Origin: Paramoeba atlantica
Lineage: Eukaryota > Protista > Discosea
NCBI GenBank assembly: GCA_977017575.1
Contig: CDRNVI010000069.1
Location: 186,001 to 250,000, forward strand
Length of the DNA: 64,000 nt
Direction: 5' to 3'
The notes beneath the pieces were generated by a model. That model worked only from the letters and a program-made list of their open reading frames with translations. It had not been told where the DNA came from and searched no databases. Position numbers and translations under genes: made by a program. Of this stretch, positions 1 through 64,000 are shown piece by piece (the first letter of the stretch is position 1; each line of letters starts with the position of its first letter).

Positions 1-634
1 CAATAGTTGTATCGCGAAGTGGAAAAATCTCGAACATTTTTGAATAATAAGGTGCCGAATCCCGGTGGCACTAGCAGGAGTAAAGTACGTTTGTAACAGG
101 ACTGAAGCGATTGCGTAACACGTACTTGGCAAGACAAGCGCATGGTAAAAAAGTTTCAACGAAACGGTGAAGAAACACGTGTAAATTTATGCATGAAAGT
201 GATACGTGATGTGTGCATGCATATTCACCCAAAACTCAGCCCTGTTTTAAAACGGTTTTAGACAGTTCTAAAAGTCTTAAAAAATGTTTAAGGTGTATAA
301 GTTTATACACCTTCTTGGCGTTCAGAATTTTGAAATGCACACATTAACATTACTTTTAGTAAATTTTTCAAGGAGTTTTCTTTTCAGAAAAAAATTTAGC
401 ATAAACATTTTTTGATGAATGCAGTCGAAAGCATTCTTTTGATTTATGCGAAGCGTTCTTTTGATTTATGTACACACATACTGTACCCCCGTAGTTAGCA
501 CACACGTCACCCCCCCTAGTTATCTGTGACTTTTTAAAAATAGTAGTTTTAATAATTAAAGTTAAATAGTATAGAGTAAAGCAATTGCAAGAAAAAGAAC
601 TCTTTTTCACGTTTTCTGACCCTTTTGAAAAATC

Positions 635-1278
635 ATGGATCACGCAGAAGGAGAGGAAGATCTAAAAGAGTGTCTCAAGCTTGTTGAACCTGTTCCGGTA
701 TCTCACGGAGATTTGTTTGACATCTTTGCAGCTTCGACGAAACGAGTATACGTGAAGCGCAAAGATGTATTTACTAGACCTTGTTTGACGATCAGTGAGG
801 AAGAATTAAATTCCAAAATTGAGGGCATTACGGATCGTGTGGGGCGATCCTTAGACACTTTTCTGCACGGGAAACGAATCCTGTGTGGCGTGTCCGTGAC
901 GCCAAAAAAGAGCGAAAAGCGCTACACCTCATCGATCGTCGTGGTCATCTTATTCTAGATGAACGTCCTCGAGCCGTGTACTTTCTCGTGGAAGCAGCTC
1001 AGGACCTTGAAAAACATCTTTCAGAGAATCCTCTGTACGCCCCAGTTCGAGCAAGTGAGGTTCAAGACTTCGTTCTGAGCTTTTGGCGCACATACACGGG
1101 AAATCGCTCTCTCGCATGCGCACAATGGCGAAAGAGTCGTTCTAGTGGCGTTGCGGAAAGTGAGTGTGCTCAGCAGGACGAAGACGCTCCCCAATCCTCC
1201 CCAGTAGCTCCATCCCGTAAACGTCGTAATATTGTGTTCCCGTGTGGGATGCTAATCCCCAAGTGGGACGTACTATAA
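635..1278 (+). pseudogene. Unknown ORF pair, probably one frameshifted gene
   Basis: ORFs 635-958 and 883-1278 overlap around the A-runs at ~903-918. No family recognised. Confidence 0.25.
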
Positions 1279-1486
1279 AACGTAGTCGAGTTTTTTTCTG
1301 TAAAACATGATAAAAAACGTTTACAAATGCCCCATTTATAAATATATTTTCGCAGGATTACGTTGAGATGTACTTTTAATGTGAAGACATTACAACCTAT
1401 CATGTAAGCAAGTAAACATAATGTTGGATAAACACGTACATTTCAAATAATCCTAGCCGTAAATTTCAAAGCAAAATTATCGCACT

Positions 1487-2257
1487 ATGACTGATCTGCC
1501 CTCTCTGCTTTCGCTCTCTCGCCTCGGAAAGTTCGTAGCTGAGTGTAAGGCCGGGGACATAATAGCGGTGGCCTGGTCCTCAGATAAGGTTCCCCGCGGA
1601 GAATTGTGGAAAGGGACAGTGAAAACGGTCGGAGACGAGAAGACTACCATGTCCGTAGATTATGGGAAATTCGGAGATCTCGCTTTCCCCCTACCAACGC
1701 AAGTGTCCACGCTGTTGACAAGCTTCCCGGAGATTCGTACTCCGCTGCGATGGAGAGAGTGGGAGGGCGCGAGACGGGCACATTTGAACCGTTGGAACTG
1801 ACGACCTATGGGATGTTCCTTGATTGCCCCCCCCGAAGCGCGTGATCGAAGTTTTGTGGAGCTAGATTTGCATCTGCGCCGCTATTTTGGTATCGGTGCA
1901 GCGGAACGGAATGCCCCGCGGTTCCATCAAGACGAACATAGAAAAAATGATCTCCTACTGGCTTTCCTCGCGTGGTCGCGAAATTCTATGAAAATGGGGA
2001 TAATGTGGAAATCGGATTCGAATCTCGCTGTTGGGGATAATATACTGGCAGCTCTCATGGCCTACAAGATACGTGCTCAACGAGGAGATTGCAGAGTGTT
2101 TGCGCAGGCCCTGGAGGAAGCGAAACTCACAGGCGGACTACGCGGTCACTTGGTGGCTGCCATGACAAAAGCAATGGCGAAAAAATCGGACCCAAAAAAC
2201 GACAGCTCAGGGCGACCCGCCGGCCCGAGTTACAAACCGCGCGAAAAGAAATTCTGA
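1487..2257 (+). pseudogene. Frameshifted ORF with N-terminal SH3/Tudor-like beta-barrel, possibly a retroelement ORF1/gag-like remnant
   Basis: Three overlapping frames (1487-1801, 1606-1845, 1808-2257). N-terminal pattern IAVAW..LWKGTVKTV..MSVDYGKFGDLAFP. It abuts a CRE RT fragment at 2258. Confidence 0.3.
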
Positions 2258-2600
2258 CTAGAGGATTTCTCGAGGGGGACTATACAATATACGATACCTC
2301 AGTTTACCCCTCAATAAGGTGGCTACCCGCCACTCGGACTTGTACTCGGTCTTCTCGGGGAGCCGGATGCAACATGCTCCGGGGGGTTAAAACTTCTGGG
2401 GGCGTATATAGGCGCCACGGAAGTAGTTGAAGAGGAATGGGTCCTCTCTAAGGTCCCTAAAGTCACAAATTTCTTGAGTAAACTGAAGGACTTGCCCAGA
2501 CAGTGTGCCTTCCTCTTCTACGCCTATGAGGGAGCCCCCGGTGGAACTACATAGTTCGTACGCATGAACCGGAGGCAGACCGAACGCCTCAAAAGGCGCA
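2258..2600 (+). mobile_element. Decayed internal fragment of the CRE-clade retrotransposon (RT thumb region)
   Basis: Across frameshifts it translates to KVATRHSDLYSVFSGSRMQHAPGG-KLLGAYIGATEVVEEEWVLSKVPKV..KLKDLPRQCA-LLRL*GSPRWNYIVRTHEP. This is collinear with the 34609-36864 protein (KVATRRDDLYSAF..KLLGAYIGASESVEEEWVLSKAPKV). Confidence 0.85.
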
Positions 2601-2650
2601 CTCACGAAGAAATGGCGGGGGCCAGGGAGATGAAAAAAAAAGCGCTAACA

Positions 2651-3284
2651 CGCGAGCATTTCCCCACGCTTACTCCTTACGTCGAATGGTGCTACACATC
2701 GGAAAGTAAGCTTACCTTTTGGAACACGCGTCATTAAATCTCGTGAGGGTGTCCAGCAAGGATCTCGTGAGGGTGTCCACCCATTGGGCCCTCTTCTTTT
2801 CTCGTTGGTCATGAGGGAAGTCGCCTCAGTAATTCACGCAGCAGCCGCCAAATTAGACCTAAACCTCTGGTACCTGGATGATGGCATTTTGGCTGGCACT
2901 TCCTGTGATGTGCGACACGCGTTCGACGTTATCGAAAAGAAGGGTCCACAATGGGGCCTACACCTCAACGCTGCCAAATGTGAGATTATTACCCACCCAG
3001 CATCTTCTCATCGTTCTTCTGTTTTTCCCGATCTCCCTGGCCCTAACAAAAACCTCGAAGGCAATTTTTACTTTCTCGGAATCCCCGTTGGATCGCCAGA
3101 GTTTTGCCGTGAATATCTCGTCAACAAAGCGGTCGAAATGGCAGAAGATTCTCTGGACGCTATAACGCACCTCAAAGACCCCCAGGTTGCCTTATCCCTC
3201 ATTCGTCACTGCATTGGCTTCTGCCAGATGTTTACTCCCTACGAACAACCCCAACATCTGAACTTCGGGATCTCTGTCGGCGCG
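2651..3284 (+). mobile_element. Reverse transcriptase fragment of a second non-LTR (CRE-like) family, pseudogenised
   Basis: EHFPTLTPYVEWCY..SREGVQQG..PLGPLLFSL..LWYLDDGILAG..GLHLNAAKCE. An 18-nt duplication (atctcgtgagggtgtcca x2, ~2738-2779) breaks the QGDP motif. There is a frameshift before YSLRTTP. Confidence 0.85.
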
Positions 3285-3436
3285 GTAGACATAGCTGTAA
3301 AATTATTAATATTTTTTTTGTTGAATAATAATTATTATTAAGAATTATTAATAGGGTCTTAGTAGGCAGATAGGGCATAAAAATACGATCGTCAGAATAG
3401 TTTACTCCCTCACATCCTTCTTTCTAATTCCGCTTC

Positions 3437-3709
3437 ATGCCAAGGAAGAATCCTGAAGGGGATCAACTCAGAAAACTTCGGTTCTTGAGAGACCCCAGAA
3501 ATGACGTTTTCTGGCTATGTATAAAGTGCAAGAATGAAGGCCAACTTTTTGGACACAAGCGCATAAAAATATCTGCGGAGAACTCCCACTCGGTCCTCAT
3601 TGAACACGTGAAGTCTGCCCACAGTAACTCGAGAGAAATTATCACCACCGATGCGCATCTGCAAGAGATTGAGACATTCCGGGTAAACGTGGCGCAAACA
3701 CATGTATGA
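3437..3709 (+). CDS. Small BED-type zinc-finger-like ORF, possibly a transposase N-terminal remnant
   Basis: W-L-C-x2-C ... S-x2-L-x2-H-x4-H (FWLCIKC..SHSVLIEHVKSAH). Confidence 0.4.
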   Translation: MPRKNPEGDQLRKLRFLRDPRNDVFWLCIKCKNEGQLFGHKRIKISAENSHSVLIEHVKSAHSNSREIITTDAHLQEIETFRVNVAQTHV

Positions 3710-3798
3710 CTTAATGCTGGCTACAGTTTGAGTACAGGTGTCCCAATATTTTTTAATAAAAGCAGTCGAAATGTATCCTAAAAAAATAGATACTGGCC

Positions 3799-3851
3799 CC
3801 CCCCGTTTAAGCGCACCTCGTTTTCCGTGAAAAGTGCGCTTAAACGGGGGG
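3799..3851. repeat. Perfect 18-bp inverted repeat (hairpin)
   Basis: ccccccgtttaagcgcac - 17 nt - gtgcgcttaaacgggggg. Confidence 0.85.
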
Positions 3852-4811
3852 TTTAAATCAGTACATAAAAAATACTTTTTGCTTGAAGGGACCTAAGGGG
3901 GTTAACATATCACTTTCTCGTTCAAAATTCTGAGAGCTGCACGTTCCCTTCATTTTTAGATGATTTAAAAAAAGAATACAAAAAATTATTTTTTGCATCT
4001 TCATACCATACAATTTTGAGCAAACAAACACTCCGCGGCCAGGGGGCACAAGTGGATCAATATTAATAAAGAGCGGCAAAGCTATTTTCTAGGATGACGA
4101 GATCTCTCGTTTGCAACGAAAATCAGAAACAACAGATAAAAATAATTGAATTTCTCATGGGAGGAGAGGATTTGATTGCTTGAAATGTGAGAAATTGGTC
4201 TCTTGAAAAATGTGAAGAAAGTGATACTCCGTCTATTGGATGCAGGCATTTGAGAGTTTTGTTTCCATGCTTTAACGCGCAAGGTCCTTGTGCTAGGATC
4301 TGCGAAATGCAACAAAAATGAGCTCAAACGGACACTTGGCTGAAAAGTTAGACGGGGGTGACTTTTCGCTGTGGGGGGTTATAAATTAGAACAAAAAAGA
4401 AAATTTATAGTTATATTTATAGAAATTATTAACAGGGTTCGAATTAACGAGAATGGTTACGCAAAAAGTCCTGATTAATGATTCTGCCTGATGGAAAAAC
4501 GCTATAATTCTGCGATAAGCTACCTCGGAACGTGAGATCCAAGGCCCTTGTCGGAAGTGAGGGTCAAATATTTCTGCGGTGTTCTCCCCTCTATCCTAGC
4601 TTTTCCTGTTTTTTTCTTCAAAAACATAATTTTTTTTCTGAAAAATTAGGAATGGCATTTATAGAAATTAATGAGGAGTATTAAAAGTGAGAAGAGGGCT
4701 CGTTTTACAAGGTTACCAGTGAACATCCCAGCCTCCCTCGGAAAATTTATAGAAAATTCATGTGGAAAATCGTTTAATAGTTTTTTAATGGCAAACAGGT
4801 GGGGTAGTATG

Positions 4812-5396
4812 CTAAAAGTCCAATCGAATCGTTTCCCCCAATATTTGACTTAGTTCATCATTTAGTCTTTTCAAAAGGCTGTGCCCGTTGCGGCTGCAAG
4901 CAGTACAAATTTTTTCATTGTTTTCTTGTTCTATATTGTAGTGAAAAGGACCGCTAAGAGGAGAAGACAACCAAAGCTGTCGATTTGGAGCCTGCTTGTT
5001 TAGCACGTATTTCCCTCTTGAGGTGTCAATGGAAAGGACTCCGCCCTCAAGGTTAACTTCCGTAATTTCATCAGGATAACGTTCCGACAACTCTTCTAAC
5101 TGCTCAGAAATCGCTTCAAGCACTTTCTCCACAGCTGCGTTGTACGCAACATCTGTGTATGCTGACATCCCGACGTCTCCGGTGGATGATGCAGAATTTA
5201 AAAATGGCGTTCTCGAGTAGTATCGCGCGAGTAAAAAAAATTGTGGTCCCACTACTCTCGCTAACGGACTAAATGGATGCAAATTAAATTTGTAAGGTGT
5301 CGATGAAGTGTAAGGTGTCGAAGTTGAAAATACTGTGCATTGACTCCAGCAAATATTTTTACGCGTTACATTCCGATACCTACTCAGGCGATGCAT
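4812..5396 (-). CDS. FXN: Frataxin (CyaY family), mitochondrial
   Basis: EGGVLSIDTSRGKYVLNKQAPNRQLWLSSPLSGPFHY signature. First in-frame ATG at 5396; true start uncertain. Confidence 0.95.
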   Translation of the reverse strand: MHRLSRYRNVTRKNICWSQCTVFSTSTPYTSSTPYKFNLHPFSPLARVVGPQFFLLARYYSRTPFLNSASSTGDVGMSAYTDVAYNAAVEKVLEAISEQLEELSERYPDEITEVNLEGGVLSIDTSRGKYVLNKQAPNRQLWLSSPLSGPFHYNIEQENNEKICTACSRNGHSLLKRLNDELSQILGETIRLDF

Positions 5397-5672
5397 ATAA
5401 AATACAGTAGTATATATCTGCAAGTGTAAATACAACTATTCTAATTTTTGCTAGGTAACCTACGGTTTATGTCAGCGAACTTAAAAGAGGGGCTGTGAGA
5501 GAGTCAAAACAACCATAAGATCGCACCGTCCTATTTGATAAATTATTTAGACTAATACGATGTATTTAGTTTAGGCCATTACAATGAAGAATTCATACAG
5601 AACACAATTTCCCGTAAGTTCACTCTACAGTTGTAGACGCAAAACGCTGTGTAAAAGTGAAATTGTATGTGC

Positions 5673-8663
5673 TCATTTGCAGCTCCTAAAAAACTTGCCC
5701 GCATATTCCGTCGCCTTTTCTCTGACACTTTGTGCATCACCCTGGAATCCTCCCTGGGCGCAGCTCTCCTTACCCCCGCCTTTCCCAACGGAAGCCTTTA
5801 CCCAAGCGACAGCCGAAGCCTCTGATGATGTCACCTCGCCACCTGAACTTTGCCCTGTAGAATACCCCGGACGTACTTGAGTCACCACAAGGCCGCATTT
5901 TTTGCTGAAATCATACCCCACAGCGAATACGCCACACAAACGAGAATTCGAGGAGAGAAGTACGCTGGTGGCACGTTGCACCAAATCTCTTGAGGGAGGG
6001 AGCTCCGTGCAAGGCCCCAAAATTGTCCATTGGGTGTCTGACGAAAGCGATGTTGCATGTCGCTGTGCCAGTTCCTCTACTATCACGAGTCGCGCAGCCT
6101 CATGCTTACGTTTCAATCCGTTCGCGAGGTTAATTTGCGCATCCATACCTTCACGTAGTTTGTGCTTCACCAGTAACGGAGAAGTAGAGGCATTCACCGT
6201 GTCTCTTAGTTTGCTCAACGCCTTGACGGTGTCGTCCAGCTCCCCTGTAGAAATCCTTGTAATGTCATCGGCAAGACATTGGAGATGGGCGCTCCTCTCC
6301 CGTAGTTCGTCCTCGAACCGGACGCCAAGTGCAATGGACTCCACCGCCTGATCGCCACTGACGGCGACGATCCGGCGGATTCCTCGCATCAACGCGTCCT
6401 CGGAGAGAAGTACGAAGCTCCCTACCTCGCTGAGCGAGCGGAGATGGGTGCCGCCGCAGAGCTCAATGCTATACGGAAGAAGATAATCTGCGTCGCTGAC
6501 GTGCTCCAGAACCTCCTCCACGGGGATTCCAATGGTTACTACCTTCACGATATCGCCGTATTTCTCGTCAAAAGCACTTCGGAGGGAGGGTATACCCTGG
6601 GCCACGGCCAGGGGGAGTTCTCTGGTATGTACCCTTAGGTCTTGCGCCACGGACGAACACAGCCGGTTCTCCACTTCGCGCAGCTCCTCGAGCTCGAGTT
6701 TCCTGCCCCAGGAGAAGTCAAAGCGGAGAGCGTCTTCGCCGACGTAGCTCCCACGCTGGTGCACTTCCCCAGACTCCGGATGTTGCAGCTGGAGCACTGC
6801 GCGTAGCGCGTGGTTAAGTTGGTGCGTCATTGTGTGGTTGGCTGCGACCCGGTGTCGACGAACTAAATCCACCTCCGTTGTGATGGTCTCCCCCACAGTA
6901 AGCGAACCGCTGTCAGAGGACGAGAAACCCCCGACGTGACATACATATCCACCCTGGTTGGACACTTTGGTTACGACAAACCCAGGCGTGAGGGTTCCGG
7001 TGTCGTAGATCTGCCCCCCTGCCTCGGCGTAGAAATTGGTGCGGTCCAGTAACACGGCAAACTCTTCTGTGGAGCCCGTGATGTGCTGGACGAGTGTTCG
7101 GGACGATGTGGAGACAATCGCAACGACAGTCGCCTCCAGGCTTCGCCCCCAGTCATACTTTGCCTCGTCCTTCGTTGCCGGAACGCCTTCTCGCCGGAGG
7201 GTATCCAGTGTGGTGGGGTCCAGCACCGCGAATCCCGCCTTTGCTTTCTCCCCGGCTTCTTTTTTGTGCCGTTCCATAGCGTGATAAAACCCGCTCTCAT
7301 CGAGCGACAGTCCCCGGGCATCGGCCATAAGTTTGGTGAGGTCCATAGGAAACCCGTACCGGTCATGCAGAATAAACGCCTCCACCCCCGGGACTACCCC
7401 CGTGTCGACACATCGCTGTGCGAGAGCATCAAAATGCCTCATCCCGGTTGTGTAGGTTCGCGCAAACGCGGTCTCCTCCTCCCTCAACACTGCGGCAACT
7501 TTGGCCAACGTTTTTCCACAGTTCAGCTCGGGGAACGCCGGCCCCAGGGTTTTCTGCACCCCTGCGACGAGCTCGGAGAGAAACCCCTCCCGGGCCCCGA
7601 GGAACTCATGCCCGAATCGTATGGCACGGCGCACAATACGACGCAGGACGAACCCGCGACCGCAGTTATCTGGCAGAGCCCCATCGGTGATCGCGCAGGT
7701 GAGCGTACGGATGTGATCCGCGACGACGCGATAGGCCATCGCGTGTTCCGCTTTCTCTGTGTTGGATAGATTGATATTCTCGGCGTCCTCGGTGGTACAC
7801 AGGACTTTGTAGGGGTGGGGGTAAGCCGTGACATGTTGGATATGCTCAAACAGCGGCGTCCAGAGATCGGTGTCGTAGTTACTGGGGACATGCTGCAGCA
7901 CCGAGAGCAGACGCTCCAGGCCCATGCCGGTGTCGACGTGGGTGGTGGGGAGTGGGGTGATGGCACCTCCCGGGAGGCGTTCGTACTGCATAAAGACCAG
8001 ATTCCAGAGCTCAATAACGTTCGGGTCGTCTTGGTTGACCAGATCTGAGGCGTCACGATCGCCGAGACGGTCATAGTGGATTTCTGTACAGGGACCACAG
8101 GGTCCGGTCTCACCCATCTCCCAAAAGTTATCTTTAAGGTTTCCAGGGAGGATACGTTCCGGAGGGAAATACATTTCCCAGGCCTCTTTTGTTTCCACAT
8201 CGCATGGCAGCCCCTCGGACTGGCATCCCTCAAAGTACGTCACGTAGAGTCGATCAGGGGGAATATCATAGACTTGGGTGAGCAGGAGCCAGGCTCGGTG
8301 GATAGCCTCGCGCTTGAAATACGTGGAGTCCCCGAAGGACCAGTTTCCGAGCATCTCGAAAAAGGTATGGTGATAAGTGTCACGGCCGACGTCCTCCAAG
8401 TCATTGTGTTTGCCACCCGCTCGGATGCATTTCTGGCTGTTCGTCGCGCGTCGGAGTTTTCCAAACTCCGTGTTCGGGTCGGCGGCTCCCAGGAAGATAC
8501 TTTTAAATTGATTCATACCAGCGTTAGTGAAGAGAAGTGTCTTGTCGCTCTCTGGTACTACTCTAGAGGAGGGCACAAAGCGATGATCACACTGGTTAAC
8601 GAAATAATCAATGAACGCGCGGCGTGTTTTCTCCGCGGGCCATTTAAGTTTTGATTCACTCAT
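5673..8663 (-). CDS. AARS: Alanyl-tRNA synthetase
   Basis: LLFTNAGMNQFK, HHTFFEMLGNWSFG, DNFWEMGETGPCGPC, DTGMGLER, NHTMTHQLNHAL and ELCGGTH motifs. ATG at 8663; the frame is open to a TTG at 8741. Confidence 0.98.
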   Translation of the reverse strand: MSESKLKWPAEKTRRAFIDYFVNQCDHRFVPSSRVVPESDKTLLFTNAGMNQFKSIFLGAADPNTEFGKLRRATNSQKCIRAGGKHNDLEDVGRDTYHHTFFEMLGNWSFGDSTYFKREAIHRAWLLLTQVYDIPPDRLYVTYFEGCQSEGLPCDVETKEAWEMYFPPERILPGNLKDNFWEMGETGPCGPCTEIHYDRLGDRDASDLVNQDDPNVIELWNLVFMQYERLPGGAITPLPTTHVDTGMGLERLLSVLQHVPSNYDTDLWTPLFEHIQHVTAYPHPYKVLCTTEDAENINLSNTEKAEHAMAYRVVADHIRTLTCAITDGALPDNCGRGFVLRRIVRRAIRFGHEFLGAREGFLSELVAGVQKTLGPAFPELNCGKTLAKVAAVLREEETAFARTYTTGMRHFDALAQRCVDTGVVPGVEAFILHDRYGFPMDLTKLMADARGLSLDESGFYHAMERHKKEAGEKAKAGFAVLDPTTLDTLRREGVPATKDEAKYDWGRSLEATVVAIVSTSSRTLVQHITGSTEEFAVLLDRTNFYAEAGGQIYDTGTLTPGFVVTKVSNQGGYVCHVGGFSSSDSGSLTVGETITTEVDLVRRHRVAANHTMTHQLNHALRAVLQLQHPESGEVHQRGSYVGEDALRFDFSWGRKLELEELREVENRLCSSVAQDLRVHTRELPLAVAQGIPSLRSAFDEKYGDIVKVVTIGIPVEEVLEHVSDADYLLPYSIELCGGTHLRSLSEVGSFVLLSEDALMRGIRRIVAVSGDQAVESIALGVRFEDELRERSAHLQCLADDITRISTGELDDTVKALSKLRDTVNASTSPLLVKHKLREGMDAQINLANGLKRKHEAARLVIVEELAQRHATSLSSDTQWTILGPCTELPPSRDLVQRATSVLLSSNSRLCGVFAVGYDFSKKCGLVVTQVRPGYSTGQSSGGEVTSSEASAVAWVKASVGKGGGKESCAQGGFQGDAQSVREKATEYAGKFFRSCK

Positions 8664-8671
8664 GTGGGTAA

Positions 8672-8750
8672 CTACCGAAGCGCGGGTAAACGTTCGGTAC
8701 AACGAATTTAGGTTAGATGACGAAAAACAAAGAAAAGTCAAAGAAAAAAG
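8672..8750 (-). promoter_or_regulatory. Probable trans-splice acceptor of AlaRS (polypyrimidine tract + AG)
   Basis: Minus-strand pyrimidine tract at ~8722-8750 and AG at 8673-8672, 8 nt before the ATG. Confidence 0.55.
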
Positions 8751-8962
8751 TTGAAGTGTAAACCGAAGTTGCTTTCATACTGTGTGTAAGAACTATCAAT
8801 TGTGGCTTCATTTTGCCATGGACTCCATATTAAATATGGATAAATATTATTTGTACCAAATACTATTTACTACGAAATACGCCTAAAAAATTGTGCTGGA
8901 TTCAAAAAACCTGTAATTCAAGAAAGTCTGACTTTTTGAATTACAGTAAAACTTTCAAAGTC

Positions 8963-10912
8963 TTACAAAAGTAAATCCTTCAAAGCACATGGAGTAAAAC
9001 CAGAGCGTTTATCATGCACATCTCGCACATGAACACTGTGGCGTATAATGCACACCTCCTTTGTGGTTCCCCAAAAGTAAGTGGTCTTGTCGTACACGGA
9101 TTTGGGTACTTGAGAAAAGGGAATGCCATAGCCCAATGCCAGCATCCGCAAGCACTGCACTATTCGACCTGAGACCAACGCATTGTAAAAGCTTATCGAA
9201 CAAAGTTCCTCGGAAGAAGTATCCGCGGAAGGCGTTTTCATGGACGATTTCGCATTGTCCTCGCAAAGATCACGAATACGGCTGCTAATTTGAGTGAGCG
9301 CATCCTTACTTACTGTACTTTCAAACTTCTCATCCGTAGATGAGGCAAGAGTTTTCTCACGCGCTCGTTTCTGAAATTCGTGTATGACACTGCGTACTGT
9401 TTGAGTTACGATTGGATCCAAGCAGAATTCGTCATTCTGGCAAAATGCTTTTGCAATTTCGGAAAAAAGTGTCCAGAGAATTTTCACATTCGGAAAAGAC
9501 ATTTCGCGTATGAGCACATAGTAAACTGGAAGGAAAACAGATTTCAGATGTAGTATTCGTGTGTTCCGAGGCAGGAAACTGAGGAACTCGACGTAATTCA
9601 GCGCGAGAATATCAAAATTAGAGGACATAGATCCGATCTCCGACTGTAAGACACTGATAAACCATTCTGGATTCTGACTTTGTGTAATAAGACGCTGCAG
9701 CAGCGAGCTTGAAAATTTATAAAGAATGCTACAGGATGCTGGAGCTATATCCTCACCGGAGGAGTCATTGTTGCTGTCGAGGTCATTTTCGATTTGTAGT
9801 TCGGAGAGCTTGGTAAGGGCATTCGGACAGAGGAAGTTCCTTATTGACAAGTATTTCCAGGAAGAATTGTTGAAAACTTTAGGGTGAGATAAAGAGTGGC
9901 ATAAAAAGTCGTACATTTTTTCAGTTATACCGCTGCGGTGCAATTGTTCACAAGTGTCCCCGCTATATGCCAACCAAGGAATTATCATGTGTGCAAGAGA
10001 AAGAGGAGGATATATTGGCAATAAGTCGCACAAATTCGTCGCTTCGGATCTCTCCTTCACTTTTTGATAAATTCTCCACAACTCTGGAATTATGACATGT
10101 TGAAACAGTGCCTGGACATGCCCTCTTGTGAGAAGTCTTTCCCAAAGCCGGAGCTCGTTGGCCGCTTGTTCGGCGGAACGAAACCCGTGCAAAGAAACAT
10201 CCTCAGAGTAGAAATTTTTGGATTTACTTTTCTTGGCACACCTCCCACATAGGAACGCATGGAGATCACAATTTTGTGGTTGAAAAAAATTGTGAAGTGC
10301 TTGTCGTAGCCACGGCATAATATGTGAAGCCATTGCACTAGAAATAGAATCCTCGTTGTTGTTCTCTCCCATCAAATTTATAGACGTCGCGAACTCATAT
10401 AGTGCTTGACAAGGTAAGGGCGGGTGAAACAAGCACACGGAACGACCACTGTACTCAACAACAAAGTCAGTTGTCGTGCGGGTGTCTACTATTTTCGCAG
10501 AGCTCGATCGGAGTAAAGCCGGCTTCCAGGAAAGTTCGAGTACACGGGACAAAAGCACGCATGCCACATCGCGATAACTTAATTCCCCACCCGATAGCGG
10601 ATACCTTTCTCTTACTCTGGTGAGAGCTAGGGCTACCGTCCTCAAAATGTTTCCACAGTTTGATTCCACCTCGATCCAATAGGTATCAGACACAGGACGC
10701 GTAGCAAGTTTTCCGAGAGACTGGATGACTTGACCGTAGATGGTGTCTGTCGCGTGCAGCGCGGCCCTTAGGCTGAGTAGCGTTGTAACGTCATGCAACA
10801 CTGCTGATTCCCTATCTTCCCGTAGTAGAAAATCACAAAAACTATCCTGAAGGTCTATTTCTTGGGACTCCCTGTCAGGTTGAATTGCTGCAGGATCTTC
10901 TCGCATCGACAT
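8963..10912 (-). CDS. TFIP11/Ntr1-like (GCFC-domain) spliceosome disassembly factor, no G-patch seen
   Basis: GCFC-like LWERLL..LFQHVIIPEL..HMIIPWL. The C-terminus LRMLALGYGIPFSQVP..YFWG..CIIRHSVHV..FTPCALKDLL resembles the TFIP11 C-terminal domain. Recognised by eye. Confidence 0.55.
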   Translation of the reverse strand: MSMREDPAAIQPDRESQEIDLQDSFCDFLLREDRESAVLHDVTTLLSLRAALHATDTIYGQVIQSLGKLATRPVSDTYWIEVESNCGNILRTVALALTRVRERYPLSGGELSYRDVACVLLSRVLELSWKPALLRSSSAKIVDTRTTTDFVVEYSGRSVCLFHPPLPCQALYEFATSINLMGENNNEDSISSAMASHIMPWLRQALHNFFQPQNCDLHAFLCGRCAKKSKSKNFYSEDVSLHGFRSAEQAANELRLWERLLTRGHVQALFQHVIIPELWRIYQKVKERSEATNLCDLLPIYPPLSLAHMIIPWLAYSGDTCEQLHRSGITEKMYDFLCHSLSHPKVFNNSSWKYLSIRNFLCPNALTKLSELQIENDLDSNNDSSGEDIAPASCSILYKFSSSLLQRLITQSQNPEWFISVLQSEIGSMSSNFDILALNYVEFLSFLPRNTRILHLKSVFLPVYYVLIREMSFPNVKILWTLFSEIAKAFCQNDEFCLDPIVTQTVRSVIHEFQKRAREKTLASSTDEKFESTVSKDALTQISSRIRDLCEDNAKSSMKTPSADTSSEELCSISFYNALVSGRIVQCLRMLALGYGIPFSQVPKSVYDKTTYFWGTTKEVCIIRHSVHVRDVHDKRSGFTPCALKDLLL

Positions 10913-11189
10913 GCAAGTATCAACCCAATGGCTTGCGAGGGTAGCGCATCAAACCATATGCATGTGTTCAAAAGTTAATTGCAAAAAAAACGGACACCGT
11001 AAAAATATTCGAAATATCAGATGACAGAACGTGTGAAAGCTAAAAATAACGAATGCCAGAAAGTACTGTGACTGATTTTATATCTAAGAGCTCAAAAAAG
11101 GCTCCCCAATTAGTGATTTTTCAAGACACGTATCTTCTTGAAACAGGAACCTAACAAGATGAAATCAACCCAATATGGCTTCCCTTCTC

Positions 11190-12026
11190 CTAAATCTCAT
11201 CAATATTCAGCTCCCCTATATTCGGAAGCGGCGGCATACTGCGTTGGGCGGGAATCACCTCCCCTGGGCGCGTCGCACTCCCACGCCCACCCACCTTCCC
11301 CGCCCCACTCGCTTCAGTTTCCTCCCCTGTCTTCCTCTCCCGCCCACGTTCCTTCGCGAGCCTCGTCTTGAACGTGTCCTGTCGTTTCCTCATCGTCTTC
11401 CCCGAGTGCCGGTCATACTTTGTGTACACCGGGACATCAGGCTCCAGACTCTCCTCCGAGTGTCCTGAATCACTCCCCTCCTCCTCCTCCCCCTCCTCCC
11501 CCCTCCCCGATCCCCCCTCCCCTTCGGACTCCATACCCTCCGAATCGGATGAGATCTCCCACCCCTCATTGGGCACCGGCGTCCCCTCCCCCCCCGCCCC
11601 CGCCCCCCTGGTGAACCGGACATTCCCCGCGCTCTCCTCCGCCTCCTCGACCATCCCCCCGCGCCCCACCACGGACCACCGGGAGGTGTCCGGGATGTGC
11701 CCCAGGCGCTGCAGCTCGGCGGCCTCCTCGGAGGTGTAGCGCAGCAGGACGTCGACGACGGGGGAGCCGGTCTGGAACGCGCGGGCCCCGCACAGCACGA
11801 CGTTGCCGAGGTTGATCCACATCCGGCGCACGATCTTGCCCCGGATCACCCCGAGGAGGTCGAGCCCGGAGAAGAGGTGGACGCGGACCCGGTTGCACCC
11901 CAGCATGGCGGTGCAGATGCCGTACTCCTGGCCCTCCTCGCGCAGGATGAGCTCCTTTTTGACGTTTTGGTTTTTGCTGCTGCCTTTTTTGCGGTTCTTG
12001 CCGCCCATCCCGGTGTTTTTCGGCAT
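11190..12026 (-). CDS. EIF1A: Translation initiation factor eIF1A, divergent, with long acidic/basic C-terminal extension
   Basis: MPKNTGMGGKNRKKG..KELILREEGQEYG..MLG..IRGK..MWIN..LLRYTSEEA, ending LNIDEI. 278 aa from the ATG at 12026. Confidence 0.9.
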   Translation of the reverse strand: MPKNTGMGGKNRKKGSSKNQNVKKELILREEGQEYGICTAMLGCNRVRVHLFSGLDLLGVIRGKIVRRMWINLGNVVLCGARAFQTGSPVVDVLLRYTSEEAAELQRLGHIPDTSRWSVVGRGGMVEEAEESAGNVRFTRGAGAGGEGTPVPNEGWEISSDSEGMESEGEGGSGRGEEGEEEEGSDSGHSEESLEPDVPVYTKYDRHSGKTMRKRQDTFKTRLAKERGRERKTGEETEASGAGKVGGRGSATRPGEVIPAQRSMPPLPNIGELNIDEI

Positions 12027-12084
12027 GGGGTGGGGGAGAGGGAGGTGAAAAGGAAAAGAAAAGAAAGAGAAAAGGAGAATGAGA

Positions 12085-12180
12085 TAAATAAAAGGAATGA
12101 GGTAAATAAAAGGAGAATAAAATAAAAGGAGAATAAGATAAATAAAAGGAGAATAAAATAAATAAAAGGAGAATAAAAGC
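12085..12180. repeat. Imperfect ~20-nt tandem repeat upstream of eIF1A
   Basis: Units of aataaaaggagaataa, about five copies; pyrimidine-rich on the minus strand. Confidence 0.7.
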
Positions 12181-12526
12181 CACGTTGATGAGAGCTCAGG
12201 CCCGTGTGATGGTGGCCAGGATGTCCGACGAGGACTCCAATTCACCTCTAGTCCTGAACTAGAGGCCTGGTGTACTATGGAGTGGTTTTTAGAGGGGTTT
12301 TTAAAAAAAGGAGAAAAGGGAGAGGCGTGGAGAAGAGGGTGGGGTAGAGAAGAGACTTCGGGTAGGGGAAATAGAGTAGAGTGAACAAAAAAAGGCCTGT
12401 TGGTGTTCATAAACCCCCGTGCAATTTAGGGTATACTATTTTGGTATACAGACTCATTAGTGTACAAATTGGTGCACACCCGAATTTGATCACCTTGAGA
12501 TTAGAGAATTTACTGGACATTTGGTG

Positions 12527-14250
12527 TTACATCCGAATTCGTACGGATATTTTGTCTTCGCTCAATGTAAAGTGTTCGGGATGAGATTGTAGGAAGTGAC
12601 AGACCCCACCTTTCATTCTGCGAAGGACCGTGCGTGCATCACTCGGTAGTTGCACACCGATCTCAGAGACATTCATTGGAAGGAGGGGTTGACCTAAGAA
12701 CAGTTTTCGAAGCTCTTGAAGCAGGACATCGTCATTGAAATACGGATTTTCTACCGTAGCGCTCGGGCTCGCATTGTCGTCCTCGGTGGCTCGACGTACA
12801 AGATACTCTTTTTCAAAAGTACTTTTTTCTTGCACATAACGCATGTTTTCCGTGACAACGACACGGTCGGGAAATTTCTGGAACCACTTTGCAAAAGTAC
12901 ACATACTGCATTAAGACCCTTCGTAACGTGGTGATACGCGGCTCTCTGTTCATCACTAATATTTTCCAATACGGCTTCCAGTAGACCTTTTAAAGGGACG
13001 CACATACCCTGTTCTGGTAGTTTCAGAAAAACCTGCTCCATTAAATTTTGATTCCAACAATCGAATTCCTCGACGCTCATTGACACTTCCTTATCTCGTG
13101 CTTCCTCCAAATCTCTAAACTCTGTAAAATCAGGTGTAGCACATGCTTGGTTAGCATATTCGCGGGCGATTTTATTTTCATTACTGTTAAACCTCTGTTG
13201 AAACTCCGTCTGGATAAGCGTCGTATAGGGTGCGAAGCTGCAAGGGGGACATATCTCGGGATGTTTTTCACGTATGCGACTTCGTATTCTGGGATGTTTC
13301 GAGTCTTCCATATTCATTTCAAACGCCTTAGGATATAGGAATGCAATGGTAGGTAAACGAAACGGTGCGGTATGTAGCCACGTCTTGCATGACGGAAATA
13401 AAAAAGTTTTACACGCGAAGGAAACAGGAACAAAGTGTGCTGGTAACCCACAAGCCAATAAAACAATAAATTCTCGAGACAACCCCAAGTGCTCGCCATC
13501 CGCAGGAGGAAGCTCTGTCGAGGAACAGCTTGGAATTCTTTTAATGTATATGACTTGGTGAACCGGCATGAAGCCTATACGACAATCCTTGCAAAGAAAA
13601 ACATATAATTTTCTTACAGGGGTTTTCTCCCATAATGCTTTCATCTCCGGAGCTAACTTCTTGACCAATGTCTCAAGCTGCACAAAATAGTTCGGAGCAA
13701 GCAGAAGCAAAGCAGATGCCAGACGTTTAGTTAACATCACACATTCCGTATCCCCAATATTAAACACATCCCTGGCGATAGCTTCAAAGTCTTTTCGCAG
13801 TAAGAAGGCCACCTTGGTGGGATTCCACTGCACCGTGTAATGCTCTGCAAGTGTATCATCACTTTGTATGGTTGTCAAGACTTCGCATGGAGGTCGGTTG
13901 TAGTAGAGATATGAAAAGCAATCAAGCCGCGCCCATCCCTGTTTTGGGACATATAGCTCAAGAAAACGCTTCAAATCACCTGGTGAGGGTAGAAAATTTC
14001 CGTTAGCGTCTACTCGACGTCGCACCTTTGTGCCGTCATGGCTCAGTTGAAACCCAGCGGGATATTCTTTCAAAAAATTTTGTATTGACCCAAACGAGAC
14101 GTCCAGCACGCCTTGCACTCTCTTAGGCAACTTCATCTGTATGGTAGAGACGGTAGATACTGAGTGGTAGGGAACGTTTTTAGCAATGCTATAGGCAATC
14201 TCATGAGGCAAGGTAATAGGAGAATGAAACCGTCGCTGTGAACGCATCAT
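12527..14250 (-). pseudogene. Repeated winged-helix-like family paralogue 1, with a -1 frameshift at ~12905-12910
   Basis: ORF 12751-14259 carries the family motif LACGLP..FPSCKTW..YPKAF. The family C-terminus (EKEYLVRRAT..NPYF..LPSDARTVLRRMKGGVCHFLQSHPEHF) is in ORF 12527-12904, whose frame has a TAA at 12911-12913. Confidence 0.8.
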
Positions 14251-14640
14251 TCTGTTCAACAGGACTCACATGTGAAAAGGGGTGCAACACTTATTCGAAT
14301 ATTTTAGAGAACTACAAGATTCCCTTTTCGAAGTAGAGTCCATAAACAACGCAAGTACATGTATGCCCGATGTTTAGCTATTTCTGTGAGGAAACGTCAC
14401 GGTCCCAATTCGAGCACATGTCAAGGAAGAAGGAACGAAGAAAACTTTTTTAAGATTTCATAGGGTGGACCACTACACTAGAAGTACATACACTAGAAGG
14501 GGAGGACTGGGAGGGTAAACACACTACATTCCATAAGGTATGTGTTATGATCAGCATAGCTACAGTATGACATAGCTATGAACGTCATAGTTATGTTTTT
14601 CTAGAATCGTATTGTTGAAAAAGCTTTCCTGTTACCCAAA

Positions 14641-16434
14641 CTACTGTACTTGATGGGATTCTTTTTTTAGATAAACTAGATGTGATTCACTATCATAAAT
14701 AAAGTGATCTGATTGCGACTGAATAAATTTCAAAACACCCCCGGCAGATCTCCGAAGTGCTGTCTGCGTTGCACGAGGCAAAGTGTTATGTATGTTGTAT
14801 ATGGAAATCGGTATTTTAGGACTAACAAGGAATAATTTACGAATCTCATTGAGTGAAGCATCTTCAGTGTAGTAAATATTCTGCTTCTGAGACGTGTCAT
14901 GTACCGCATCATCATCAGTGGCACGCCGCACAAGATAATCTTTCTCGTACCTTCGGTACTTGTCACAATATTGTATGCGTTCCTCCATAAAGAATTTACG
15001 AGGATTCTTTCGCAAAAGGCAAAAGAAGGATTCTCCATGTATAACTCCGGCTCGAAAGCGAAAATTCGGAGATCTTTCGACAGCTGAATTGAGGAACATG
15101 TGATACAAATCCCACGATGCAATGCTCTCCCCACTGTCCGGAAGTAACTCCCATATTATGTTGATCGCTTCTGCGCGATCAGCTGTATCTGCTTTTTGTG
15201 TGTCAGGCTTCCATTTCGTTATATCTTTAAATACTTTCAAACACGTGTCGGAGCAAACGGTTTCAGCAAAAGATTTTGCCTGACAGTTTTCCGGAAGGTT
15301 CAGTCGCCGAAAAAATTCCTCTTCGACACCTTCCCCATAGGGTGATTCATCACTGGGAGGACAAATTTCAGGGTGAGTTGTTCTCAAAAGACTTCGAACA
15401 AGATATGACGTTCCGAACAAACCAGTGCAGCATTTTTTGTCGAAGGCGCGTGGGAACAAAGAAACAATAGTAGAGAGACGAAATTCGCAGGATTTCAGCC
15501 ACGCTTTTACAGACGGAAATATATATTTATCTGCAACCTGTACAGCCACGAAGTTGTCTGGAAGGCTGCAGGCCAAAGACAACACCATTTTTAAAGGAAC
15601 GAAATATTCACTGTATTGCTCTGTGCAGCATGGAATATCCCTAACCTCGGGACGACGACGTACAAAGACTTCGCCGGTAGGTAGAAAAGTGGATATTTGA
15701 AATTTATCAAGGAAAGGATAGAAAAACCTGGGAGGATCTGCTTTAATTGTTCGCTGTACTTCAGCAGGGAGCCTCTTCTTCACCGCATAAAGGCTAACGA
15801 AATAATCTGGAATAAGTGACTCCATGATGTTGGAAGCAAATTTAGACATTAAAACCAAATTACTCGAGCCTATGGGATAAACTCCCTGGGCACGTTCCGT
15901 AAAACTACGTCGTGCTAAGAATGATGTTTTTAACACATCCCATTCGACCACGTATGCCTCGGATAAGGCATCGCTGCTTTGTATTCCAGATACCACGTAG
16001 CTGGGTTTTTGGTCATGGTATATTGAACAAAACTTGTCAAGACGGATCCATCCGTCTTCTGGAACGTACTGCTCCAAAAATTTCTCCAGGTCACCTGGTT
16101 GAGGAGTGCGACTGCCGTCTCCATCTAAACAAAGCCGAATATGACACTCATCTCGACTAAGTTGAAAAGCGGCGGGGTGTTTTTTCACGTAAGAAGCTAA
16201 ACTATTACCATATTCTTCGCTAAGTAGAGTTTTGATTTCGTTCTTCATTTTTGCATGTAGTCCCTGCACTGAGTCCTTTTTTGACCGGCGTAGAAAATAC
16301 ACTAAGACACATGCAATTTCACAAGACATTAAACGCTCCGGGGCTAATCTCACTAAAGACCTCCACATTGAAAGGTAGAGTAAGTATGAATTGTCGCATG
16401 CGGCTCTACTTTGTAAAATTAGATACACTGTCAT
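14641..16434 (-). CDS. Repeated winged-helix-like family paralogue 2
   Basis: Shared motifs LACSLP..FPSVKAW..FPRAF..HPEICP and TLPRATQTALRRSAGGVLKFIQSQSDHF. Likely start MWRSLVRL at 16368. Confidence 0.85.
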   Translation of the reverse strand: MTVYLILQSRAACDNSYLLYLSMWRSLVRLAPERLMSCEIACVLVYFLRRSKKDSVQGLHAKMKNEIKTLLSEEYGNSLASYVKKHPAAFQLSRDECHIRLCLDGDGSRTPQPGDLEKFLEQYVPEDGWIRLDKFCSIYHDQKPSYVVSGIQSSDALSEAYVVEWDVLKTSFLARRSFTERAQGVYPIGSSNLVLMSKFASNIMESLIPDYFVSLYAVKKRLPAEVQRTIKADPPRFFYPFLDKFQISTFLPTGEVFVRRRPEVRDIPCCTEQYSEYFVPLKMVLSLACSLPDNFVAVQVADKYIFPSVKAWLKSCEFRLSTIVSLFPRAFDKKCCTGLFGTSYLVRSLLRTTHPEICPPSDESPYGEGVEEEFFRRLNLPENCQAKSFAETVCSDTCLKVFKDITKWKPDTQKADTADRAEAINIIWELLPDSGESIASWDLYHMFLNSAVERSPNFRFRAGVIHGESFFCLLRKNPRKFFMEERIQYCDKYRRYEKDYLVRRATDDDAVHDTSQKQNIYYTEDASLNEIRKLFLVSPKIPISIYNIHNTLPRATQTALRRSAGGVLKFIQSQSDHFIYDSESHLVYLKKESHQVQ

Positions 16435-16822
16435 ACTGCTCTCACTTCAATAAATCTTTTCAACTCATGAAAAAGTATCACATTTTTTTGCTATCACTTT
16501 ATTACTGTATATCAGATGCTATTGCTCCTTATAAACCTGATTGTACTACGCTTCCCACGATGAAGAAGCCAGTTGCAAGTGGTGGCCCTTCCAATGCAAA
16601 GTAGCGTTCTCAAGTTTTACATACAGACATCGAAAATCCCCCAGGTGTTGGAGGAACCCTTACACTCATTAGAAAGAATTTAGAATCACTGCGTAAATTT
16701 GTTAAACAAAGATGCACAATAGAGGTTGTTCAACGCAATATTGAAACTATTTCTTCGAAAACAAAGTCCCTTGCACCTTCTTCTATTTTGTGTGTGTACT
16801 CTCAACAAAGAGTAATCAAGCG

Positions 16823-18550
16823 TTACGATTCCTTTAGATAAATTAGTGCCGAATCGCTTCCATGTGGTTCCATTCGAAACACTTTCGGATGGTTCGCGAT
16901 GAACTTACGCCATCCGCCCATAAAGCGAAGGGCTCTCCGCGCCTGACTCGGTAACATAAATAGAATGCCTGTAGGAGATTTTCCATTGCGGTCATTTTTG
17001 AGAAATGTTTCTCGAATGGCCTGAATGAGGGCCTCTGACGTGAGGTATGGGTTCTGTTGCCCTTGGCGATGCGATGTCTCTGCAGGACTCTGCTGCGCCG
17101 CCTTACTAACTATCCAGTCGTATGCACGACCCATTTGCACCTCCTCTACATGGAGTCGCTCTGGAAAACGTTTAACAAACTTCAGTAGTGAATTTCTATG
17201 TTTCAGTGTGATAGTGTTCTTGATCTTACGATATCGATCAGCGGGAACGAAGTCACGAAGACGAATCATTAAATCATACAATCGTATAGGATCATGGGAC
17301 TCATTAAGAACAAGATCTAGAGCATCCAATATTTCACTTGGTTCTAGTACGGGAGCATCTTTGCTAATCACAACGTCGTCTTTCCTTACCAAACGAAATA
17401 TTTTCCTTTGAAATAACTTGTCAGAAGGTTCGGAAACAAGTTCATTAAGCTCTTTAATTGTCTCCGGGCTCTGTTTCATCAGTTTTGCCTCAAACTCAGC
17501 TTCCGCTTCTAAAGTAAATGCCTGTTCGGTAGATGGCGCTAAATGTGGATACTTCATTCGCAGCGCTGAGCTGACTTTACCATACGGTTCTATATTAATC
17601 GCCTTGGGATACATTTGGGCGAGATCGGAAAGAGAAAATGCTGCACATTTTGCACCCCATTTCATTACGGAAGGAAATACAGCGCCCTGGGCGTAGAGAA
17701 CCGAGACCGGCGTGGTAGGGAGTGAGAACGCGAGCTTTAGCATGAGCTTTGGGTGTAAGTCGTAGGCCTCATAGATGGGCCACTTGTTTTCTTCTTCTTC
17801 AACCGAGCGCGTGGCGCCCCACTTCCGTACGTACGGGGGATCATTACGAAGGCAAGCCATTTCTAGCACTTCATCACAAAACCCTAGAGCCTGAGATACA
17901 TTTACGGAATTGTGCCACCTGTGCTCATCTAAATTGGCATCCATTTTCCCTTGTCGAAGTAGCATAGGAAACGGAACCCAAAAATTGGGCGCAAAGCTCT
18001 TGATGATTTTAAGAAGTGTCGGTGCCTTAATGCAAGTTGAGTTATCACCCAGCGAAACTCTCCCCCCAGTCGATTCCCAAAACTTCTTGCGTATAATGTA
18101 TTCCTTCTCGCTATTGGAGCATGCTTTTTGAAGATCAAAAATTTCAGCACAAGATGGGTCGTTTGATAGGTGTGAAATCACGTAAGACTTTCGCAATTTA
18201 GGGTGTAGTAGTCTACAAAAATCTTCAATTAGTAGGAATCCGAATTTCGGCACATATCTTTTCAATGCTTCACTTAACTGGGAGGACGAAGGAATGTGTT
18301 CGCGCACCTTCAAACGAACTATGGTTTCATCCCGATTCAAAAGAAACAATTCGGGGTAACGTTTAACAAATTTTATCATATCATACTGCTCAGCCGCAGC
18401 AACTTTAACAGGAACAGCAGCTTTACTTGTGATATTCGCTATAAATCGCTGGTTTTTCTCTGCGACTTTTAGCGTTTTTTGGAGCCACACTAATAAGTCA
18501 GTCGGATGGACAAGAGTGTCCATCCGAAAGCGCGACGAAATACGGAACAT
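16823..18550 (-). CDS. Repeated winged-helix-like family paralogue 3
   Basis: Presequence-like MFRISSRFR; LAFSLP..FPSVMKW..YPKAI; NPYL..LPSQARRALRFMGGWRKFIANHPKVF. Confidence 0.85.
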   Translation of the reverse strand: MFRISSRFRMDTLVHPTDLLVWLQKTLKVAEKNQRFIANITSKAAVPVKVAAAEQYDMIKFVKRYPELFLLNRDETIVRLKVREHIPSSSQLSEALKRYVPKFGFLLIEDFCRLLHPKLRKSYVISHLSNDPSCAEIFDLQKACSNSEKEYIIRKKFWESTGGRVSLGDNSTCIKAPTLLKIIKSFAPNFWVPFPMLLRQGKMDANLDEHRWHNSVNVSQALGFCDEVLEMACLRNDPPYVRKWGATRSVEEEENKWPIYEAYDLHPKLMLKLAFSLPTTPVSVLYAQGAVFPSVMKWGAKCAAFSLSDLAQMYPKAINIEPYGKVSSALRMKYPHLAPSTEQAFTLEAEAEFEAKLMKQSPETIKELNELVSEPSDKLFQRKIFRLVRKDDVVISKDAPVLEPSEILDALDLVLNESHDPIRLYDLMIRLRDFVPADRYRKIKNTITLKHRNSLLKFVKRFPERLHVEEVQMGRAYDWIVSKAAQQSPAETSHRQGQQNPYLTSEALIQAIRETFLKNDRNGKSPTGILFMLPSQARRALRFMGGWRKFIANHPKVFRMEPHGSDSALIYLKES

Positions 18551-19439
18551 GTTAACTAGACATCGCGCAAATACCTATAATAAACTTCCGAGTAGTAAGG
18601 TGGAAAAACCTTTTCACATGACTATTAACAATTTAGCATGATAACTATTAATAATTTTACCGCTATGGTTGCAGGTACTCGCAAAAGGGGTTTGTTTCGA
18701 AAAGAGGACAAATAAGTAGGGGGGCGGAGCTATGACAGTTAAGTGGGGGGAGTCACAGTTCGTGCATACTTAAAAAATACTGTTTACGAATCTTTATAGG
18801 TCAGCTTTAGTACCATCAGTAAAATAGTGTGTACTTTGTTGCTTGTCAAAATAGACGTATCATATGAAAATGTCCCTAAGGTATGCGGGCGCGAACGTGA
18901 CCACCGCAACAGCACCGGGAACGCAAGCGGCCACGCGCCTATTGTAGAAGAAGAAAATGTTGCATCAATTTTTGATTTATCTTCTGCGACATAGCAACAT
19001 GAAGCTGACGATGCCCTGTGGAGTCCGCGACGTACAATTACGCGTACAACCAAAAACCTGAAGAAATGGCATTGCCGGTAAAAAGGGAATATTTTTGTAC
19101 CAACTCTTCCGATTGACAGAAAACAATTTTTGTAATATTCGAATAAATTCCAATAATTTATAAGAATCTTTCATTACAAAGGAACTGTTATGCAAAGAAA
19201 GTTAGCACCACCTTTAAAATCATTTTTCGTGCAACAACATGAGCCTTGACTGCGAAGGGTATGAAACATTTCAGTGAATAAAATCCTACCATTGGCGTAC
19301 AGGATGACCATTCCTTCCTAGGATGTGTAAAAACTCTTCAGCGCCGTGCGAAGGTGAAAGGAAAATAAATATCAAAATATTTAAGACTGTGCAAGAAAAT
19401 TTAAAGAAATCTTCTTCGGTTTGCCTAAAAAAGAACCTA

Positions 19440-20019
19440 TAGTCCGCGTCATATTGATCCCCCCCTCAGGAAATTTTAGTTTTTTTATCCGATTTTGCTC
19501 ATCTTTGCAGTATTCGAGAGATCTCGTTCCGGTAGGAAAGTTTTTTGCCGCAATAAAACGTAAGGAGGGGGGTGCCTCCAGGAGAGAATCCCAAAGTTAG
19601 GAAAAAACAGAAAAAGTTAGGAAAGAATTTCAATGATCACATGACTCTGATACATTCAATTCAATCATAATCATGTGTGATCGCCGCTTAGCTACAAAGC
19701 GTTTTTTTGAGGAATTCGTATTTTTCATTTAACTAAAGGTATTTTTAAGGGATTCAGACGAGGATACGTGCGGTTTCGGCCTCTTCGGGGTGCTGGAAGA
19801 AGAAAAAGTCATGAAAAAATAAGAAAGTTTTACATCTATTCAAGATTTTAGTAAAAAAACGTGTAATTTTCCACTATTTCGAAGCGTCTGGCTAAAAGGT
19901 AAAAACAGTGGCGAAGTACTTTTCTATGGGAACGAGATCTCTCGAATGCTGCATAGATGAGCAAAATCGGATAAAAAAGCTAAAATTTCCTGAGGGGGGG
20001 ATCAATATGACGCAGACTG
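19440..20019. mobile_element. MITE, ~90-bp TIRs (CAGTCTGCGTCATATTGATCCCCCCCTCAGG..), TA TSD
   Basis: 19440-19530 is the near-perfect reverse complement of 19930-20019. TA at 19438-39 and 20020-21. Confidence 0.9.
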
Positions 20020-20493
20020 TATAAAGGGGGGAGGGGTCGAGGCTATTATAAACAGGGGGGGTACAGTACTTGTATGTACTTACGGGACATACGGGTATGT
20101 TCCGGTGACGGGAACGTTTTTAGTAATTACAGCGCAGGCATGTCTCCACATCCACAATGGTAGATGCTGCGTCTTCTGGTGCTTGACACACGAGACAACG
20201 CCTAGGAGCCAACACCGAAAAAACGCTTTCTTTTCACATTCCGTAGAGTAAAGCTGCGGAAGAGAATCTTGCCCAGACATAGCTCTACAGGAGGAAATCA
20301 TGATACGGAGTTTGATTGGAAAATTATTTTCTATTCTTTTGTATTCAGAAATCTCAAAAGAGTACTAATTTCAAAAATATAGATTAAAGAAAGATTTTTT
20401 TTGAAAATAATTTACCCAGTGCAACCTGTGTTACCCAGTGTTACCCATAGAAACTTCTAAAAAGGCGGACTTGCAGAAGGTCCATTGATAATA

Positions 20494-21226
20494 CAGGGGT
20501 GTAAATTTGGATGTGGGGGGGTCTAAAATTTGTAAAACTTGGCCAATTTTGAAAAATAATAGCGCATTCGAGAGCTCTCGAATTGGGTTCATGAACGTGC
20601 AAGTACAGCATCTGCATTAATTAGATTTTCAAGTGCACATACAAAGATTTTTTTTTTTTGGGAGACAAAATCTTGCATTTTTCACAGTTTTTCTGATTTC
20701 TCCCCTGATTCATGCCCCAAAGACAGGGTCGTGGGCGATAACCCGAACACAAAGACTACGAAAGGGCTTATTCTTCGCCTGCGCACGTAGAAGCAGGCTG
20801 TTGCATGGTTCTTGTTGCCGATTACGAAACAACATAATCTTTTTCTCGCTAAAAATGTATGTTCCATAGTGGGCAACTTCAAAAATGATTGAGCCCCTCG
20901 GAATCGTGCAGATTCGATCGAAGCAGCGTTTCAAGGCCCCTGAAAATGCCAAGAAGAGCTTTCGAAAGCGATGCTGTATTGTGATTGAGATTAACCGACG
21001 ATAATAGCCATTATTAATTTCTTTTTCGATATGTGCTATTGATTTAGAAAGTTGCAAATAGCGTTTGGGGGCTCTTTGTCTAGGGGGCAATACCCCCTTG
21101 TGCCTAGTTCGGCCTTGCTACATTCATGAGCCCTGTTCGAGAGCTCTCGAATGCGCCATTATTTTCCAAAATTGGCCAAGTTTTACAAATTTTAGACCCC
21201 CCCCCACATCCAAATTTACACCCCTG
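20494..21226. mobile_element. MITE, CAGGGGTG family, ~100-bp TIRs, TA TSD
   Basis: TA-CAGGGGTGTAAATTTGGATGTGGGGGGGTCTAAAATT.. and its reverse complement ending CACCCCTG-TA. TIR related to the ends of the Tc1-like element at 32612-34617. Confidence 0.92.
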
Positions 21227-21240
21227 TATATCTTCGGGAA

Positions 21241-21305
21241 ACTCATGCCGTGCGCTTCGCGTTGAAAACTACCACCGCGTTTAACGAAGAGCCTAAAAAA
21301 GAAAT
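21241..21305. repeat. Half copy of the ~115-bp hairpin repeat
   Basis: actcatgccgtgcgcttcgcgttgaaaactaccaccgcgtttaacgaagagcctaaaaaagaaa. Confidence 0.85.
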
Positions 21306-21873
21306 TACCTTTGCAGATTCGTGGAGATCTCGAGGAACATTACTTGGGGAAAATATTTGCTTTTCGTTCGAAAAGCTATATTCTGGAAAAGCTGTATTCT
21401 GAAGAAAATTAACTGCGAAAGTCAAATTTCTGAGAAAAAAGATGCTCACATTTTCTTGAAGAAAACTCTTAAGAACACTCGAAGATCATAAAAAAAAGAT
21501 ATTTTACAAAGTAGTACAACATATCAGATGATGTCGACATGGAATGTGTTTGCCGTCGTATCGAGTGCACAATTCTAATCTTTTTTTGAACGATGCATGC
21601 AATATAGCACCCTTCTGCCGACATTCGAAATCCGACTTTTGTGCATGGGAAATCACTCGTAGGCATGAATGAAGGCCTACTGAACGTATTGGGTAGAGAA
21701 TACGACTCCAACCACACCATTCTTTCGACACGAAAAGGCCCCTTGGGGTCCAAAAAATACTTTTCATCGTTTTCAGTCAAAAATGGGTCATTTTTGGAGG
21801 CATACCACGGCTCGAAGGGGTATCTTGCGAAAACTGCGGAGAAAGCTAGTATAGGTCCTAAACTATCAAAATA

Positions 21874-22231
21874 CTATGAACCCCCCCTTTATACTTCGCC
21901 CATTTTGAGCAGTAACGAAGTATAAAGGGGGGGCCTGGAGGTTTTCCCCGCTGTAAAAAGAAAACCGCGCCGCGAAGCGGCGCGGCTCATCCTGTTTTCC
22001 TGTCTTTCCTTTTATATCACCTTCCATTTCTAGAAGGGAAGACTTAGAACGTTTTTTCTAAAACATACGTTTTTTTAAAACGTTTTTCAAAACGTGTTTT
22101 TTCTAAAACAAATTGAAAAAATACGAAAATTAAAACACAATCGTCCCCCCTTCGGGGGGGGGGGCACACAAAAAACGAAGTATAAAGGGGGGGGGGGCTG
22201 ACCAGCGAAGTAGAAAGGGGGGGGGTCACAG
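21874..22231. mobile_element. MITE (CTGTGACCCCCCCTTT-type TIR), TA TSD, with empty site visible elsewhere in the window
   Basis: The flanks ctatcaaaa-TA-[element]-TA-caata rejoin to the uninterrupted ctatcaaaaTAcaata at ~33351-33366 in the homologous repeat (21590-22320 vs 33100-33460). Confidence 0.85.
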
Positions 22232-23580
22232 TACAATATATGTAGGCAAAACCATTTTGGAGAATATTTTGCCATTGTGTTCGCCAAGTTGAATTTTTTT
22301 TCGAAAAATCCGAAATTGGAGAGATCGCGAGCGGCCCCTGATAAATGGGGGGAAGGTAGTGGTTGTTTTGGGGGAAATGAGAGGCCGAACGCACGGAGGG
22401 GCCGGACGAGCCAATGAACTCATGCCTATTTTTGTGCTACAAAGGTGGTATGCATTATCAATGTGCTATATGCATTATCAATGTATTATATGCTTCAGAT
22501 ACCTGACTTATGTGACTTCCATAATTCTGCATAGCAAGTCCCAAGTCCTGACCACAACCACCCAACCCACCAAAGGATCATCACATTACGTCGTGAATCA
22601 CATTACGTGGATCATCACATTACGTAGGTGAAATATGGTTTTCCACCCATGGATGAAAAACCTACACATTATCAATGTGCTATATGCATTATCAATGTGC
22701 CGCTTAGTATGAATATCAATGTGCCCTTACTGAAATTATTCTGATATATTATTAAAAACCATGACATAAAAAAGAGTTTTTCAAAATCGTTTCACATATT
22801 GTGTTTTGAGAGTTTGGGACCTTTACTAGCATTCTACGCCGTTGTTTTCACAAAATACCCCTTCTTGAAGCCGTGGCACGCCTCCCAAAGTGACCCCCCA
22901 AAATAGGTGTCCAGGCAAAACCTGGCAAAACCTGACAGGTTTCAACCCTCTTAATATGCCATGTTTGTGTATCATTTCGATACAGATTTTGACGTAGGAT
23001 TGGGAGCGCGCGAGGATGTCATAATAGTCGCTTCGCTAAACGCGGTGGTTGTTTTCAACATACTATACAGGGGGGCCACGAAAACTGACTAGCTTCGCAT
23101 TTTAGCCTCGTGAGGCCGTTTGAGCTAATTTTTGTTGCAAACGAGAGATCTCGTTCAGAATATCGTGTCTACGCTATTTAGAACCCGTTTATAAATATTT
23201 ATAAGTCTGATCTTTTACATTTCGAAAATACTGAAATTTAAGACGATTTATTTTGCAAAAAGCACAAAAAATAGTAAAAAAGTTGTTTTTCTCTTCTTTT
23301 TTTTCACTATGGGCAAGCGGCATAGATTAAACCGTCGCCAATTGTCTCCAGAGCAGTCTTCGTATTCCACACGCATTGTTTGCGCACACGAAAGACATCG
23401 TGGTACAAGTATTGAAGACACAATCGCGGTTCGGAGAAGTCAGCTCCGACAGTTGCGCGTCTGATTATGATGAGTAATACCTAAATTCGGAACGTCTGTA
23501 CATATTTCTTTTTCATCAATAGTCTGTACATACTCGTTTATGCTATACTCCTCCTCTCATTGATTTTTATAAATATAAAC

Positions 23581-23940
23581 CACTGTCCGGGTTAATATTC
23601 CTGGTAGGAATATTAAGAAGGTATAGGAATATTAAGAGGTATAGGAATATTAAAAAATTAGCAGAAAAGGACCAAAACATTTTCGCGCCGCTTCGCGGCG
23701 CGGTCTTTGCTCTTGTGTTCGTTTTTGGTTCTTTAGGGACTGTGTGCGCGTTGGGCTTGCTATTTTGATGAAAAAATCATCCAAAAAAGGGGAATATTGA
23801 AGGATCATTTTGGTGGATCTCAAGCAAAGACATGGTAGGTGTCAGGGAGAGAGGGGGGTAGGAATATTAAGCACCATTGGGACACTTAATATTCCTGGAA
23901 GGAGTAATACGGGGGTATAGGAATATTAACCCGGACAGTG
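23581..23940. mobile_element. MITE with 22-bp TIR CACTGTCCGGGTTAATATTCCT; TSD unclear
   Basis: Perfect inverted ends at 23581-23602 and 23919-23940; internal ggaatattaa motif repeated. Confidence 0.8.
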
Positions 23941-24790
23941 ATATAAATTATAACAAAAAAGAAAATATATATTATATTTATAATTATAAAAATCAATGAG
24001 AATGTTTTCCAAAGATACCGGAGACCCGCCAGTAAACGACCCCCGGTAAGAGAGATTGGCTCTGGAGGCTGGCTGGTTGGCGGGGCTGAGCGGGCGGGGG
24101 TTGTTGGACGGGTAAGGGTGGGTGAGCGGGGTGAGGGTTATTGGGAGGGCTGTGATGGCTGTGGTACGGAGTTGTCTGGACAGAAAATCAATGCGCGCAT
24201 GAGTAAAAGAGGTCTTAAACAGAGTGGGAAACCGAGTTCAACTCGCTTTCGAAGACGTGTGTGCGAAACACAACGTGTGTGCGATAAATATGATATATCG
24301 ATTACTTGTAGAAGGGGGAGGAGCATTTACAATCAAAACAACCCAGGCTAAAATGGAAGACGGAGATACTCGTCCTTGCGCCCCCTCCTTCATCTAAGGT
24401 CTTGAGCGTCACACACGTCCAGTTAAAATTTGGCCTTTGCAGGTGCATTACCAGAACATGTTGAAGAAGTATCTAACGAAACCAAAGCGCATACAGGTAC
24501 ATCAGGGCCCAAACTCTCCAAATACGCTAGAGGAGTTAATTTGGGAATCTTTTATTTTCACCCACGAATTTTCAGGTTTTCATTTCGAAAACTCACCCGA
24601 CACGAAATCAGGCCACAAATCGGGCACGACGAAATAACCTACCGAGGGAATAGTGCCTCCCTCAATATTTTTAAGCATGTCGTGAATGCTTTGTGCGAAC
24701 AGAATCAAATTTATAAATTTCACAATTCTTATTTTTTTTTTCGAAAATTCTGTCTTGCCATTTATAAAAATCAATGAGAGACAGAGTATA

Positions 24791-25514
24791 CCGTATACCC
24801 CCAGTAAGAGAATGGGATTTGGGTCGAAATGGCCAAATCTCTCTTACTGGGGGGGTATGCCTTTTTGGCCAGTTTCCTCTTTTCTCCCAACTTTTTTGAC
24901 TATTTTTTTGTATTTTTTCTTCGGAAAACGTGTTAAAACGCTTCTTTGGGTTACCCCCGAGGCCCCCAACATGCAAACACCCATCCCCTACCTATTTGGC
25001 TCCCAAGCCAAATCTCTCTTACTGGGGGTCAGCCCAAAAAGGGCCAAATCTCTCTTACTGGGGGGGTATGCCTTTTTGGCCAGTTTCCTCTTTTCTCCCA
25101 ACTTTTTTGACTATTTTTTTGTATTTTTTCTTCGGAAAACGTGTTAAAACGCTTCTTTGGGTTACCCCCGAGGCCCCCAACATGCAAACACCCATCCCCT
25201 ACCTATTTGGCTCCCAAGCCAAATCTCTCTTACTGGGGGTCAGCCCAAAAAGGGCCAAATCTCTCTTACTGGGGGGGTATGCCTTTTTGGCCAGTTTCCT
25301 CTTTTCTCCCAACTTTTTTGACTATTTTTTTGTATTTTTTCTTCGGAAAACGTGTTAAAACGCTTCTTTGGGTTACCCCCGAGGCCCCCAACATGCAAAC
25401 ACCCATCCCCTACCTATTTGGCTCCCAAGCCAAATCTCTCTTACTGGGGGTCAGCCCAAAAAGGGCCAAATCTCTCTTACTGGGAGGGGGGTACCTTACT
25501 GGGGGGGTATACGG
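24791..25514. mobile_element. TA-flanked MITE (TIR CCGTATACCCCCAGTAAG) inflated by an internal 211-bp tandem triplication
   Basis: TA at 24789-90 and 25515-16. Identical blocks recur at 24930, 25141 and 25352 (period 211). Confidence 0.9.
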
Positions 25515-25554
25515 TAGTTTCCAAAGAAAATAATAAAAAAATAAAAAAACCCTC

Positions 25555-26066
25555 TTCTACCTCTAGGGAGGGCACTCCGCCCATCATCAGAGCCACGATA
25601 CTGGAAGGGATTGCGGCTGCAGTCAACGTCTCCAGCTCCCCTCATAAGGATACCGAGCTGGTCCAATGTACCGGTTCCCAACAGGGGTCGACCCCAACCA
25701 CCCAGGTCGCAAACACGGAGATCTAACCCCCTCCCCCGAAAATCTGGCGGAACTATTGGGGAGGGGCTCTCTCCGCAAGCTTTACGCGGTTCAATGCCCC
25801 GCGTGGAGAGAACATGTGGCTAGCGTTTGTCACGATTCCCTTGACAAATCAGTCGAAGGAAAAGCGGCGATTGCATGGAATCTTCTACTTGCAGTCAATA
25901 GATTCCTCTCTTACCCTGATGATAAACTGTCACAACGACAGTTAGCACGCGAACTCCGTGTGCGTGCTCGTCTGGAAGGATCGGAAACCTCGGCTCCGAC
26001 CCCCAACCCTGCGAATGGCTCCCCCGTGTGTGTTACAAAACGGGTGGAAGAATTATCTAGGGCGGG
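25555..26066 (+). mobile_element. Internal fragment of a related CRE subfamily (pre-RT region)
   Basis: TILEGIAAAV and PSPENLAELLGRGSLRKLYAVQCPAWREH..AWNLLL..KLSQRQLARELR..ANGSP match 36500-36940. Truncated after EELSRAG. Confidence 0.9.
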
Positions 26067-26786
26067 AAAAAAGAAAAATAAAATAAAATTTACTTAATCT
26101 GTCCCACTACACGAACTTACTTCAGCGTTAATTTTGTGCATATAAAGGGGGGTCCCACTACACAAACTTTTTTCAGCCTGCATTTTGTGCATATTAAAGG
26201 GGGGTAAGGGGGGTGCATATTAAGGGGCGGGGTCACAGTAAGAAATGGAACATGCCGCCACTGTTGAAAGAAGGGTCATGAGCTCAAGGACTGGTATAAG
26301 ATGCCTCCTCTCCATGATAAAAAGGCTCGCTACGATGGCCCCCGAGCAAAAAAACGACGTTACATGCATTGGTCATTGTTTTATGCGTGAACTGCAGTAG
26401 TTTTCCGAATAAAGTCATGAGCTCATTGTAGAAGATTGTAAGTTTATAAGCGATAAAGGTCGGTGGAAGAACAAAAAACTCAAACATAAATCGAAATGAA
26501 AGGGACGGCTTCTCGGTGTCTACCGTATGCGGACCAAAATATTCCAAAAAATATCTCTAACTATCCCAAAAAATATGGGCATGAATGAAAAAACGTAGAA
26601 ACCCCAATGACTTCGTAGACGTGCTGCGTAGACCGACGCTGTTCACGAAAGGGGAGTACCTTTCGTTGACGAGATCGAACTGAAATTTTAGCATTTTAGA
26701 ACCGGCGTTTTTTATGTGCATTTTGAGAGTTCTGCTGCAGCAATCCGTTTCTCTGTGGACTGTTATCCTCTACTCACTCACCTTTT

Positions 26787-28730
26787 TCACTCCATCCGTC
26801 GCCTCCCCCCTCGCTGGGATCCCTCTCGTTTCTGTGCGACCGCCTTGTTTTTTTTCTCTTCCTCCTCCCTCTCCTCTGGGGTCACCAGCCACACGACATT
26901 AGCAAACTTATCGAAGTGAAACGTCCCGGGGTGTTTTAAAATTACCTGCGTCAGCCCGCCGTATCTTCGAGCCGCTTTCTTTGCGGCCTCCGGGAGCTGT
27001 GCCTGCAGCGCGTTCATCGACTTGCGACGCTCCGTGTCGGCCGCCCAACAATCCAGCATGGCTTTCAATAGATTATCCATTAACAAATATGGATTCCCCT
27101 TCTCGTGGTCACATACCTCGTCGCGACGTCGTACGCAGTTCTCATAGATCACATTGCCATGTGCTGTCTCCTTTTTTTGCTGGAATATATGAAACTTGTC
27201 ATGGTGTTTACGAAGGAATGTCATTGGACGCCCATCATGGCGTAGATCTAAACCGTTGCGCAGCATCATGTGCTGCCTGGTATTGAGATGAGAGCTCACC
27301 AGGGGAAGCAGATCTGGCATAAGCACCGAAGAAAACTCCGGGATACGATGGTAAATAATGTCCGCAATCTCGGCGTCGGTCATGGAGGGGGCGTCAAGCG
27401 GCAGAGAAATCCAGCCGAGTTTGGAGGAGTACACCCGCTTGAACCCCTCTCGTTTGCGGCGCTCGAAATCGACCGGAGTGAACATCGAGGTGCAGGGCTC
27501 CTCGGCGAGATTCAGAAGCTCCCGACGTGCCTCGGCGTGAGTTTCGGAAGTCAATGCGACGTCAAATGTTGCCTCCGCCTCCAGGGTGTGCTCGGTCCCC
27601 TCCACCGGCGACATCTCCGGGTAATCCTCCCTCACCAACGACCGTATCTGCCGGGTCTCACTGCGTGCGATAAGTTTCGGAAACATACACGCCATTGCGG
27701 AAAGCGTAAAAGCACTCTGGGCCCCCCATTTTGCAATCGAGGGAAATACCCCCGCCTGAGCCTGTTCGAGGGAAACAAACTTTGTGGGAAGACAAAACGC
27801 CAGCTTCACCATCACCTCCGGCGGCATCGCATAGCTCCTGTAGCTCCCCGCTAACCTCTCATCCTTATCCACATCCCACGCCACTTTCACATTCGGCAAC
27901 CTCCGGACAAATATCTCCTTCTGTTTTCCATAATACGCCTGGTCCAGCTCCGGGGTCACCAACAGCACCGTCTCCGGCCCCACCCCCCTCTCCGTCACCG
28001 TCCGTCGCACATAGGACACCACCACCGCCCACGGCACCCAGTACCCCGGGGTGATTTGCAAAACCCGCTTCCCCACATCCACCGCGGTGCCATACATCAC
28101 CGTCCCGCTCCCCGGCGGGAACCGGCTCTTGGTCTCCGCCACCCAGGCGCGCCTCCCCACGTACGGCGCCCCCTCGCTGTGGTCCTTTCGCACCTCGTAG
28201 CGCGTGGCCATCTCCCCCCCCCGGGTCAGCACCTGGAGCAGCCGCGGCACCTCCTGGGAGAGCATAATGTGCAGCAGCTCGAGCCGGATGTAACCCGCGT
28301 GGGGCACCAGGCGGTGGATCCCGTTCGCGAGGTCGGCGTCCTGCTGCACCACGGACGGGGGGACGCGACGGAGCTGGAGCGCGGTGCCCTCCCGGTTGAG
28401 CTGGAAGTAGGTGGGGAAGGCGTGGGCGAAGGTGCGGGGGGTGCCGAAGTACTTCTCCAGTTTCACCCCGTCCCGGTAGGACAGCGCGGGGAGCAGCGCG
28501 GAGAGGGGGAGACGGCCGGGGGGGAAGTTCCCGATGCGGTGCGCGCAGAGTAGGCAGCGCGCGACGGTGAACACGAGGTCGAGCCCGGCGGAGCGACGGA
28601 CCTCGGGGTACTGCGAGGCGACGTAGGAGGTGGTGAGGAGGTGGTCGAGGGAGGGGGGAGGGGGCGGAGGGGGGGCGCAGCGAAGGGTGGGGGTGCGGTA
28701 GTGGAGGAGGGGGAAAAGGTTGCGGTACAT
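26787..28730 (-). CDS. Repeated winged-helix-like family paralogue 4
   Basis: Presequence-like MYRNLFPLLHYRTPTLRC; LAFCLP..FPSIAKW..FPKLI; NPYL..LPEAAKKAARRYGGLTQVILKHPGTF. Confidence 0.85.
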   Translation of the reverse strand: MYRNLFPLLHYRTPTLRCAPPPPPPPSLDHLLTTSYVASQYPEVRRSAGLDLVFTVARCLLCAHRIGNFPPGRLPLSALLPALSYRDGVKLEKYFGTPRTFAHAFPTYFQLNREGTALQLRRVPPSVVQQDADLANGIHRLVPHAGYIRLELLHIMLSQEVPRLLQVLTRGGEMATRYEVRKDHSEGAPYVGRRAWVAETKSRFPPGSGTVMYGTAVDVGKRVLQITPGYWVPWAVVVSYVRRTVTERGVGPETVLLVTPELDQAYYGKQKEIFVRRLPNVKVAWDVDKDERLAGSYRSYAMPPEVMVKLAFCLPTKFVSLEQAQAGVFPSIAKWGAQSAFTLSAMACMFPKLIARSETRQIRSLVREDYPEMSPVEGTEHTLEAEATFDVALTSETHAEARRELLNLAEEPCTSMFTPVDFERRKREGFKRVYSSKLGWISLPLDAPSMTDAEIADIIYHRIPEFSSVLMPDLLPLVSSHLNTRQHMMLRNGLDLRHDGRPMTFLRKHHDKFHIFQQKKETAHGNVIYENCVRRRDEVCDHEKGNPYLLMDNLLKAMLDCWAADTERRKSMNALQAQLPEAAKKAARRYGGLTQVILKHPGTFHFDKFANVVWLVTPEEREEEEKKNKAVAQKREGSQRGGRRRME

Positions 28731-28913
28731 GGGGGGAAGGAAGACGTGAGATTGGAAGAGGTTAGGATTGGGGGAAATAAAAAAAGAGTTGAGTAGAAAC
28801 AAGGATGTGGTTGGGAAGGTGTAGCGAGACGAATGGGAAATACCGGTGAGGTCAGTATGTTGGATTTTCTTTACAAGGGATGTTAGAGGTGTGTCGTGGC
28901 AGTGACCTGGTGC

Positions 28914-30698
28914 TTATCTGCTACCTGTGGAAGTGTTATTTTGTTGAATTGTGCTACATAATAGAACCACTACTTGTCCGCACACTCGGATATTCTTTGG
29001 ATATGCCATGAAAAACTTTTGAATTCCCTTGGTTCGCAAAGATTTTTTTGCGCCATCCGGTAGACGCTCAAACAGATTACTGATGGCCATTGATTTTCGT
29101 CCAGTATCAAAGCAAGAAATTATAGCTTCAAGGAGAATTTGCGGGTCCAAAAAAATATTTCCCCGTTCCTCGGGAGAAGCTGGTTGTCGAGACAGAATAT
29201 ATTGGAGTCGTTTATCCTCCTTGGGTTGCTGCTCCATGCTAAAACCGCAGTTAGGATATTTGCGTATAAGCTTGACAATGCTTCCCTGGTGTCGACTTAG
29301 CAAAGCATGTTTTACTTTATCCTGAACGACACTACTGATATTACGTATATCTGCCGTTACCTGGACCAGTGGCACGCACTCCATCTCAGGGACTCTTTCG
29401 CGTATCATTTCCAGTATCTCATGATCGGTAAACGGATTTTGCACTCTGTCTAAGAGCTTTTTCTTCCATCCGACTCGAACTTTTACCTTTTCCGTACATT
29501 TGTATGGCTGGAAAAACTTACTTGAGGGCTCGGAAGCCATGTGCAGCAAATGTTCCAGCTCGGGGCTTGCAGCAATCTTGGTGCAAAACTCAGATTCCGC
29601 CTCAGCGGTATATTCTAGACCTGTTTCTGGGGATATATCGGGGTATTGCTTTCGTACTATGGAGCGTACGTCTTTTTCCCAATTGACTTCTATAATTTCT
29701 GGATACATTTTAACAAGGGCGGAAAAGGAAAACGCAAGATCGTTCTCGATCCACCTTTTGACAGAAGGAAACACATTCCATTGTGCCTCCCTCTGAGAGC
29801 GAAATTCACAAGGCAACGAAAAAGCTAACTTCAAAACTTTCTTGGGACCGAGTCGGAACGATGTATGCGACACCTCACACGGAGGAAGTTCAAACTCACA
29901 ATTTCGATTGTCGCGCCGAACAAAAATATCACTACTATTCGCGTAGCTGGAGAGCTGAATGGCCTGATTTAAAATTGCTGAAACTCGACTATGTCCAGCT
30001 ACATCTATGGCATTACGATGTTCCGGTGGTACACGCTCTAGACACTCTTGTAAGGGTACCCAATAATGCGGTACGGCGCGAATCAACATGTCCGCCGCTT
30101 CTGCTGCCAAAAATAAACTATGGTTATCACCAACTAAGAAAACACTAAGCAGGCAAGCTTCTGTTTCACGTTTTAATATGAATCGTTTCTTATTTGAATC
30201 AATAGCCGTTGTATATATTTTTTGTAGATCCTCGTTGTTTAAGAACAATTGGTAAACCGTCGCAGAAGATATATTGCCAAACAGATGACACAGTAACTCA
30301 AGATGAACGAAACCTATTGGAGGCATTATAGACTCCAGCACCTTTTGCAATGCCTTCTCGTTGATGTCTTTTTCAGGAATCGGAGGGACTCGCTCAATGA
30401 GGTCTCGATCGGGAAAAATGCGGAAAACACTTGGGTAGTTAGAAAAAAGGTTATTAATAGATCCCCAATACTCCACTATCTTAGATCTCTTTTGCTCCTT
30501 CCATCTTGCTCTCACATTCGACAGTGAACCCCTCCAAGGCCGTGCGTTGTAGCCCGTTCGATTATTTACGCGGTCACAAAGCGTCAGACACGTCCAACTA
30601 AGCGTCTCAAACGCAAGTATGTTGCGCGCCAAAATTTTCATGCTGGCGCGACATGATAAATCTTTCTGTTGGACTCTGATGCGCGAGAATAGAAACAT
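28914..30698 (-). CDS. Repeated winged-helix-like family paralogue 5
   Basis: Presequence-like MFLFSRIR; LAFSLP..FPSVKRW..YPEII; NIFL..LPDGAKKSLRTKGIQKFFMAYPKNI. Confidence 0.85.
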   Translation of the reverse strand: MFLFSRIRVQQKDLSCRASMKILARNILAFETLSWTCLTLCDRVNNRTGYNARPWRGSLSNVRARWKEQKRSKIVEYWGSINNLFSNYPSVFRIFPDRDLIERVPPIPEKDINEKALQKVLESIMPPIGFVHLELLCHLFGNISSATVYQLFLNNEDLQKIYTTAIDSNKKRFILKRETEACLLSVFLVGDNHSLFLAAEAADMLIRAVPHYWVPLQECLERVPPEHRNAIDVAGHSRVSAILNQAIQLSSYANSSDIFVRRDNRNCEFELPPCEVSHTSFRLGPKKVLKLAFSLPCEFRSQREAQWNVFPSVKRWIENDLAFSFSALVKMYPEIIEVNWEKDVRSIVRKQYPDISPETGLEYTAEAESEFCTKIAASPELEHLLHMASEPSSKFFQPYKCTEKVKVRVGWKKKLLDRVQNPFTDHEILEMIRERVPEMECVPLVQVTADIRNISSVVQDKVKHALLSRHQGSIVKLIRKYPNCGFSMEQQPKEDKRLQYILSRQPASPEERGNIFLDPQILLEAIISCFDTGRKSMAISNLFERLPDGAKKSLRTKGIQKFFMAYPKNIRVCGQVVVLLCSTIQQNNTSTGSR

Positions 30699-31324
30699 TG
30701 GGTTTATGTGCTCTATCCTTTTGCAAACACTTTGTGTTATTATTCAGTGCTCATAAATAAAAGAGATAATGTGGTACAGATACTATACTGTACTATAGAT
30801 ACTAATGTGGTACTAAACAGAAATGTGTATCCAAGGTGAATATGAGCGGATGCACGATACAAGCAGAATGGAAACCGGGCTACGTTATTTCTATCATGGA
30901 GGGAGGGGGGGCAATGCGTCTGAGGTGATTGGTAGAATAGGTTGCTTATCATGCGCTCTTTGGCGCAGATATAATCCCCTTAATGCGACGGCCGATGTCA
31001 TCGGCACATAATTCACCCACAACGGATGTCGCCAAAGGGGGTTCGACACGGACTCGGTCTGTAGAGGGGGTCCAGGCAACTCGCCTCTCTTTACGCAGCC
31101 GGAGGGGCGCACTGCAACCGACCGCTGCCTCGCGATAATGCGAGGCAGAGTCACGCCCAGTGGTCCTCAAGGGAGGCCACCATGGCGCATAGCTCCCCGG
31201 GAAGAGACAGGCGCGAGAAGAAGAAAGCCGGGGAAGGAAGAAAACTCACTCAAGGAGTGAGCCGGGGAGGGGTGAAAAGTCGGAAGTACGTCCCCTACTT
31301 CCACGACAAGAGGGGACAGTTCCC

Positions 31325-31447
31325 GCTAGCCGTCAGCCGGAAATGGGCATTAAAAGGGAAAATGTATGCCCGTTTCCGGGAAAAGAAAGGAAGGGCTAGC
31401 AAAATGTACCAACAAGGTACAGAAACTGTATCTTTATTGCGTTGGTT
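31325..31447 (-). ncRNA. Spliced-leader (SL) RNA gene, 38-nt exon 31447-31410 plus intron; 3' end uncertain
   Basis: Minus strand AACCAACGCAATAAAGATACAGTTTCTGTACCTTGTTG|GTACATTTTG contains the euglenozoan SL core CAGTTTCTGTAC and a GT donor. The intron folds as nested stems GCTAGCC/GGCTAGC, CCGGAAA/TTTCCGG and GGGCAT/ATGCCC. Confidence 0.85.
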
Positions 31448-31850
31448 GTAAAACTACCGCTCTACCCTCGATTATTGAAAAAAAAGTGAAAAAAAAAACA
31501 GTGAAAATATAAAGAGGAACACAGTAATATAATAGAAGAAAAATTTATAAAAGGGGGCCCCGGTGGTCCAAAATTGAAAAAAATGGGGGGTCCATGGGGG
31601 GGTCCATGGGGGGGGGTCCAGGAGGGGGGTCCAGGGGGGGGCATACATCGTTTTTTCAAATTTTCAAAATCCTGATTTTCGAAATCGAGCGCAGGGAAGT
31701 GGTAGAGTAGGCCGCGGCGATGACTTTCCACCCCCCCACCTGGGGGTACCTCCCTGGTACGCGCGGAAGGGGTCCGACAAGGTCAAAAATTCCGAAATTT
31801 TTGGGATGACCAAAAAAAATATTTTTTGATCCAAAAAAAAGCAAAAATAT
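31448..31850 (-). promoter_or_regulatory. Conserved SL upstream region (putative SL promoter)
   Basis: A ~400-bp block lies immediately 5' of the SL +1 in three copies (31448-31850, 39056-39450 and inverted 33400-33787), with GGACCCCCC repeats and a GAGCGGTAGTTTTAC end. Confidence 0.7.
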
Positions 31851-32060
31851 TATTTTCCAAAATCGACTACTAAACCGTATTTGGAGAGTTTCGGACTTCA
31901 GCTACCATTCTACGACGTTTTTGTCGACAGATTCGACTCCTGCCCCAACTGGTAAGGCATCCAAAACAGCCCAAATTGGGTGTAAAATTTCGCAATTTTT
32001 GCCGAAGAATCGAGCTTTTCCCCCCGAAAAAGTAGATTATTCATGATCTTTTGGCGATTC

Positions 32061-32175
32061 TTCTTTTTTAGGCTCTTCGTTAAACGCGGTGGTAGTTTTC
32101 AACGCGAAGCGCGCAGCATGAGTGACTTCTAAGTTGAAAACAACCACCGCGTTTAACGAAGAGCCTAAAAAAGAA
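32061..32175. repeat. ~115-bp hairpin repeat (43-bp stem, 29-nt loop)
   Basis: ttcttttttaggctcttcgttaaacgcggtggtagttttcaac / gttgaaaacaaccaccgcgtttaacgaagagcctaaaaaagaa. Confidence 0.92.
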
Positions 32176-32254
32176 ATGGCAGAATTCGAAACTCATTTGG
32201 TAAACTTGTTATGTAAACTTTACCCTTATTGGTGAAAGTGAAGTATAAAGAAGT

Positions 32255-32313
32255 ATAAAGATAGAGTTTCTGTACCTTGTTGTTCATCCTTTCTTTCCCC
32301 GGCAACGGGCATA
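32255..32313 (+). ncRNA. SL remnant: exon nt 11-38 plus intron piece (probable 3' target-site duplication, inverted)
   Basis: ATAAAGATAGAGTTTCTGTACCTTGTTG (32255-32282), then tcctttctttccccggcaacgggcata matching the intron of the 31447 copy. The GT donor region is deleted. Confidence 0.8.
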
Positions 32314-32369
32314 TTCTTACTGTAATTATATGCTCGTTGCATAAAGCACATAAGAATATGAAAAAAAAA

Positions 32370-32611
32370 GCACATGAGAATATGAAAAATTGAGGGTCTC
32401 TGGGCCAGGCACCCCATAGGTGGTGAAGGCCAGGGGGAAAAATCCATCCCTCTGGCGGCCGCCATCTCGTCATGGGCGCGGCGCTTGTTGCCTTCCGCCA
32501 TCCTCAGTGTATAAGAGGGATGGGCGGCCTCCTTATCTACGTAGGACGGGGCCAGTGGGTTAACCACGGTGGCGTCCACACGGGCGAGCTTCCGACCCAG
32601 TTGGAAGCATA
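32370..32611 (-). pseudogene. C-terminal half of the CRE restriction-like endonuclease
   Basis: Removing 32612-34619 restores GPD-ICFQLGRKLARVDATVVNPLAPSY..AEGNKRRAH. A homopolymer frameshift at ~32433-32442 precedes PLAFTTYGVPGPET. Confidence 0.88.
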
Positions 32612-32894
32612 CAGGGGTGAAAATCCCATGGTGGGGGGGGGTCTAAAATTCGTAAAATTTGTCCAATTTTGGAAAATAATAGCGCGTTCGAGAGCTCTCG
32701 CAGAGTTGTATGTTTTAAGATAGGCAGTTTGCGGGGGTTAGGGGGGTACCCCCCTTTGATGGAAGGGTCAAAAACACGATTTGCAAATTTTAAAAACTGT
32801 AAAAAATGGTCAAAAATTACCCTTAATACCCACAGGAAGACCCGTTTCGCTCAATAACGATGCGACAACGCTTGCGGAAACTGCTCATCGTGTT

Positions 32895-33017
32895 AATTTT
32901 CTTTTTTAGGCTCTTCGTTAAACGCGGTGGTTGCTTTCAACTTAGAAGTCACTCATGCTGCGCGCTTCGCGTTGAAAACTACCACCGCGTTTAACGAAGA
33001 CCCTAAAAAAGAAAATT
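32895..33017. repeat. ~115-bp hairpin repeat, opposite loop orientation
   Basis: Same arms as 32061-32175, loop ttagaagtcactcatgctgcgcgcttcgc. Confidence 0.92.
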
Positions 33018-33399
33018 TAGCCTGGAAAACGGAAAGAATATAGCCGAAAATAGCCGAATTTCGGGTACAAATGGGGTGATTTTCGCGCATTTTTGCTCTC
33101 AGAGCACTAAATCCGACATTTGCGCGTGGGAAATCACTCGCAGGCATGAATGAAAGCCTACCGAACGTATTGGGTAGAGAATACGACTCCAACCATACCA
33201 TTCTTTCGACACAAAAATGCCCCTTGGAGTCCGAAAAATACTTTTTCACCTTTTTTAGTCAAAATTGGGCCATTTTGAGGGGCGCACCACGGTTCGAAGA
33301 AGTGATACCTTGCGAAAACAACTGCGGAGAAAGCTAGTGTAGGTCCCAAACTATCAAAATACAATAGGGGAAACGATTTTGGAAAACTATTTTTTTTGT

Positions 33400-33800
33400 C
33401 ATTTTTTTCGCCAAGTTGAATTTTTTTTCAAAATTTTTTTTCCGAAAAAATCCGAACTTGGCGGACCCGTCCTGCGGATACGCGGGGGGGTCACCCCCGG
33501 GTGGGGGGGTGGAAAATGCGCGCCAAGACCCCGGCTACCCTTTCTGCGGTTTTTTTTCGAAAACTAATTTTTTCGAAAAAATTTGCTCGACCATGCCCCC
33601 CCCCCTGGACCCCCCCCTGGACCCCCCCCATGGACCCCCCATTTTTTTCAAATTTTTTTTTCAGTTTTGGTCCACCGGAGCCCCCTTTTATATTTTTTTC
33701 TTCTATTATATCACTGTGTTCCCCTTTATATTTTCACTGTTTTTGTTCACTTTTTTTCAATAATCGAGTGTAGAGCGGTAGTTTTACAACCACCGCAATA
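33400..33800 (+). promoter_or_regulatory. SL upstream block plus SL nt 1-13, inside the Tc1-like element
   Basis: Reverse complement of 31448-31850, ending gagcggtagttttacAACCACCGCAATA (33788-33800), 5 nt from the transposase stop codon. Confidence 0.8.
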
Positions 33801-33805
33801 CATTC

Positions 33806-34558
33806 TTACTTGCGTTCTGATTGTAATCTTTCGAACGCTGTCTCAATGGCCGATACTAATTCAGCCCGATTCTTGGGTCGAAGATCATTTTTGATCCTGT
33901 CCATGGTCCCCCAAAGGTTTTCAATGGTGTTTAAATCGGGGGATTCTGCAGGCCAAGAGAGTACATTAATACCTTCGTTGCGAAAGGTTGTTCGCGCAGA
34001 ATTATGAACAGGACAATTATCCATTGCAACGACCCCAGATGGGTGGCGCCTCAAATAATTTAAAAGTCCTTTGCGCTTCTTCATGGCATCATTGAAAACA
34101 TCCCCTGTTACAGTTACTTTTCGGCCGGAAGGGTCGTGGGAGGGAAAAATGTGTAGATGAAATCCATGATTTTAACTGACCCCCATCCACACCATGACGC
34201 CGTTCCCTCCATATCAAGGTTCTAGCTCTCCCTGCTGTTCCTTGGCGGGGTCAGTCTTCCGGCAAAAGTAAGTAATTTTGTTTCGTCCCCTACCGCAAGT
34301 GAACTTCTTCTCATCGCAGAAAACAATTTGTCTCAGTTGGGTATCTGACCAAGTGAGCATCTCAGAACAAAAATGCACTCGTTTCCTCTTGTGTTCATCG
34401 GTCAGTGCGGGCTTTCTTTTTAAAGTTCGCATGATCATACCATGGCTCTTCATGGCGTTAACCAAAGTTGGTCTTGAACACTGAAATCCAAGAGAAAGCA
34501 CAACTCTATGGAGCACACCAGTTCTCAATCCCGTACGGGAGGTCACGGTATCCCTCAT
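33806..34558 (-). pseudogene. Tc1-family transposase, DD32E, two in-frame stops, first HTH missing
   Basis: KPALTDEHKRKRVHF, IVFCDEKKF, GGNGVMVWMG, AMDNCPVH and WPAESPDLNTIENLW in one frame. TGA at 34214-16 and TAA at 34172-74. Confidence 0.93.
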
Positions 34559-34608
34559 CAATTATAAATCATTTTTACGAATTTTAGACCCCCCCCACCA
34601 CGAGTTTT

Positions 34609-36864
34609 TCACCCCTGTATGTCAGGGCCTCGACCGTTGTCGAACCTGGGTTCGCAAAGATCTGGGGAGAAACCATAGTTGATTAGGAGGTTTCGGAAGG
34701 TTTCCTTAACTACTTTATGTCGAGAGGCTTGGGTCTTGCCCCTGACCTTCTTGCAGTCCAGCGCTTGGACGCAAAAATCCTCGTTCCTGAGGGTGGCGCC
34801 GCACACGCAGTGTAGTTCAGGTTCGGAGGTCGGGGAGACCAAGTACCGAAGGCGGGCCGCTGTTTCCCACTCGGGGTCCCGCATGTAGTACTCCGGCCTG
34901 TTCGGCCACGCATTCATCCATTCGGTAGAGTGGATGTTTTGAATCTGTCTCATACAGACCAAATGCGTGGCCGAGGGGGCCTTCTGGATGGCCGCCTCAC
35001 AGAAGCTGCGTCTCAGCTCCTTGGCTGGCGTACCCTGAGTGAGTCCTTGGAGGGCGTTTTTGGCTTTGCCCTGCATGTCCCCACCTTTGTGCTCGAAAGG
35101 AATGGTTCCTAGGAAGTCCGCCGTAAAAAGGGGATTTGAGAACGGCGACTTTCCAGGGGGGGCCATCCCTCCGAGTAAGGCTTCAGAGAACGCCTTGATG
35201 GCACAATCAATTTGTTTATTGGCCATCTTGGTGACCGGGGGTTCGTGCGTCCGCACAATATAATTCCAGTGCGGGCTGCCGCATAGCCGCAGGAGGGGTA
35301 GGGCGCATTGCCTGGGGAGGTCCTTCAGTTTCCCCAGGAAGGAGGCCACCTTGGGTGCCTTGGAGAGCACCCATTCCTCCTCAACCGACTCCGAAGCTCC
35401 AATGTAAGCTCCAAGGAGCTTAACCCCGCCCGGAGAGTGCACCATTCTGGTACCTTTGAAAGCCGAGTATAGGTCATCCCGGCGGGTGGCGACCTTACTC
35501 TTGGCAGTGTTTAGCTTCAACCCAAGGAATTTGATTTCTCCTTGGAGGGCATCGAGGGCCTCCCCGCACACCATGGGCTCCCCAGCGAGGGTGACGTCAT
35601 CGAGGTAAGCCCATAATTTCAAGGAGCTGGGGAATTTGGCCGCCACTCGAGAGATGGCCCCCTGTACCCCGATCGCGAACAGGATAGGGGCGAGCGGGTC
35701 TCCCTGTTTGACCCCCCTGGTGCTCATGAGGACATTGCCCTCGCCCAGGTGAAGAGCGCTGGGTTTCCCGTATCCGAGGAGGGTAATGCCCTCGAGGGGG
35801 AGAAGCTTGGGGTTCCCCCGTATGGCCCTGAAAATAGCTGACCTCGAGATGCTGTTAAAGGCATTCTCGAGGTCCGCCGCGACAATAACCTCGTCGGGCC
35901 TGTCTCGGAAGTGATCGCGTACCTCGTACACGATGTGTTCACACCCTTGGGTGTATTGGGCCCCGAATTGGAGCCCTTGGAAGACGTTTGGGAGGTGTTC
36001 GCGCACCCTTTCAAGGGCGAGGAGTCCCGCCAGTTTCAGGAACACTTCGCCCATGGTAATTGGGCGACAGGTCGAGTGATGCCCCGCGGGGGCACCCGGT
36101 TTGGAAAACAGTTTAAGGGTGGCCCCCGTTATTATCTCCATCATGGAGTTAGGGAGGGTGTTCGTAATGATACCGTGGACAATCCACCTCACACATTCCC
36201 GGGGATCATCCTCCATAAGGGCCGGGGCCAGTAGCTCCTTGGTCCACCCGGACGGTCCCGGGGCACAAAGCAGAGCCAAGCCTCGGACCTTCCGGGCCAC
36301 ATCCGCCGGGGACGGGAGCGCCCCGTGGACGTCTTGGTCGTAGCGATACAGGCCGGAGGTATATGGGCCCCCGGTCGGATGGAGGCGTCTTGCGTAGTAT
36401 GAGGCCGCATAAGGGTTAGCGGGGGGATCCAAAGGGGCTTCGAGGATTTTCGCTGCTCTGGAGAAAGAGCCCACTCTAACCAGTTCCTCAGCGCGCTTGA
36501 GCGCCGAGGTGGGTGAACCGTTAGCTTGTATAGGCATGGGGGACATGCTCTCTGACCCCTCGAGGAACGCGCGCTGGCGTAGTTCCCTGGCCATTTGCTT
36601 CTGAGAGAGCTTCTCCTCCGGGAAGAACAGGAAGCGTTTTACCGAGAGAATGAGGTTCCAAGCGGTCACAATCTTCTGGTCAGGGGATTTAGATGGGAAC
36701 CTACGGCAAACATGTGCTAAGTGTTCTCTCCACGCAGGGGTCTGGACTGCATAAAGTTTGCGCAAAGAGCCCCTTCCCAACAGTTCCGCCAGGTTTTCGG
36801 GGGACGGGGCGTGGTCGGTTCCTTCTGTATACGCGCTCTGTGTGCATGGGGGCGTAACGGACAC
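34609..36864 (-). CDS. CRE reverse transcriptase / endonuclease reading frame (truncated by Tc1 insertion)
   Basis: APGPSGW, RPITMGE, ADLENAFNSISR, GVKQGDPLAP, WAYLDD, CVCG..CVQALDC..SRHKVV..GPD. The last codons run into the TIR. Confidence 0.95.
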   Translation of the reverse strand: MSVTPPCTQSAYTEGTDHAPSPENLAELLGRGSLRKLYAVQTPAWREHLAHVCRRFPSKSPDQKIVTAWNLILSVKRFLFFPEEKLSQKQMARELRQRAFLEGSESMSPMPIQANGSPTSALKRAEELVRVGSFSRAAKILEAPLDPPANPYAASYYARRLHPTGGPYTSGLYRYDQDVHGALPSPADVARKVRGLALLCAPGPSGWTKELLAPALMEDDPRECVRWIVHGIITNTLPNSMMEIITGATLKLFSKPGAPAGHHSTCRPITMGEVFLKLAGLLALERVREHLPNVFQGLQFGAQYTQGCEHIVYEVRDHFRDRPDEVIVAADLENAFNSISRSAIFRAIRGNPKLLPLEGITLLGYGKPSALHLGEGNVLMSTRGVKQGDPLAPILFAIGVQGAISRVAAKFPSSLKLWAYLDDVTLAGEPMVCGEALDALQGEIKFLGLKLNTAKSKVATRRDDLYSAFKGTRMVHSPGGVKLLGAYIGASESVEEEWVLSKAPKVASFLGKLKDLPRQCALPLLRLCGSPHWNYIVRTHEPPVTKMANKQIDCAIKAFSEALLGGMAPPGKSPFSNPLFTADFLGTIPFEHKGGDMQGKAKNALQGLTQGTPAKELRRSFCEAAIQKAPSATHLVCMRQIQNIHSTEWMNAWPNRPEYYMRDPEWETAARLRYLVSPTSEPELHCVCGATLRNEDFCVQALDCKKVRGKTQASRHKVVKETFRNLLINYGFSPDLCEPRFDNGRGPDIQG

Positions 36865-37730
36865 AGGTTCGGACGGGATTCCGGCCGTGTGTGCGGGCTC
36901 CGGCCGTAATGGCCGCCGCCGCGATCTCTAGTATCGTCCCGCTGACGAGCGGGGTGGGCTCCCCCATAAGGACCGGCGCGAGGCTGCCATCCTCGGAGTG
37001 TGGCTCACCGGCGTGCTGGTTGCCCTCCCCCTGACGAGGGAAGTTGGGTTCAGAACCTTTCGGGAGGTTACCGGCCTTTGCGGGAATGCCGCGGGGTTGC
37101 GGGGGGGGCCCTAGCCTTAGGAGGGGATGTTACGTAAGGGCCTGAAGGGAGGCTGCGCGCGACAGACCGAGTATTGCGAGTCTTGCGGTGAGGTCCCGGG
37201 TTAGCCTCGATGCAGCCCCGTCTCAGGTTGCATCGCACCAGTTCCGCCGACCACCCCGAGTCGGCGATTAAACCCTCAGAAGGGAGGAAACACCAGTATA
37301 CGGACCCGTCTTCCGCCTCGAAAGGGGTCCATGCACATGCGAAGTCGTGAGTTAGTGCCAACGTGTAGCAAAGGAAGAAGGGAATATTTTCTGCGGGGAG
37401 GGGCGCTTTCGTGTTGATACATGAGCCGTGTGTTGTTCCGTCGAACACCCTGACATGGTGTCCGTGTGGCGAATCGTTGAAAGGTACGAGCAGGGTGGCC
37501 CAAATGTTGGGCGAGGCGCCCACGTCCTCGTCTGTCTCCAGGTAGGGGTCTCTCTGGTCGGTGGTGAGACATACGCGGTCCGACGGGACCCCTAGAGTGA
37601 GGCCAACTGTGTGAGCTAAGCCTTGGAGTGGGCATCCGGGTGGGACCGGAACCATGGTGTGCCCCATAGCGTGGGGCCCTAGATGCAGGTTAACCTTGGT
37701 CCAGACCTCCTCATGGAGTTCCGGAGGGGG
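36865..37730 (-). pseudogene. CRE middle region containing 2A-like GCIEANPGP
   Basis: Frames are joined by single-base shifts at C-runs (~37727-33, ~37101-08) and one more shift between 36930 and 36800. Confidence 0.7.
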
Positions 37731-38956
37731 GGCGTCCCCGGTGGGCCGTGCGCTCCCCCCGACTGGCGGCGAAATCGAGGGGCGTCAGCCATAGGGGGCG
37801 GCGGAGAGTCTACTTCAATGTGCCCACTCGACGGGGTTGTCGGGGCCCTGTTTAATAAGGCGATGCGCTGCAGTTCCCCGAGCCACACGTTGTGAAGTTC
37901 GGAGGTTGAGGCCCACTGGAGGTCTGAGATATCTGAAGCCCCCCACCGGTGTTCCTTGAGAAGGTGGGCTGCGGTCGCGCGGACAGCGGCCTGTTCGTGG
38001 ACGAGCTTATGGTCCGCCAACTTCCGCTGATCGAGGAAGACCCGCCCACAAGTATGGCAAAGATGTGCTCGATCCTCGACCAGTTTGCGTTCCCTATGCT
38101 CCTGCCCCGCGTCCTGGCAGAGTAGGGCGAGCCACTCTGAGATGATGTCGTCCCGCGCCCTCGCGAAGTCGGCCTCCAGAGCTCGGGCAGCGCTCGCTAG
38201 ACGATGCTCTTCGACTTCGTGTCCGAGGTCCGAGGACGCTCCATCCTTGCGTCCCCTATTGAAGAGAGCCCTCATAATTTCGGCATTCTTAGATGCTATG
38301 ATCGCAAGTTGGTCCTGGAGCGGGGGTGCTTTGCCAGTTACGGTGCCGGAGGGGGGTTCTGTACCTTGGGTTGATAGGTGCGGAGGGATGGGTGAGAGCA
38401 ATCTGGCCTTGTCCGCGTAGGAGTGGATCAAATGGGTGGGCGTCGGCCGAGGGGCGGAGACCCGGGAGGAGGAGCGGGTGCGGGGGCCCTCGGCTTGGAG
38501 GCTCGGCTTGCGGGGAGCCGACCGGCCCCTGGAGGTGGCGCGCGTAGGGGTAGAGAGACGTGAACGAGAGCGTGTTCTACGGCCTGGGGATGTGTCCCGT
38601 CCCGGGGAGATTCTGGCGGGTGATGAGTGGCTACCAGCGCTCTGGCGTTCGGCTCGGAGTTCGATGCATTCCAGGCATAGAAGGTGAAAAGGTCGCCTCG
38701 GGGAGAAGGTCTGCGCGCAGAAACCACACGGCCGGTTGTCGAGGGAGGGGGAGGCCCCCGTGTGAGGACGGGGGGAGGTCTGCTTGGGTCCACCGTGGGC
38801 GGGCCCGAGAGAAGAGGAGTGGTCCCGCGGAGATCGGGACAATCGTCGAGATGAATCAGCGCACGGCTGGCACATCCGATGGGAGGGGGAGAGTGGTTCA
38901 TACTTCGAACCACAAGTTGCGCAAAACAAGATTCCCTGGAGCGGGGGTTTTGCCAT
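37679..38956 (-). CDS. CRE N-terminal region: CxxC zinc ribbons, Ser/Arg/Pro-rich linker, C2H2 finger
   Basis: CATC..CQPC, CGFC..CLEC, CHTCGRVFLDQRKLADHKLVH. ATG 33 nt after the SL exon. Confidence 0.85.
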   Translation of the reverse strand: MAKPPLQGILFCATCGSKYEPLSPSHRMCQPCADSSRRLSRSPRDHSSSLGPAHGGPKQTSPRPHTGASPSLDNRPCGFCAQTFSPRRPFHLLCLECIELRAERQSAGSHSSPARISPGRDTSPGRRTRSRSRLSTPTRATSRGRSAPRKPSLQAEGPRTRSSSRVSAPRPTPTHLIHSYADKARLLSPIPPHLSTQGTEPPSGTVTGKAPPLQDQLAIIASKNAEIMRALFNRGRKDGASSDLGHEVEEHRLASAARALEADFARARDDIISEWLALLCQDAGQEHRERKLVEDRAHLCHTCGRVFLDQRKLADHKLVHEQAAVRATAAHLLKEHRWGASDISDLQWASTSELHNVWLGELQRIALLNRAPTTPSSGHIEVDSPPPPMADAPRFRRQSGGAHGPPGTPPLRNSMRRSGPRLTCI

Positions 38957-38989
38957 GGGGGTAAAGTAACGAAGAAAGAGGAAGTAAAT

Positions 38990-39055
38990 CAACAGGGTAC
39001 AGAAACTGTATCTTTATCGTTAAATCATTATTATTATATCCTTATTGCGGTGGTT
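38990..39055 (-). ncRNA. SL exon at the CRE 5' junction: nt 1-19, 19-nt filler, nt 11-38
   Basis: AACCACCGCAATAAGGATA-TAATAATAATGATTTAACG-ATAAAGATACAGTTTCTGTACCCTGTTG, followed by element sequence instead of GT. Confidence 0.88.
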
Positions 39056-39450
39056 GTAAAACTACCGCTCTACCCTCGATTATCGAAAAAAAAGTGAACA
39101 AAAACAGTGAAAATATAAAGGGGAACACAGTAATATTATAGAAGAAAAAAATATAAAAGGGGGCCCCGGTGGTCCAAAATAGAAAAAAAAATTGAAAAAA
39201 ATGGGGGGTCTAGGAGGGGGGGCATACGTCGTTTTTTGAAATTTTCAAAATCTTGATTTTCGAAATCAAGCGCAGGGAAGTGGTAGAGTAGGCCGCGGCG
39301 ATAATCCCCCCCCCCTGGTACGCGCAGGAGGGGTCCAGCAAGGTCAAAATTTCCGAAATTTTTGGGGTCATCAAAAAAAAAATTTGACCCCAAAAAAATA
39401 TTGTTTTTCCAAAATCGACTCCCAAAACGTATTTTAAGAGTTTGGGATCT
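39056..39450 (-). promoter_or_regulatory. SL upstream block driving the CRE-occupied copy
   Basis: Closely similar to 31448-31850. Confidence 0.7.
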
Positions 39451-39890
39451 CAGCTACCATTTTACGACGTTTTTTTCGACAGATTCGCCTCCTACCCCTA
39501 CTGGTAAGGTTTCAAAAGCAGCCGAAATTCGGGTTAAAATATCGAATTTTTAGCCTGAAAATCATGCTTTTTTGTCGAAAATTATGTAGTTTTCTTGAAT
39601 TTTTCTTTTTTTAGTCTGTTGGGGTGATAAATGTAAATGGGGTAAATCAATAAAAGGGGGCGTTGAATAAAATTGTGGTGATCAATAGAAAGGGGTGATC
39701 AATGAAATGAGGGACTGAAATCCCGGTTGGTCGACTAGGGCTATGGTGTCGTAACAGTTACATGGAAACCTCTACTCTTAGTTAAGCGCGGAGGTAGTTT
39801 TCAATATAGTATTTGTAAAGTTCGGAACCTCAGCTACCTTTTTGCGACTTCGATTCCTACAATACGATTTCAGTAATCATGTTAATACGT

Positions 39891-40000
39891 ATTTTCTTTT
39901 TTAGGCTTTTCGTTAAACGCGGTGGTTGTTTTCAACTTAGAAGTCACTCATGCTGCGCGCTTCGCGTTGAAAACTACTACCGCGTTTAACGAAGAGCCTA
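39891..40000. repeat. ~115-bp hairpin repeat
   Basis: Same arms and loop as 32895-33017; the right arm is shortened where the REL fragment begins. Confidence 0.9.
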
Positions 40001-40560
40001 ATAATTTCAGGCTGTAAAACATCTCTTGATCAGGGGCGTTATACCCTCAGACACGACACCGCGCTAACTGAACTCGCCAAACACATCCAAGAATCCCCGC
40101 ATACAAAATATCAGCATTTTGACCTACTAGGTCACCGAAATCCACCACATTGGCTACACAACAATCCGAATCATCAACGTCCAGACGGATTCGTTGCACT
40201 GACTGACGGTACAGAATACATCGTTGAGCTCACTGTCCCCTGGTAAGAGAACTCAAGTACAACGCTCTATTACACGAACGACGAATAGTGCACCCGAACA
40301 CGTACCTCCTCGTATTCGAAATTGGAGCACGAGGTGGTCTGATATCCTCAGCGGATATTAATCGGTTGTTTGGAGGGGGCAAGGATTTGGGGGCTAAATG
40401 TCGGGCGACGCTCTCCCGAGCTGTTATCCGTTCCAGCTTCATATTATGGCACAAGCGTGATTCCCCGCAATGGAGCGATGCAGGGACACTGTCCGCATAA
40501 GGGATGCAACTAACAGCGTCATATGCGCAAGTTAGTTACATCCTAAAAATCCTCTATCTT
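40001..40560 (+). mobile_element. 3' fragment of a HERO/NeSL-like REL non-LTR retrotransposon
   Basis: IISGCKTSLDQGRYTLRHDTAL..RPDG..IVELTVPW*EN, then after a shift KYNAL..VFEIGARG..SSFILWHKR..W. Stop at 40244-46. Confidence 0.8.
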
Positions 40561-40634
40561 AAAAGGTATGATATCATCATATCGTACCTTAGATTGTACC
40601 TTGTTGCCTTTTTCTTTATACCTTGTTGATCTAC

Positions 40635-40955
40635 CCCATGTACCCCTTCACCCCCCTTCGCCGCGCCTTTCGCCGTCTCCCCGCCGTGCTTCCCACATCC
40701 CTCCATGCCGTTCTCCCTGCCTTGCTCCCCGGCATGCTCGCTCCCGTGCTCCCCGCGCCTTTCGCCGTCTCCCCGCCGTGCTCCTCGCCGCCCTCCTCGC
40801 CGTGCTCCCCGCCGTGCTTCCCTCGCCTTTCACCATCTCTCCGCCGCGCTCCCCGCCGCCCTCCTCGCCGTACTCCCCACCGTGCTCCCCGCTGCGCTCC
40901 CTGCCGCCCTCCCCGCTGTCCAACCGCCCAACTCCCCGCCTCTCTCCGCCGCGCT
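40635..40955. repeat. GC-rich imperfect minisatellite
   Basis: Recurring ccgccgtgctcccc / cgccttcgccgtctcc units. Confidence 0.8.
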
Positions 40956-41992
40956 CATGATGTGGAGCTACCCGGCGTCAACACAACAAGACGTCAAGAA
41001 ACTAGGGTAGCATCAATACAAAAAATTTAAGGCAGGGTCGTGGATTAACTTGTTAAGCCACGCTGAGGAGTAGCGAATCCCTCCTACCCTGGAGCTGTAA
41101 TTATTGGCTTCCTTTTATAGGAGGATAAGTCGCGTGTGTGCCTTCTATGGTTGAGATTACTCCTGTGTTAGCACAGATGCTTCGAGCTTCAGCATCCGCA
41201 CAGCGGACCTAGGCTGGAACTAGGGGGGCATATCTCCTCGGAGACAAACGGCTCTGTGATACATCCATCCATACCTTAGATTACCCAATCTCGTTTAGCA
41301 GTGCCACATTCATCCTTTGTTATATTTTCTCCTGAATGCCGAAAGTACAGGTGAACTGGTCGTGCGAACTGTGTGATGATTTTTCATGCGTTAGCAATAT
41401 GTTATTTACTTCGATAGCCGAGTCCACTGAACAAGAGCTCCGGTTATGGCTTAAAAACCACAAACCAGTGGTACAGCAGGCATGGTGTGCCAAGGAAAAG
41501 TATCATGAGGAGCCTGTGGCCTGTGACCGCACTGAAACTTGTTGGTTGTGCCCGATGGAGGGCAACGGTTCCTGTCGAGGCCATGACTACTCGACTTCAT
41601 GACTACGGCCGAAAATTTGGCTGATGGATGGAGTAGAAATGCTTTTGGAACTTGGCGATTGGGCGTGGAACGAGCGAATGGGTGGACGCGGGCTACCCAC
41701 TCGCCCATAAGATTAAGCCCATAAGCCACGTAGGCAAGCAAGTACAGTAAACGTCATTATTCTGAGAGTTGCTAAAAATGAGAATTGGGCTATCAACGTA
41801 CAACTGACTAAAATGAGAATGTACCTTGGAAAATGAGAATGGAGCTTCGGTCATGTGTCACCGTTCAATTCAATTTTACACTGAAGAATGAGAATTGAAA
41901 AAAAACTCTTTCGTTCTCTCACTGCTTAACTCACTGCTTCATCTTCACTCACTGGAGAGTATGTGAGAGATCGGTGGAAATGACTGCGGATA

Positions 41993-42230
41993 CCGTATAC
42001 CCCCCCAGTAATGGACCCCAGGAAACTGTCACACCCGCTGGGCTTGGGCGTCTCTTGGATAGCAGCAACTTCGTGCATCACTAATCATTGTTCTTCCGTG
42101 TGATAGCTGTGTGGTAGAATTTCTGGGAGTTAGACCTCCACCTAGTACCGTAATCTCAGTAAGAGAGAATTGGTCCTTTTTGGGCTGACCCCTGTAAGCG
42201 AGATTTGGTTCGAGGGGCTGAGCCATCGGG
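41993..42230. mobile_element. Partial MITE of the CCGTATACCCCC family
   Basis: TA-CCGTATACCCCCCCAGTAA at 41991. Internal gggctgacccctgtaagcgagatttgg is the reverse complement of the 211-bp unit. No right TIR found. Confidence 0.6.
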
Positions 42231-42475
42231 GTGGCTGGATGGGGGAGGGTGGCTGGGCGGGGTGACGGTAGTTGGACGGGCGGTGATGTCTTTTTTAGAC
42301 GCTTAAAATGTATCTATGAACCTGCAAATGTCATAAAAACGTTTAAGAGGAAATTTGAGTCATTTTTGAAAAAAATCTATTTTTTGTCAAATATTTGTCC
42401 CTACCGTCCAACGGACGCTTGGCCGAAAAGGTAGGGGAGGGGGTGACTTTTCGCTGTGGGGCGATTATTAAGATA

Positions 42476-43422
42476 CTGTCACCCCCCCTTTATACTTCCG
42501 CCGGTTTCGGTACTTTTGGAAGTATAAAGGGGGGGGTCTGATTTTTTGAAAAATCCGCGAAACAAATACTTTTGAAATCCTATTATTTATTTTTGAAATC
42601 CTATTATTCTAGCTAAAAATCAATCATCTAATCTCCAAACATGCAGGGCATAATGTTTGCTTCCGTGTTCCTCTTGCACACAATCAACATACGCTGTATA
42701 TTACGCTGCAGTGAATACGTGTCGGGACGATCTACCATTAGAAGCTTCATGGGACAGTCTTTGAAACGAGGTACATTCGCCTTTGCTGCAGCAGGCGCAT
42801 GTCCGCGCTGGCTGTCATCCCGTCCAGTTCGCTAAGGAGGAGTTCGTCAATTTTTTCGCATCTCGACATGTTTGTCCTTGTGCAAACCCCATCGCGCTTG
42901 CGACTACGATAGATTTACTTTTTTCTGGAAAAATCCGACACCATTTTTCCGGAGGGAGCGGATGGTTCGAGATCAGACGCCGTACTTCTCGCTGATTTGT
43001 GGAGCACTGCTACTCGAATGACACACATTCAACTTCTCCTACATTTTTGGGTTCTTTCCTCCCTGGGGTGAACCGACGGACACTGGTAATGTCGCAGGCT
43101 CCGCGCTTGAAACCATTATTTCGTTGGGAGGCCGAACGCGATGAAGAGGGGGATAAAGCTTAACCCACTGTGAGTATTGACATGGGAAAAAATGCGGCAA
43201 ATAATTTAAATGTATATCTAGCAATATCTCTACACACATCTCTAACGTTTAATAAAAAAAATGTAGAAAATTGTTAAAAAAAAATTTTTTTAACCCATTT
43301 TTAACCCCATTTTTTTGGGACCGGAAGTATAAAGGGGGGGTGCTGATTTTTCATCTGGATGAAAACGGAAGTATAAAGGGGGGGGGGGTTGACCCCCCTG
43401 AAGGATAAAGGGGGGGTGACAG
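42476..43422. mobile_element. MITE, 18-bp TIR CTGTCACCCCCCCTTTAT, TA TSD
   Basis: TA at 42474-75 and 43423-24; subterminal gaagtataaaggggg repeats as in 21874-22231. Confidence 0.85.
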
Positions 43423-43517
43423 TAATAAATAATGAAAATCGTTTCTAATACTGTACCCCTAATTCTCCACAAATTAATTACCAGTGCGCAAGGTCGCGTT
43501 AAGATTTAGTGAATCAG

Positions 43518-45494
43518 TCAGGATGCTCCAAGATGGAGAGAGGAACGTTCACGACGCGCAAGCTTCTTTCCTGCTTCGGTTAATGTGAGATAGACGTTCG
43601 TTGTATATGACTTGGCTTCGCGTTCCGTATTTATAATGTCACCGAAATTTGCCGCAACGCGCAAGGCACCCCCATACGAATATAACGCCTTCACTGCCAA
43701 CCGAGGCAGGAGAGCGTACAATAATGTGGGACATATTCGTTTCTCTTTTGCCTGAAGCACACACTCAGCAATGGCGGCCTTAAGGTTGTGGGGATCCATA
43801 TAGGGATTTGGTTCAGAGGTTTGAGTGTGAGGCGCCCGTATAGGAGCCGTCGATGCTTCACATTCCGATGCGCTACGCAGTGCGACATGAAGGTCGTATC
43901 GGATCCCACGGTCGTGCGGCATATGGACTGTCTCTTCCTCTAGTCGAAATATGTCCGATCGCGCCTCAAGAAATTTATCCAAACTCGCGTGGCGCGTCGA
44001 TTTATGTCCCGCTCTTTTTCTCTGGTGCGGTATGCCGCACCGATATCCGGCTTTGAAACGGGCCCAATCCTCGCTGCTAAGTGCTTGTTGAATCTTAGAA
44101 ATCAATTGCGAAACTAAAATCAAATGAGAGATGGATAAATGGCCTTTTAGAATGGTGATCACTTCGTCCGAACTCATGGGTACCAATTCCTTCGAATCGA
44201 GAGTAGCTTGCTCTCTTTTCAGGATTTCAAATGAAGGTTTACTAATATAGCTGAACAGTTTATTTGTAAACTCTGTGTGTACTTCTGAATATAGAAGATA
44301 CACGAGTCTATTCTCCTCACTTTGGTCAAACTTATCCCTGACTACACCAAACCGCTTCACCACATCACTTGAAAATTTGGAAACAATGTTACAGGAACAG
44401 CAGTCAGAGGAGTCGAGCGCGGGTTCCTTGCCATGGTACGCGAAAAGCTTCGAATACCCAGACACCCACATACCCGAGGAGTGCCTTGAGCGAACTAGGA
44501 ACTCACGCACCGTCGGGAAGTTCTTCCGATGCGCCATTGACATCGTGCGTGGCCACACGACACTGAAAGCAAGCAGTGCCACCACCAGCAACGGGAGGCC
44601 GTACTCGAGCGCATACGTCACATCGGGCTGAGAAATCACCCGTTCCCAGGGCTGTTGCGGACACGCAGAGTCTCTCCCGAGTGCGTAGAGCACTTCCGCG
44701 GTAATCTCGCTGGCATCTGCCTCCGGAAGCTGTCGTATCCCACGCACCCACACCTTGGACTTTGGGTGGTTATCAAACTGCGTCACCATTGCCTCTCTTT
44801 TGGGGTCCAGCATCTCCGCAAATCGCCGGGCACCAAGCCTACCAATACCTACTTGCAAGTCTACCGGTACATGCCCGAGAACCTGATGCAGCGGGACATA
44901 GTAACTTGGAAGATACTTCGCGAACAGCGATTTATATAAACATGCCAATAGCATTTCTAAGATTTTACCATGGTGGTGCGGGGAGGCGTAGGCTGTCACC
45001 CACACCCGGCGTCCAACTAGAAAATGTTCGACGCGGTGAGGTTGGGGTTGGCCATCCGGGTTGCGGGCGAAATGGTAAGTCGCAAACATCTGGGATAGTA
45101 ATTCCGAGGACTCCAACACGGAGAGTAGTTTCCGGAGGGAGTAGTCCCCAAAATGCATAGAGATACAGGAGAGAGGGAACAGCCCTTGGGCGGGGACCAG
45201 TTTGTTAAATGCGGTCCCAAGCTCGGTTTCAGACACCGCGTCGGGTGCCTTCACCTCATATCCTTCTAAGAGGTGCTGCTGGGTAGGGTTTCGCCGGACG
45301 TAGCACTCGTGTTCTTTGAGAAATAAGTCTACGTCTTTCCAGACGAGTTGAATAACCTGGACGGGGCGATCACCAAGGATTCTTTCCAGCCCTAGGGTCA
45401 GGGAATTGCAGAGCTTGAAGGGTCCATGGGTATCACACCAATTTCGAATACGTTGTATAAGGTGTAGTCCAATCGCTCTTTTCGCACGCCCCAT
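43518..45494 (-). CDS. Repeated winged-helix-like family paralogue 6 (most divergent)
   Basis: LAFSV..NFPTVREF; LDKFLEARSDIF; NPYMDPHNLKAAI..LLPRLAVKALYSYGGALRV. No clear presequence. Confidence 0.75.
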   Translation of the reverse strand: MGRAKRAIGLHLIQRIRNWCDTHGPFKLCNSLTLGLERILGDRPVQVIQLVWKDVDLFLKEHECYVRRNPTQQHLLEGYEVKAPDAVSETELGTAFNKLVPAQGLFPLSCISMHFGDYSLRKLLSVLESSELLSQMFATYHFARNPDGQPQPHRVEHFLVGRRVWVTAYASPHHHGKILEMLLACLYKSLFAKYLPSYYVPLHQVLGHVPVDLQVGIGRLGARRFAEMLDPKREAMVTQFDNHPKSKVWVRGIRQLPEADASEITAEVLYALGRDSACPQQPWERVISQPDVTYALEYGLPLLVVALLAFSVVWPRTMSMAHRKNFPTVREFLVRSRHSSGMWVSGYSKLFAYHGKEPALDSSDCCSCNIVSKFSSDVVKRFGVVRDKFDQSEENRLVYLLYSEVHTEFTNKLFSYISKPSFEILKREQATLDSKELVPMSSDEVITILKGHLSISHLILVSQLISKIQQALSSEDWARFKAGYRCGIPHQRKRAGHKSTRHASLDKFLEARSDIFRLEEETVHMPHDRGIRYDLHVALRSASECEASTAPIRAPHTQTSEPNPYMDPHNLKAAIAECVLQAKEKRICPTLLYALLPRLAVKALYSYGGALRVAANFGDIINTEREAKSYTTNVYLTLTEAGKKLARRERSSLHLGAS

Positions 45495-45768
45495 TACGCT
45501 GGCCAAGACTTACGTAGGCTTCTGCCGGTCATGCACAAAACATGAATGAGTTACTCATCTTGCGGTTTCAGGGGGTATGACATACCAAAGTTTTCGTTGA
45601 TCTCATAAGAATAACAATTCGAAAAAAACTTTAGTTTCAGATAAAAAAGGCAATGTACGACAAGTCGACAAGTGAAAAAATTCTTCATTTCGATAAATAA
45701 TGAACGGCACTTAGACGCAGGTAGACGAACTCGACTGGTGACTTTCTGGAACTTTAAAAAATTCTTAT

Positions 45769-47562
45769 TTAAAATGTAACTATTTTTTGGGGAGTCGGCA
45801 AAGCATCATTGTGTGTAGCTGGGCGCCTACGAATATAGTCAGCCATCCGGGCAGGGTCAGACAAAAGTGTATCCTCTAGCGTCCGAGTGGGATAATCTCC
45901 CACCGCAGTCTCTGTGAAATAAGCAGAATCTCGCTCCGCCATTGTGCCCGTGGAGGGAGCGCAATTGTTTTGAACATTTTCTGCCCCTTCTGCCATGGAG
46001 CCGGGGGCCTCACCATTTTCAGTGTTTGTAACTTTTTCGTTCGTATCTGTGAATATACTCTCCGCGTGGGAATCGGAGGCATGCGATTGAATTATGTACG
46101 ACAATTCCTCCATACTGTACTCATTCAGCTCATTCAGCTCCTCCGAGGAAAGGGCTTTAACTTTTGATAACGCACGAAGCCGTCGCAGACGACGGGAACG
46201 AAAATATGGCCAGTCGCGTTGAATAAAAGGCCGCCAAAGTGGGTTCACATGCTCCAGATAAATTTGCGGAACGCTCACTGCACGAAGAGTTCCGGACACC
46301 ATATCTCGTATACTGTATGGGCCGATGCTCACCCGCGTCACACGGGAGCATTTGCGACCCAATTTTTCCATGAGAAGCGGGACACGCATCGGAAGCGATC
46401 CTCGAACACTAACACGTACGTAATTTTTACATTCGTCCCATGGTACATGTGCGACATTGAATGTTATATTGTTGTACACGACCCCATCCAGTCGCACCCC
46501 TTTCGTATTAAATGCCTCCGCGAGAACCGGGTCTATTTTCGGAACAACTTTCGCAATGTACGTTCGTTGGATTTGACTACTGGGATGCATCATAAACTGA
46601 GCCAAATCCCCGTCATTGGTTAACAAAATAAGCCCTCGGTCCTCATGTGAGAGGGTACCCATCGGCACTACATGCGAGAGTCCATAAATGGCCGAGAGCC
46701 ATGACCACAGTGTTCGTCGTCCCCTCGACTCGGACATCGCAGGCCCACAGGACATGTTCCGTGGCTTGTAGAACGCCCACAGCTGGGGGGCCTGGAACCG
46801 TAGCCTTCCTCGGTGTCCCTTTACATTAATCACGTCCTCGGGGGTTACCGTCGCGAACGGATTGCGCTCGGGAGATCCGTTTAGAAATACTTCCCCCTCC
46901 GTGATTAACTTTTGCGAGACCTCTCGGGTCGTGAGCCCCGCGCGTGGGAGACAACGGTGAAGGGTAATCGCACGGGGGGCACTTTCCAAACCGTGAGCCG
47001 GGGGAAATGCATCACCCATCTCTGAGAGATCGGGTACGGGGGAGGGGGACATCCCCGGGGTGAAGTCCCGTCGAAGCCTTGCCCCAATGAGATCCTCCTC
47101 CACCACCCCGTCGAGCTCACGTAGTCTCTCCTCCAGCATGGAGTGAGAGAGCTCTTGGGAATCTTTTGTGCTCGTGTCTGATTGATTCCGTGTTTTGGTG
47201 CTTTCGGTCTCGCTCTCAATAAGCGGTATGGGATCGAGACGTGATTCTGGGAGAGTGGGATCTGAAGTGGTAGGGGAGGAAGAATTCCTCTCCCCAGGTA
47301 ACGAGGATCGATCACTACGCACTAGGTCGGGTGTTTGTGGTGTTCCAAGATGGGCAGCAACGGTGTGAAATGCCAGCGAGATTACCGCAGAGTCGTCAGC
47401 ATATTCTGGTTTTTGGTCGTAAGGAGATTCTGAGACATTTGCTCTCGACAACAAGACCTCCGTGGGAGATGCAGCTCTCATCCTTCGCCTACAACAGCAA
47501 AACAGTTCACTAAGTGAATTAACTCTTCTGCTCAAAAAGAAGGTTGCGCTTTTAGACCTCAT
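45769..47562 (-). CDS. RsuA/RluB-family pseudouridine synthase-like protein with S4 domain; catalytic Asp replaced
   Basis: S4 LHRCLPRAGLTTRE..GEVFLNG; FYKPR; GTLSHEDRGLILLTNDG instead of GRLDxxxxGLLLLTNDG; RVSIGPYSI. Confidence 0.88.
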   Translation of the reverse strand: MRSKSATFFLSRRVNSLSELFCCCRRRMRAASPTEVLLSRANVSESPYDQKPEYADDSAVISLAFHTVAAHLGTPQTPDLVRSDRSSLPGERNSSSPTTSDPTLPESRLDPIPLIESETESTKTRNQSDTSTKDSQELSHSMLEERLRELDGVVEEDLIGARLRRDFTPGMSPSPVPDLSEMGDAFPPAHGLESAPRAITLHRCLPRAGLTTREVSQKLITEGEVFLNGSPERNPFATVTPEDVINVKGHRGRLRFQAPQLWAFYKPRNMSCGPAMSESRGRRTLWSWLSAIYGLSHVVPMGTLSHEDRGLILLTNDGDLAQFMMHPSSQIQRTYIAKVVPKIDPVLAEAFNTKGVRLDGVVYNNITFNVAHVPWDECKNYVRVSVRGSLPMRVPLLMEKLGRKCSRVTRVSIGPYSIRDMVSGTLRAVSVPQIYLEHVNPLWRPFIQRDWPYFRSRRLRRLRALSKVKALSSEELNELNEYSMEELSYIIQSHASDSHAESIFTDTNEKVTNTENGEAPGSMAEGAENVQNNCAPSTGTMAERDSAYFTETAVGDYPTRTLEDTLLSDPARMADYIRRRPATHNDALPTPQKIVTF

Positions 47563-47953
47563 GGCATCGGTTATGTCAACAGATTTCAAACTTGAATGTC
47601 TTGAAATAATCAATAGCCTCTAATTCAAAAGTACTGATAATACCGAATATAAAGTTTATATGACCCAATGAAAAGTGACCCACCACTTTTAGTACGCATA
47701 GTACTGTGACTCTATGTCACCCACTTTACACTAAGGAACTTGGACAAATACAAGCTGTGAAAATATGTATTTTTAACACTGCAAACTTGTGATAGTAGAT
47801 AGAATACATTGCGGGGGTTGTTAACAAGCTCTGCCTCTTTCTTCTTTATGGTGGCCGGGTGGGGGTGAATTGAGGGGGGTGATAAAATCGCGAAAAAAAG
47901 GGGGGGGTATGGTCGATGAAAGGAATACTGATGATTTTCATTTTCGCCAGGGG

Positions 47954-48030
47954 GTGTGATTAGCCAAGTCGTTAGGTCCAGTGACTCTACATCTGAGATA
48001 GTTGGGTTCGATTCCCACTAACGTATTTTT
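47954..48030 (+). other. tRNA-like element (A box, B box, T5 terminator); cloverleaf incomplete
   Basis: TAGCCAAGTCG at 47961 and GGTTCGATTCC at 48005 with canonical spacing; TTTTT at 48026. The acceptor stem does not pair. Confidence 0.45.
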
Positions 48031-48729
48031 CGTTCGGCTACACAGGGATTAGCTAAGAAGCTTGGGTCCACGATGTCTGCACGGATTAGTCCATTTGCCA
48101 ATCCCACCCATTAGCATTCGCGTTGGAAGGGGGTTCGAACCCGCTACTCGTAGCTTTTGCACAAACTACATGCAGCACGAACGTCGTTAATGGAAAGCAA
48201 TTCGCGAAGCCCCGTTTTACAACAACCACCGCTTTTTAACGAAGCAGCTAGAACACCGACATGATAGTATAGAATACATCAATTGAATTATTGAAATGGG
48301 ACGGCAAACGTTAGTGAGTTTAACCCTAGGGACATGAATAAGTCACCCCCCCCCCTGTTTTTTTTCCTGAAGGAGCCTAGGGAGATCATGATACCATTTT
48401 TTCGTTCAGAATTTCGAGATCTACACGTTCCCGCTATTTTTAGCTGCCTTTAAAAAAATAAAAAAAAAGCTAAATTAAAAAAAAATTAATTCGCGATTTG
48501 CGAGCCTCCCCAGAATTCGGACTTCTTTCTACGTTTAAACCCTGTTTTGGGGTTTTATTGGGTCCCCAGCGCAATGGAGTTTCCCTAGTCAGCATAATCT
48601 CATTACTTAACACCTGAGAGAAAACGGATGATCACAATATTTGTTGACTGAGATCTCATGACTGATCTATTTTCCAACGCTTTTGTTGCACATACAATAT
48701 TGTATACTTGTATGTCATGCTCTTACGTG

Positions 48730-49020
48730 CTAGTACTCCTTCGTTCTCACATGACGTGGTTCACGTTGGATGGATATTTTATGATGATTCACGCTGTCGG
48801 CTCGACATTTATGAGACTTCCACATGTTTTTGGACATTAGCATAATATCATTCATTTTTTCCAAAGAATCAAGATGCTGTTTGCTAGATTCGTGTTCGAC
48901 AGCGTGATGGTCGGGAAATACATCACAGCAGAGCTTGCACCAATGCTTCGATTTAGTTGATCGCCTGTAAAACAATTTTAATGCTCGACGAGGACCCCGT
49001 AGTAATAACGACACATGCAT
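48730..49020 (-). CDS. Small U1/matrin-type C2H2 zinc-finger protein, presequence-like N-terminus
   Basis: HWCKLC..EHESSKQHLDSL; Arg-rich N-terminus. Confidence 0.55.
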   Translation of the reverse strand: MHVSLLLRGPRRALKLFYRRSTKSKHWCKLCCDVFPDHHAVEHESSKQHLDSLEKMNDIMLMSKNMWKSHKCRADSVNHHKISIQREPRHVRTKEY

Positions 49021-49033
49021 CAACTAGAATTAA

Positions 49034-49539
49034 GGCAATTTTTTTAAAGTCTGGAATGTATGCCAAATAATCTAAGGGGGGGGTGCGGATTTTTTTGGTA
49101 ATATACCTGTGAAACGGTTATTAAGGATAAAAGCAATTAAGGCAGAATGAATTTAAAAATTAATTACTGCCTTAATTAAAGTATTAAAAAAAGTATTAAA
49201 TTTGGAACATTGGCAAAGATAAAATCATGGTTTTATTGTAACCTGCACCTCTAACGAAGACTTTATTATATTGAAGGAGATACTACTCCCTCGCTACCGT
49301 AGGTTATTTCGTCGTGCCCGATTTCGTGCCCGATGTGTGGCCGGATTTCGTGCCCGATATCGTTTCAGGTGAGTTTTCGAAAAAAAAAATGTTTACAAAG
49401 ACGTATGAATTGAGTGACAAAATCACTAGTTTTTCAACAATTCCGATGGGTACCCTCTGCCCCCATCCCCTCCTCACCAGGGTGGTCATAGCAATCTTTG
49501 AAATTTTGAAAAATTGATTATTGCCTTAATTAAATTGCC
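49034..49539. mobile_element. Possible TTAA-flanked non-autonomous element
   Basis: TTAA-GGCAATT..AATTGCC-TTAA ends. The interior 49300-49385 is an inverted copy of 24585-24645. Confidence 0.35.
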
Positions 49540-49748
49540 TTAATTACCCTTAATTGAGGTTTCGACGATAAATCTGTTTGGTACTGTTTTGTAATATAAA
49601 TCTGCGAATACAAAACGAGTGTTTTGTCCCCTTTCACTCTGCTTGACCAGACCCCCCATATTCTATTTATCTGATCGACGCTCCTGTAAATATATCATCC
49701 TGTAGACGCTAAATCTGTTAAAACTTATTCGCATCCGATAATGAAGTG

Positions 49749-50441
49749 TCAAGTCACACACCGCTTTGCAAGCTTTTCCTTCAGTGTATTGACTTCGCTT
49801 TGAAGTTTGCTGCATTTCTCGGAAAGTTCTTCGAGTTCAACGCTTTTGTTTGCTAATGTTTCATTTAGCTCCGTGTGCTCGGCGCTGTTTACAACTATGT
49901 TTCTTAAATTATTTTTCAATTTTCCGATTTCCAATTTCGTTATCTCATAATTTTCACGCTCAAGGCCCAAATGAAATTCATATTCCTCTACGTTTTCACG
50001 CAATTGTTCGAGGTTGTGCTTTTCTGCCACCGCCCAAATGTTGTCTGAATTTTTATTGGTGCTGGTAACACTGCTGAGTAATTGACCGAGCTCTGCTCTC
50101 TTAGTACGTAGCTTTTGATGTTTTGCCTTCAATTCGTATTCGTTCATGATATCGGTCATTTCGGGAGAAGGATACACGCCGAGTACCTTCTTGTGAGCCA
50201 CTGCATTCTCCGCGGTTTGATACGCTTTCCAGAGCTCGTTTAATAGCTTCGAATCTCCGCTGGATTCTGCTCTAGAAAAGAGACACGCGGGACACCGTGT
50301 AAATGATCTACATCGCGTGTTGAAGAGCATTTTGCTCTTAAAAAACGAATGTATCCCAGTTTGTGTAACATATTGGCGTCGAAGCATTGTCTGAGTATGC
50401 CAAAGATATGAAGCTGTATAACTCATCGTCGGGCATGCCAT
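49749..50441 (-). CDS. Coiled-coil protein, probably mitochondrial
   Basis: Arg/Ser-rich N-terminus and heptad-rich C-terminal half; start uncertain. Confidence 0.65.
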   Translation of the reverse strand: MACPTMSYTASYLWHTQTMLRRQYVTQTGIHSFFKSKMLFNTRCRSFTRCPACLFSRAESSGDSKLLNELWKAYQTAENAVAHKKVLGVYPSPEMTDIMNEYELKAKHQKLRTKRAELGQLLSSVTSTNKNSDNIWAVAEKHNLEQLRENVEEYEFHLGLERENYEITKLEIGKLKNNLRNIVVNSAEHTELNETLANKSVELEELSEKCSKLQSEVNTLKEKLAKRCVT

Positions 50442-50699
50442 TTTTTCCCGTTTCTTATAGCATGACGAATAGTATCGTAAAATTTTAAAATAGAATCCGT
50501 AGAACTTACGATAAGAAAAAGTCAGCTTTTGTTTTAAGCACCAAAATACGACTACAGCCCTTCAAAATCAACGAATACTTCAAAGAAAAGTCGTTTTCTG
50601 GAAGCGAATTCGAAATTTGAACTTCACGCAAGGTCACTAAACACAAAATTACAGTTAACATTTTTTCCCGAGAAAACACGGTGCCTATCTCAATTTTTT

Positions 50700-52571
50700 T
50701 CAGTTCGTGCTCGGATCCTTTTCAACTATCGGTACACAGCATAGCCAACGCACGGACTGCGTCTCGTCCTCCGGATCCTCACAAAACGGAATATGCCACA
50801 TTCGTTTTCCCCCTTTCCGTTGAAACTGCATATACGGCGGATCCTCCGTACTGATTTTCATAAAACAACGAAGGCACAGCACCTTTTTCTCCTGCTTTTC
50901 AAACACCACCTCCTCCACCGCATGGGGAAACATTTTCCTCACCACCCCCTCCACCAGCTCCGTTGAGGCTATATCCTGCGCCCCCTGCATGTGAAACCCC
51001 AGCAGCGCCCTCTCCGCCTCCTCCCCCATCCCCCGATGCTGGTACACCCGCATCATGGCCTCATAACTCCCCGCGGTGAACCGCACCCCCACATTCCCCG
51101 CAAACGTCCGTAGCTGCTGGATCTGCTCCAGCGCACTGGTGGCCGCGAGGGCACGGAAGATGGGCTCGAAGCACCGCCCCTTCATGTAGCGCAGTGGACG
51201 GGAGCGTAGGAACGCAATGGCGTCGTGTACGCGGCCATCCTCACAGAGTACCGCAACGGCGGCGAGCGTAACCTCGGGGGTCCAGGTGAAGGTGGGGCCT
51301 GCGGCATAGGCACGGTCGAGTACGGTGAAGGCGTGGGCCCTGTGTTCGTTGCGAATACGACTTGCCTCCGTGCTGTTGTTCGTGTTGTCGCTGTTCGGAT
51401 TCGCGATGACTCTGCGACAGTGCTGGAGGACGGTGGCGGTGGTGGCGGGGGTGTCGGGGAGGTGGGGGTTGGACTGTAGGGTGTGGAGGAGGGCGGCGAT
51501 ACGGGAGGGGAGGGTGGTGAGGTCGGGGGTGGGGAGAGGGGGGAGGGAGGGGGGAGGGAGAGGGGGGTGACCGATGGGGTCGAGGAGGGGGGAGGGGAGG
51601 GAGGGGGGTTGTGTTGGTTGTGGTGGTGTTGGGGTTTCTGATGGTTGTTGTGCTTGTTGTTGCTGCTGGCATTCTTGTTGTTGTTGTTGTACATGCTGCT
51701 GCTGCTGCTGCCATTCTTGTTGTTGTTGTGACAATTGTTGTTGTTGTGACAATTGTTGTTCTTGTGACAATTGTTGTTGTTGTGATAATTGTTGTTGTTG
51801 TGATAATTGTTGTTGTTGTGATAATTGTTGTTGTTGTGATAATTGTAGTTGTTGTTGTTGTGATAATTGTTGTTGTTGCCATTCTTGTTGTTGTTGTTGT
51901 TGTACATGCTGCTGCTGCTGCTGCCATTCTTGTTGTTGTTGTTGCTGCCATTGTTCAGGTTGTTGTTGTGTAGACGGGTGGTGAGGGTTATCAAAACCCA
52001 TGAGTGAGGCGGGTGTTGATGTTTGGGCGTATTCCATCGATACAGTTGTTGTTGTGGCCGTTGTTGTTGTATGGAGGGGTGGAGTGGGGGATGAGGAAGA
52101 GGAAGGGGTGTAGGGGGGAGAGGGTGAGTCGGAGGTGAAGGGGTTGGTTACGTAAGGAGGGTCTTGGATTTGCTCTCCTGCATGGGGTATGTTGGAAAGG
52201 GTAGAGTTGTTTGGAGGGGTGGAAGGGGATGACTGGTCGGGGGATGGAGCACTCTCATGGGGGTCACGTGTGGCTCCGTCTTGGTCCTTAAATGATGACT
52301 CGTCAGGGCATTCAGTGAATGTGGTGTTTACCATGGTGGCGGAGAATCCTTTCTGCATGTGAAGCTGATGAATTTGCTCACTGGAAAGCGGGGGTGAAGC
52401 TGTAAAGCTTTCACCTTGAGAAGAGAGCTCAGCCGCTACATGCGGACTAAAATCTGAAAACCCAGTTTGCGGGTTTGTGTGTACACGACGTGTAAAATGA
52501 GCGAAAGTTTGGGAGAAAGAATAAAGCCCTGACGTAGAGCCTCGAAACCCACGAAGAGTGTACATGTGCAT
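50700..52571 (-). CDS. PPR-like protein with poly-Gln tract and C-terminal Cys/His finger, probably mitochondrial
   Basis: Presequence-like start; SYEAMMRVYQHRGMGEEAERAL PPR-like motif; CLRCFMKI..WHIPFC. Confidence 0.75.
   Translation of the reverse strand: MHMYTLRGFRGSTSGLYSFSQTFAHFTRRVHTNPQTGFSDFSPHVAAELSSQGESFTASPPLSSEQIHQLHMQKGFSATMVNTTFTECPDESSFKDQDGATRDPHESAPSPDQSSPSTPPNNSTLSNIPHAGEQIQDPPYVTNPFTSDSPSPPYTPSSSSSPTPPLHTTTTATTTTVSMEYAQTSTPASLMGFDNPHHPSTQQQPEQWQQQQQQEWQQQQQHVQQQQQQEWQQQQLSQQQQLQLSQQQQLSQQQQLSQQQQLSQQQQLSQEQQLSQQQQLSQQQQEWQQQQQHVQQQQQECQQQQQAQQPSETPTPPQPTQPPSLPSPLLDPIGHPPLPPPSLPPLPTPDLTTLPSRIAALLHTLQSNPHLPDTPATTATVLQHCRRVIANPNSDNTNNSTEASRIRNEHRAHAFTVLDRAYAAGPTFTWTPEVTLAAVAVLCEDGRVHDAIAFLRSRPLRYMKGRCFEPIFRALAATSALEQIQQLRTFAGNVGVRFTAGSYEAMMRVYQHRGMGEEAERALLGFHMQGAQDIASTELVEGVVRKMFPHAVEEVVFEKQEKKVLCLRCFMKISTEDPPYMQFQRKGGKRMWHIPFCEDPEDETQSVRWLCCVPIVEKDPSTN
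51650..51965. repeat. Coding microsatellite/minisatellite (poly-Gln, LSQQQQ and EWQQQQ units)
   Basis: (ttg)n runs and the 18-nt unit tgataattgttgttgttg. Confidence 0.95.
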
Positions 52572-52715
52572 AGAAGAAGTATGAAAAATCAGATTAATTC
52601 TCTAAATCAGATACTGCTAGATTGGCGAAGTAAATAATTATGATTATCAAAAGTCAAGGAAAGAAAAAGGAATGCAGCACGCAAAAAGACGTCCTCCACA
52701 GTAGTCATTCATCCA

Positions 52716-54095
52716 TTATACCGAATCTGGGTACATTTCCAGAATCATCGTGCGAACAGGATCATCTTTACTTTTGAGAAGCGTAGCGCACTGAAATACA
52801 ATAATTTCAGTGTCCACAACATTGAACATACGACTGTTGTTTTCTGTGTTAAAATACGCGTATTGTGATTTAGGGATGTACAGGTGAAGATTAACGCAAG
52901 TGTTGTTCGAGATGGACGATACCCATGTAGAGAGAACCGTCGGAGGCCGAGATAAATAGCTGGAGAGATCCGTCGCACCTCCCCCTATTCGCTTCTCGTG
53001 TGTGAATCGAATATTCCACCAATAAGGAATTACGGAGACATAATGAACAGAGAGCCCGTTGACGCCTTCAAATGGGCGAAGCAGCGAACGCTCAAGAAAA
53101 GAGTCCCCGAACAGCGCCTCTGCAAAATCTTCGTCATAGGGAATGTCGAGGGTGAACACCCACTTGGGCCTACAGCTCTGCGTCACACGATGCAGAAGCT
53201 CATTTCCAAGTTCAGCGCGCAACACGCTGCCGAAACTACCGAAAAATCTGTCGGTTTCGTAGAATGCCGAACCGAACACCATCGGGGCACCGGGACTGTT
53301 TTCGGTAAAAGCATTGAGGGGCGACGCACATAAGTCAATAACAGTGTAGCCGGACTGCACGAGCCTTTCCTTCAGTCGAAGATCGGCACACAGCTGTAAC
53401 GATCCACTTCGCAGAATGCGTATGTAGCGAATTAAAACCGTAGCAATGCGGTAAAGAATCTCTTCGGGCGCCTGAGGGGAGTTTGTCCGGTAAAGCCGCC
53501 GAAGTCGTTCGTAGGTAGCGGCGGGAACAGAAATGGAGAAAGCATAGGGCTCGGCATTCACGACAACCGCAACTTGCAGATGCACGGAATGCCCAATACA
53601 GGAAGGGAGAGTGGGTTTTTTGGAAGCTGTCCTCGGTAAGTAGTCTTCGCGGACCAGTCGCAAGGTAGAAAGTTGTGTTACTCCCTTTAAAGTGCAAATC
53701 TCGTTCCATGATTTTTGACATTTCACAATTAAGGAAAAGTTTTGGAGAAAGCTTCGTAATCGATCAATGTCTTCGGAGTGGTGCAGATCTAGCAGGAGCG
53801 CTGTATCACGTAGGAGTTGTGCATCGTAGGTGGGACCAGCAAGAGGAAGGAATGCCATGGCAGGTGGAAACTGTCCTGATTTCTGAACTCGAAAAGGTGA
53901 GGATTGACTCAGAATCCACTTTGCTAAGGCCTCCCACAGCTTGCGCTCTGCTCTGGCGTGTTGCAATACTTTGCGTACCGGGAAAGCTTGCTTTAGCGCC
54001 ACATGGAACTCAACGTTTATTGAAGTCCAGGCTCGTTCAAGCAATACTTCGGAAACAAGCGCTTCGAGGGCGCCTGATTGATCCTCCAGCTGCAT
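52716..54095 (-). CDS. PCIF1: PCIF1/CAPAM-like cap-adjacent adenosine N6-methyltransferase (no WW domain)
   Basis: DLCASPLNAF..FGSAFYETDRFFGSFGS matches the PCIF1 FASPLN..SAF.DTD.YFGS.G block. Motif IV reads DIPY. Confidence 0.82.
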   Translation of the reverse strand: MQLEDQSGALEALVSEVLLERAWTSINVEFHVALKQAFPVRKVLQHARAERKLWEALAKWILSQSSPFRVQKSGQFPPAMAFLPLAGPTYDAQLLRDTALLLDLHHSEDIDRLRSFLQNFSLIVKCQKSWNEICTLKGVTQLSTLRLVREDYLPRTASKKPTLPSCIGHSVHLQVAVVVNAEPYAFSISVPAATYERLRRLYRTNSPQAPEEILYRIATVLIRYIRILRSGSLQLCADLRLKERLVQSGYTVIDLCASPLNAFTENSPGAPMVFGSAFYETDRFFGSFGSVLRAELGNELLHRVTQSCRPKWVFTLDIPYDEDFAEALFGDSFLERSLLRPFEGVNGLSVHYVSVIPYWWNIRFTHEKRIGGGATDLSSYLSRPPTVLSTWVSSISNNTCVNLHLYIPKSQYAYFNTENNSRMFNVVDTEIIVFQCATLLKSKDDPVRTMILEMYPDSV

Positions 54096-54352
54096 TCTAT
54101 CCGATTATAACGGTGTGCGAATCAAAAGAGTCAGAAAAAGCCATACGACTTTTAGCTTTTGACATGTGAAATTAGATCTTCAAGGGCGAAAGGTGCTTAC
54201 ATAGACTAGGAGAATTAAAGGAACGTCAAAGGATTTGTACGCCTGTAAAAAGGTGACGTCGCATAAAATGCTATCATTATCACTATTGCAGAAAGGAATT
54301 ACAATAGTAAAAAATATACATAAACGCATGTACATGAACGTTCGACCAACTT

Positions 54353-55687
54353 TTATTCATCTGATTTTCCCCAGACAGCTTTTCGTTTTTTCCATGGCTC
54401 TTTCTTCACCCTTTCCCGTCGCTTTTCATTAGTACGATCGATGTTAAGTGTGCCCTCATCGTAATCCTGAGGCAAGACCCCTTCCGTTTTCCACTGCTTG
54501 ACTCTTTCCTTCAGTAGATCGCGAGCGCCAATCTTTTTCTGGGACAACTCGCTGACACTGCTTGAAGGTACATAATCAAAGTACTCTCGTCGTGGCAGGA
54601 AGTGCATGGGATTACGTATCTTAAAATGCCAATGCACATGGTAAAACATCTTATCATTTTGCGGAATCGACTCCGCCACGCGCATTCGGACATATCGGTG
54701 TCGAATCGCGGTAATCAGTCGACTGGAGAAATCGAACAGCAACGGCTTCACCTGCTCATAATACTTCTCGCTGTGCACCGCATTCAGCGCCCGTACATAC
54801 GGCTCACACGGTACCGCATGTAAATTCGTACGGGTCGCAATCATCTCCCGCAACACCTGTACCACCCCCTCCTCATCCTTTGTCATCCCTGCGGCATCCA
54901 ACACGTGACCCCATAACGCAATCGGGAAATGCGGAGACGTGTTCCATCGTTCCTTCTTTGAGAATTCAAACAAATCTTTCCACATTGGGTCTTCAAATTT
55001 ACTCGCCGCATACATAAGAGCGAGAGCGAGACACAGCGGTGGGTTACGTCGAGATCCCATCGCATGCTGCAATGCATTTGACGCAGCCTCTGGACACGAG
55101 GTCGCGGATTCCGTGTCCGGGTTATTCCCACTATGGTACGTACGCATTGCATTAAGGTTACGAAAATCCGCTTTCCAGGTCTCCGAGGCACTCGGGAGTG
55201 TACTCGGCAGGGCGCCCGCCGCAAGCCAGGGCTCGATGTACTGAGGCGAGCCATCCCGCTCCCAGATCTCTCGGAGTTGTGCAAACACCGAAGCGCTCGG
55301 GCACATCTCGACCAGCTTAGAAAACAAAACATGCCGCTGGGTCTCGGGGAGCACACGAGCGATACGGCAGTACTGCGTGAGGAGGGTAGAGGAAGACTCG
55401 ATGGATTCCGGGGACGCTGTGCTTTGCTGACACACGTGGTCAAGAAAAGGACGGAGCGCGATTTGTAGCGCCGGGTGGAGCTCGTGGTGGAGACTTAGAC
55501 GAAAGGAGTTGTCCCCACGACGGGAGTGGTTGTGCCAGACCAGCCCGAGGTTGCGGTTGTGTAGCCGTGGGCGGTCAATTCCTCCCGGGTTAAGGTAGTG
55601 CCACCCGAAGGGACTGTAGGAGGCGTTCGGACAGTTATCGGGATCGGTTTGGTGATGTAGACGTCGTAGGCGGGTGCGGCGAAGCAT
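54353..55687 (-). CDS. Helical-repeat (PPR-like) mitochondrial protein, possibly mitoribosome or RNA-processing related
   Basis: MLRRTRLRR presequence; LWGHVLDAAGMTKDEEGVVQVLREM PPR-like motif. Exact identity not recognised. Confidence 0.7.
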   Translation of the reverse strand: MLRRTRLRRLHHQTDPDNCPNASYSPFGWHYLNPGGIDRPRLHNRNLGLVWHNHSRRGDNSFRLSLHHELHPALQIALRPFLDHVCQQSTASPESIESSSTLLTQYCRIARVLPETQRHVLFSKLVEMCPSASVFAQLREIWERDGSPQYIEPWLAAGALPSTLPSASETWKADFRNLNAMRTYHSGNNPDTESATSCPEAASNALQHAMGSRRNPPLCLALALMYAASKFEDPMWKDLFEFSKKERWNTSPHFPIALWGHVLDAAGMTKDEEGVVQVLREMIATRTNLHAVPCEPYVRALNAVHSEKYYEQVKPLLFDFSSRLITAIRHRYVRMRVAESIPQNDKMFYHVHWHFKIRNPMHFLPRREYFDYVPSSSVSELSQKKIGARDLLKERVKQWKTEGVLPQDYDEGTLNIDRTNEKRRERVKKEPWKKRKAVWGKSDE

Positions 55688-55840
55688 TGGGATAGGAGAA
55701 GGGAAGGGTGAAGTAAGAAATCCGTGAGGGAAGATGTAAAACAATGAATAAAGTGCAAAGAAGATTTTTGTAAATACAGTGAAGAATTTTTTTTACGCTA
55801 AGAAAATAGTATGGTGTGCCAAGCAAATACAGTAAGTAGT

Positions 55841-56839
55841 TCAGCAGGATTCAGCTGATGAACTGTATTCATCATCTTCGTCGTCGGTATCAGTCTGTCC
55901 TTTAAAACGTATTTTCGTACCGTACGTCATAAAGGTAGTGGACAAAGACTCTGGGAGCATAGACACATCAATTTCACCTTGGAGATTCTGGTTGTCTTCG
56001 AGGTCCAATGTTTCCAATCGTGCGGGAAGATGAACAAAGCGCACTAACCCAGAAAACAAATTATTGGCACAGTAAAGATCTATCAATGACGAGGGTAAAT
56101 GTTGTAACTCTAGAGAGCCGGTAAAACAATTACACGATAAATTGAGATATTGAAGTTTTTTCGGTAAGTTTAGAAGATTCAATTCTCCCTGTAAAAGATT
56201 TTTATGAAGGCGAAGATGAGTCAAACTCATTGGAAGTGTTGCTAACTCAATATGTCCATCGAACTGATTGGATTCGGCATCCAACTCGTCTAGAGTGTTG
56301 GGCAAGTGAACTAAATCCAAAGGTCCTGTAAATTTGTTTGTAGAGAGCCCAAGGTAAAAAATGTTTGTGGGTAATCTGCCCAACTCTGCACTTCCCGTTA
56401 TGTTGTTTCTCCACACGTTGAATTCTCGTAGTGTTTCCGGTAGCCATTCCAATCGTAATAACCCAGTAAGATTAATGTCAAGCAAAGAAATTCTCGTGAC
56501 CCGCAGATCAGCGTCACACATGACGCTTTTCCATCCACATGCTGGTGTCGAAGTCGTCCAAGACATTGGCGGGTTATCAATGGCTTGAAAGAGTCGTGCA
56601 AGCTCGTATTCCTGTGGCAAGTTTGCCCCTCGTATTTTTCCTAAACCGGAAGACAAAACAGAGCCGTGTACACGTTCGTTCACTTTTAGGATACTACAGT
56701 CCTTCTTTTGCCGCTTAGTCGGTGGCCGTAAATCACTACATTGGCATGCTCGAAAGCGGATCACATGAAAAGATTTCGGTGGAAAAGTCATGAAAAAAGG
56801 TTGTGATAAAGGCAGTGAAAATATAATCAAAAGGATCAT
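55841..56839 (-). CDS. Leucine-rich repeat protein
   Basis: WTTSTPACGWKSVMCD cap, then about seven repeats of LPxxLxxLxLxxNxFxGxLxLxx. Confidence 0.92.
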   Translation of the reverse strand: MILLIIFSLPLSQPFFMTFPPKSFHVIRFRACQCSDLRPPTKRQKKDCSILKVNERVHGSVLSSGLGKIRGANLPQEYELARLFQAIDNPPMSWTTSTPACGWKSVMCDADLRVTRISLLDINLTGLLRLEWLPETLREFNVWRNNITGSAELGRLPTNIFYLGLSTNKFTGPLDLVHLPNTLDELDAESNQFDGHIELATLPMSLTHLRLHKNLLQGELNLLNLPKKLQYLNLSCNCFTGSLELQHLPSSLIDLYCANNLFSGLVRFVHLPARLETLDLEDNQNLQGEIDVSMLPESLSTTFMTYGTKIRFKGQTDTDDEDDEYSSSAESC

Positions 56840-56854
56840 TTGAGGTCGCAGATA

Positions 56855-57623
56855 CAGGGGTGAACAGAAATCTTGCCCCCCCCCCGCGGAAATTTGACTT
56901 TTTTTTATCCGCTTTTGCTCATCTTTGCAGCATTCGAGAGATCTCGTTTTCCTAGCGAAGGGCTTTGCCGCCTTTTTTTCATAGGGACCCCCTGGGGCTC
57001 ATACGGCGACCCGAAAATCGACCTGAAACAAGATTTTAGAAAACTCAAATTTTGAAAATTAAGTGAGAAAATGCAGAAAATGCCGATCAGTAAGAACTAC
57101 TATACGTGATTTAAACTTACTTTAAACTACTAACTTCTATACGTGATTTAAACTTTGTAGATTAGTGCCCAGAATGTCCGCCGTCATTTTCTAATACTAT
57201 TCGGAGTCTTTTGGGTTTAGGGTTTGTAGATCTCGTTTTCACAGTTTCACATAAGGGAAAAATGTACGTGAGGGATACAAATTTGCTAAAAATCATGTTT
57301 TTTATTCCATGAGAGCTCTAAGGAGCCATTATGAAAGAAATGCAGCAAGACTATTCGCTATGAGAACGAGATTCATCAAATGCGATTAAAACGAGCAAAA
57401 GTGTGAAGGACATAATTTCATAAAACTTAAAAAAGGCGTAAAAAAATAGGTGCGTTCCAGAAAAATGGTATCTAAAAACCATGTGTTTTGGACCTAGGAG
57501 GTCCCTATGAAAAAAAGCCCCTCGCTGGGAAAACGAGATTTCTCCAATGCTGCAAAGATGAGCAAAAACGGATAAAAAAAGTCAAATTTCCGCGGGGGGG
57601 GGCAAGATTTCTGTTCACCCCTG
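56855..57623. mobile_element. MITE, CAGGGGTG termini, ~96-bp TIRs, TA TSD
   Basis: TA-CAGGGGTGAACAGAAATCTTGCCCC.. and its reverse complement. Subterminal part resembles the 19440 MITE. Confidence 0.92.
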
Positions 57624-58643
57624 TATCTGCGACTTAATTAAAGCGAAAATTTTATAGTTAAACTAATTCACCGAAACTTACTGTTTTTTAGGCATTCTGA
57701 ATGCCTCTTTAGTAGAGTATAGTGCTTTGTTTAACTCATAATCTACATACATGTAGATTTTACACAAGATGTATTTTTATCGTAATCGATGACTAGGTTG
57801 TTCAACATTTTCATGTCTCTTGGTTGTTACGTCGATCTTAAGCGTCACGGAAGAAAGTATCGTTTCTCGGCTTCGTTCTCATTCTTTCGGTTCACACACG
57901 CCTTGTCTCCGACGTAATGCAGAACCTCAAGGGAAGGTTTGCTACAAGAAGCTGCCGGATGGCACTCAATGCCGAAGAAAATTATCAGAATTTGATCTTT
58001 TTTCTACGTCGTGTAAAAGGCCTAGGAAGCACTTTTCGTACTTGGATGCTGGTAGCGGGAGGCAATTTACCACATGTTATTACTTTACTAATTGGTAGAT
58101 CCTTGCGTGCAGTGACAAGCTATCTTGCTAACATCGAATAGGTTTTCTTAATTGACCGAGCCCCTCAAAATCTCATAATTTTTCTAATGGTAGATGAAAC
58201 GTACATCGGGAAGCGGCTTGTTTCGGAAAAGAGATTTTTCGAATCCAAGAACGTTCAAGCCGGAGAAGCTGTGCCAGTATAAATACTTTCAGAGGTTTTC
58301 GAAGAAGGATGACCATTTACAAAACACCGCCGGGGCCATGTACGAAACGTATAAAAAACAAGGATAGAGTTAGACGAATTGCTCATCGGTAGCGTGTATA
58401 CCATGAGGTTTGTACCCCGTGTAAACTTCTTCTTCCAATGGAATACATCTTGTGATACTGATTCTTCCCATGTGAAATCGTATATCGAATACACCCCCTC
58501 ATAAAAGATCCTATCAACTCAACCTTTCTTTACAAAGAGACCCCTCAATAGTGAAAAGTTTTAAATTCTTGTATCCCTTCCTCAAACCAACCCTTTTTTT
58601 CATTCCCCCCAACCCCTTAGGCTACCCCCCCGCCTCCCATCCC

Positions 58644-59534
58644 CTAATTCCCCACCCTCATCCCCAACACCCGTCGCAGTGACTCCACCAGGTACCACGA
58701 CAGGCACACCTGCGGAACCACCCGGCTCAACTCCACCGTATACCCGCGGTAGAGCCCCACCGGTCCGTTACGCCTGACCACCCCCATCGCACACGCGGCC
58801 ATACTCCCCCCGTACCTCCGCGCCCCCCCGCCGGCCCCATCCATCATCATCCGTCGCCGAATCACATCCAGCGGGAGGGTACAGGAGACACTCGCGACCC
58901 CAGCCACGCAGGAGGCCCCTAATGTCGATCCCGTCCACCCAATGGAGTCCCCATAGTTACGGAGTAACGCAAACTTTGTGGTTTCATACACAGAGAAGTG
59001 CAAGCAGAGGTCCGGGATGCGCTGCAGCACGGTGGGGGTGAGTCCCTTGTACCAGCCCCGGACCCCCTCCTCTTTTCGGATACGACCCAGGGAGGGGAGG
59101 ATGCCGTGGTAGGAGGAGTTGGGGCTCATCAGTCGGGTGCGCACGACATCGAGGGGGAAGCAGGCGACGGTGGCCACACACCCGCTGACGCCCCCGGCGA
59201 GGGTTTTCATCAGGAAACTGCTCTCCTCGACCCCGGAGAAGTCCCGGATGCGGAACTTCACGGCGTCGTAGACAAAGAGCTGGATGCCGGAGTAGGGGAA
59301 GCGGTGGACGACCATGGTGAGGTTGCCGCGGAAGAGGCCCCGGGGACCTTCTTTTTGCCACAGGGTGCGGACGGTGGGGAGGATTTGCTTGGAGGCGTCG
59401 TCGAGTTGCATCACGACGACGATACGGGAGAGCGGGGAGAGGGCGCTTTTGGCCGCGCTGTTGCCAATGCCACCGGCGAGGAAGTTCACGAGAGGGGTGT
59501 TTTCTTTTTCGGGGGTGGGGGTGGTGGTTGTCAT
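58644..59534 (-). CDS. Mitochondrial carrier (SLC25) family protein
   Basis: Three repeats with PLSRIVVVMQ, PLDVVRTRL and PLDVIRRRM; GLFRGN, GWYKGL, GLYRGY. Confidence 0.96.
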   Translation of the reverse strand: MTTTTPTPEKENTPLVNFLAGGIGNSAAKSALSPLSRIVVVMQLDDASKQILPTVRTLWQKEGPRGLFRGNLTMVVHRFPYSGIQLFVYDAVKFRIRDFSGVEESSFLMKTLAGGVSGCVATVACFPLDVVRTRLMSPNSSYHGILPSLGRIRKEEGVRGWYKGLTPTVLQRIPDLCLHFSVYETTKFALLRNYGDSIGWTGSTLGASCVAGVASVSCTLPLDVIRRRMMMDGAGGGARRYGGSMAACAMGVVRRNGPVGLYRGYTVELSRVVPQVCLSWYLVESLRRVLGMRVGN

Positions 59535-59876
59535 GGAGAGAGAGAGAGAGTGGCTGTGAAAGGGAGGAGAGGCGAATAAAAATGGGGTTAAAAAGTGGTG
59601 TCGTTTGGATTAGGAGACACATTGTATAAAGCTCGCCCCCGATAGGATACACTTCCGCTATACCACAACGTTTAAAGCCTCGTTGTTATAAAATTGGCGT
59701 ACGCTCCCGATCACTCCTCTCTCTTCTGTTTCAATACCTTAAATGATTTCCGCATATCGGGCCTACCATCACATGCCAGTTTTAATACCGCGCAGTATGT
59801 TTCAACAGTGTATGTTTCAACAGTATATTCCAACAAAATATCGTTCTCCTCCTATACTAAAACCACCCCACCCACC

Positions 59877-61616
59877 TTATGCTTTCACCCGCAACGCACC
59901 CGCAATCGTCTCCACGGCCTTTATATCCCGTATCAGATGCCCAATCGCATCCTGCATCATCTTACTCGGATCCGACGTCCGGTCCCGTGACACCGTATGA
60001 ATCGTACTCCCCTCAATATAAAAATCCAACCCATCCGGAGAGGCCATCCTCCGTGGCCCCGACAACCCACGTCCGGGGCCTCCTTTCCCCCCCCCACCCC
60101 CTGTCTCCTTCCTCCCCCGTGTCCCCACCGCACCCGAAGAAGGAGACTTTGTCTTTTTCTGTGTCGCCCCCTCTCCTTTCGACGTTGCCTTTTCCCCCCC
60201 CTCCCCCTCCCCCTGCGGCTGCTGCTGCTGGAACCCCTTATGCTTCCAACACAGCAGGTGGGCCGTCATCTCCCCCCCGCCCACTTCGGGGGCCCCGTGC
60301 AGCCCCGCGAGCCGGTCCACCCCCATCCCCCCGTACAGCCCCAGGTACGACCGCAGCACCGGCACCCACGCCTGCTGCTGCACCTCCCGGTACAGCATCA
60401 CCGCGTGGGAGGCCATCCGCACGAACGGGGAGTGGGCGTAGACGGAGTCCGCGTCCTCGGGGCGCCCCGCGGGCGTGAGGAACTTCGGGCAGGCCCTGCG
60501 GAAGGCGTGCCGGAAGGTGTCCTCCTCGTAGGTGAGCGCGAGGAGCTCCTCCGGGGGGGCGGGGAGGGCGGCCCTCAACGTGTCCTCCACGGGGGCGGGG
60601 TACAGCGTGAGCACGAGGGCGAGGGCGGCGGTGGAGTGGCGGCGGAGGGTCGCGAGGGTCTGCTGGGGGTCGGGGAGGGCGGCGTAGGTGTTGGCCCAGC
60701 GCAGGGCACGGAGCAGGAGGTGGTGGGCGTCGGGGTAGCGCCGGAGCATGAGGGCGGAGAAGCCGGCGTGGTAGTGGAGGGTGAGGCAGCAGGGGGGGAG
60801 GGCGTGGCAGGGGGCGTCGAGGCGGTCGAGGGTGGCGGGGAGGAGGAGGGGGGTGCCCTCGAGGGTGCGGAGGGCGGTGTAGTAGTCCCCGAGCTGGGTG
60901 TGGAGACGGAGGAGTTGGATGAGGGCGTAGTACCCGGTGAGGGGGAGGGGGTGGGTGAGCTCGGGGGCGTCGCAGGCGAGTAGCGCGCGGATGTTGCTGC
61001 GCTCGACGAGGTCAGTGAGGTGCTGGATGACACTTGCGGGGTTGCACACCTCCGTGGGGGGTTGGTGAAGACGGGTGGCGAGGTTGTCCCCCTCACGGTA
61101 CCGTGCGTGGCAGTAGGTTTGGGTTTGGTAAACGAACTCGTTGAGGAGGTCCCAGCTCCACTTGTTGGGGAGGGCGAGCGTAAACGTGCCCTCTTTGAGC
61201 ATACGGAAATAGTCGCGGTAGTTCTCCCACGCCTCGATGCGGACGGCGGTGGGTACGTCACGCTGCTCATGGAGGTAGCGGAAGTAGAGCTCTTTGTACA
61301 GAAAGCACGCCACGGGGTCGGTCCCGAGATGGGACTGAATGGAGGACAGCGCGGGCCACTGACGTCCCGCGGTACGCTGTGCGTTCCGCTGGTTGCTGCG
61401 CGTCCCGGCACGGTTTTTGTCGGCGCCTTTGCGGGCGGCGTTAGTCTTTTCTTCACGGGTGATGCTCGCCTCGCTTTTGTAGTGCTCCTCGGTAAGGTGA
61501 GGATAGGTGACATCGTAGAGACGAGTAATGTCTTTGATTTTCTTTTCGCGAGCAGCCGTCGAGAGATCACGTAGGAATTGTTTCACATTCTCCGGTATGG
61601 AGTCCTGTGCGGGCAT
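59877..61616 (-). CDS. EIF3L: Translation initiation factor eIF3 subunit L
   Basis: LYKELYFRY, LPNKWSWDLLNEFVYQ, LLRLHTQLGDYYTAL, GFSALMLRRYPDA, ACPKFL, LDFYIEG. Confidence 0.93.
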   Translation of the reverse strand: MPAQDSIPENVKQFLRDLSTAAREKKIKDITRLYDVTYPHLTEEHYKSEASITREEKTNAARKGADKNRAGTRSNQRNAQRTAGRQWPALSSIQSHLGTDPVACFLYKELYFRYLHEQRDVPTAVRIEAWENYRDYFRMLKEGTFTLALPNKWSWDLLNEFVYQTQTYCHARYREGDNLATRLHQPPTEVCNPASVIQHLTDLVERSNIRALLACDAPELTHPLPLTGYYALIQLLRLHTQLGDYYTALRTLEGTPLLLPATLDRLDAPCHALPPCCLTLHYHAGFSALMLRRYPDAHHLLLRALRWANTYAALPDPQQTLATLRRHSTAALALVLTLYPAPVEDTLRAALPAPPEELLALTYEEDTFRHAFRRACPKFLTPAGRPEDADSVYAHSPFVRMASHAVMLYREVQQQAWVPVLRSYLGLYGGMGVDRLAGLHGAPEVGGGEMTAHLLCWKHKGFQQQQPQGEGEGGEKATSKGEGATQKKTKSPSSGAVGTRGRKETGGGGGKGGPGRGLSGPRRMASPDGLDFYIEGSTIHTVSRDRTSDPSKMMQDAIGHLIRDIKAVETIAGALRVKA

Positions 61617-61811
61617 TGTGGTTTGCTACAAGATAAAATAAATAAAAGTGCACTATCTGATCGTTTTTTTCACACAAAATACTTACAATATGCGTATCCT
61701 TGAAAGCTTCCCCATGAATACTATTTTTTTATATGAAAGACATCTCGTTCCCACACGTTTTGCATACACATGTACGAACAAAATAATCCCCGCTCACGTA
61801 CCCCCTGTTCC

Positions 61812-63251
61812 TTAAAACAAGTACCGTTTGCTATTTGGCATACCATGTACATAGGCGCTCTTCTCGTTTTTATAATACGCGGGCCACAGCGAAGTGGCAC
61901 TTTGACGTCGCGGGCGGCGATACACATCCGGCAACCCCAATTGGTGACGTTCGGCAGCAAACTCCTCCGCGGATCCAATAGCCTCAGTACGTGGCAGTGT
62001 CCGAGATTGGGCTCGGGTCGGACGTCCGTGCTCGTCTTTGGTCCCATGTAAAACTGCGGACCAGCGTCGCTGGAAAGTCCAGCGAGAGAGGCGGTAGGAG
62101 GGACGGGTGGCACTCTGTTCCTCCCGGTCCCGCTCCATTGTGCGTAGTGTGTCCTCGAAATTCGGACCCACAGTGGACTGCAGCGCACGGCTGCGGGAGA
62201 CGAACGCGGAGAGGCGCTGATCTTTTTGTTTCGCCTCCAGAGCGCGCTCGGCGGCGACCGGGTCCAGCGGCCACCTGCCCTCGGTGGGGAGCCCACCAAG
62301 GATGTGCTTCGCTGTGGTATTGAGGTCTTCCGTGAGATCACGGCAGAACTCGGGCCACTCCCCAGGTGGAGTACCATCGTGAAGCTCCACGACGCGAATC
62401 TGACTCAGGCGCTCCATGCGCCGGATCAGATTCCACTTGTAGGGATGGCGGCAGCCAGCGATAAGGGATTTCTCCCGTTTCGAGAGCGGGAAGGTCTCGG
62501 TGCCATCCCGCTCCCTTCTTTTATTCTTGTGAGCCTCCCACGCCACACGACGTCGGTCTGGGGGAAGCCGGAGAAGTGAGGTGCGCAGGAGCTCGTCGTA
62601 CTCGGTGAGCCCGATGGCACCATAGAGCACACGGTCCCGCAGCCGCCGTGGGAGGTTGCGTGCCCACAGGGGGAACACCTGCTCGTCCCCCAGCATGTAC
62701 GCATCCAGCCGGTCCTCCGGGACCATCCCGGTCTCGGACTCTATCTTCTCCCGGTACTGTGCAATCTCCCGCTCGTCGCGCTCCGCTACCCGGAGTGAGG
62801 CTTTGGCTTGCCTATAGGCCGCCCGGGTAGGGGGAGAGAGGGACTTGATGCGACGCTTTAAAGTGCGAATACGCTCATTTAGCAGTCGAGTGTGATGTCC
62901 GCGAGGCAGGGAGGGTATACCCGTATTGGACTCCGCCATCACCCCTCCAAGATCCATATCGGTGGCGATCTCCTCCTCGGCACGGGTGGTGGGGGAGGCG
63001 CCGTGACGCAGGGCCTCGTAGGCGTCAGAGGAGACCTGGGCGGAGCGCAATCGCTGGGACATACGCTCCTGGTGGCGTTCTTTGTTTTGCTCCTGCACAC
63101 CGCGAAGATAATTCCCCGGGTTCTTGGATTTGTAGCCCTCAAGGTAGTCATGACGGGGGAAGGTTCGCGGCCGACTGGTGTAGTCGTGGATTTCCGTTCG
63201 CTGCGGGTAATAAATATGATGGCGTCGGAAATGCGAGACGCTGCGTCTCAT
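61812..63251 (-). CDS. Basic, helical, probably mitochondrial protein (mitoribosomal-like; identity uncertain)
   Basis: Long uninterrupted ORF, presequence-like MRRSVSHFRR, Arg-rich throughout. Confidence 0.7.
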   Translation of the reverse strand: MRRSVSHFRRHHIYYPQRTEIHDYTSRPRTFPRHDYLEGYKSKNPGNYLRGVQEQNKERHQERMSQRLRSAQVSSDAYEALRHGASPTTRAEEEIATDMDLGGVMAESNTGIPSLPRGHHTRLLNERIRTLKRRIKSLSPPTRAAYRQAKASLRVAERDEREIAQYREKIESETGMVPEDRLDAYMLGDEQVFPLWARNLPRRLRDRVLYGAIGLTEYDELLRTSLLRLPPDRRRVAWEAHKNKRRERDGTETFPLSKREKSLIAGCRHPYKWNLIRRMERLSQIRVVELHDGTPPGEWPEFCRDLTEDLNTTAKHILGGLPTEGRWPLDPVAAERALEAKQKDQRLSAFVSRSRALQSTVGPNFEDTLRTMERDREEQSATRPSYRLSRWTFQRRWSAVLHGTKDEHGRPTRAQSRTLPRTEAIGSAEEFAAERHQLGLPDVYRRPRRQSATSLWPAYYKNEKSAYVHGMPNSKRYLF

Positions 63252-63618
63252 AAGGGTGACATTTTAGATAGGAACAAAGAGTGAGTTGATTTTCTATACA
63301 GTTCTGAAAGAAAATGATTGGGCGAAGCAAATAAAAACTAATATCAAAGTCAGCTAATAAGAGCTTGAAAGTACATTACTGGGTGATCCAAAAGAGTGCT
63401 ACACGTGAACGTTTAATATCATCATGGTTATTTACTATAATAGTATCATCATTTTCTATTCTACTCTAGAAGAATTACACTCGTGTCCTACTTTTCGATT
63501 AAAGGTAGTACTATTTCATTTATAAAATGATTGCCCAAAAATAAATCGAATAGAGTAAGTTATGTTGTATAAAGTGCCTTATCAGCACGAACACCTCTGG
63601 ATATTTCGGTTCCTTCAT

Positions 63619-64000
63619 TCACTGAGTCTTACAGAAACAACAAATGATCCTAAAGAAAAAATACAGTATTCGGTGTAAAAAGGATACCCCGGGACCATTC
63701 TCATGTCCCGGATCCTCTACTTCATCCTCCGGCTCCCTGTGCGTCCTTCGCACGGGAGTGACAAACTTTTGGGGTGGGATCCTCACTTTCTCTTGTTCCT
63801 CTCTAAAGGAACTTCCAAGCAGCGTGGAGGCCGTAGCCTTCTCCCTTGGGTGTGCTCGATCCGTCCCGGGGGTATCCGGTACCGAAACGGGCATCCGCTC
63901 CGGGGAAGCGAGCAGCGAGGGTCTGGAACTCTCCGAGAATTCTCCCGCCATGTGCTCCATCGGGTTTAAATTTCCAGAGGAGGTAAGAGTGCCTGAGGCA
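63619..64000 (-). CDS. 3' end of a CDS extending beyond the window; hydrophobic Cys-rich C-terminus
   Basis: The frame stays open to 64000 and ends ILYFFFRIICCFCKTQ*. Confidence 0.55.
   Translation of the reverse strand, partial: ASGTLTSSGNLNPMEHMAGEFSESSRPSLLASPERMPVSVPDTPGTDRAHPREKATASTLLGSSFREEQEKVRIPPQKFVTPVRRTHREPEDEVEDPGHENGPGVSFLHRILYFFFRIICCFCKTQ

What the first reader, a model, noticed from the sequence alone, without database searches (positions are those of the whole stretch)
12527..45494. Six-member expansion of ~600-aa multi winged-helix-like proteins, mostly with mitochondrial-type presequences
Seen: six highly diverged paralogues (12527-14250, 14641-16434, 16823-18550, 26787-28730, 28914-30698, 43518-45494). 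They share LAxxLP..FPSVxxW..(Y/F)P and a terminal NPY..LPxxAxxAL..GG..F....P..F. Each appears built from about six modules ending in L/FxxFxxxxPxxF, which resembles OST-HTH/LOTUS winged helices. Inference: this is a lineage-expanded mitochondrial RNA-binding family, possibly tied to kinetoplast RNA editing, guide-RNA handling or mitoribosome assembly. The ORFs stay intact inside a TE-rich region, which suggests selection. I cannot name this family.
Basis: partly seen in the sequence, partly recalled or inferred. Interest (0 to 1): 0.76.

Follow-up and report, generated by a model that had tools for sequence, protein, structure and literature searches.

The report
Tandem six-winged-helix protein gene family
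Six neighbouring genes in an undescribed kinetoplastid encode old, diverged copies of an unnamed protein built from six predicted winged-helix modules, some of them LOTUS/Egalitarian-like, so it is probably a nucleic-acid (most likely RNA) binder, perhaps in the mitochondrion; full-length relatives with a named source all come from the Perkinsela group.

Summary
Six minus-strand paralogues lie at the stated coordinates (20-34% identity; leave-one-out profile E 1e-16 to 1e-75). Copy 1 is broken on this haplotype by a 5-bp insertion at 12897-12901; the other haplotype is intact.

AlphaFold2 models show six winged-helix (WH) modules.
- Module 5 matches solved LOTUS domains best among 48,161 chains (TDRD7, Z 9.8, 2.2 A, 76/76 residues).
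- Modules 1, 5 and 6 match Egalitarian-type WH repeats profile-to-profile (91-98%).
- No member reaches a Pfam cut-off.

Full-length relatives with a named source are all prokinetoplastids (Perkinsela, Papus, Apiculatamorpha); the rest are unnamed environmental contigs. None turned up in trypanosomatids or bodonids, although sources were checked for only 30 of 75 hits.

The array is old. Several copies have their own Perkinsela-type orthologues, and the order array - eIF1A - X - AlaRS is conserved.

RNA binding, mitochondrial location and any editing role remain inference. They rest on basic, acid-poor N-termini, pI 8.3-9.4 and LOTUS/Egl precedents.

The scan saw this before on other DNA: note s1-405759 almost certainly describes the allelic haplotig (C34, 99.3-99.9% identical).

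Verdict: a real, undescribed family, a new variant of a known domain kind. Interest 0.55.

The parts
12527..14250 (-). Paralogue 1. It is broken on this haplotype by a 5-bp insertion at 12897-12901, so module 6 (12527-~12900) is out of frame with the rest (12751-14250).
   Evidence: the intact 575-aa allele is L009:1468-3195:-
14641..16434 (-). Paralogue 2. The ORF is 597 aa, but the likely true start is Met24 at 16365. It is the closest relative of paralogue 1.
   Evidence: the allele has CAA>TAA at codon 8
16823..18550 (-). Paralogue 3 (575 aa), the copy that was modelled. Predicted WH modules in window coordinates: M1 18311-18505, M2 18089-18286, M3 17822-18043, M4 17567-17752 (carries the family signature LAFSLP...FPSV..W...YP), helical linker, M5 17102-17341 (LOTUS-like), M6 16835-17038.
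26787..28730 (-). Paralogue 4 (647 aa from the ATG). It groups as an orthologue of P0009 from a Perkinsela-type genome.
28914..30698 (-). Paralogue 5 (594 aa).
43518..45494 (-). Paralogue 6 (658 aa), the most diverged copy. It groups as an orthologue of Perkinsela KNH05382.1.
   Evidence: (E 1.7e-16 leave-one-out)
18600..26700 (.). Gene-free gap between copies 3 and 4, filled with dispersed repeats. These include a ~740-bp MITE-like element with ~110-bp inverted ends at 20491-21229, and others at 19438-20026 and 23941-24802.
34609..36864 (-). Reverse-transcriptase ORF of a retrotransposon, in the gap between copies 5 and 6.
   Evidence: RVT_1, E 2e-17
5673..12410 (-). Syntenic anchor downstream of the array: eIF1A (11190-12410), a 649-aa protein (8963-10912) and alanyl-tRNA synthetase (5673-8663). 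The same order follows the family genes in a Perkinsela-type contig.

Best explanation
The window carries an old tandem array of six paralogous genes inside one same-strand (polycistronic-type) gene run. Each encodes a basic protein of ~575-660 aa with this layout: a short basic N-terminal leader, four winged-helix modules (M1-M4), a helical linker, and two more modules (M5-M6).

M1, M5 and M6 are sequence-related to each other and to Egalitarian-type (LOTUS-like) winged helices. M5 and, more weakly, M3 are structurally closest to LOTUS domains. M2 and M4 are diverged WH modules; M4 carries the family's own signature.

Most likely working (inferred, not shown): the leader sends the protein into the kinetoplast-bearing mitochondrion. 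There the WH modules hold structured or G-rich RNA, and each paralogue serves different transcripts or a different RNA-processing complex. This would be comparable to the PPR, OPR, HPR and PORR organellar RNA-binding families of other lineages.

Shown: homology of the six copies, the predicted fold, the domain kinship, the taxonomic range, synteny and retention.
Inferred: RNA as the ligand, the compartment, and the division of labour among paralogues.
For: Paralogy.

Six WH modules:
- Model of copy 3, pLDDT 75.
- Model of M3-M4, pLDDT 84, pTM 0.82.

LOTUS-like fold:
- In the search of 48,161 chains that does not use Foldseek, the only four chains with Z >= 8 are TDRD7 (9.8, 2.2 A, 76/76), TDRD5 (9.4), Tejas (8.6) and Egalitarian (8.6).
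- M3's best hits are MARF1, TDRD5 and TDRD7 LOTUS domains at Z 5.7-6.1.

Sequence kinship:
- hhalign gives M1~M6 95% and M5~M6 91%.
- Against WH_Egal repeats: M6 98.1%, M1 96.8%, M5 91%.
- The family profile hits proteins that carry certified WH_Egal repeats, e.g. P0038 at E 3e-9 in 1.8 billion proteins; 13 of 29 distant hits carry PF23713.
- Recurrent sub-threshold WH_Egal hits occur in different modules of different members.
- The language-model look-alike is also WH_Egal.

RNA precedent: Egl domains resemble LOTUS and bind RNA stem-loops (PMC13186709). Plant mitochondrial MNU1/2 carry LOTUS domains (PMC9181182).

Leader: N-termini of 23 members from several prokinetoplastid genomes are basic and acid-poor, often starting MFR/MLR/MYR/MRR. 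Their sequence is not conserved, but their composition is. Clear cytosolic neighbours have early acidic residues.

Charge: pI is 8.3-9.4 for the six copies.

Retention:
- Orthologue pairs with Perkinsela-type genomes, SH-aLRT 99-100.
- Conserved synteny array-eIF1A-X-AlaRS.
- Allelic pN/pS is 0.22 for copies 2-5, from only 3 nonsynonymous and 4 synonymous changes.
- Homologues of Papus and Apiculatamorpha come from transcriptomes, so relatives are expressed.
Against: - No member reaches the Pfam gathering score for WH_Egal (best 22.7 against 27 bits) or gives any OST-HTH hit.
- A profile of M5-M6 finds no solved LOTUS or Egl sequence in the PDB.
- M2, M3 and M4 show no significant sequence repeat signal. 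Their WH nature rests on AlphaFold2 models built from shallow alignments (8 and 22 rows).
- WH matches of M1, M2 and M6 at Z 6-7 are to generic, mostly DNA-binding WH proteins.
- Mitochondrial targeting was not tested with any predictor or data. The neighbour control is small (13 proteins) and several neighbours have similar N-termini.
- Two family branches (the L015 and L022 types) are acidic, pI 5.0-6.3.
- No homologue was found in any solved trypanosome mitochondrial complex, so nothing ties the family to editing or the mitoribosome.
Confidence: 0.45

Rival explanations
1. The proteins are mitochondrial DNA-binding proteins that organise or replicate the very large kinetoplast DNA of prokinetoplastids, rather than RNA binders.
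For: - Winged helices are classic DNA binders.
- M1, M2 and M6 match forkhead, MarR, IclR and TFIIIC WH domains at Z 6-7.
- The best whole-chain Foldseek hits are the multi-WH, DNA-bound TFIIIC tauB subunits, E 7e-4.
- pI is basic.
- N-termini are presequence-like.
Against: - The only matches that stand clear of the background (Z >= 8) are LOTUS and Egl domains, which are known to bind RNA or helicases, not DNA.
- The TFIIIC matches have TM-scores of 0.15-0.17 and reflect only a string of WH modules.
- Sequence kinship is to WH_Egal, not to a DNA-binding WH family.
Confidence: 0.2
2. The proteins are cytosolic or nuclear RNA-binding regulators. Kinetoplastids rely on post-transcriptional control, and the basic N-termini would be ordinary protein ends rather than import signals.
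For: - Known LOTUS and Egl proteins (TDRD5/7, Oskar, MARF1, Egalitarian) are cytoplasmic.
- No targeting predictor was run.
- Several unrelated neighbours have similar N-termini.
- In the model the first helix of M1 starts at residue 16, which leaves only a very short leader in copy 3.
Against: - The basic, acid-poor N-terminal composition is kept in 18-19 of 23 members across genomes, although the sequence itself is not conserved.
- Leaders are longer in copies 4 and 5 and in the Perkinsela members.
- LOTUS domains do occur in organellar proteins (plant MNU1/2).
Confidence: 0.25
3. The WH array is a protein-protein scaffold, like UFL1, cullin, ESCRT-II or kleisin-partner WH repeats, with no direct nucleic-acid ligand.
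For: - Foldseek and VIA also list UFL1, ESCRT-II, ScpB, Nse1/3 and cullin WHB.
- Extended LOTUS domains bind DEAD-box helicases rather than RNA (reference 44 cited in PMC13186709).
- The most conserved part (M4) is not LOTUS-like.
Against: - Those matches are weak (Foldseek E > 1e-3, Z 4-6).
- The basic pI and the WH_Egal kinship point to nucleic acid.
- M5 shows no extra C-terminal helix of the helicase-binding 'extended' LOTUS type in the model.
Confidence: 0.1

Closest known systems
Egalitarian N-terminal 'Egl domains' (Pfam WH_Egal, PF23713)
   Same: - Tandem winged helices with one extra helix.
- Profile-profile probability of 91-98% for modules 1, 5 and 6.
- Reciprocal profile hits.
- Structural Z 8.6-8.8 over M5+M6.
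- Egl domains contact RNA stem-loops.
   Different: - No member passes the Pfam cut-off.
- There is no exonuclease-homology domain and no BicD or dynein context.
- It has six modules instead of three.
- It carries a presequence-like leader.
- It is known only from prokinetoplastids.
LOTUS/OST-HTH domains of TDRD5, TDRD7, Tejas, Oskar and MARF1 (PF12872)
   Same: - These are the best structural matches of M5 (Z 9.8, 2.2 A, full domain) and of M3 (Z about 6).
- Tandem LOTUS arrays are known in TDRD7 and, from my own knowledge, in MARF1.
- They share the G..(F/L)...(F/L)....P..F signature.
   Different: - There is no Pfam OST-HTH hit at E <= 1.
- No solved LOTUS sequence is found by the profile.
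- There is no Tudor, NYN or RRM partner domain.
- M2 and M4 are not LOTUS-like by sequence.
Organellar RNA-binding repeat families (PPR, OPR, HPR; plant PORR, PF11955; plant MNU1/2 with LOTUS domains)
   Same: - A nuclear-encoded, multi-paralogue family of repeated small nucleic-acid-binding modules behind an organelle-type leader.
- PORR gave partial hits in 2 of 29 distant hits that also carry WH_Egal.
- MNU1/2 show that LOTUS domains are used in mitochondria.
   Different: - This is an analogy only. There is no PORR, PPR or NYN match in any member.
- Organelle import and RNA binding are untested here.
Multi-WH DNA- or ribosome-associated proteins (TFIIIC tau138/tauB, RPC82/RPC62, SelB C-terminus, UFL1)
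   Same: A string of four or more winged helices. These are the top whole-chain Foldseek hits, E 7e-4 to 4e-2.
   Different: TM-scores are 0.1-0.17, there is no sequence similarity, and the domain order and partners differ.

Membership tests
WH_Egal (PF23713) | Pfam model match at or above the gathering score (27 bits) | tested here: not met
   The best scores are 22.7 bits (copy 1 allele), 19.6 (copy 3) and 12-15 for the others. Five of 22 family members reach E <= 0.01, and none reaches the cut-off.
WH_Egal (PF23713) | Profile-level homology to certified WH_Egal repeats | tested here: met
   hhalign against 42 repeats seeded on P0038 (Pfam E 1.5e-123, 9 repeats) gives M6 98.1% (E 1e-13), M1 96.8% and M5 91%. 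Caveat: these repeats come from proteins that were first picked up by the family profile.
WH_Egal (PF23713) | Binding of double-stranded RNA stem-loops | not testable with these tools
   Needs binding assays. The precedent is PMC13186709.
OST-HTH/LOTUS (PF12872) | Pfam model match at or above the gathering score (23.8 bits) | tested here: not met
   No OST-HTH hit at E <= 1 in the nine members scanned. Only an environmental relative, P0029, reaches 20.8 bits.
OST-HTH/LOTUS (PF12872) | LOTUS fold: winged helix-turn-helix with an added helix, superposing over the whole domain | tested here: met
   M5 matches TDRD7 3rco at Z 9.8, 2.2 A, 76/76. TDRD5, Tejas, Oskar and MARF1 follow, and these hits rank first among 48,161 chains. 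M3 is weaker, Z 5.7-6.1. All of this rests on predicted models.
OST-HTH/LOTUS (PF12872) | Sequence similarity to solved LOTUS domains | tested here: not met
   A profile of M5-M6 against all PDB sequences found no LOTUS or Egl chain at E <= 10.
PORR (PF11955) | Pfam model match | tested here: not met
   No hit in any member. Only two distant WH_Egal proteins match part of the PORR model.
Mitochondrial presequence-bearing proteins | N-terminal basic, acid-poor, amphipathic leader that directs import | tested here: inconclusive
   The composition fits in most of 23 members. The control set is small and mixed. No predictor, proteome or localisation data were available.
Known trypanosome mitochondrial RNA machinery (editosome, RESC, mitoribosome and its assembly factors) | Sequence homology to a component with a solved structure | tested here: not met
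   Whole-family and M5-M6 profiles against all PDB chain sequences gave only chance-level hits.

The most novel reading that the evidence does not exclude
Prokinetoplastids may have evolved their own organellar RNA-recognition family from LOTUS/Egalitarian-type winged helices. It would be a functional counterpart of PPR, OPR, HPR and PORR proteins. Individual paralogues, and the related ~3,200-aa giant with repeated half-units, would each handle particular mitochondrial transcripts, guide-RNA duplexes or helicase partners in a mitochondrion known for heavy RNA editing.
Probability: 0.3. Interest if true: 0.72.

Novelty: new variant of a known kind. Interest (0 to 1): 0.55.

Why it matters
Prokinetoplastids (Perkinsela, Ichthyobodo and the free-living Papus and Apiculatamorpha) are the earliest-branching kinetoplastids. 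They have very large kinetoplast DNA and edited mitochondrial transcripts. Almost nothing is known of the proteins that serve this organelle outside trypanosomatids.

A family of at least eight full-length members plus one giant per haploid genome is a concrete candidate for lineage-specific organellar nucleic-acid handling. It is conserved in gene order with Perkinsela-type genomes, and no trypanosomatid counterpart was detected.

It also extends the LOTUS/Egalitarian winged-helix class to a new six-module architecture and a new part of the eukaryotic tree. In addition, it shows that three GenBank names of Perkinsela members have no domain support: 'FNR-like protein FLP', 'multifunctional fatty acid oxidation complex subunit alpha' and 'Tetratricopeptide repeat-containing protein'.

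Tried and rejected
- Word-indexed protein search with copy 3 and with a 14-row family alignment returned only the genome's own proteins.
- Pfam gave no hit above cut-off. Stray weak hits (SNAPC1, CDT1, DUF3218, DUF7669, GCFC) were dismissed as chance.
- The whole-family profile against PDB sequences gave RicF, a P-loop protein and C-1027 apoprotein at E 0.1-3. The M5-M6 profile gave PDS5B at E 5e-4 with i-E 0.047. All were judged spurious.
- Rfam found nothing in the window.
- Literature searches for LOTUS, OST-HTH or winged helix together with Perkinsela, Prokinetoplastina, kinetoplastids or Trypanosoma mitochondria, and for PORR with winged helix, found no description of the family. A search for Perkinsela locus tags was uninformative.
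- A TFIIIC-like reading was rejected: TM 0.15 and no sequence signal.
- The allele-based selection test has too few changes to separate copy 1 from the rest (Fisher p = 0.27).
- The careful tree did not finish, so the quick IQ-TREE tree was used.
- The giant relatives have no Pfam domain.
Full report
**1. What is there**

All long ORFs between 5.6 and 63 kb lie on the minus strand, as in a kinetoplastid polycistronic unit.

They align over their whole length at 20-31% identity to copy 2. The conserved central motif is LAxxLP...FPSVxxW...YP, and the C-terminal motif is NPY...LPxxAxxAL..GG..F....P..F.

- Pairwise BLASTP among copies 1-5 gives E 1e-11 to 1e-66.
- Copy 6 is marginal pairwise, but a profile made without it finds it at E 1.7e-16.
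- The other leave-one-out values are 1e-53 to 1e-75.

The paralogy is therefore real.

**2. State of the genes**

The assembly (45.7 Mb, 248 contigs) holds a second haplotype of this locus on contigs C34 and C25, 99.3-100% identical.

- *Copy 1:* on the window's haplotype it carries a 5-bp insertion at 12897-12901. This puts the last module out of frame. The other haplotype has an intact 575-aa ORF.
- *Copies 4 and 5:* the other haplotype has 1-bp length changes in a C7 run (copy 4, codon 69) and a T5 run (copy 5, codon 195). These could be real or assembly errors.
- *Copy 2:* the other haplotype has a stop at codon 8 of the long ORF, so copy 2 probably starts at Met24, which also aligns with the start of copy 1.

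Allelic substitutions are few. Copy 1 has 6 nonsynonymous and 1 synonymous change (pN/pS 1.7). Copies 2-5 pooled have 3 and 4 (pN/pS 0.22). The difference is not significant (p = 0.27).

The gaps between the genes are full of mobile DNA:
- MITE-like elements with ~110-bp inverted ends, with dozens of ~90% copies elsewhere;
- a retrotransposon with a reverse-transcriptase ORF.

No decayed extra family copies were found in the gaps.

**3. Organism**

The neighbouring alanyl-tRNA synthetase is closest to those of the free-living prokinetoplastids Apiculatamorpha (PhF-6, 52%) and Papus (PhM-4, 50%). Next come Perkinsela and Trypanosoma (48%), Leishmania (46%) and Neobodo (45%). The genome is thus a kinetoplastid, nearest to Prokinetoplastina but distant from every sequenced member.

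**4. Fold**

*Whole copy 3.* An AlphaFold2 model of copy 3 (8-row alignment, mean pLDDT 75, pTM 0.41) shows six units of three to four helices followed by a beta-hairpin. They lie at residues 16-80, 89-154, 170-243, 267-328, 404-483 and 505-572, with a helical linker at 347-391.

*M3-M4.* A second model of residues 160-400 (22-row alignment, pLDDT 84, pTM 0.82) confirms M3 and M4 as a compact pair.

*Foldseek.* With the whole model it lists only multi-winged-helix proteins: TFIIIC tauB, UFL1, Egalitarian, RPC82, SelB, TDRD7 and ESCRT-II.

*VIA-align without Foldseek, 48,161 chains.* The only chains with Z >= 8 all align to M5 or M5+M6:

| Chain | Z | Note |
|---|---|---|
| TDRD7 LOTUS | 9.8 | 2.2 A, 76 of 76 residues |
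| TDRD5 LOTUS | 9.4 | |
| Tejas LOTUS | 8.6 | |
| Egalitarian | 8.6 | |

- M3's best hits are again LOTUS domains (MARF1 6.1, TDRD5 5.8, TDRD7 5.7). M3+M4 together resemble the tandem WH of ESCRT-II. These values are in the 'middling' range.
- M1, M2 and M6 match generic WH domains at Z 6-7.

**5. Sequence kinship of the modules**

Profile-profile comparison of the six module alignments (23 family members) gives M1~M6 95%, M5~M6 91% and M1~M5 58%. M2, M3 and M4 are not significantly similar to any other module.

The family profile, searched against 1.84 billion representative proteins, gave 75 hits. The distant ones match mostly M5-M6. Thirteen of the 29 scanned carry Pfam WH_Egal; one Branchiostoma protein has nine repeats at E 1.5e-123.

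Against an alignment of 42 such repeats, M6, M1 and M5 score 98.1%, 96.8% and 91%.

Pfam itself gives only sub-threshold WH_Egal hits. They recur in different modules of different members. There are no OST-HTH hits, and a profile of M5-M6 finds no solved LOTUS sequence.

The Egl domains are described as winged helix-turn-helix folds with an added helix that closely resemble LOTUS and contact RNA stem-loops (PMC13186709).

In short, the modules belong to the LOTUS/Egl-like branch of winged helices, but the proteins are not members of either Pfam family by the curated cut-offs.

**6. Range and age**

Of the 75 hits, the sources of 30 were looked up. Every named full-length relative comes from one of:
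- Perkinsela sp. CCAP 1560/4 (KNH07776, KNH06186, KNH09733, KNH03646, KNH05382, KNH05188);
- Papus;
- Apiculatamorpha.

The rest are unnamed ENA or JGI contigs. No trypanosomatid, bodonid, diplonemid or euglenid protein appeared, although such proteomes are in the searched collection (one search shows them for AlaRS).

Within this genome, profile searches find the following per haplotype:
- the six copies;
- two more distant full-length members, of 741 and 596 aa;
- a 3,191-aa protein with at least three tandem M1-M4 half-units;
- two weaker partial matches.

A quick maximum-likelihood tree pairs copy 6 with Perkinsela KNH05382, copy 4 with P0009, the 741-aa member with P0017, and the 596-aa member with Apiculatamorpha and Perkinsela proteins (SH-aLRT 99-100). 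Copies 1 and 2 form a pair of their own.

In a 986-kb Perkinsela-type contig, two adjacent family genes (P0013, P0009) are followed by eIF1A, a homologue of the window's 649-aa protein (E 9e-10) and AlaRS. This is the same order as in the window.

The array is therefore ancestral to these lineages and has been kept. This is better evidence of selection than the intact ORFs alone.

**7. Function**

Nothing here tests function directly.

*For a nucleic-acid ligand:*
- the WH/LOTUS/Egl kinship;
- pI 8.3-9.4 in the six copies.

*For RNA rather than DNA:* only LOTUS and Egl matches stand out from the WH background.

*For the mitochondrion:* 18-19 of 23 members from several genomes start with a basic, acid-poor stretch, often MFR, MLR, MYR or MRR. 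Its sequence is not conserved but its composition is. Clearly cytosolic neighbours (AlaRS from its ATG, a GCFC-like protein, PCIF1, eIF3L) have early acidic residues. From my own knowledge, short leaders of this kind are typical of trypanosomatid matrix proteins.

The control is small, some neighbours look similar, and no predictor was available. LOTUS domains do occur in plant mitochondrial MNU1/2 (PMC9181182).

No sequence link to any solved trypanosome mitochondrial complex was found.

My estimates:

| Reading | Probability |
|---|---|
| Mitochondrial RNA-binding family | about 0.45 |
| Mitochondrial DNA binder | 0.2 |
| Non-mitochondrial RNA binder | 0.25 |
| Pure protein scaffold | 0.1 |

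**8. Novelty**

No paper in the searchable library describes the family.

Three GenBank names of Perkinsela members have no Pfam support: 'FNR-like protein FLP', 'multifunctional fatty acid oxidation complex subunit alpha' and 'Tetratricopeptide repeat-containing protein'.

The domain type is known. The six-module architecture, the leader, the taxonomic confinement and the tandem, syntenic array are not. I rate it a new variant of a known kind.

The scan has met this before. Note s1-405759 (five genes, 18,162 letters, 'another piece') almost certainly describes the allelic haplotig C34:244-262 kb, and its reading agrees with mine. I re-derived each point independently here.

Noticed in passing
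G000:C7:45070-50073 (allele G000:C65:378035-383029); protein P0018: A 3,191-aa ORF contains at least three tandem copies of the family's N-terminal half (modules 1-4) and has no Pfam domain. Proteins of similar size exist in Perkinsela (KNH04395.1, 3,579 aa) and in other Perkinsela-type contigs.
   Followed up: partly
window 20491-21229, 19438-20026, 23941-24802: There are three dispersed repeat families in the gap between copies 3 and 4. The first is ~740 bp with ~110-bp terminal inverted repeats and has dozens of ~90% identical copies on many contigs (MITE-like).
   Followed up: partly
window 16413 (copy 2, codon 8); 28524 (copy 4); 30114 (copy 5): Differences between the haplotypes: CAA>TAA upstream of Met24 in copy 2, and 1-bp homopolymer length changes that would frameshift copies 4 and 5 on the other haplotype. 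They may be real heterozygous lesions or long-read homopolymer errors.
   Followed up: partly
L027:8086-17647 (ENA ERZ25074155, 986-kb contig): A Perkinsela-type genome keeps the gene order: two family genes, eIF1A, a homologue of the window's 649-aa protein, then AlaRS. The block is syntenic with window 5673-30698.
   Followed up: yes
GenBank KNH07776.1, KNH05382.1/KNH05719.1, KNH05188.1 (P0011/P0076, P0023/P0080, P0026): Perkinsela family members are named 'FNR-like protein FLP', 'multifunctional fatty acid oxidation complex subunit alpha' and 'Tetratricopeptide repeat-containing protein'. A Pfam scan finds none of these domains, so the names look like annotation errors.
   Followed up: yes
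window 45769-47613, 54353-55744, 61812-63251, 4812-5435 (minus strand): Several unrelated neighbours also begin with basic, acid-poor N-termini (for example MRSKSATFFLSRR and MLRRTRLRRL). One is a pseudouridine-synthase homologue. They may be further mitochondrial proteins, and they weaken the N-terminus control.
   Followed up: no
model me12d2d937f78, residues 383-490: Module 5 also aligns at Z 6.4-6.7 (15-18% identity) with proteins of the flowering-plant mitoribosome (9evs chain 1r) and the Toxoplasma mitoribosome large subunit (9g6k L0, 9i05 Xb). This is within the generic WH range and was not pursued.
   Followed up: no
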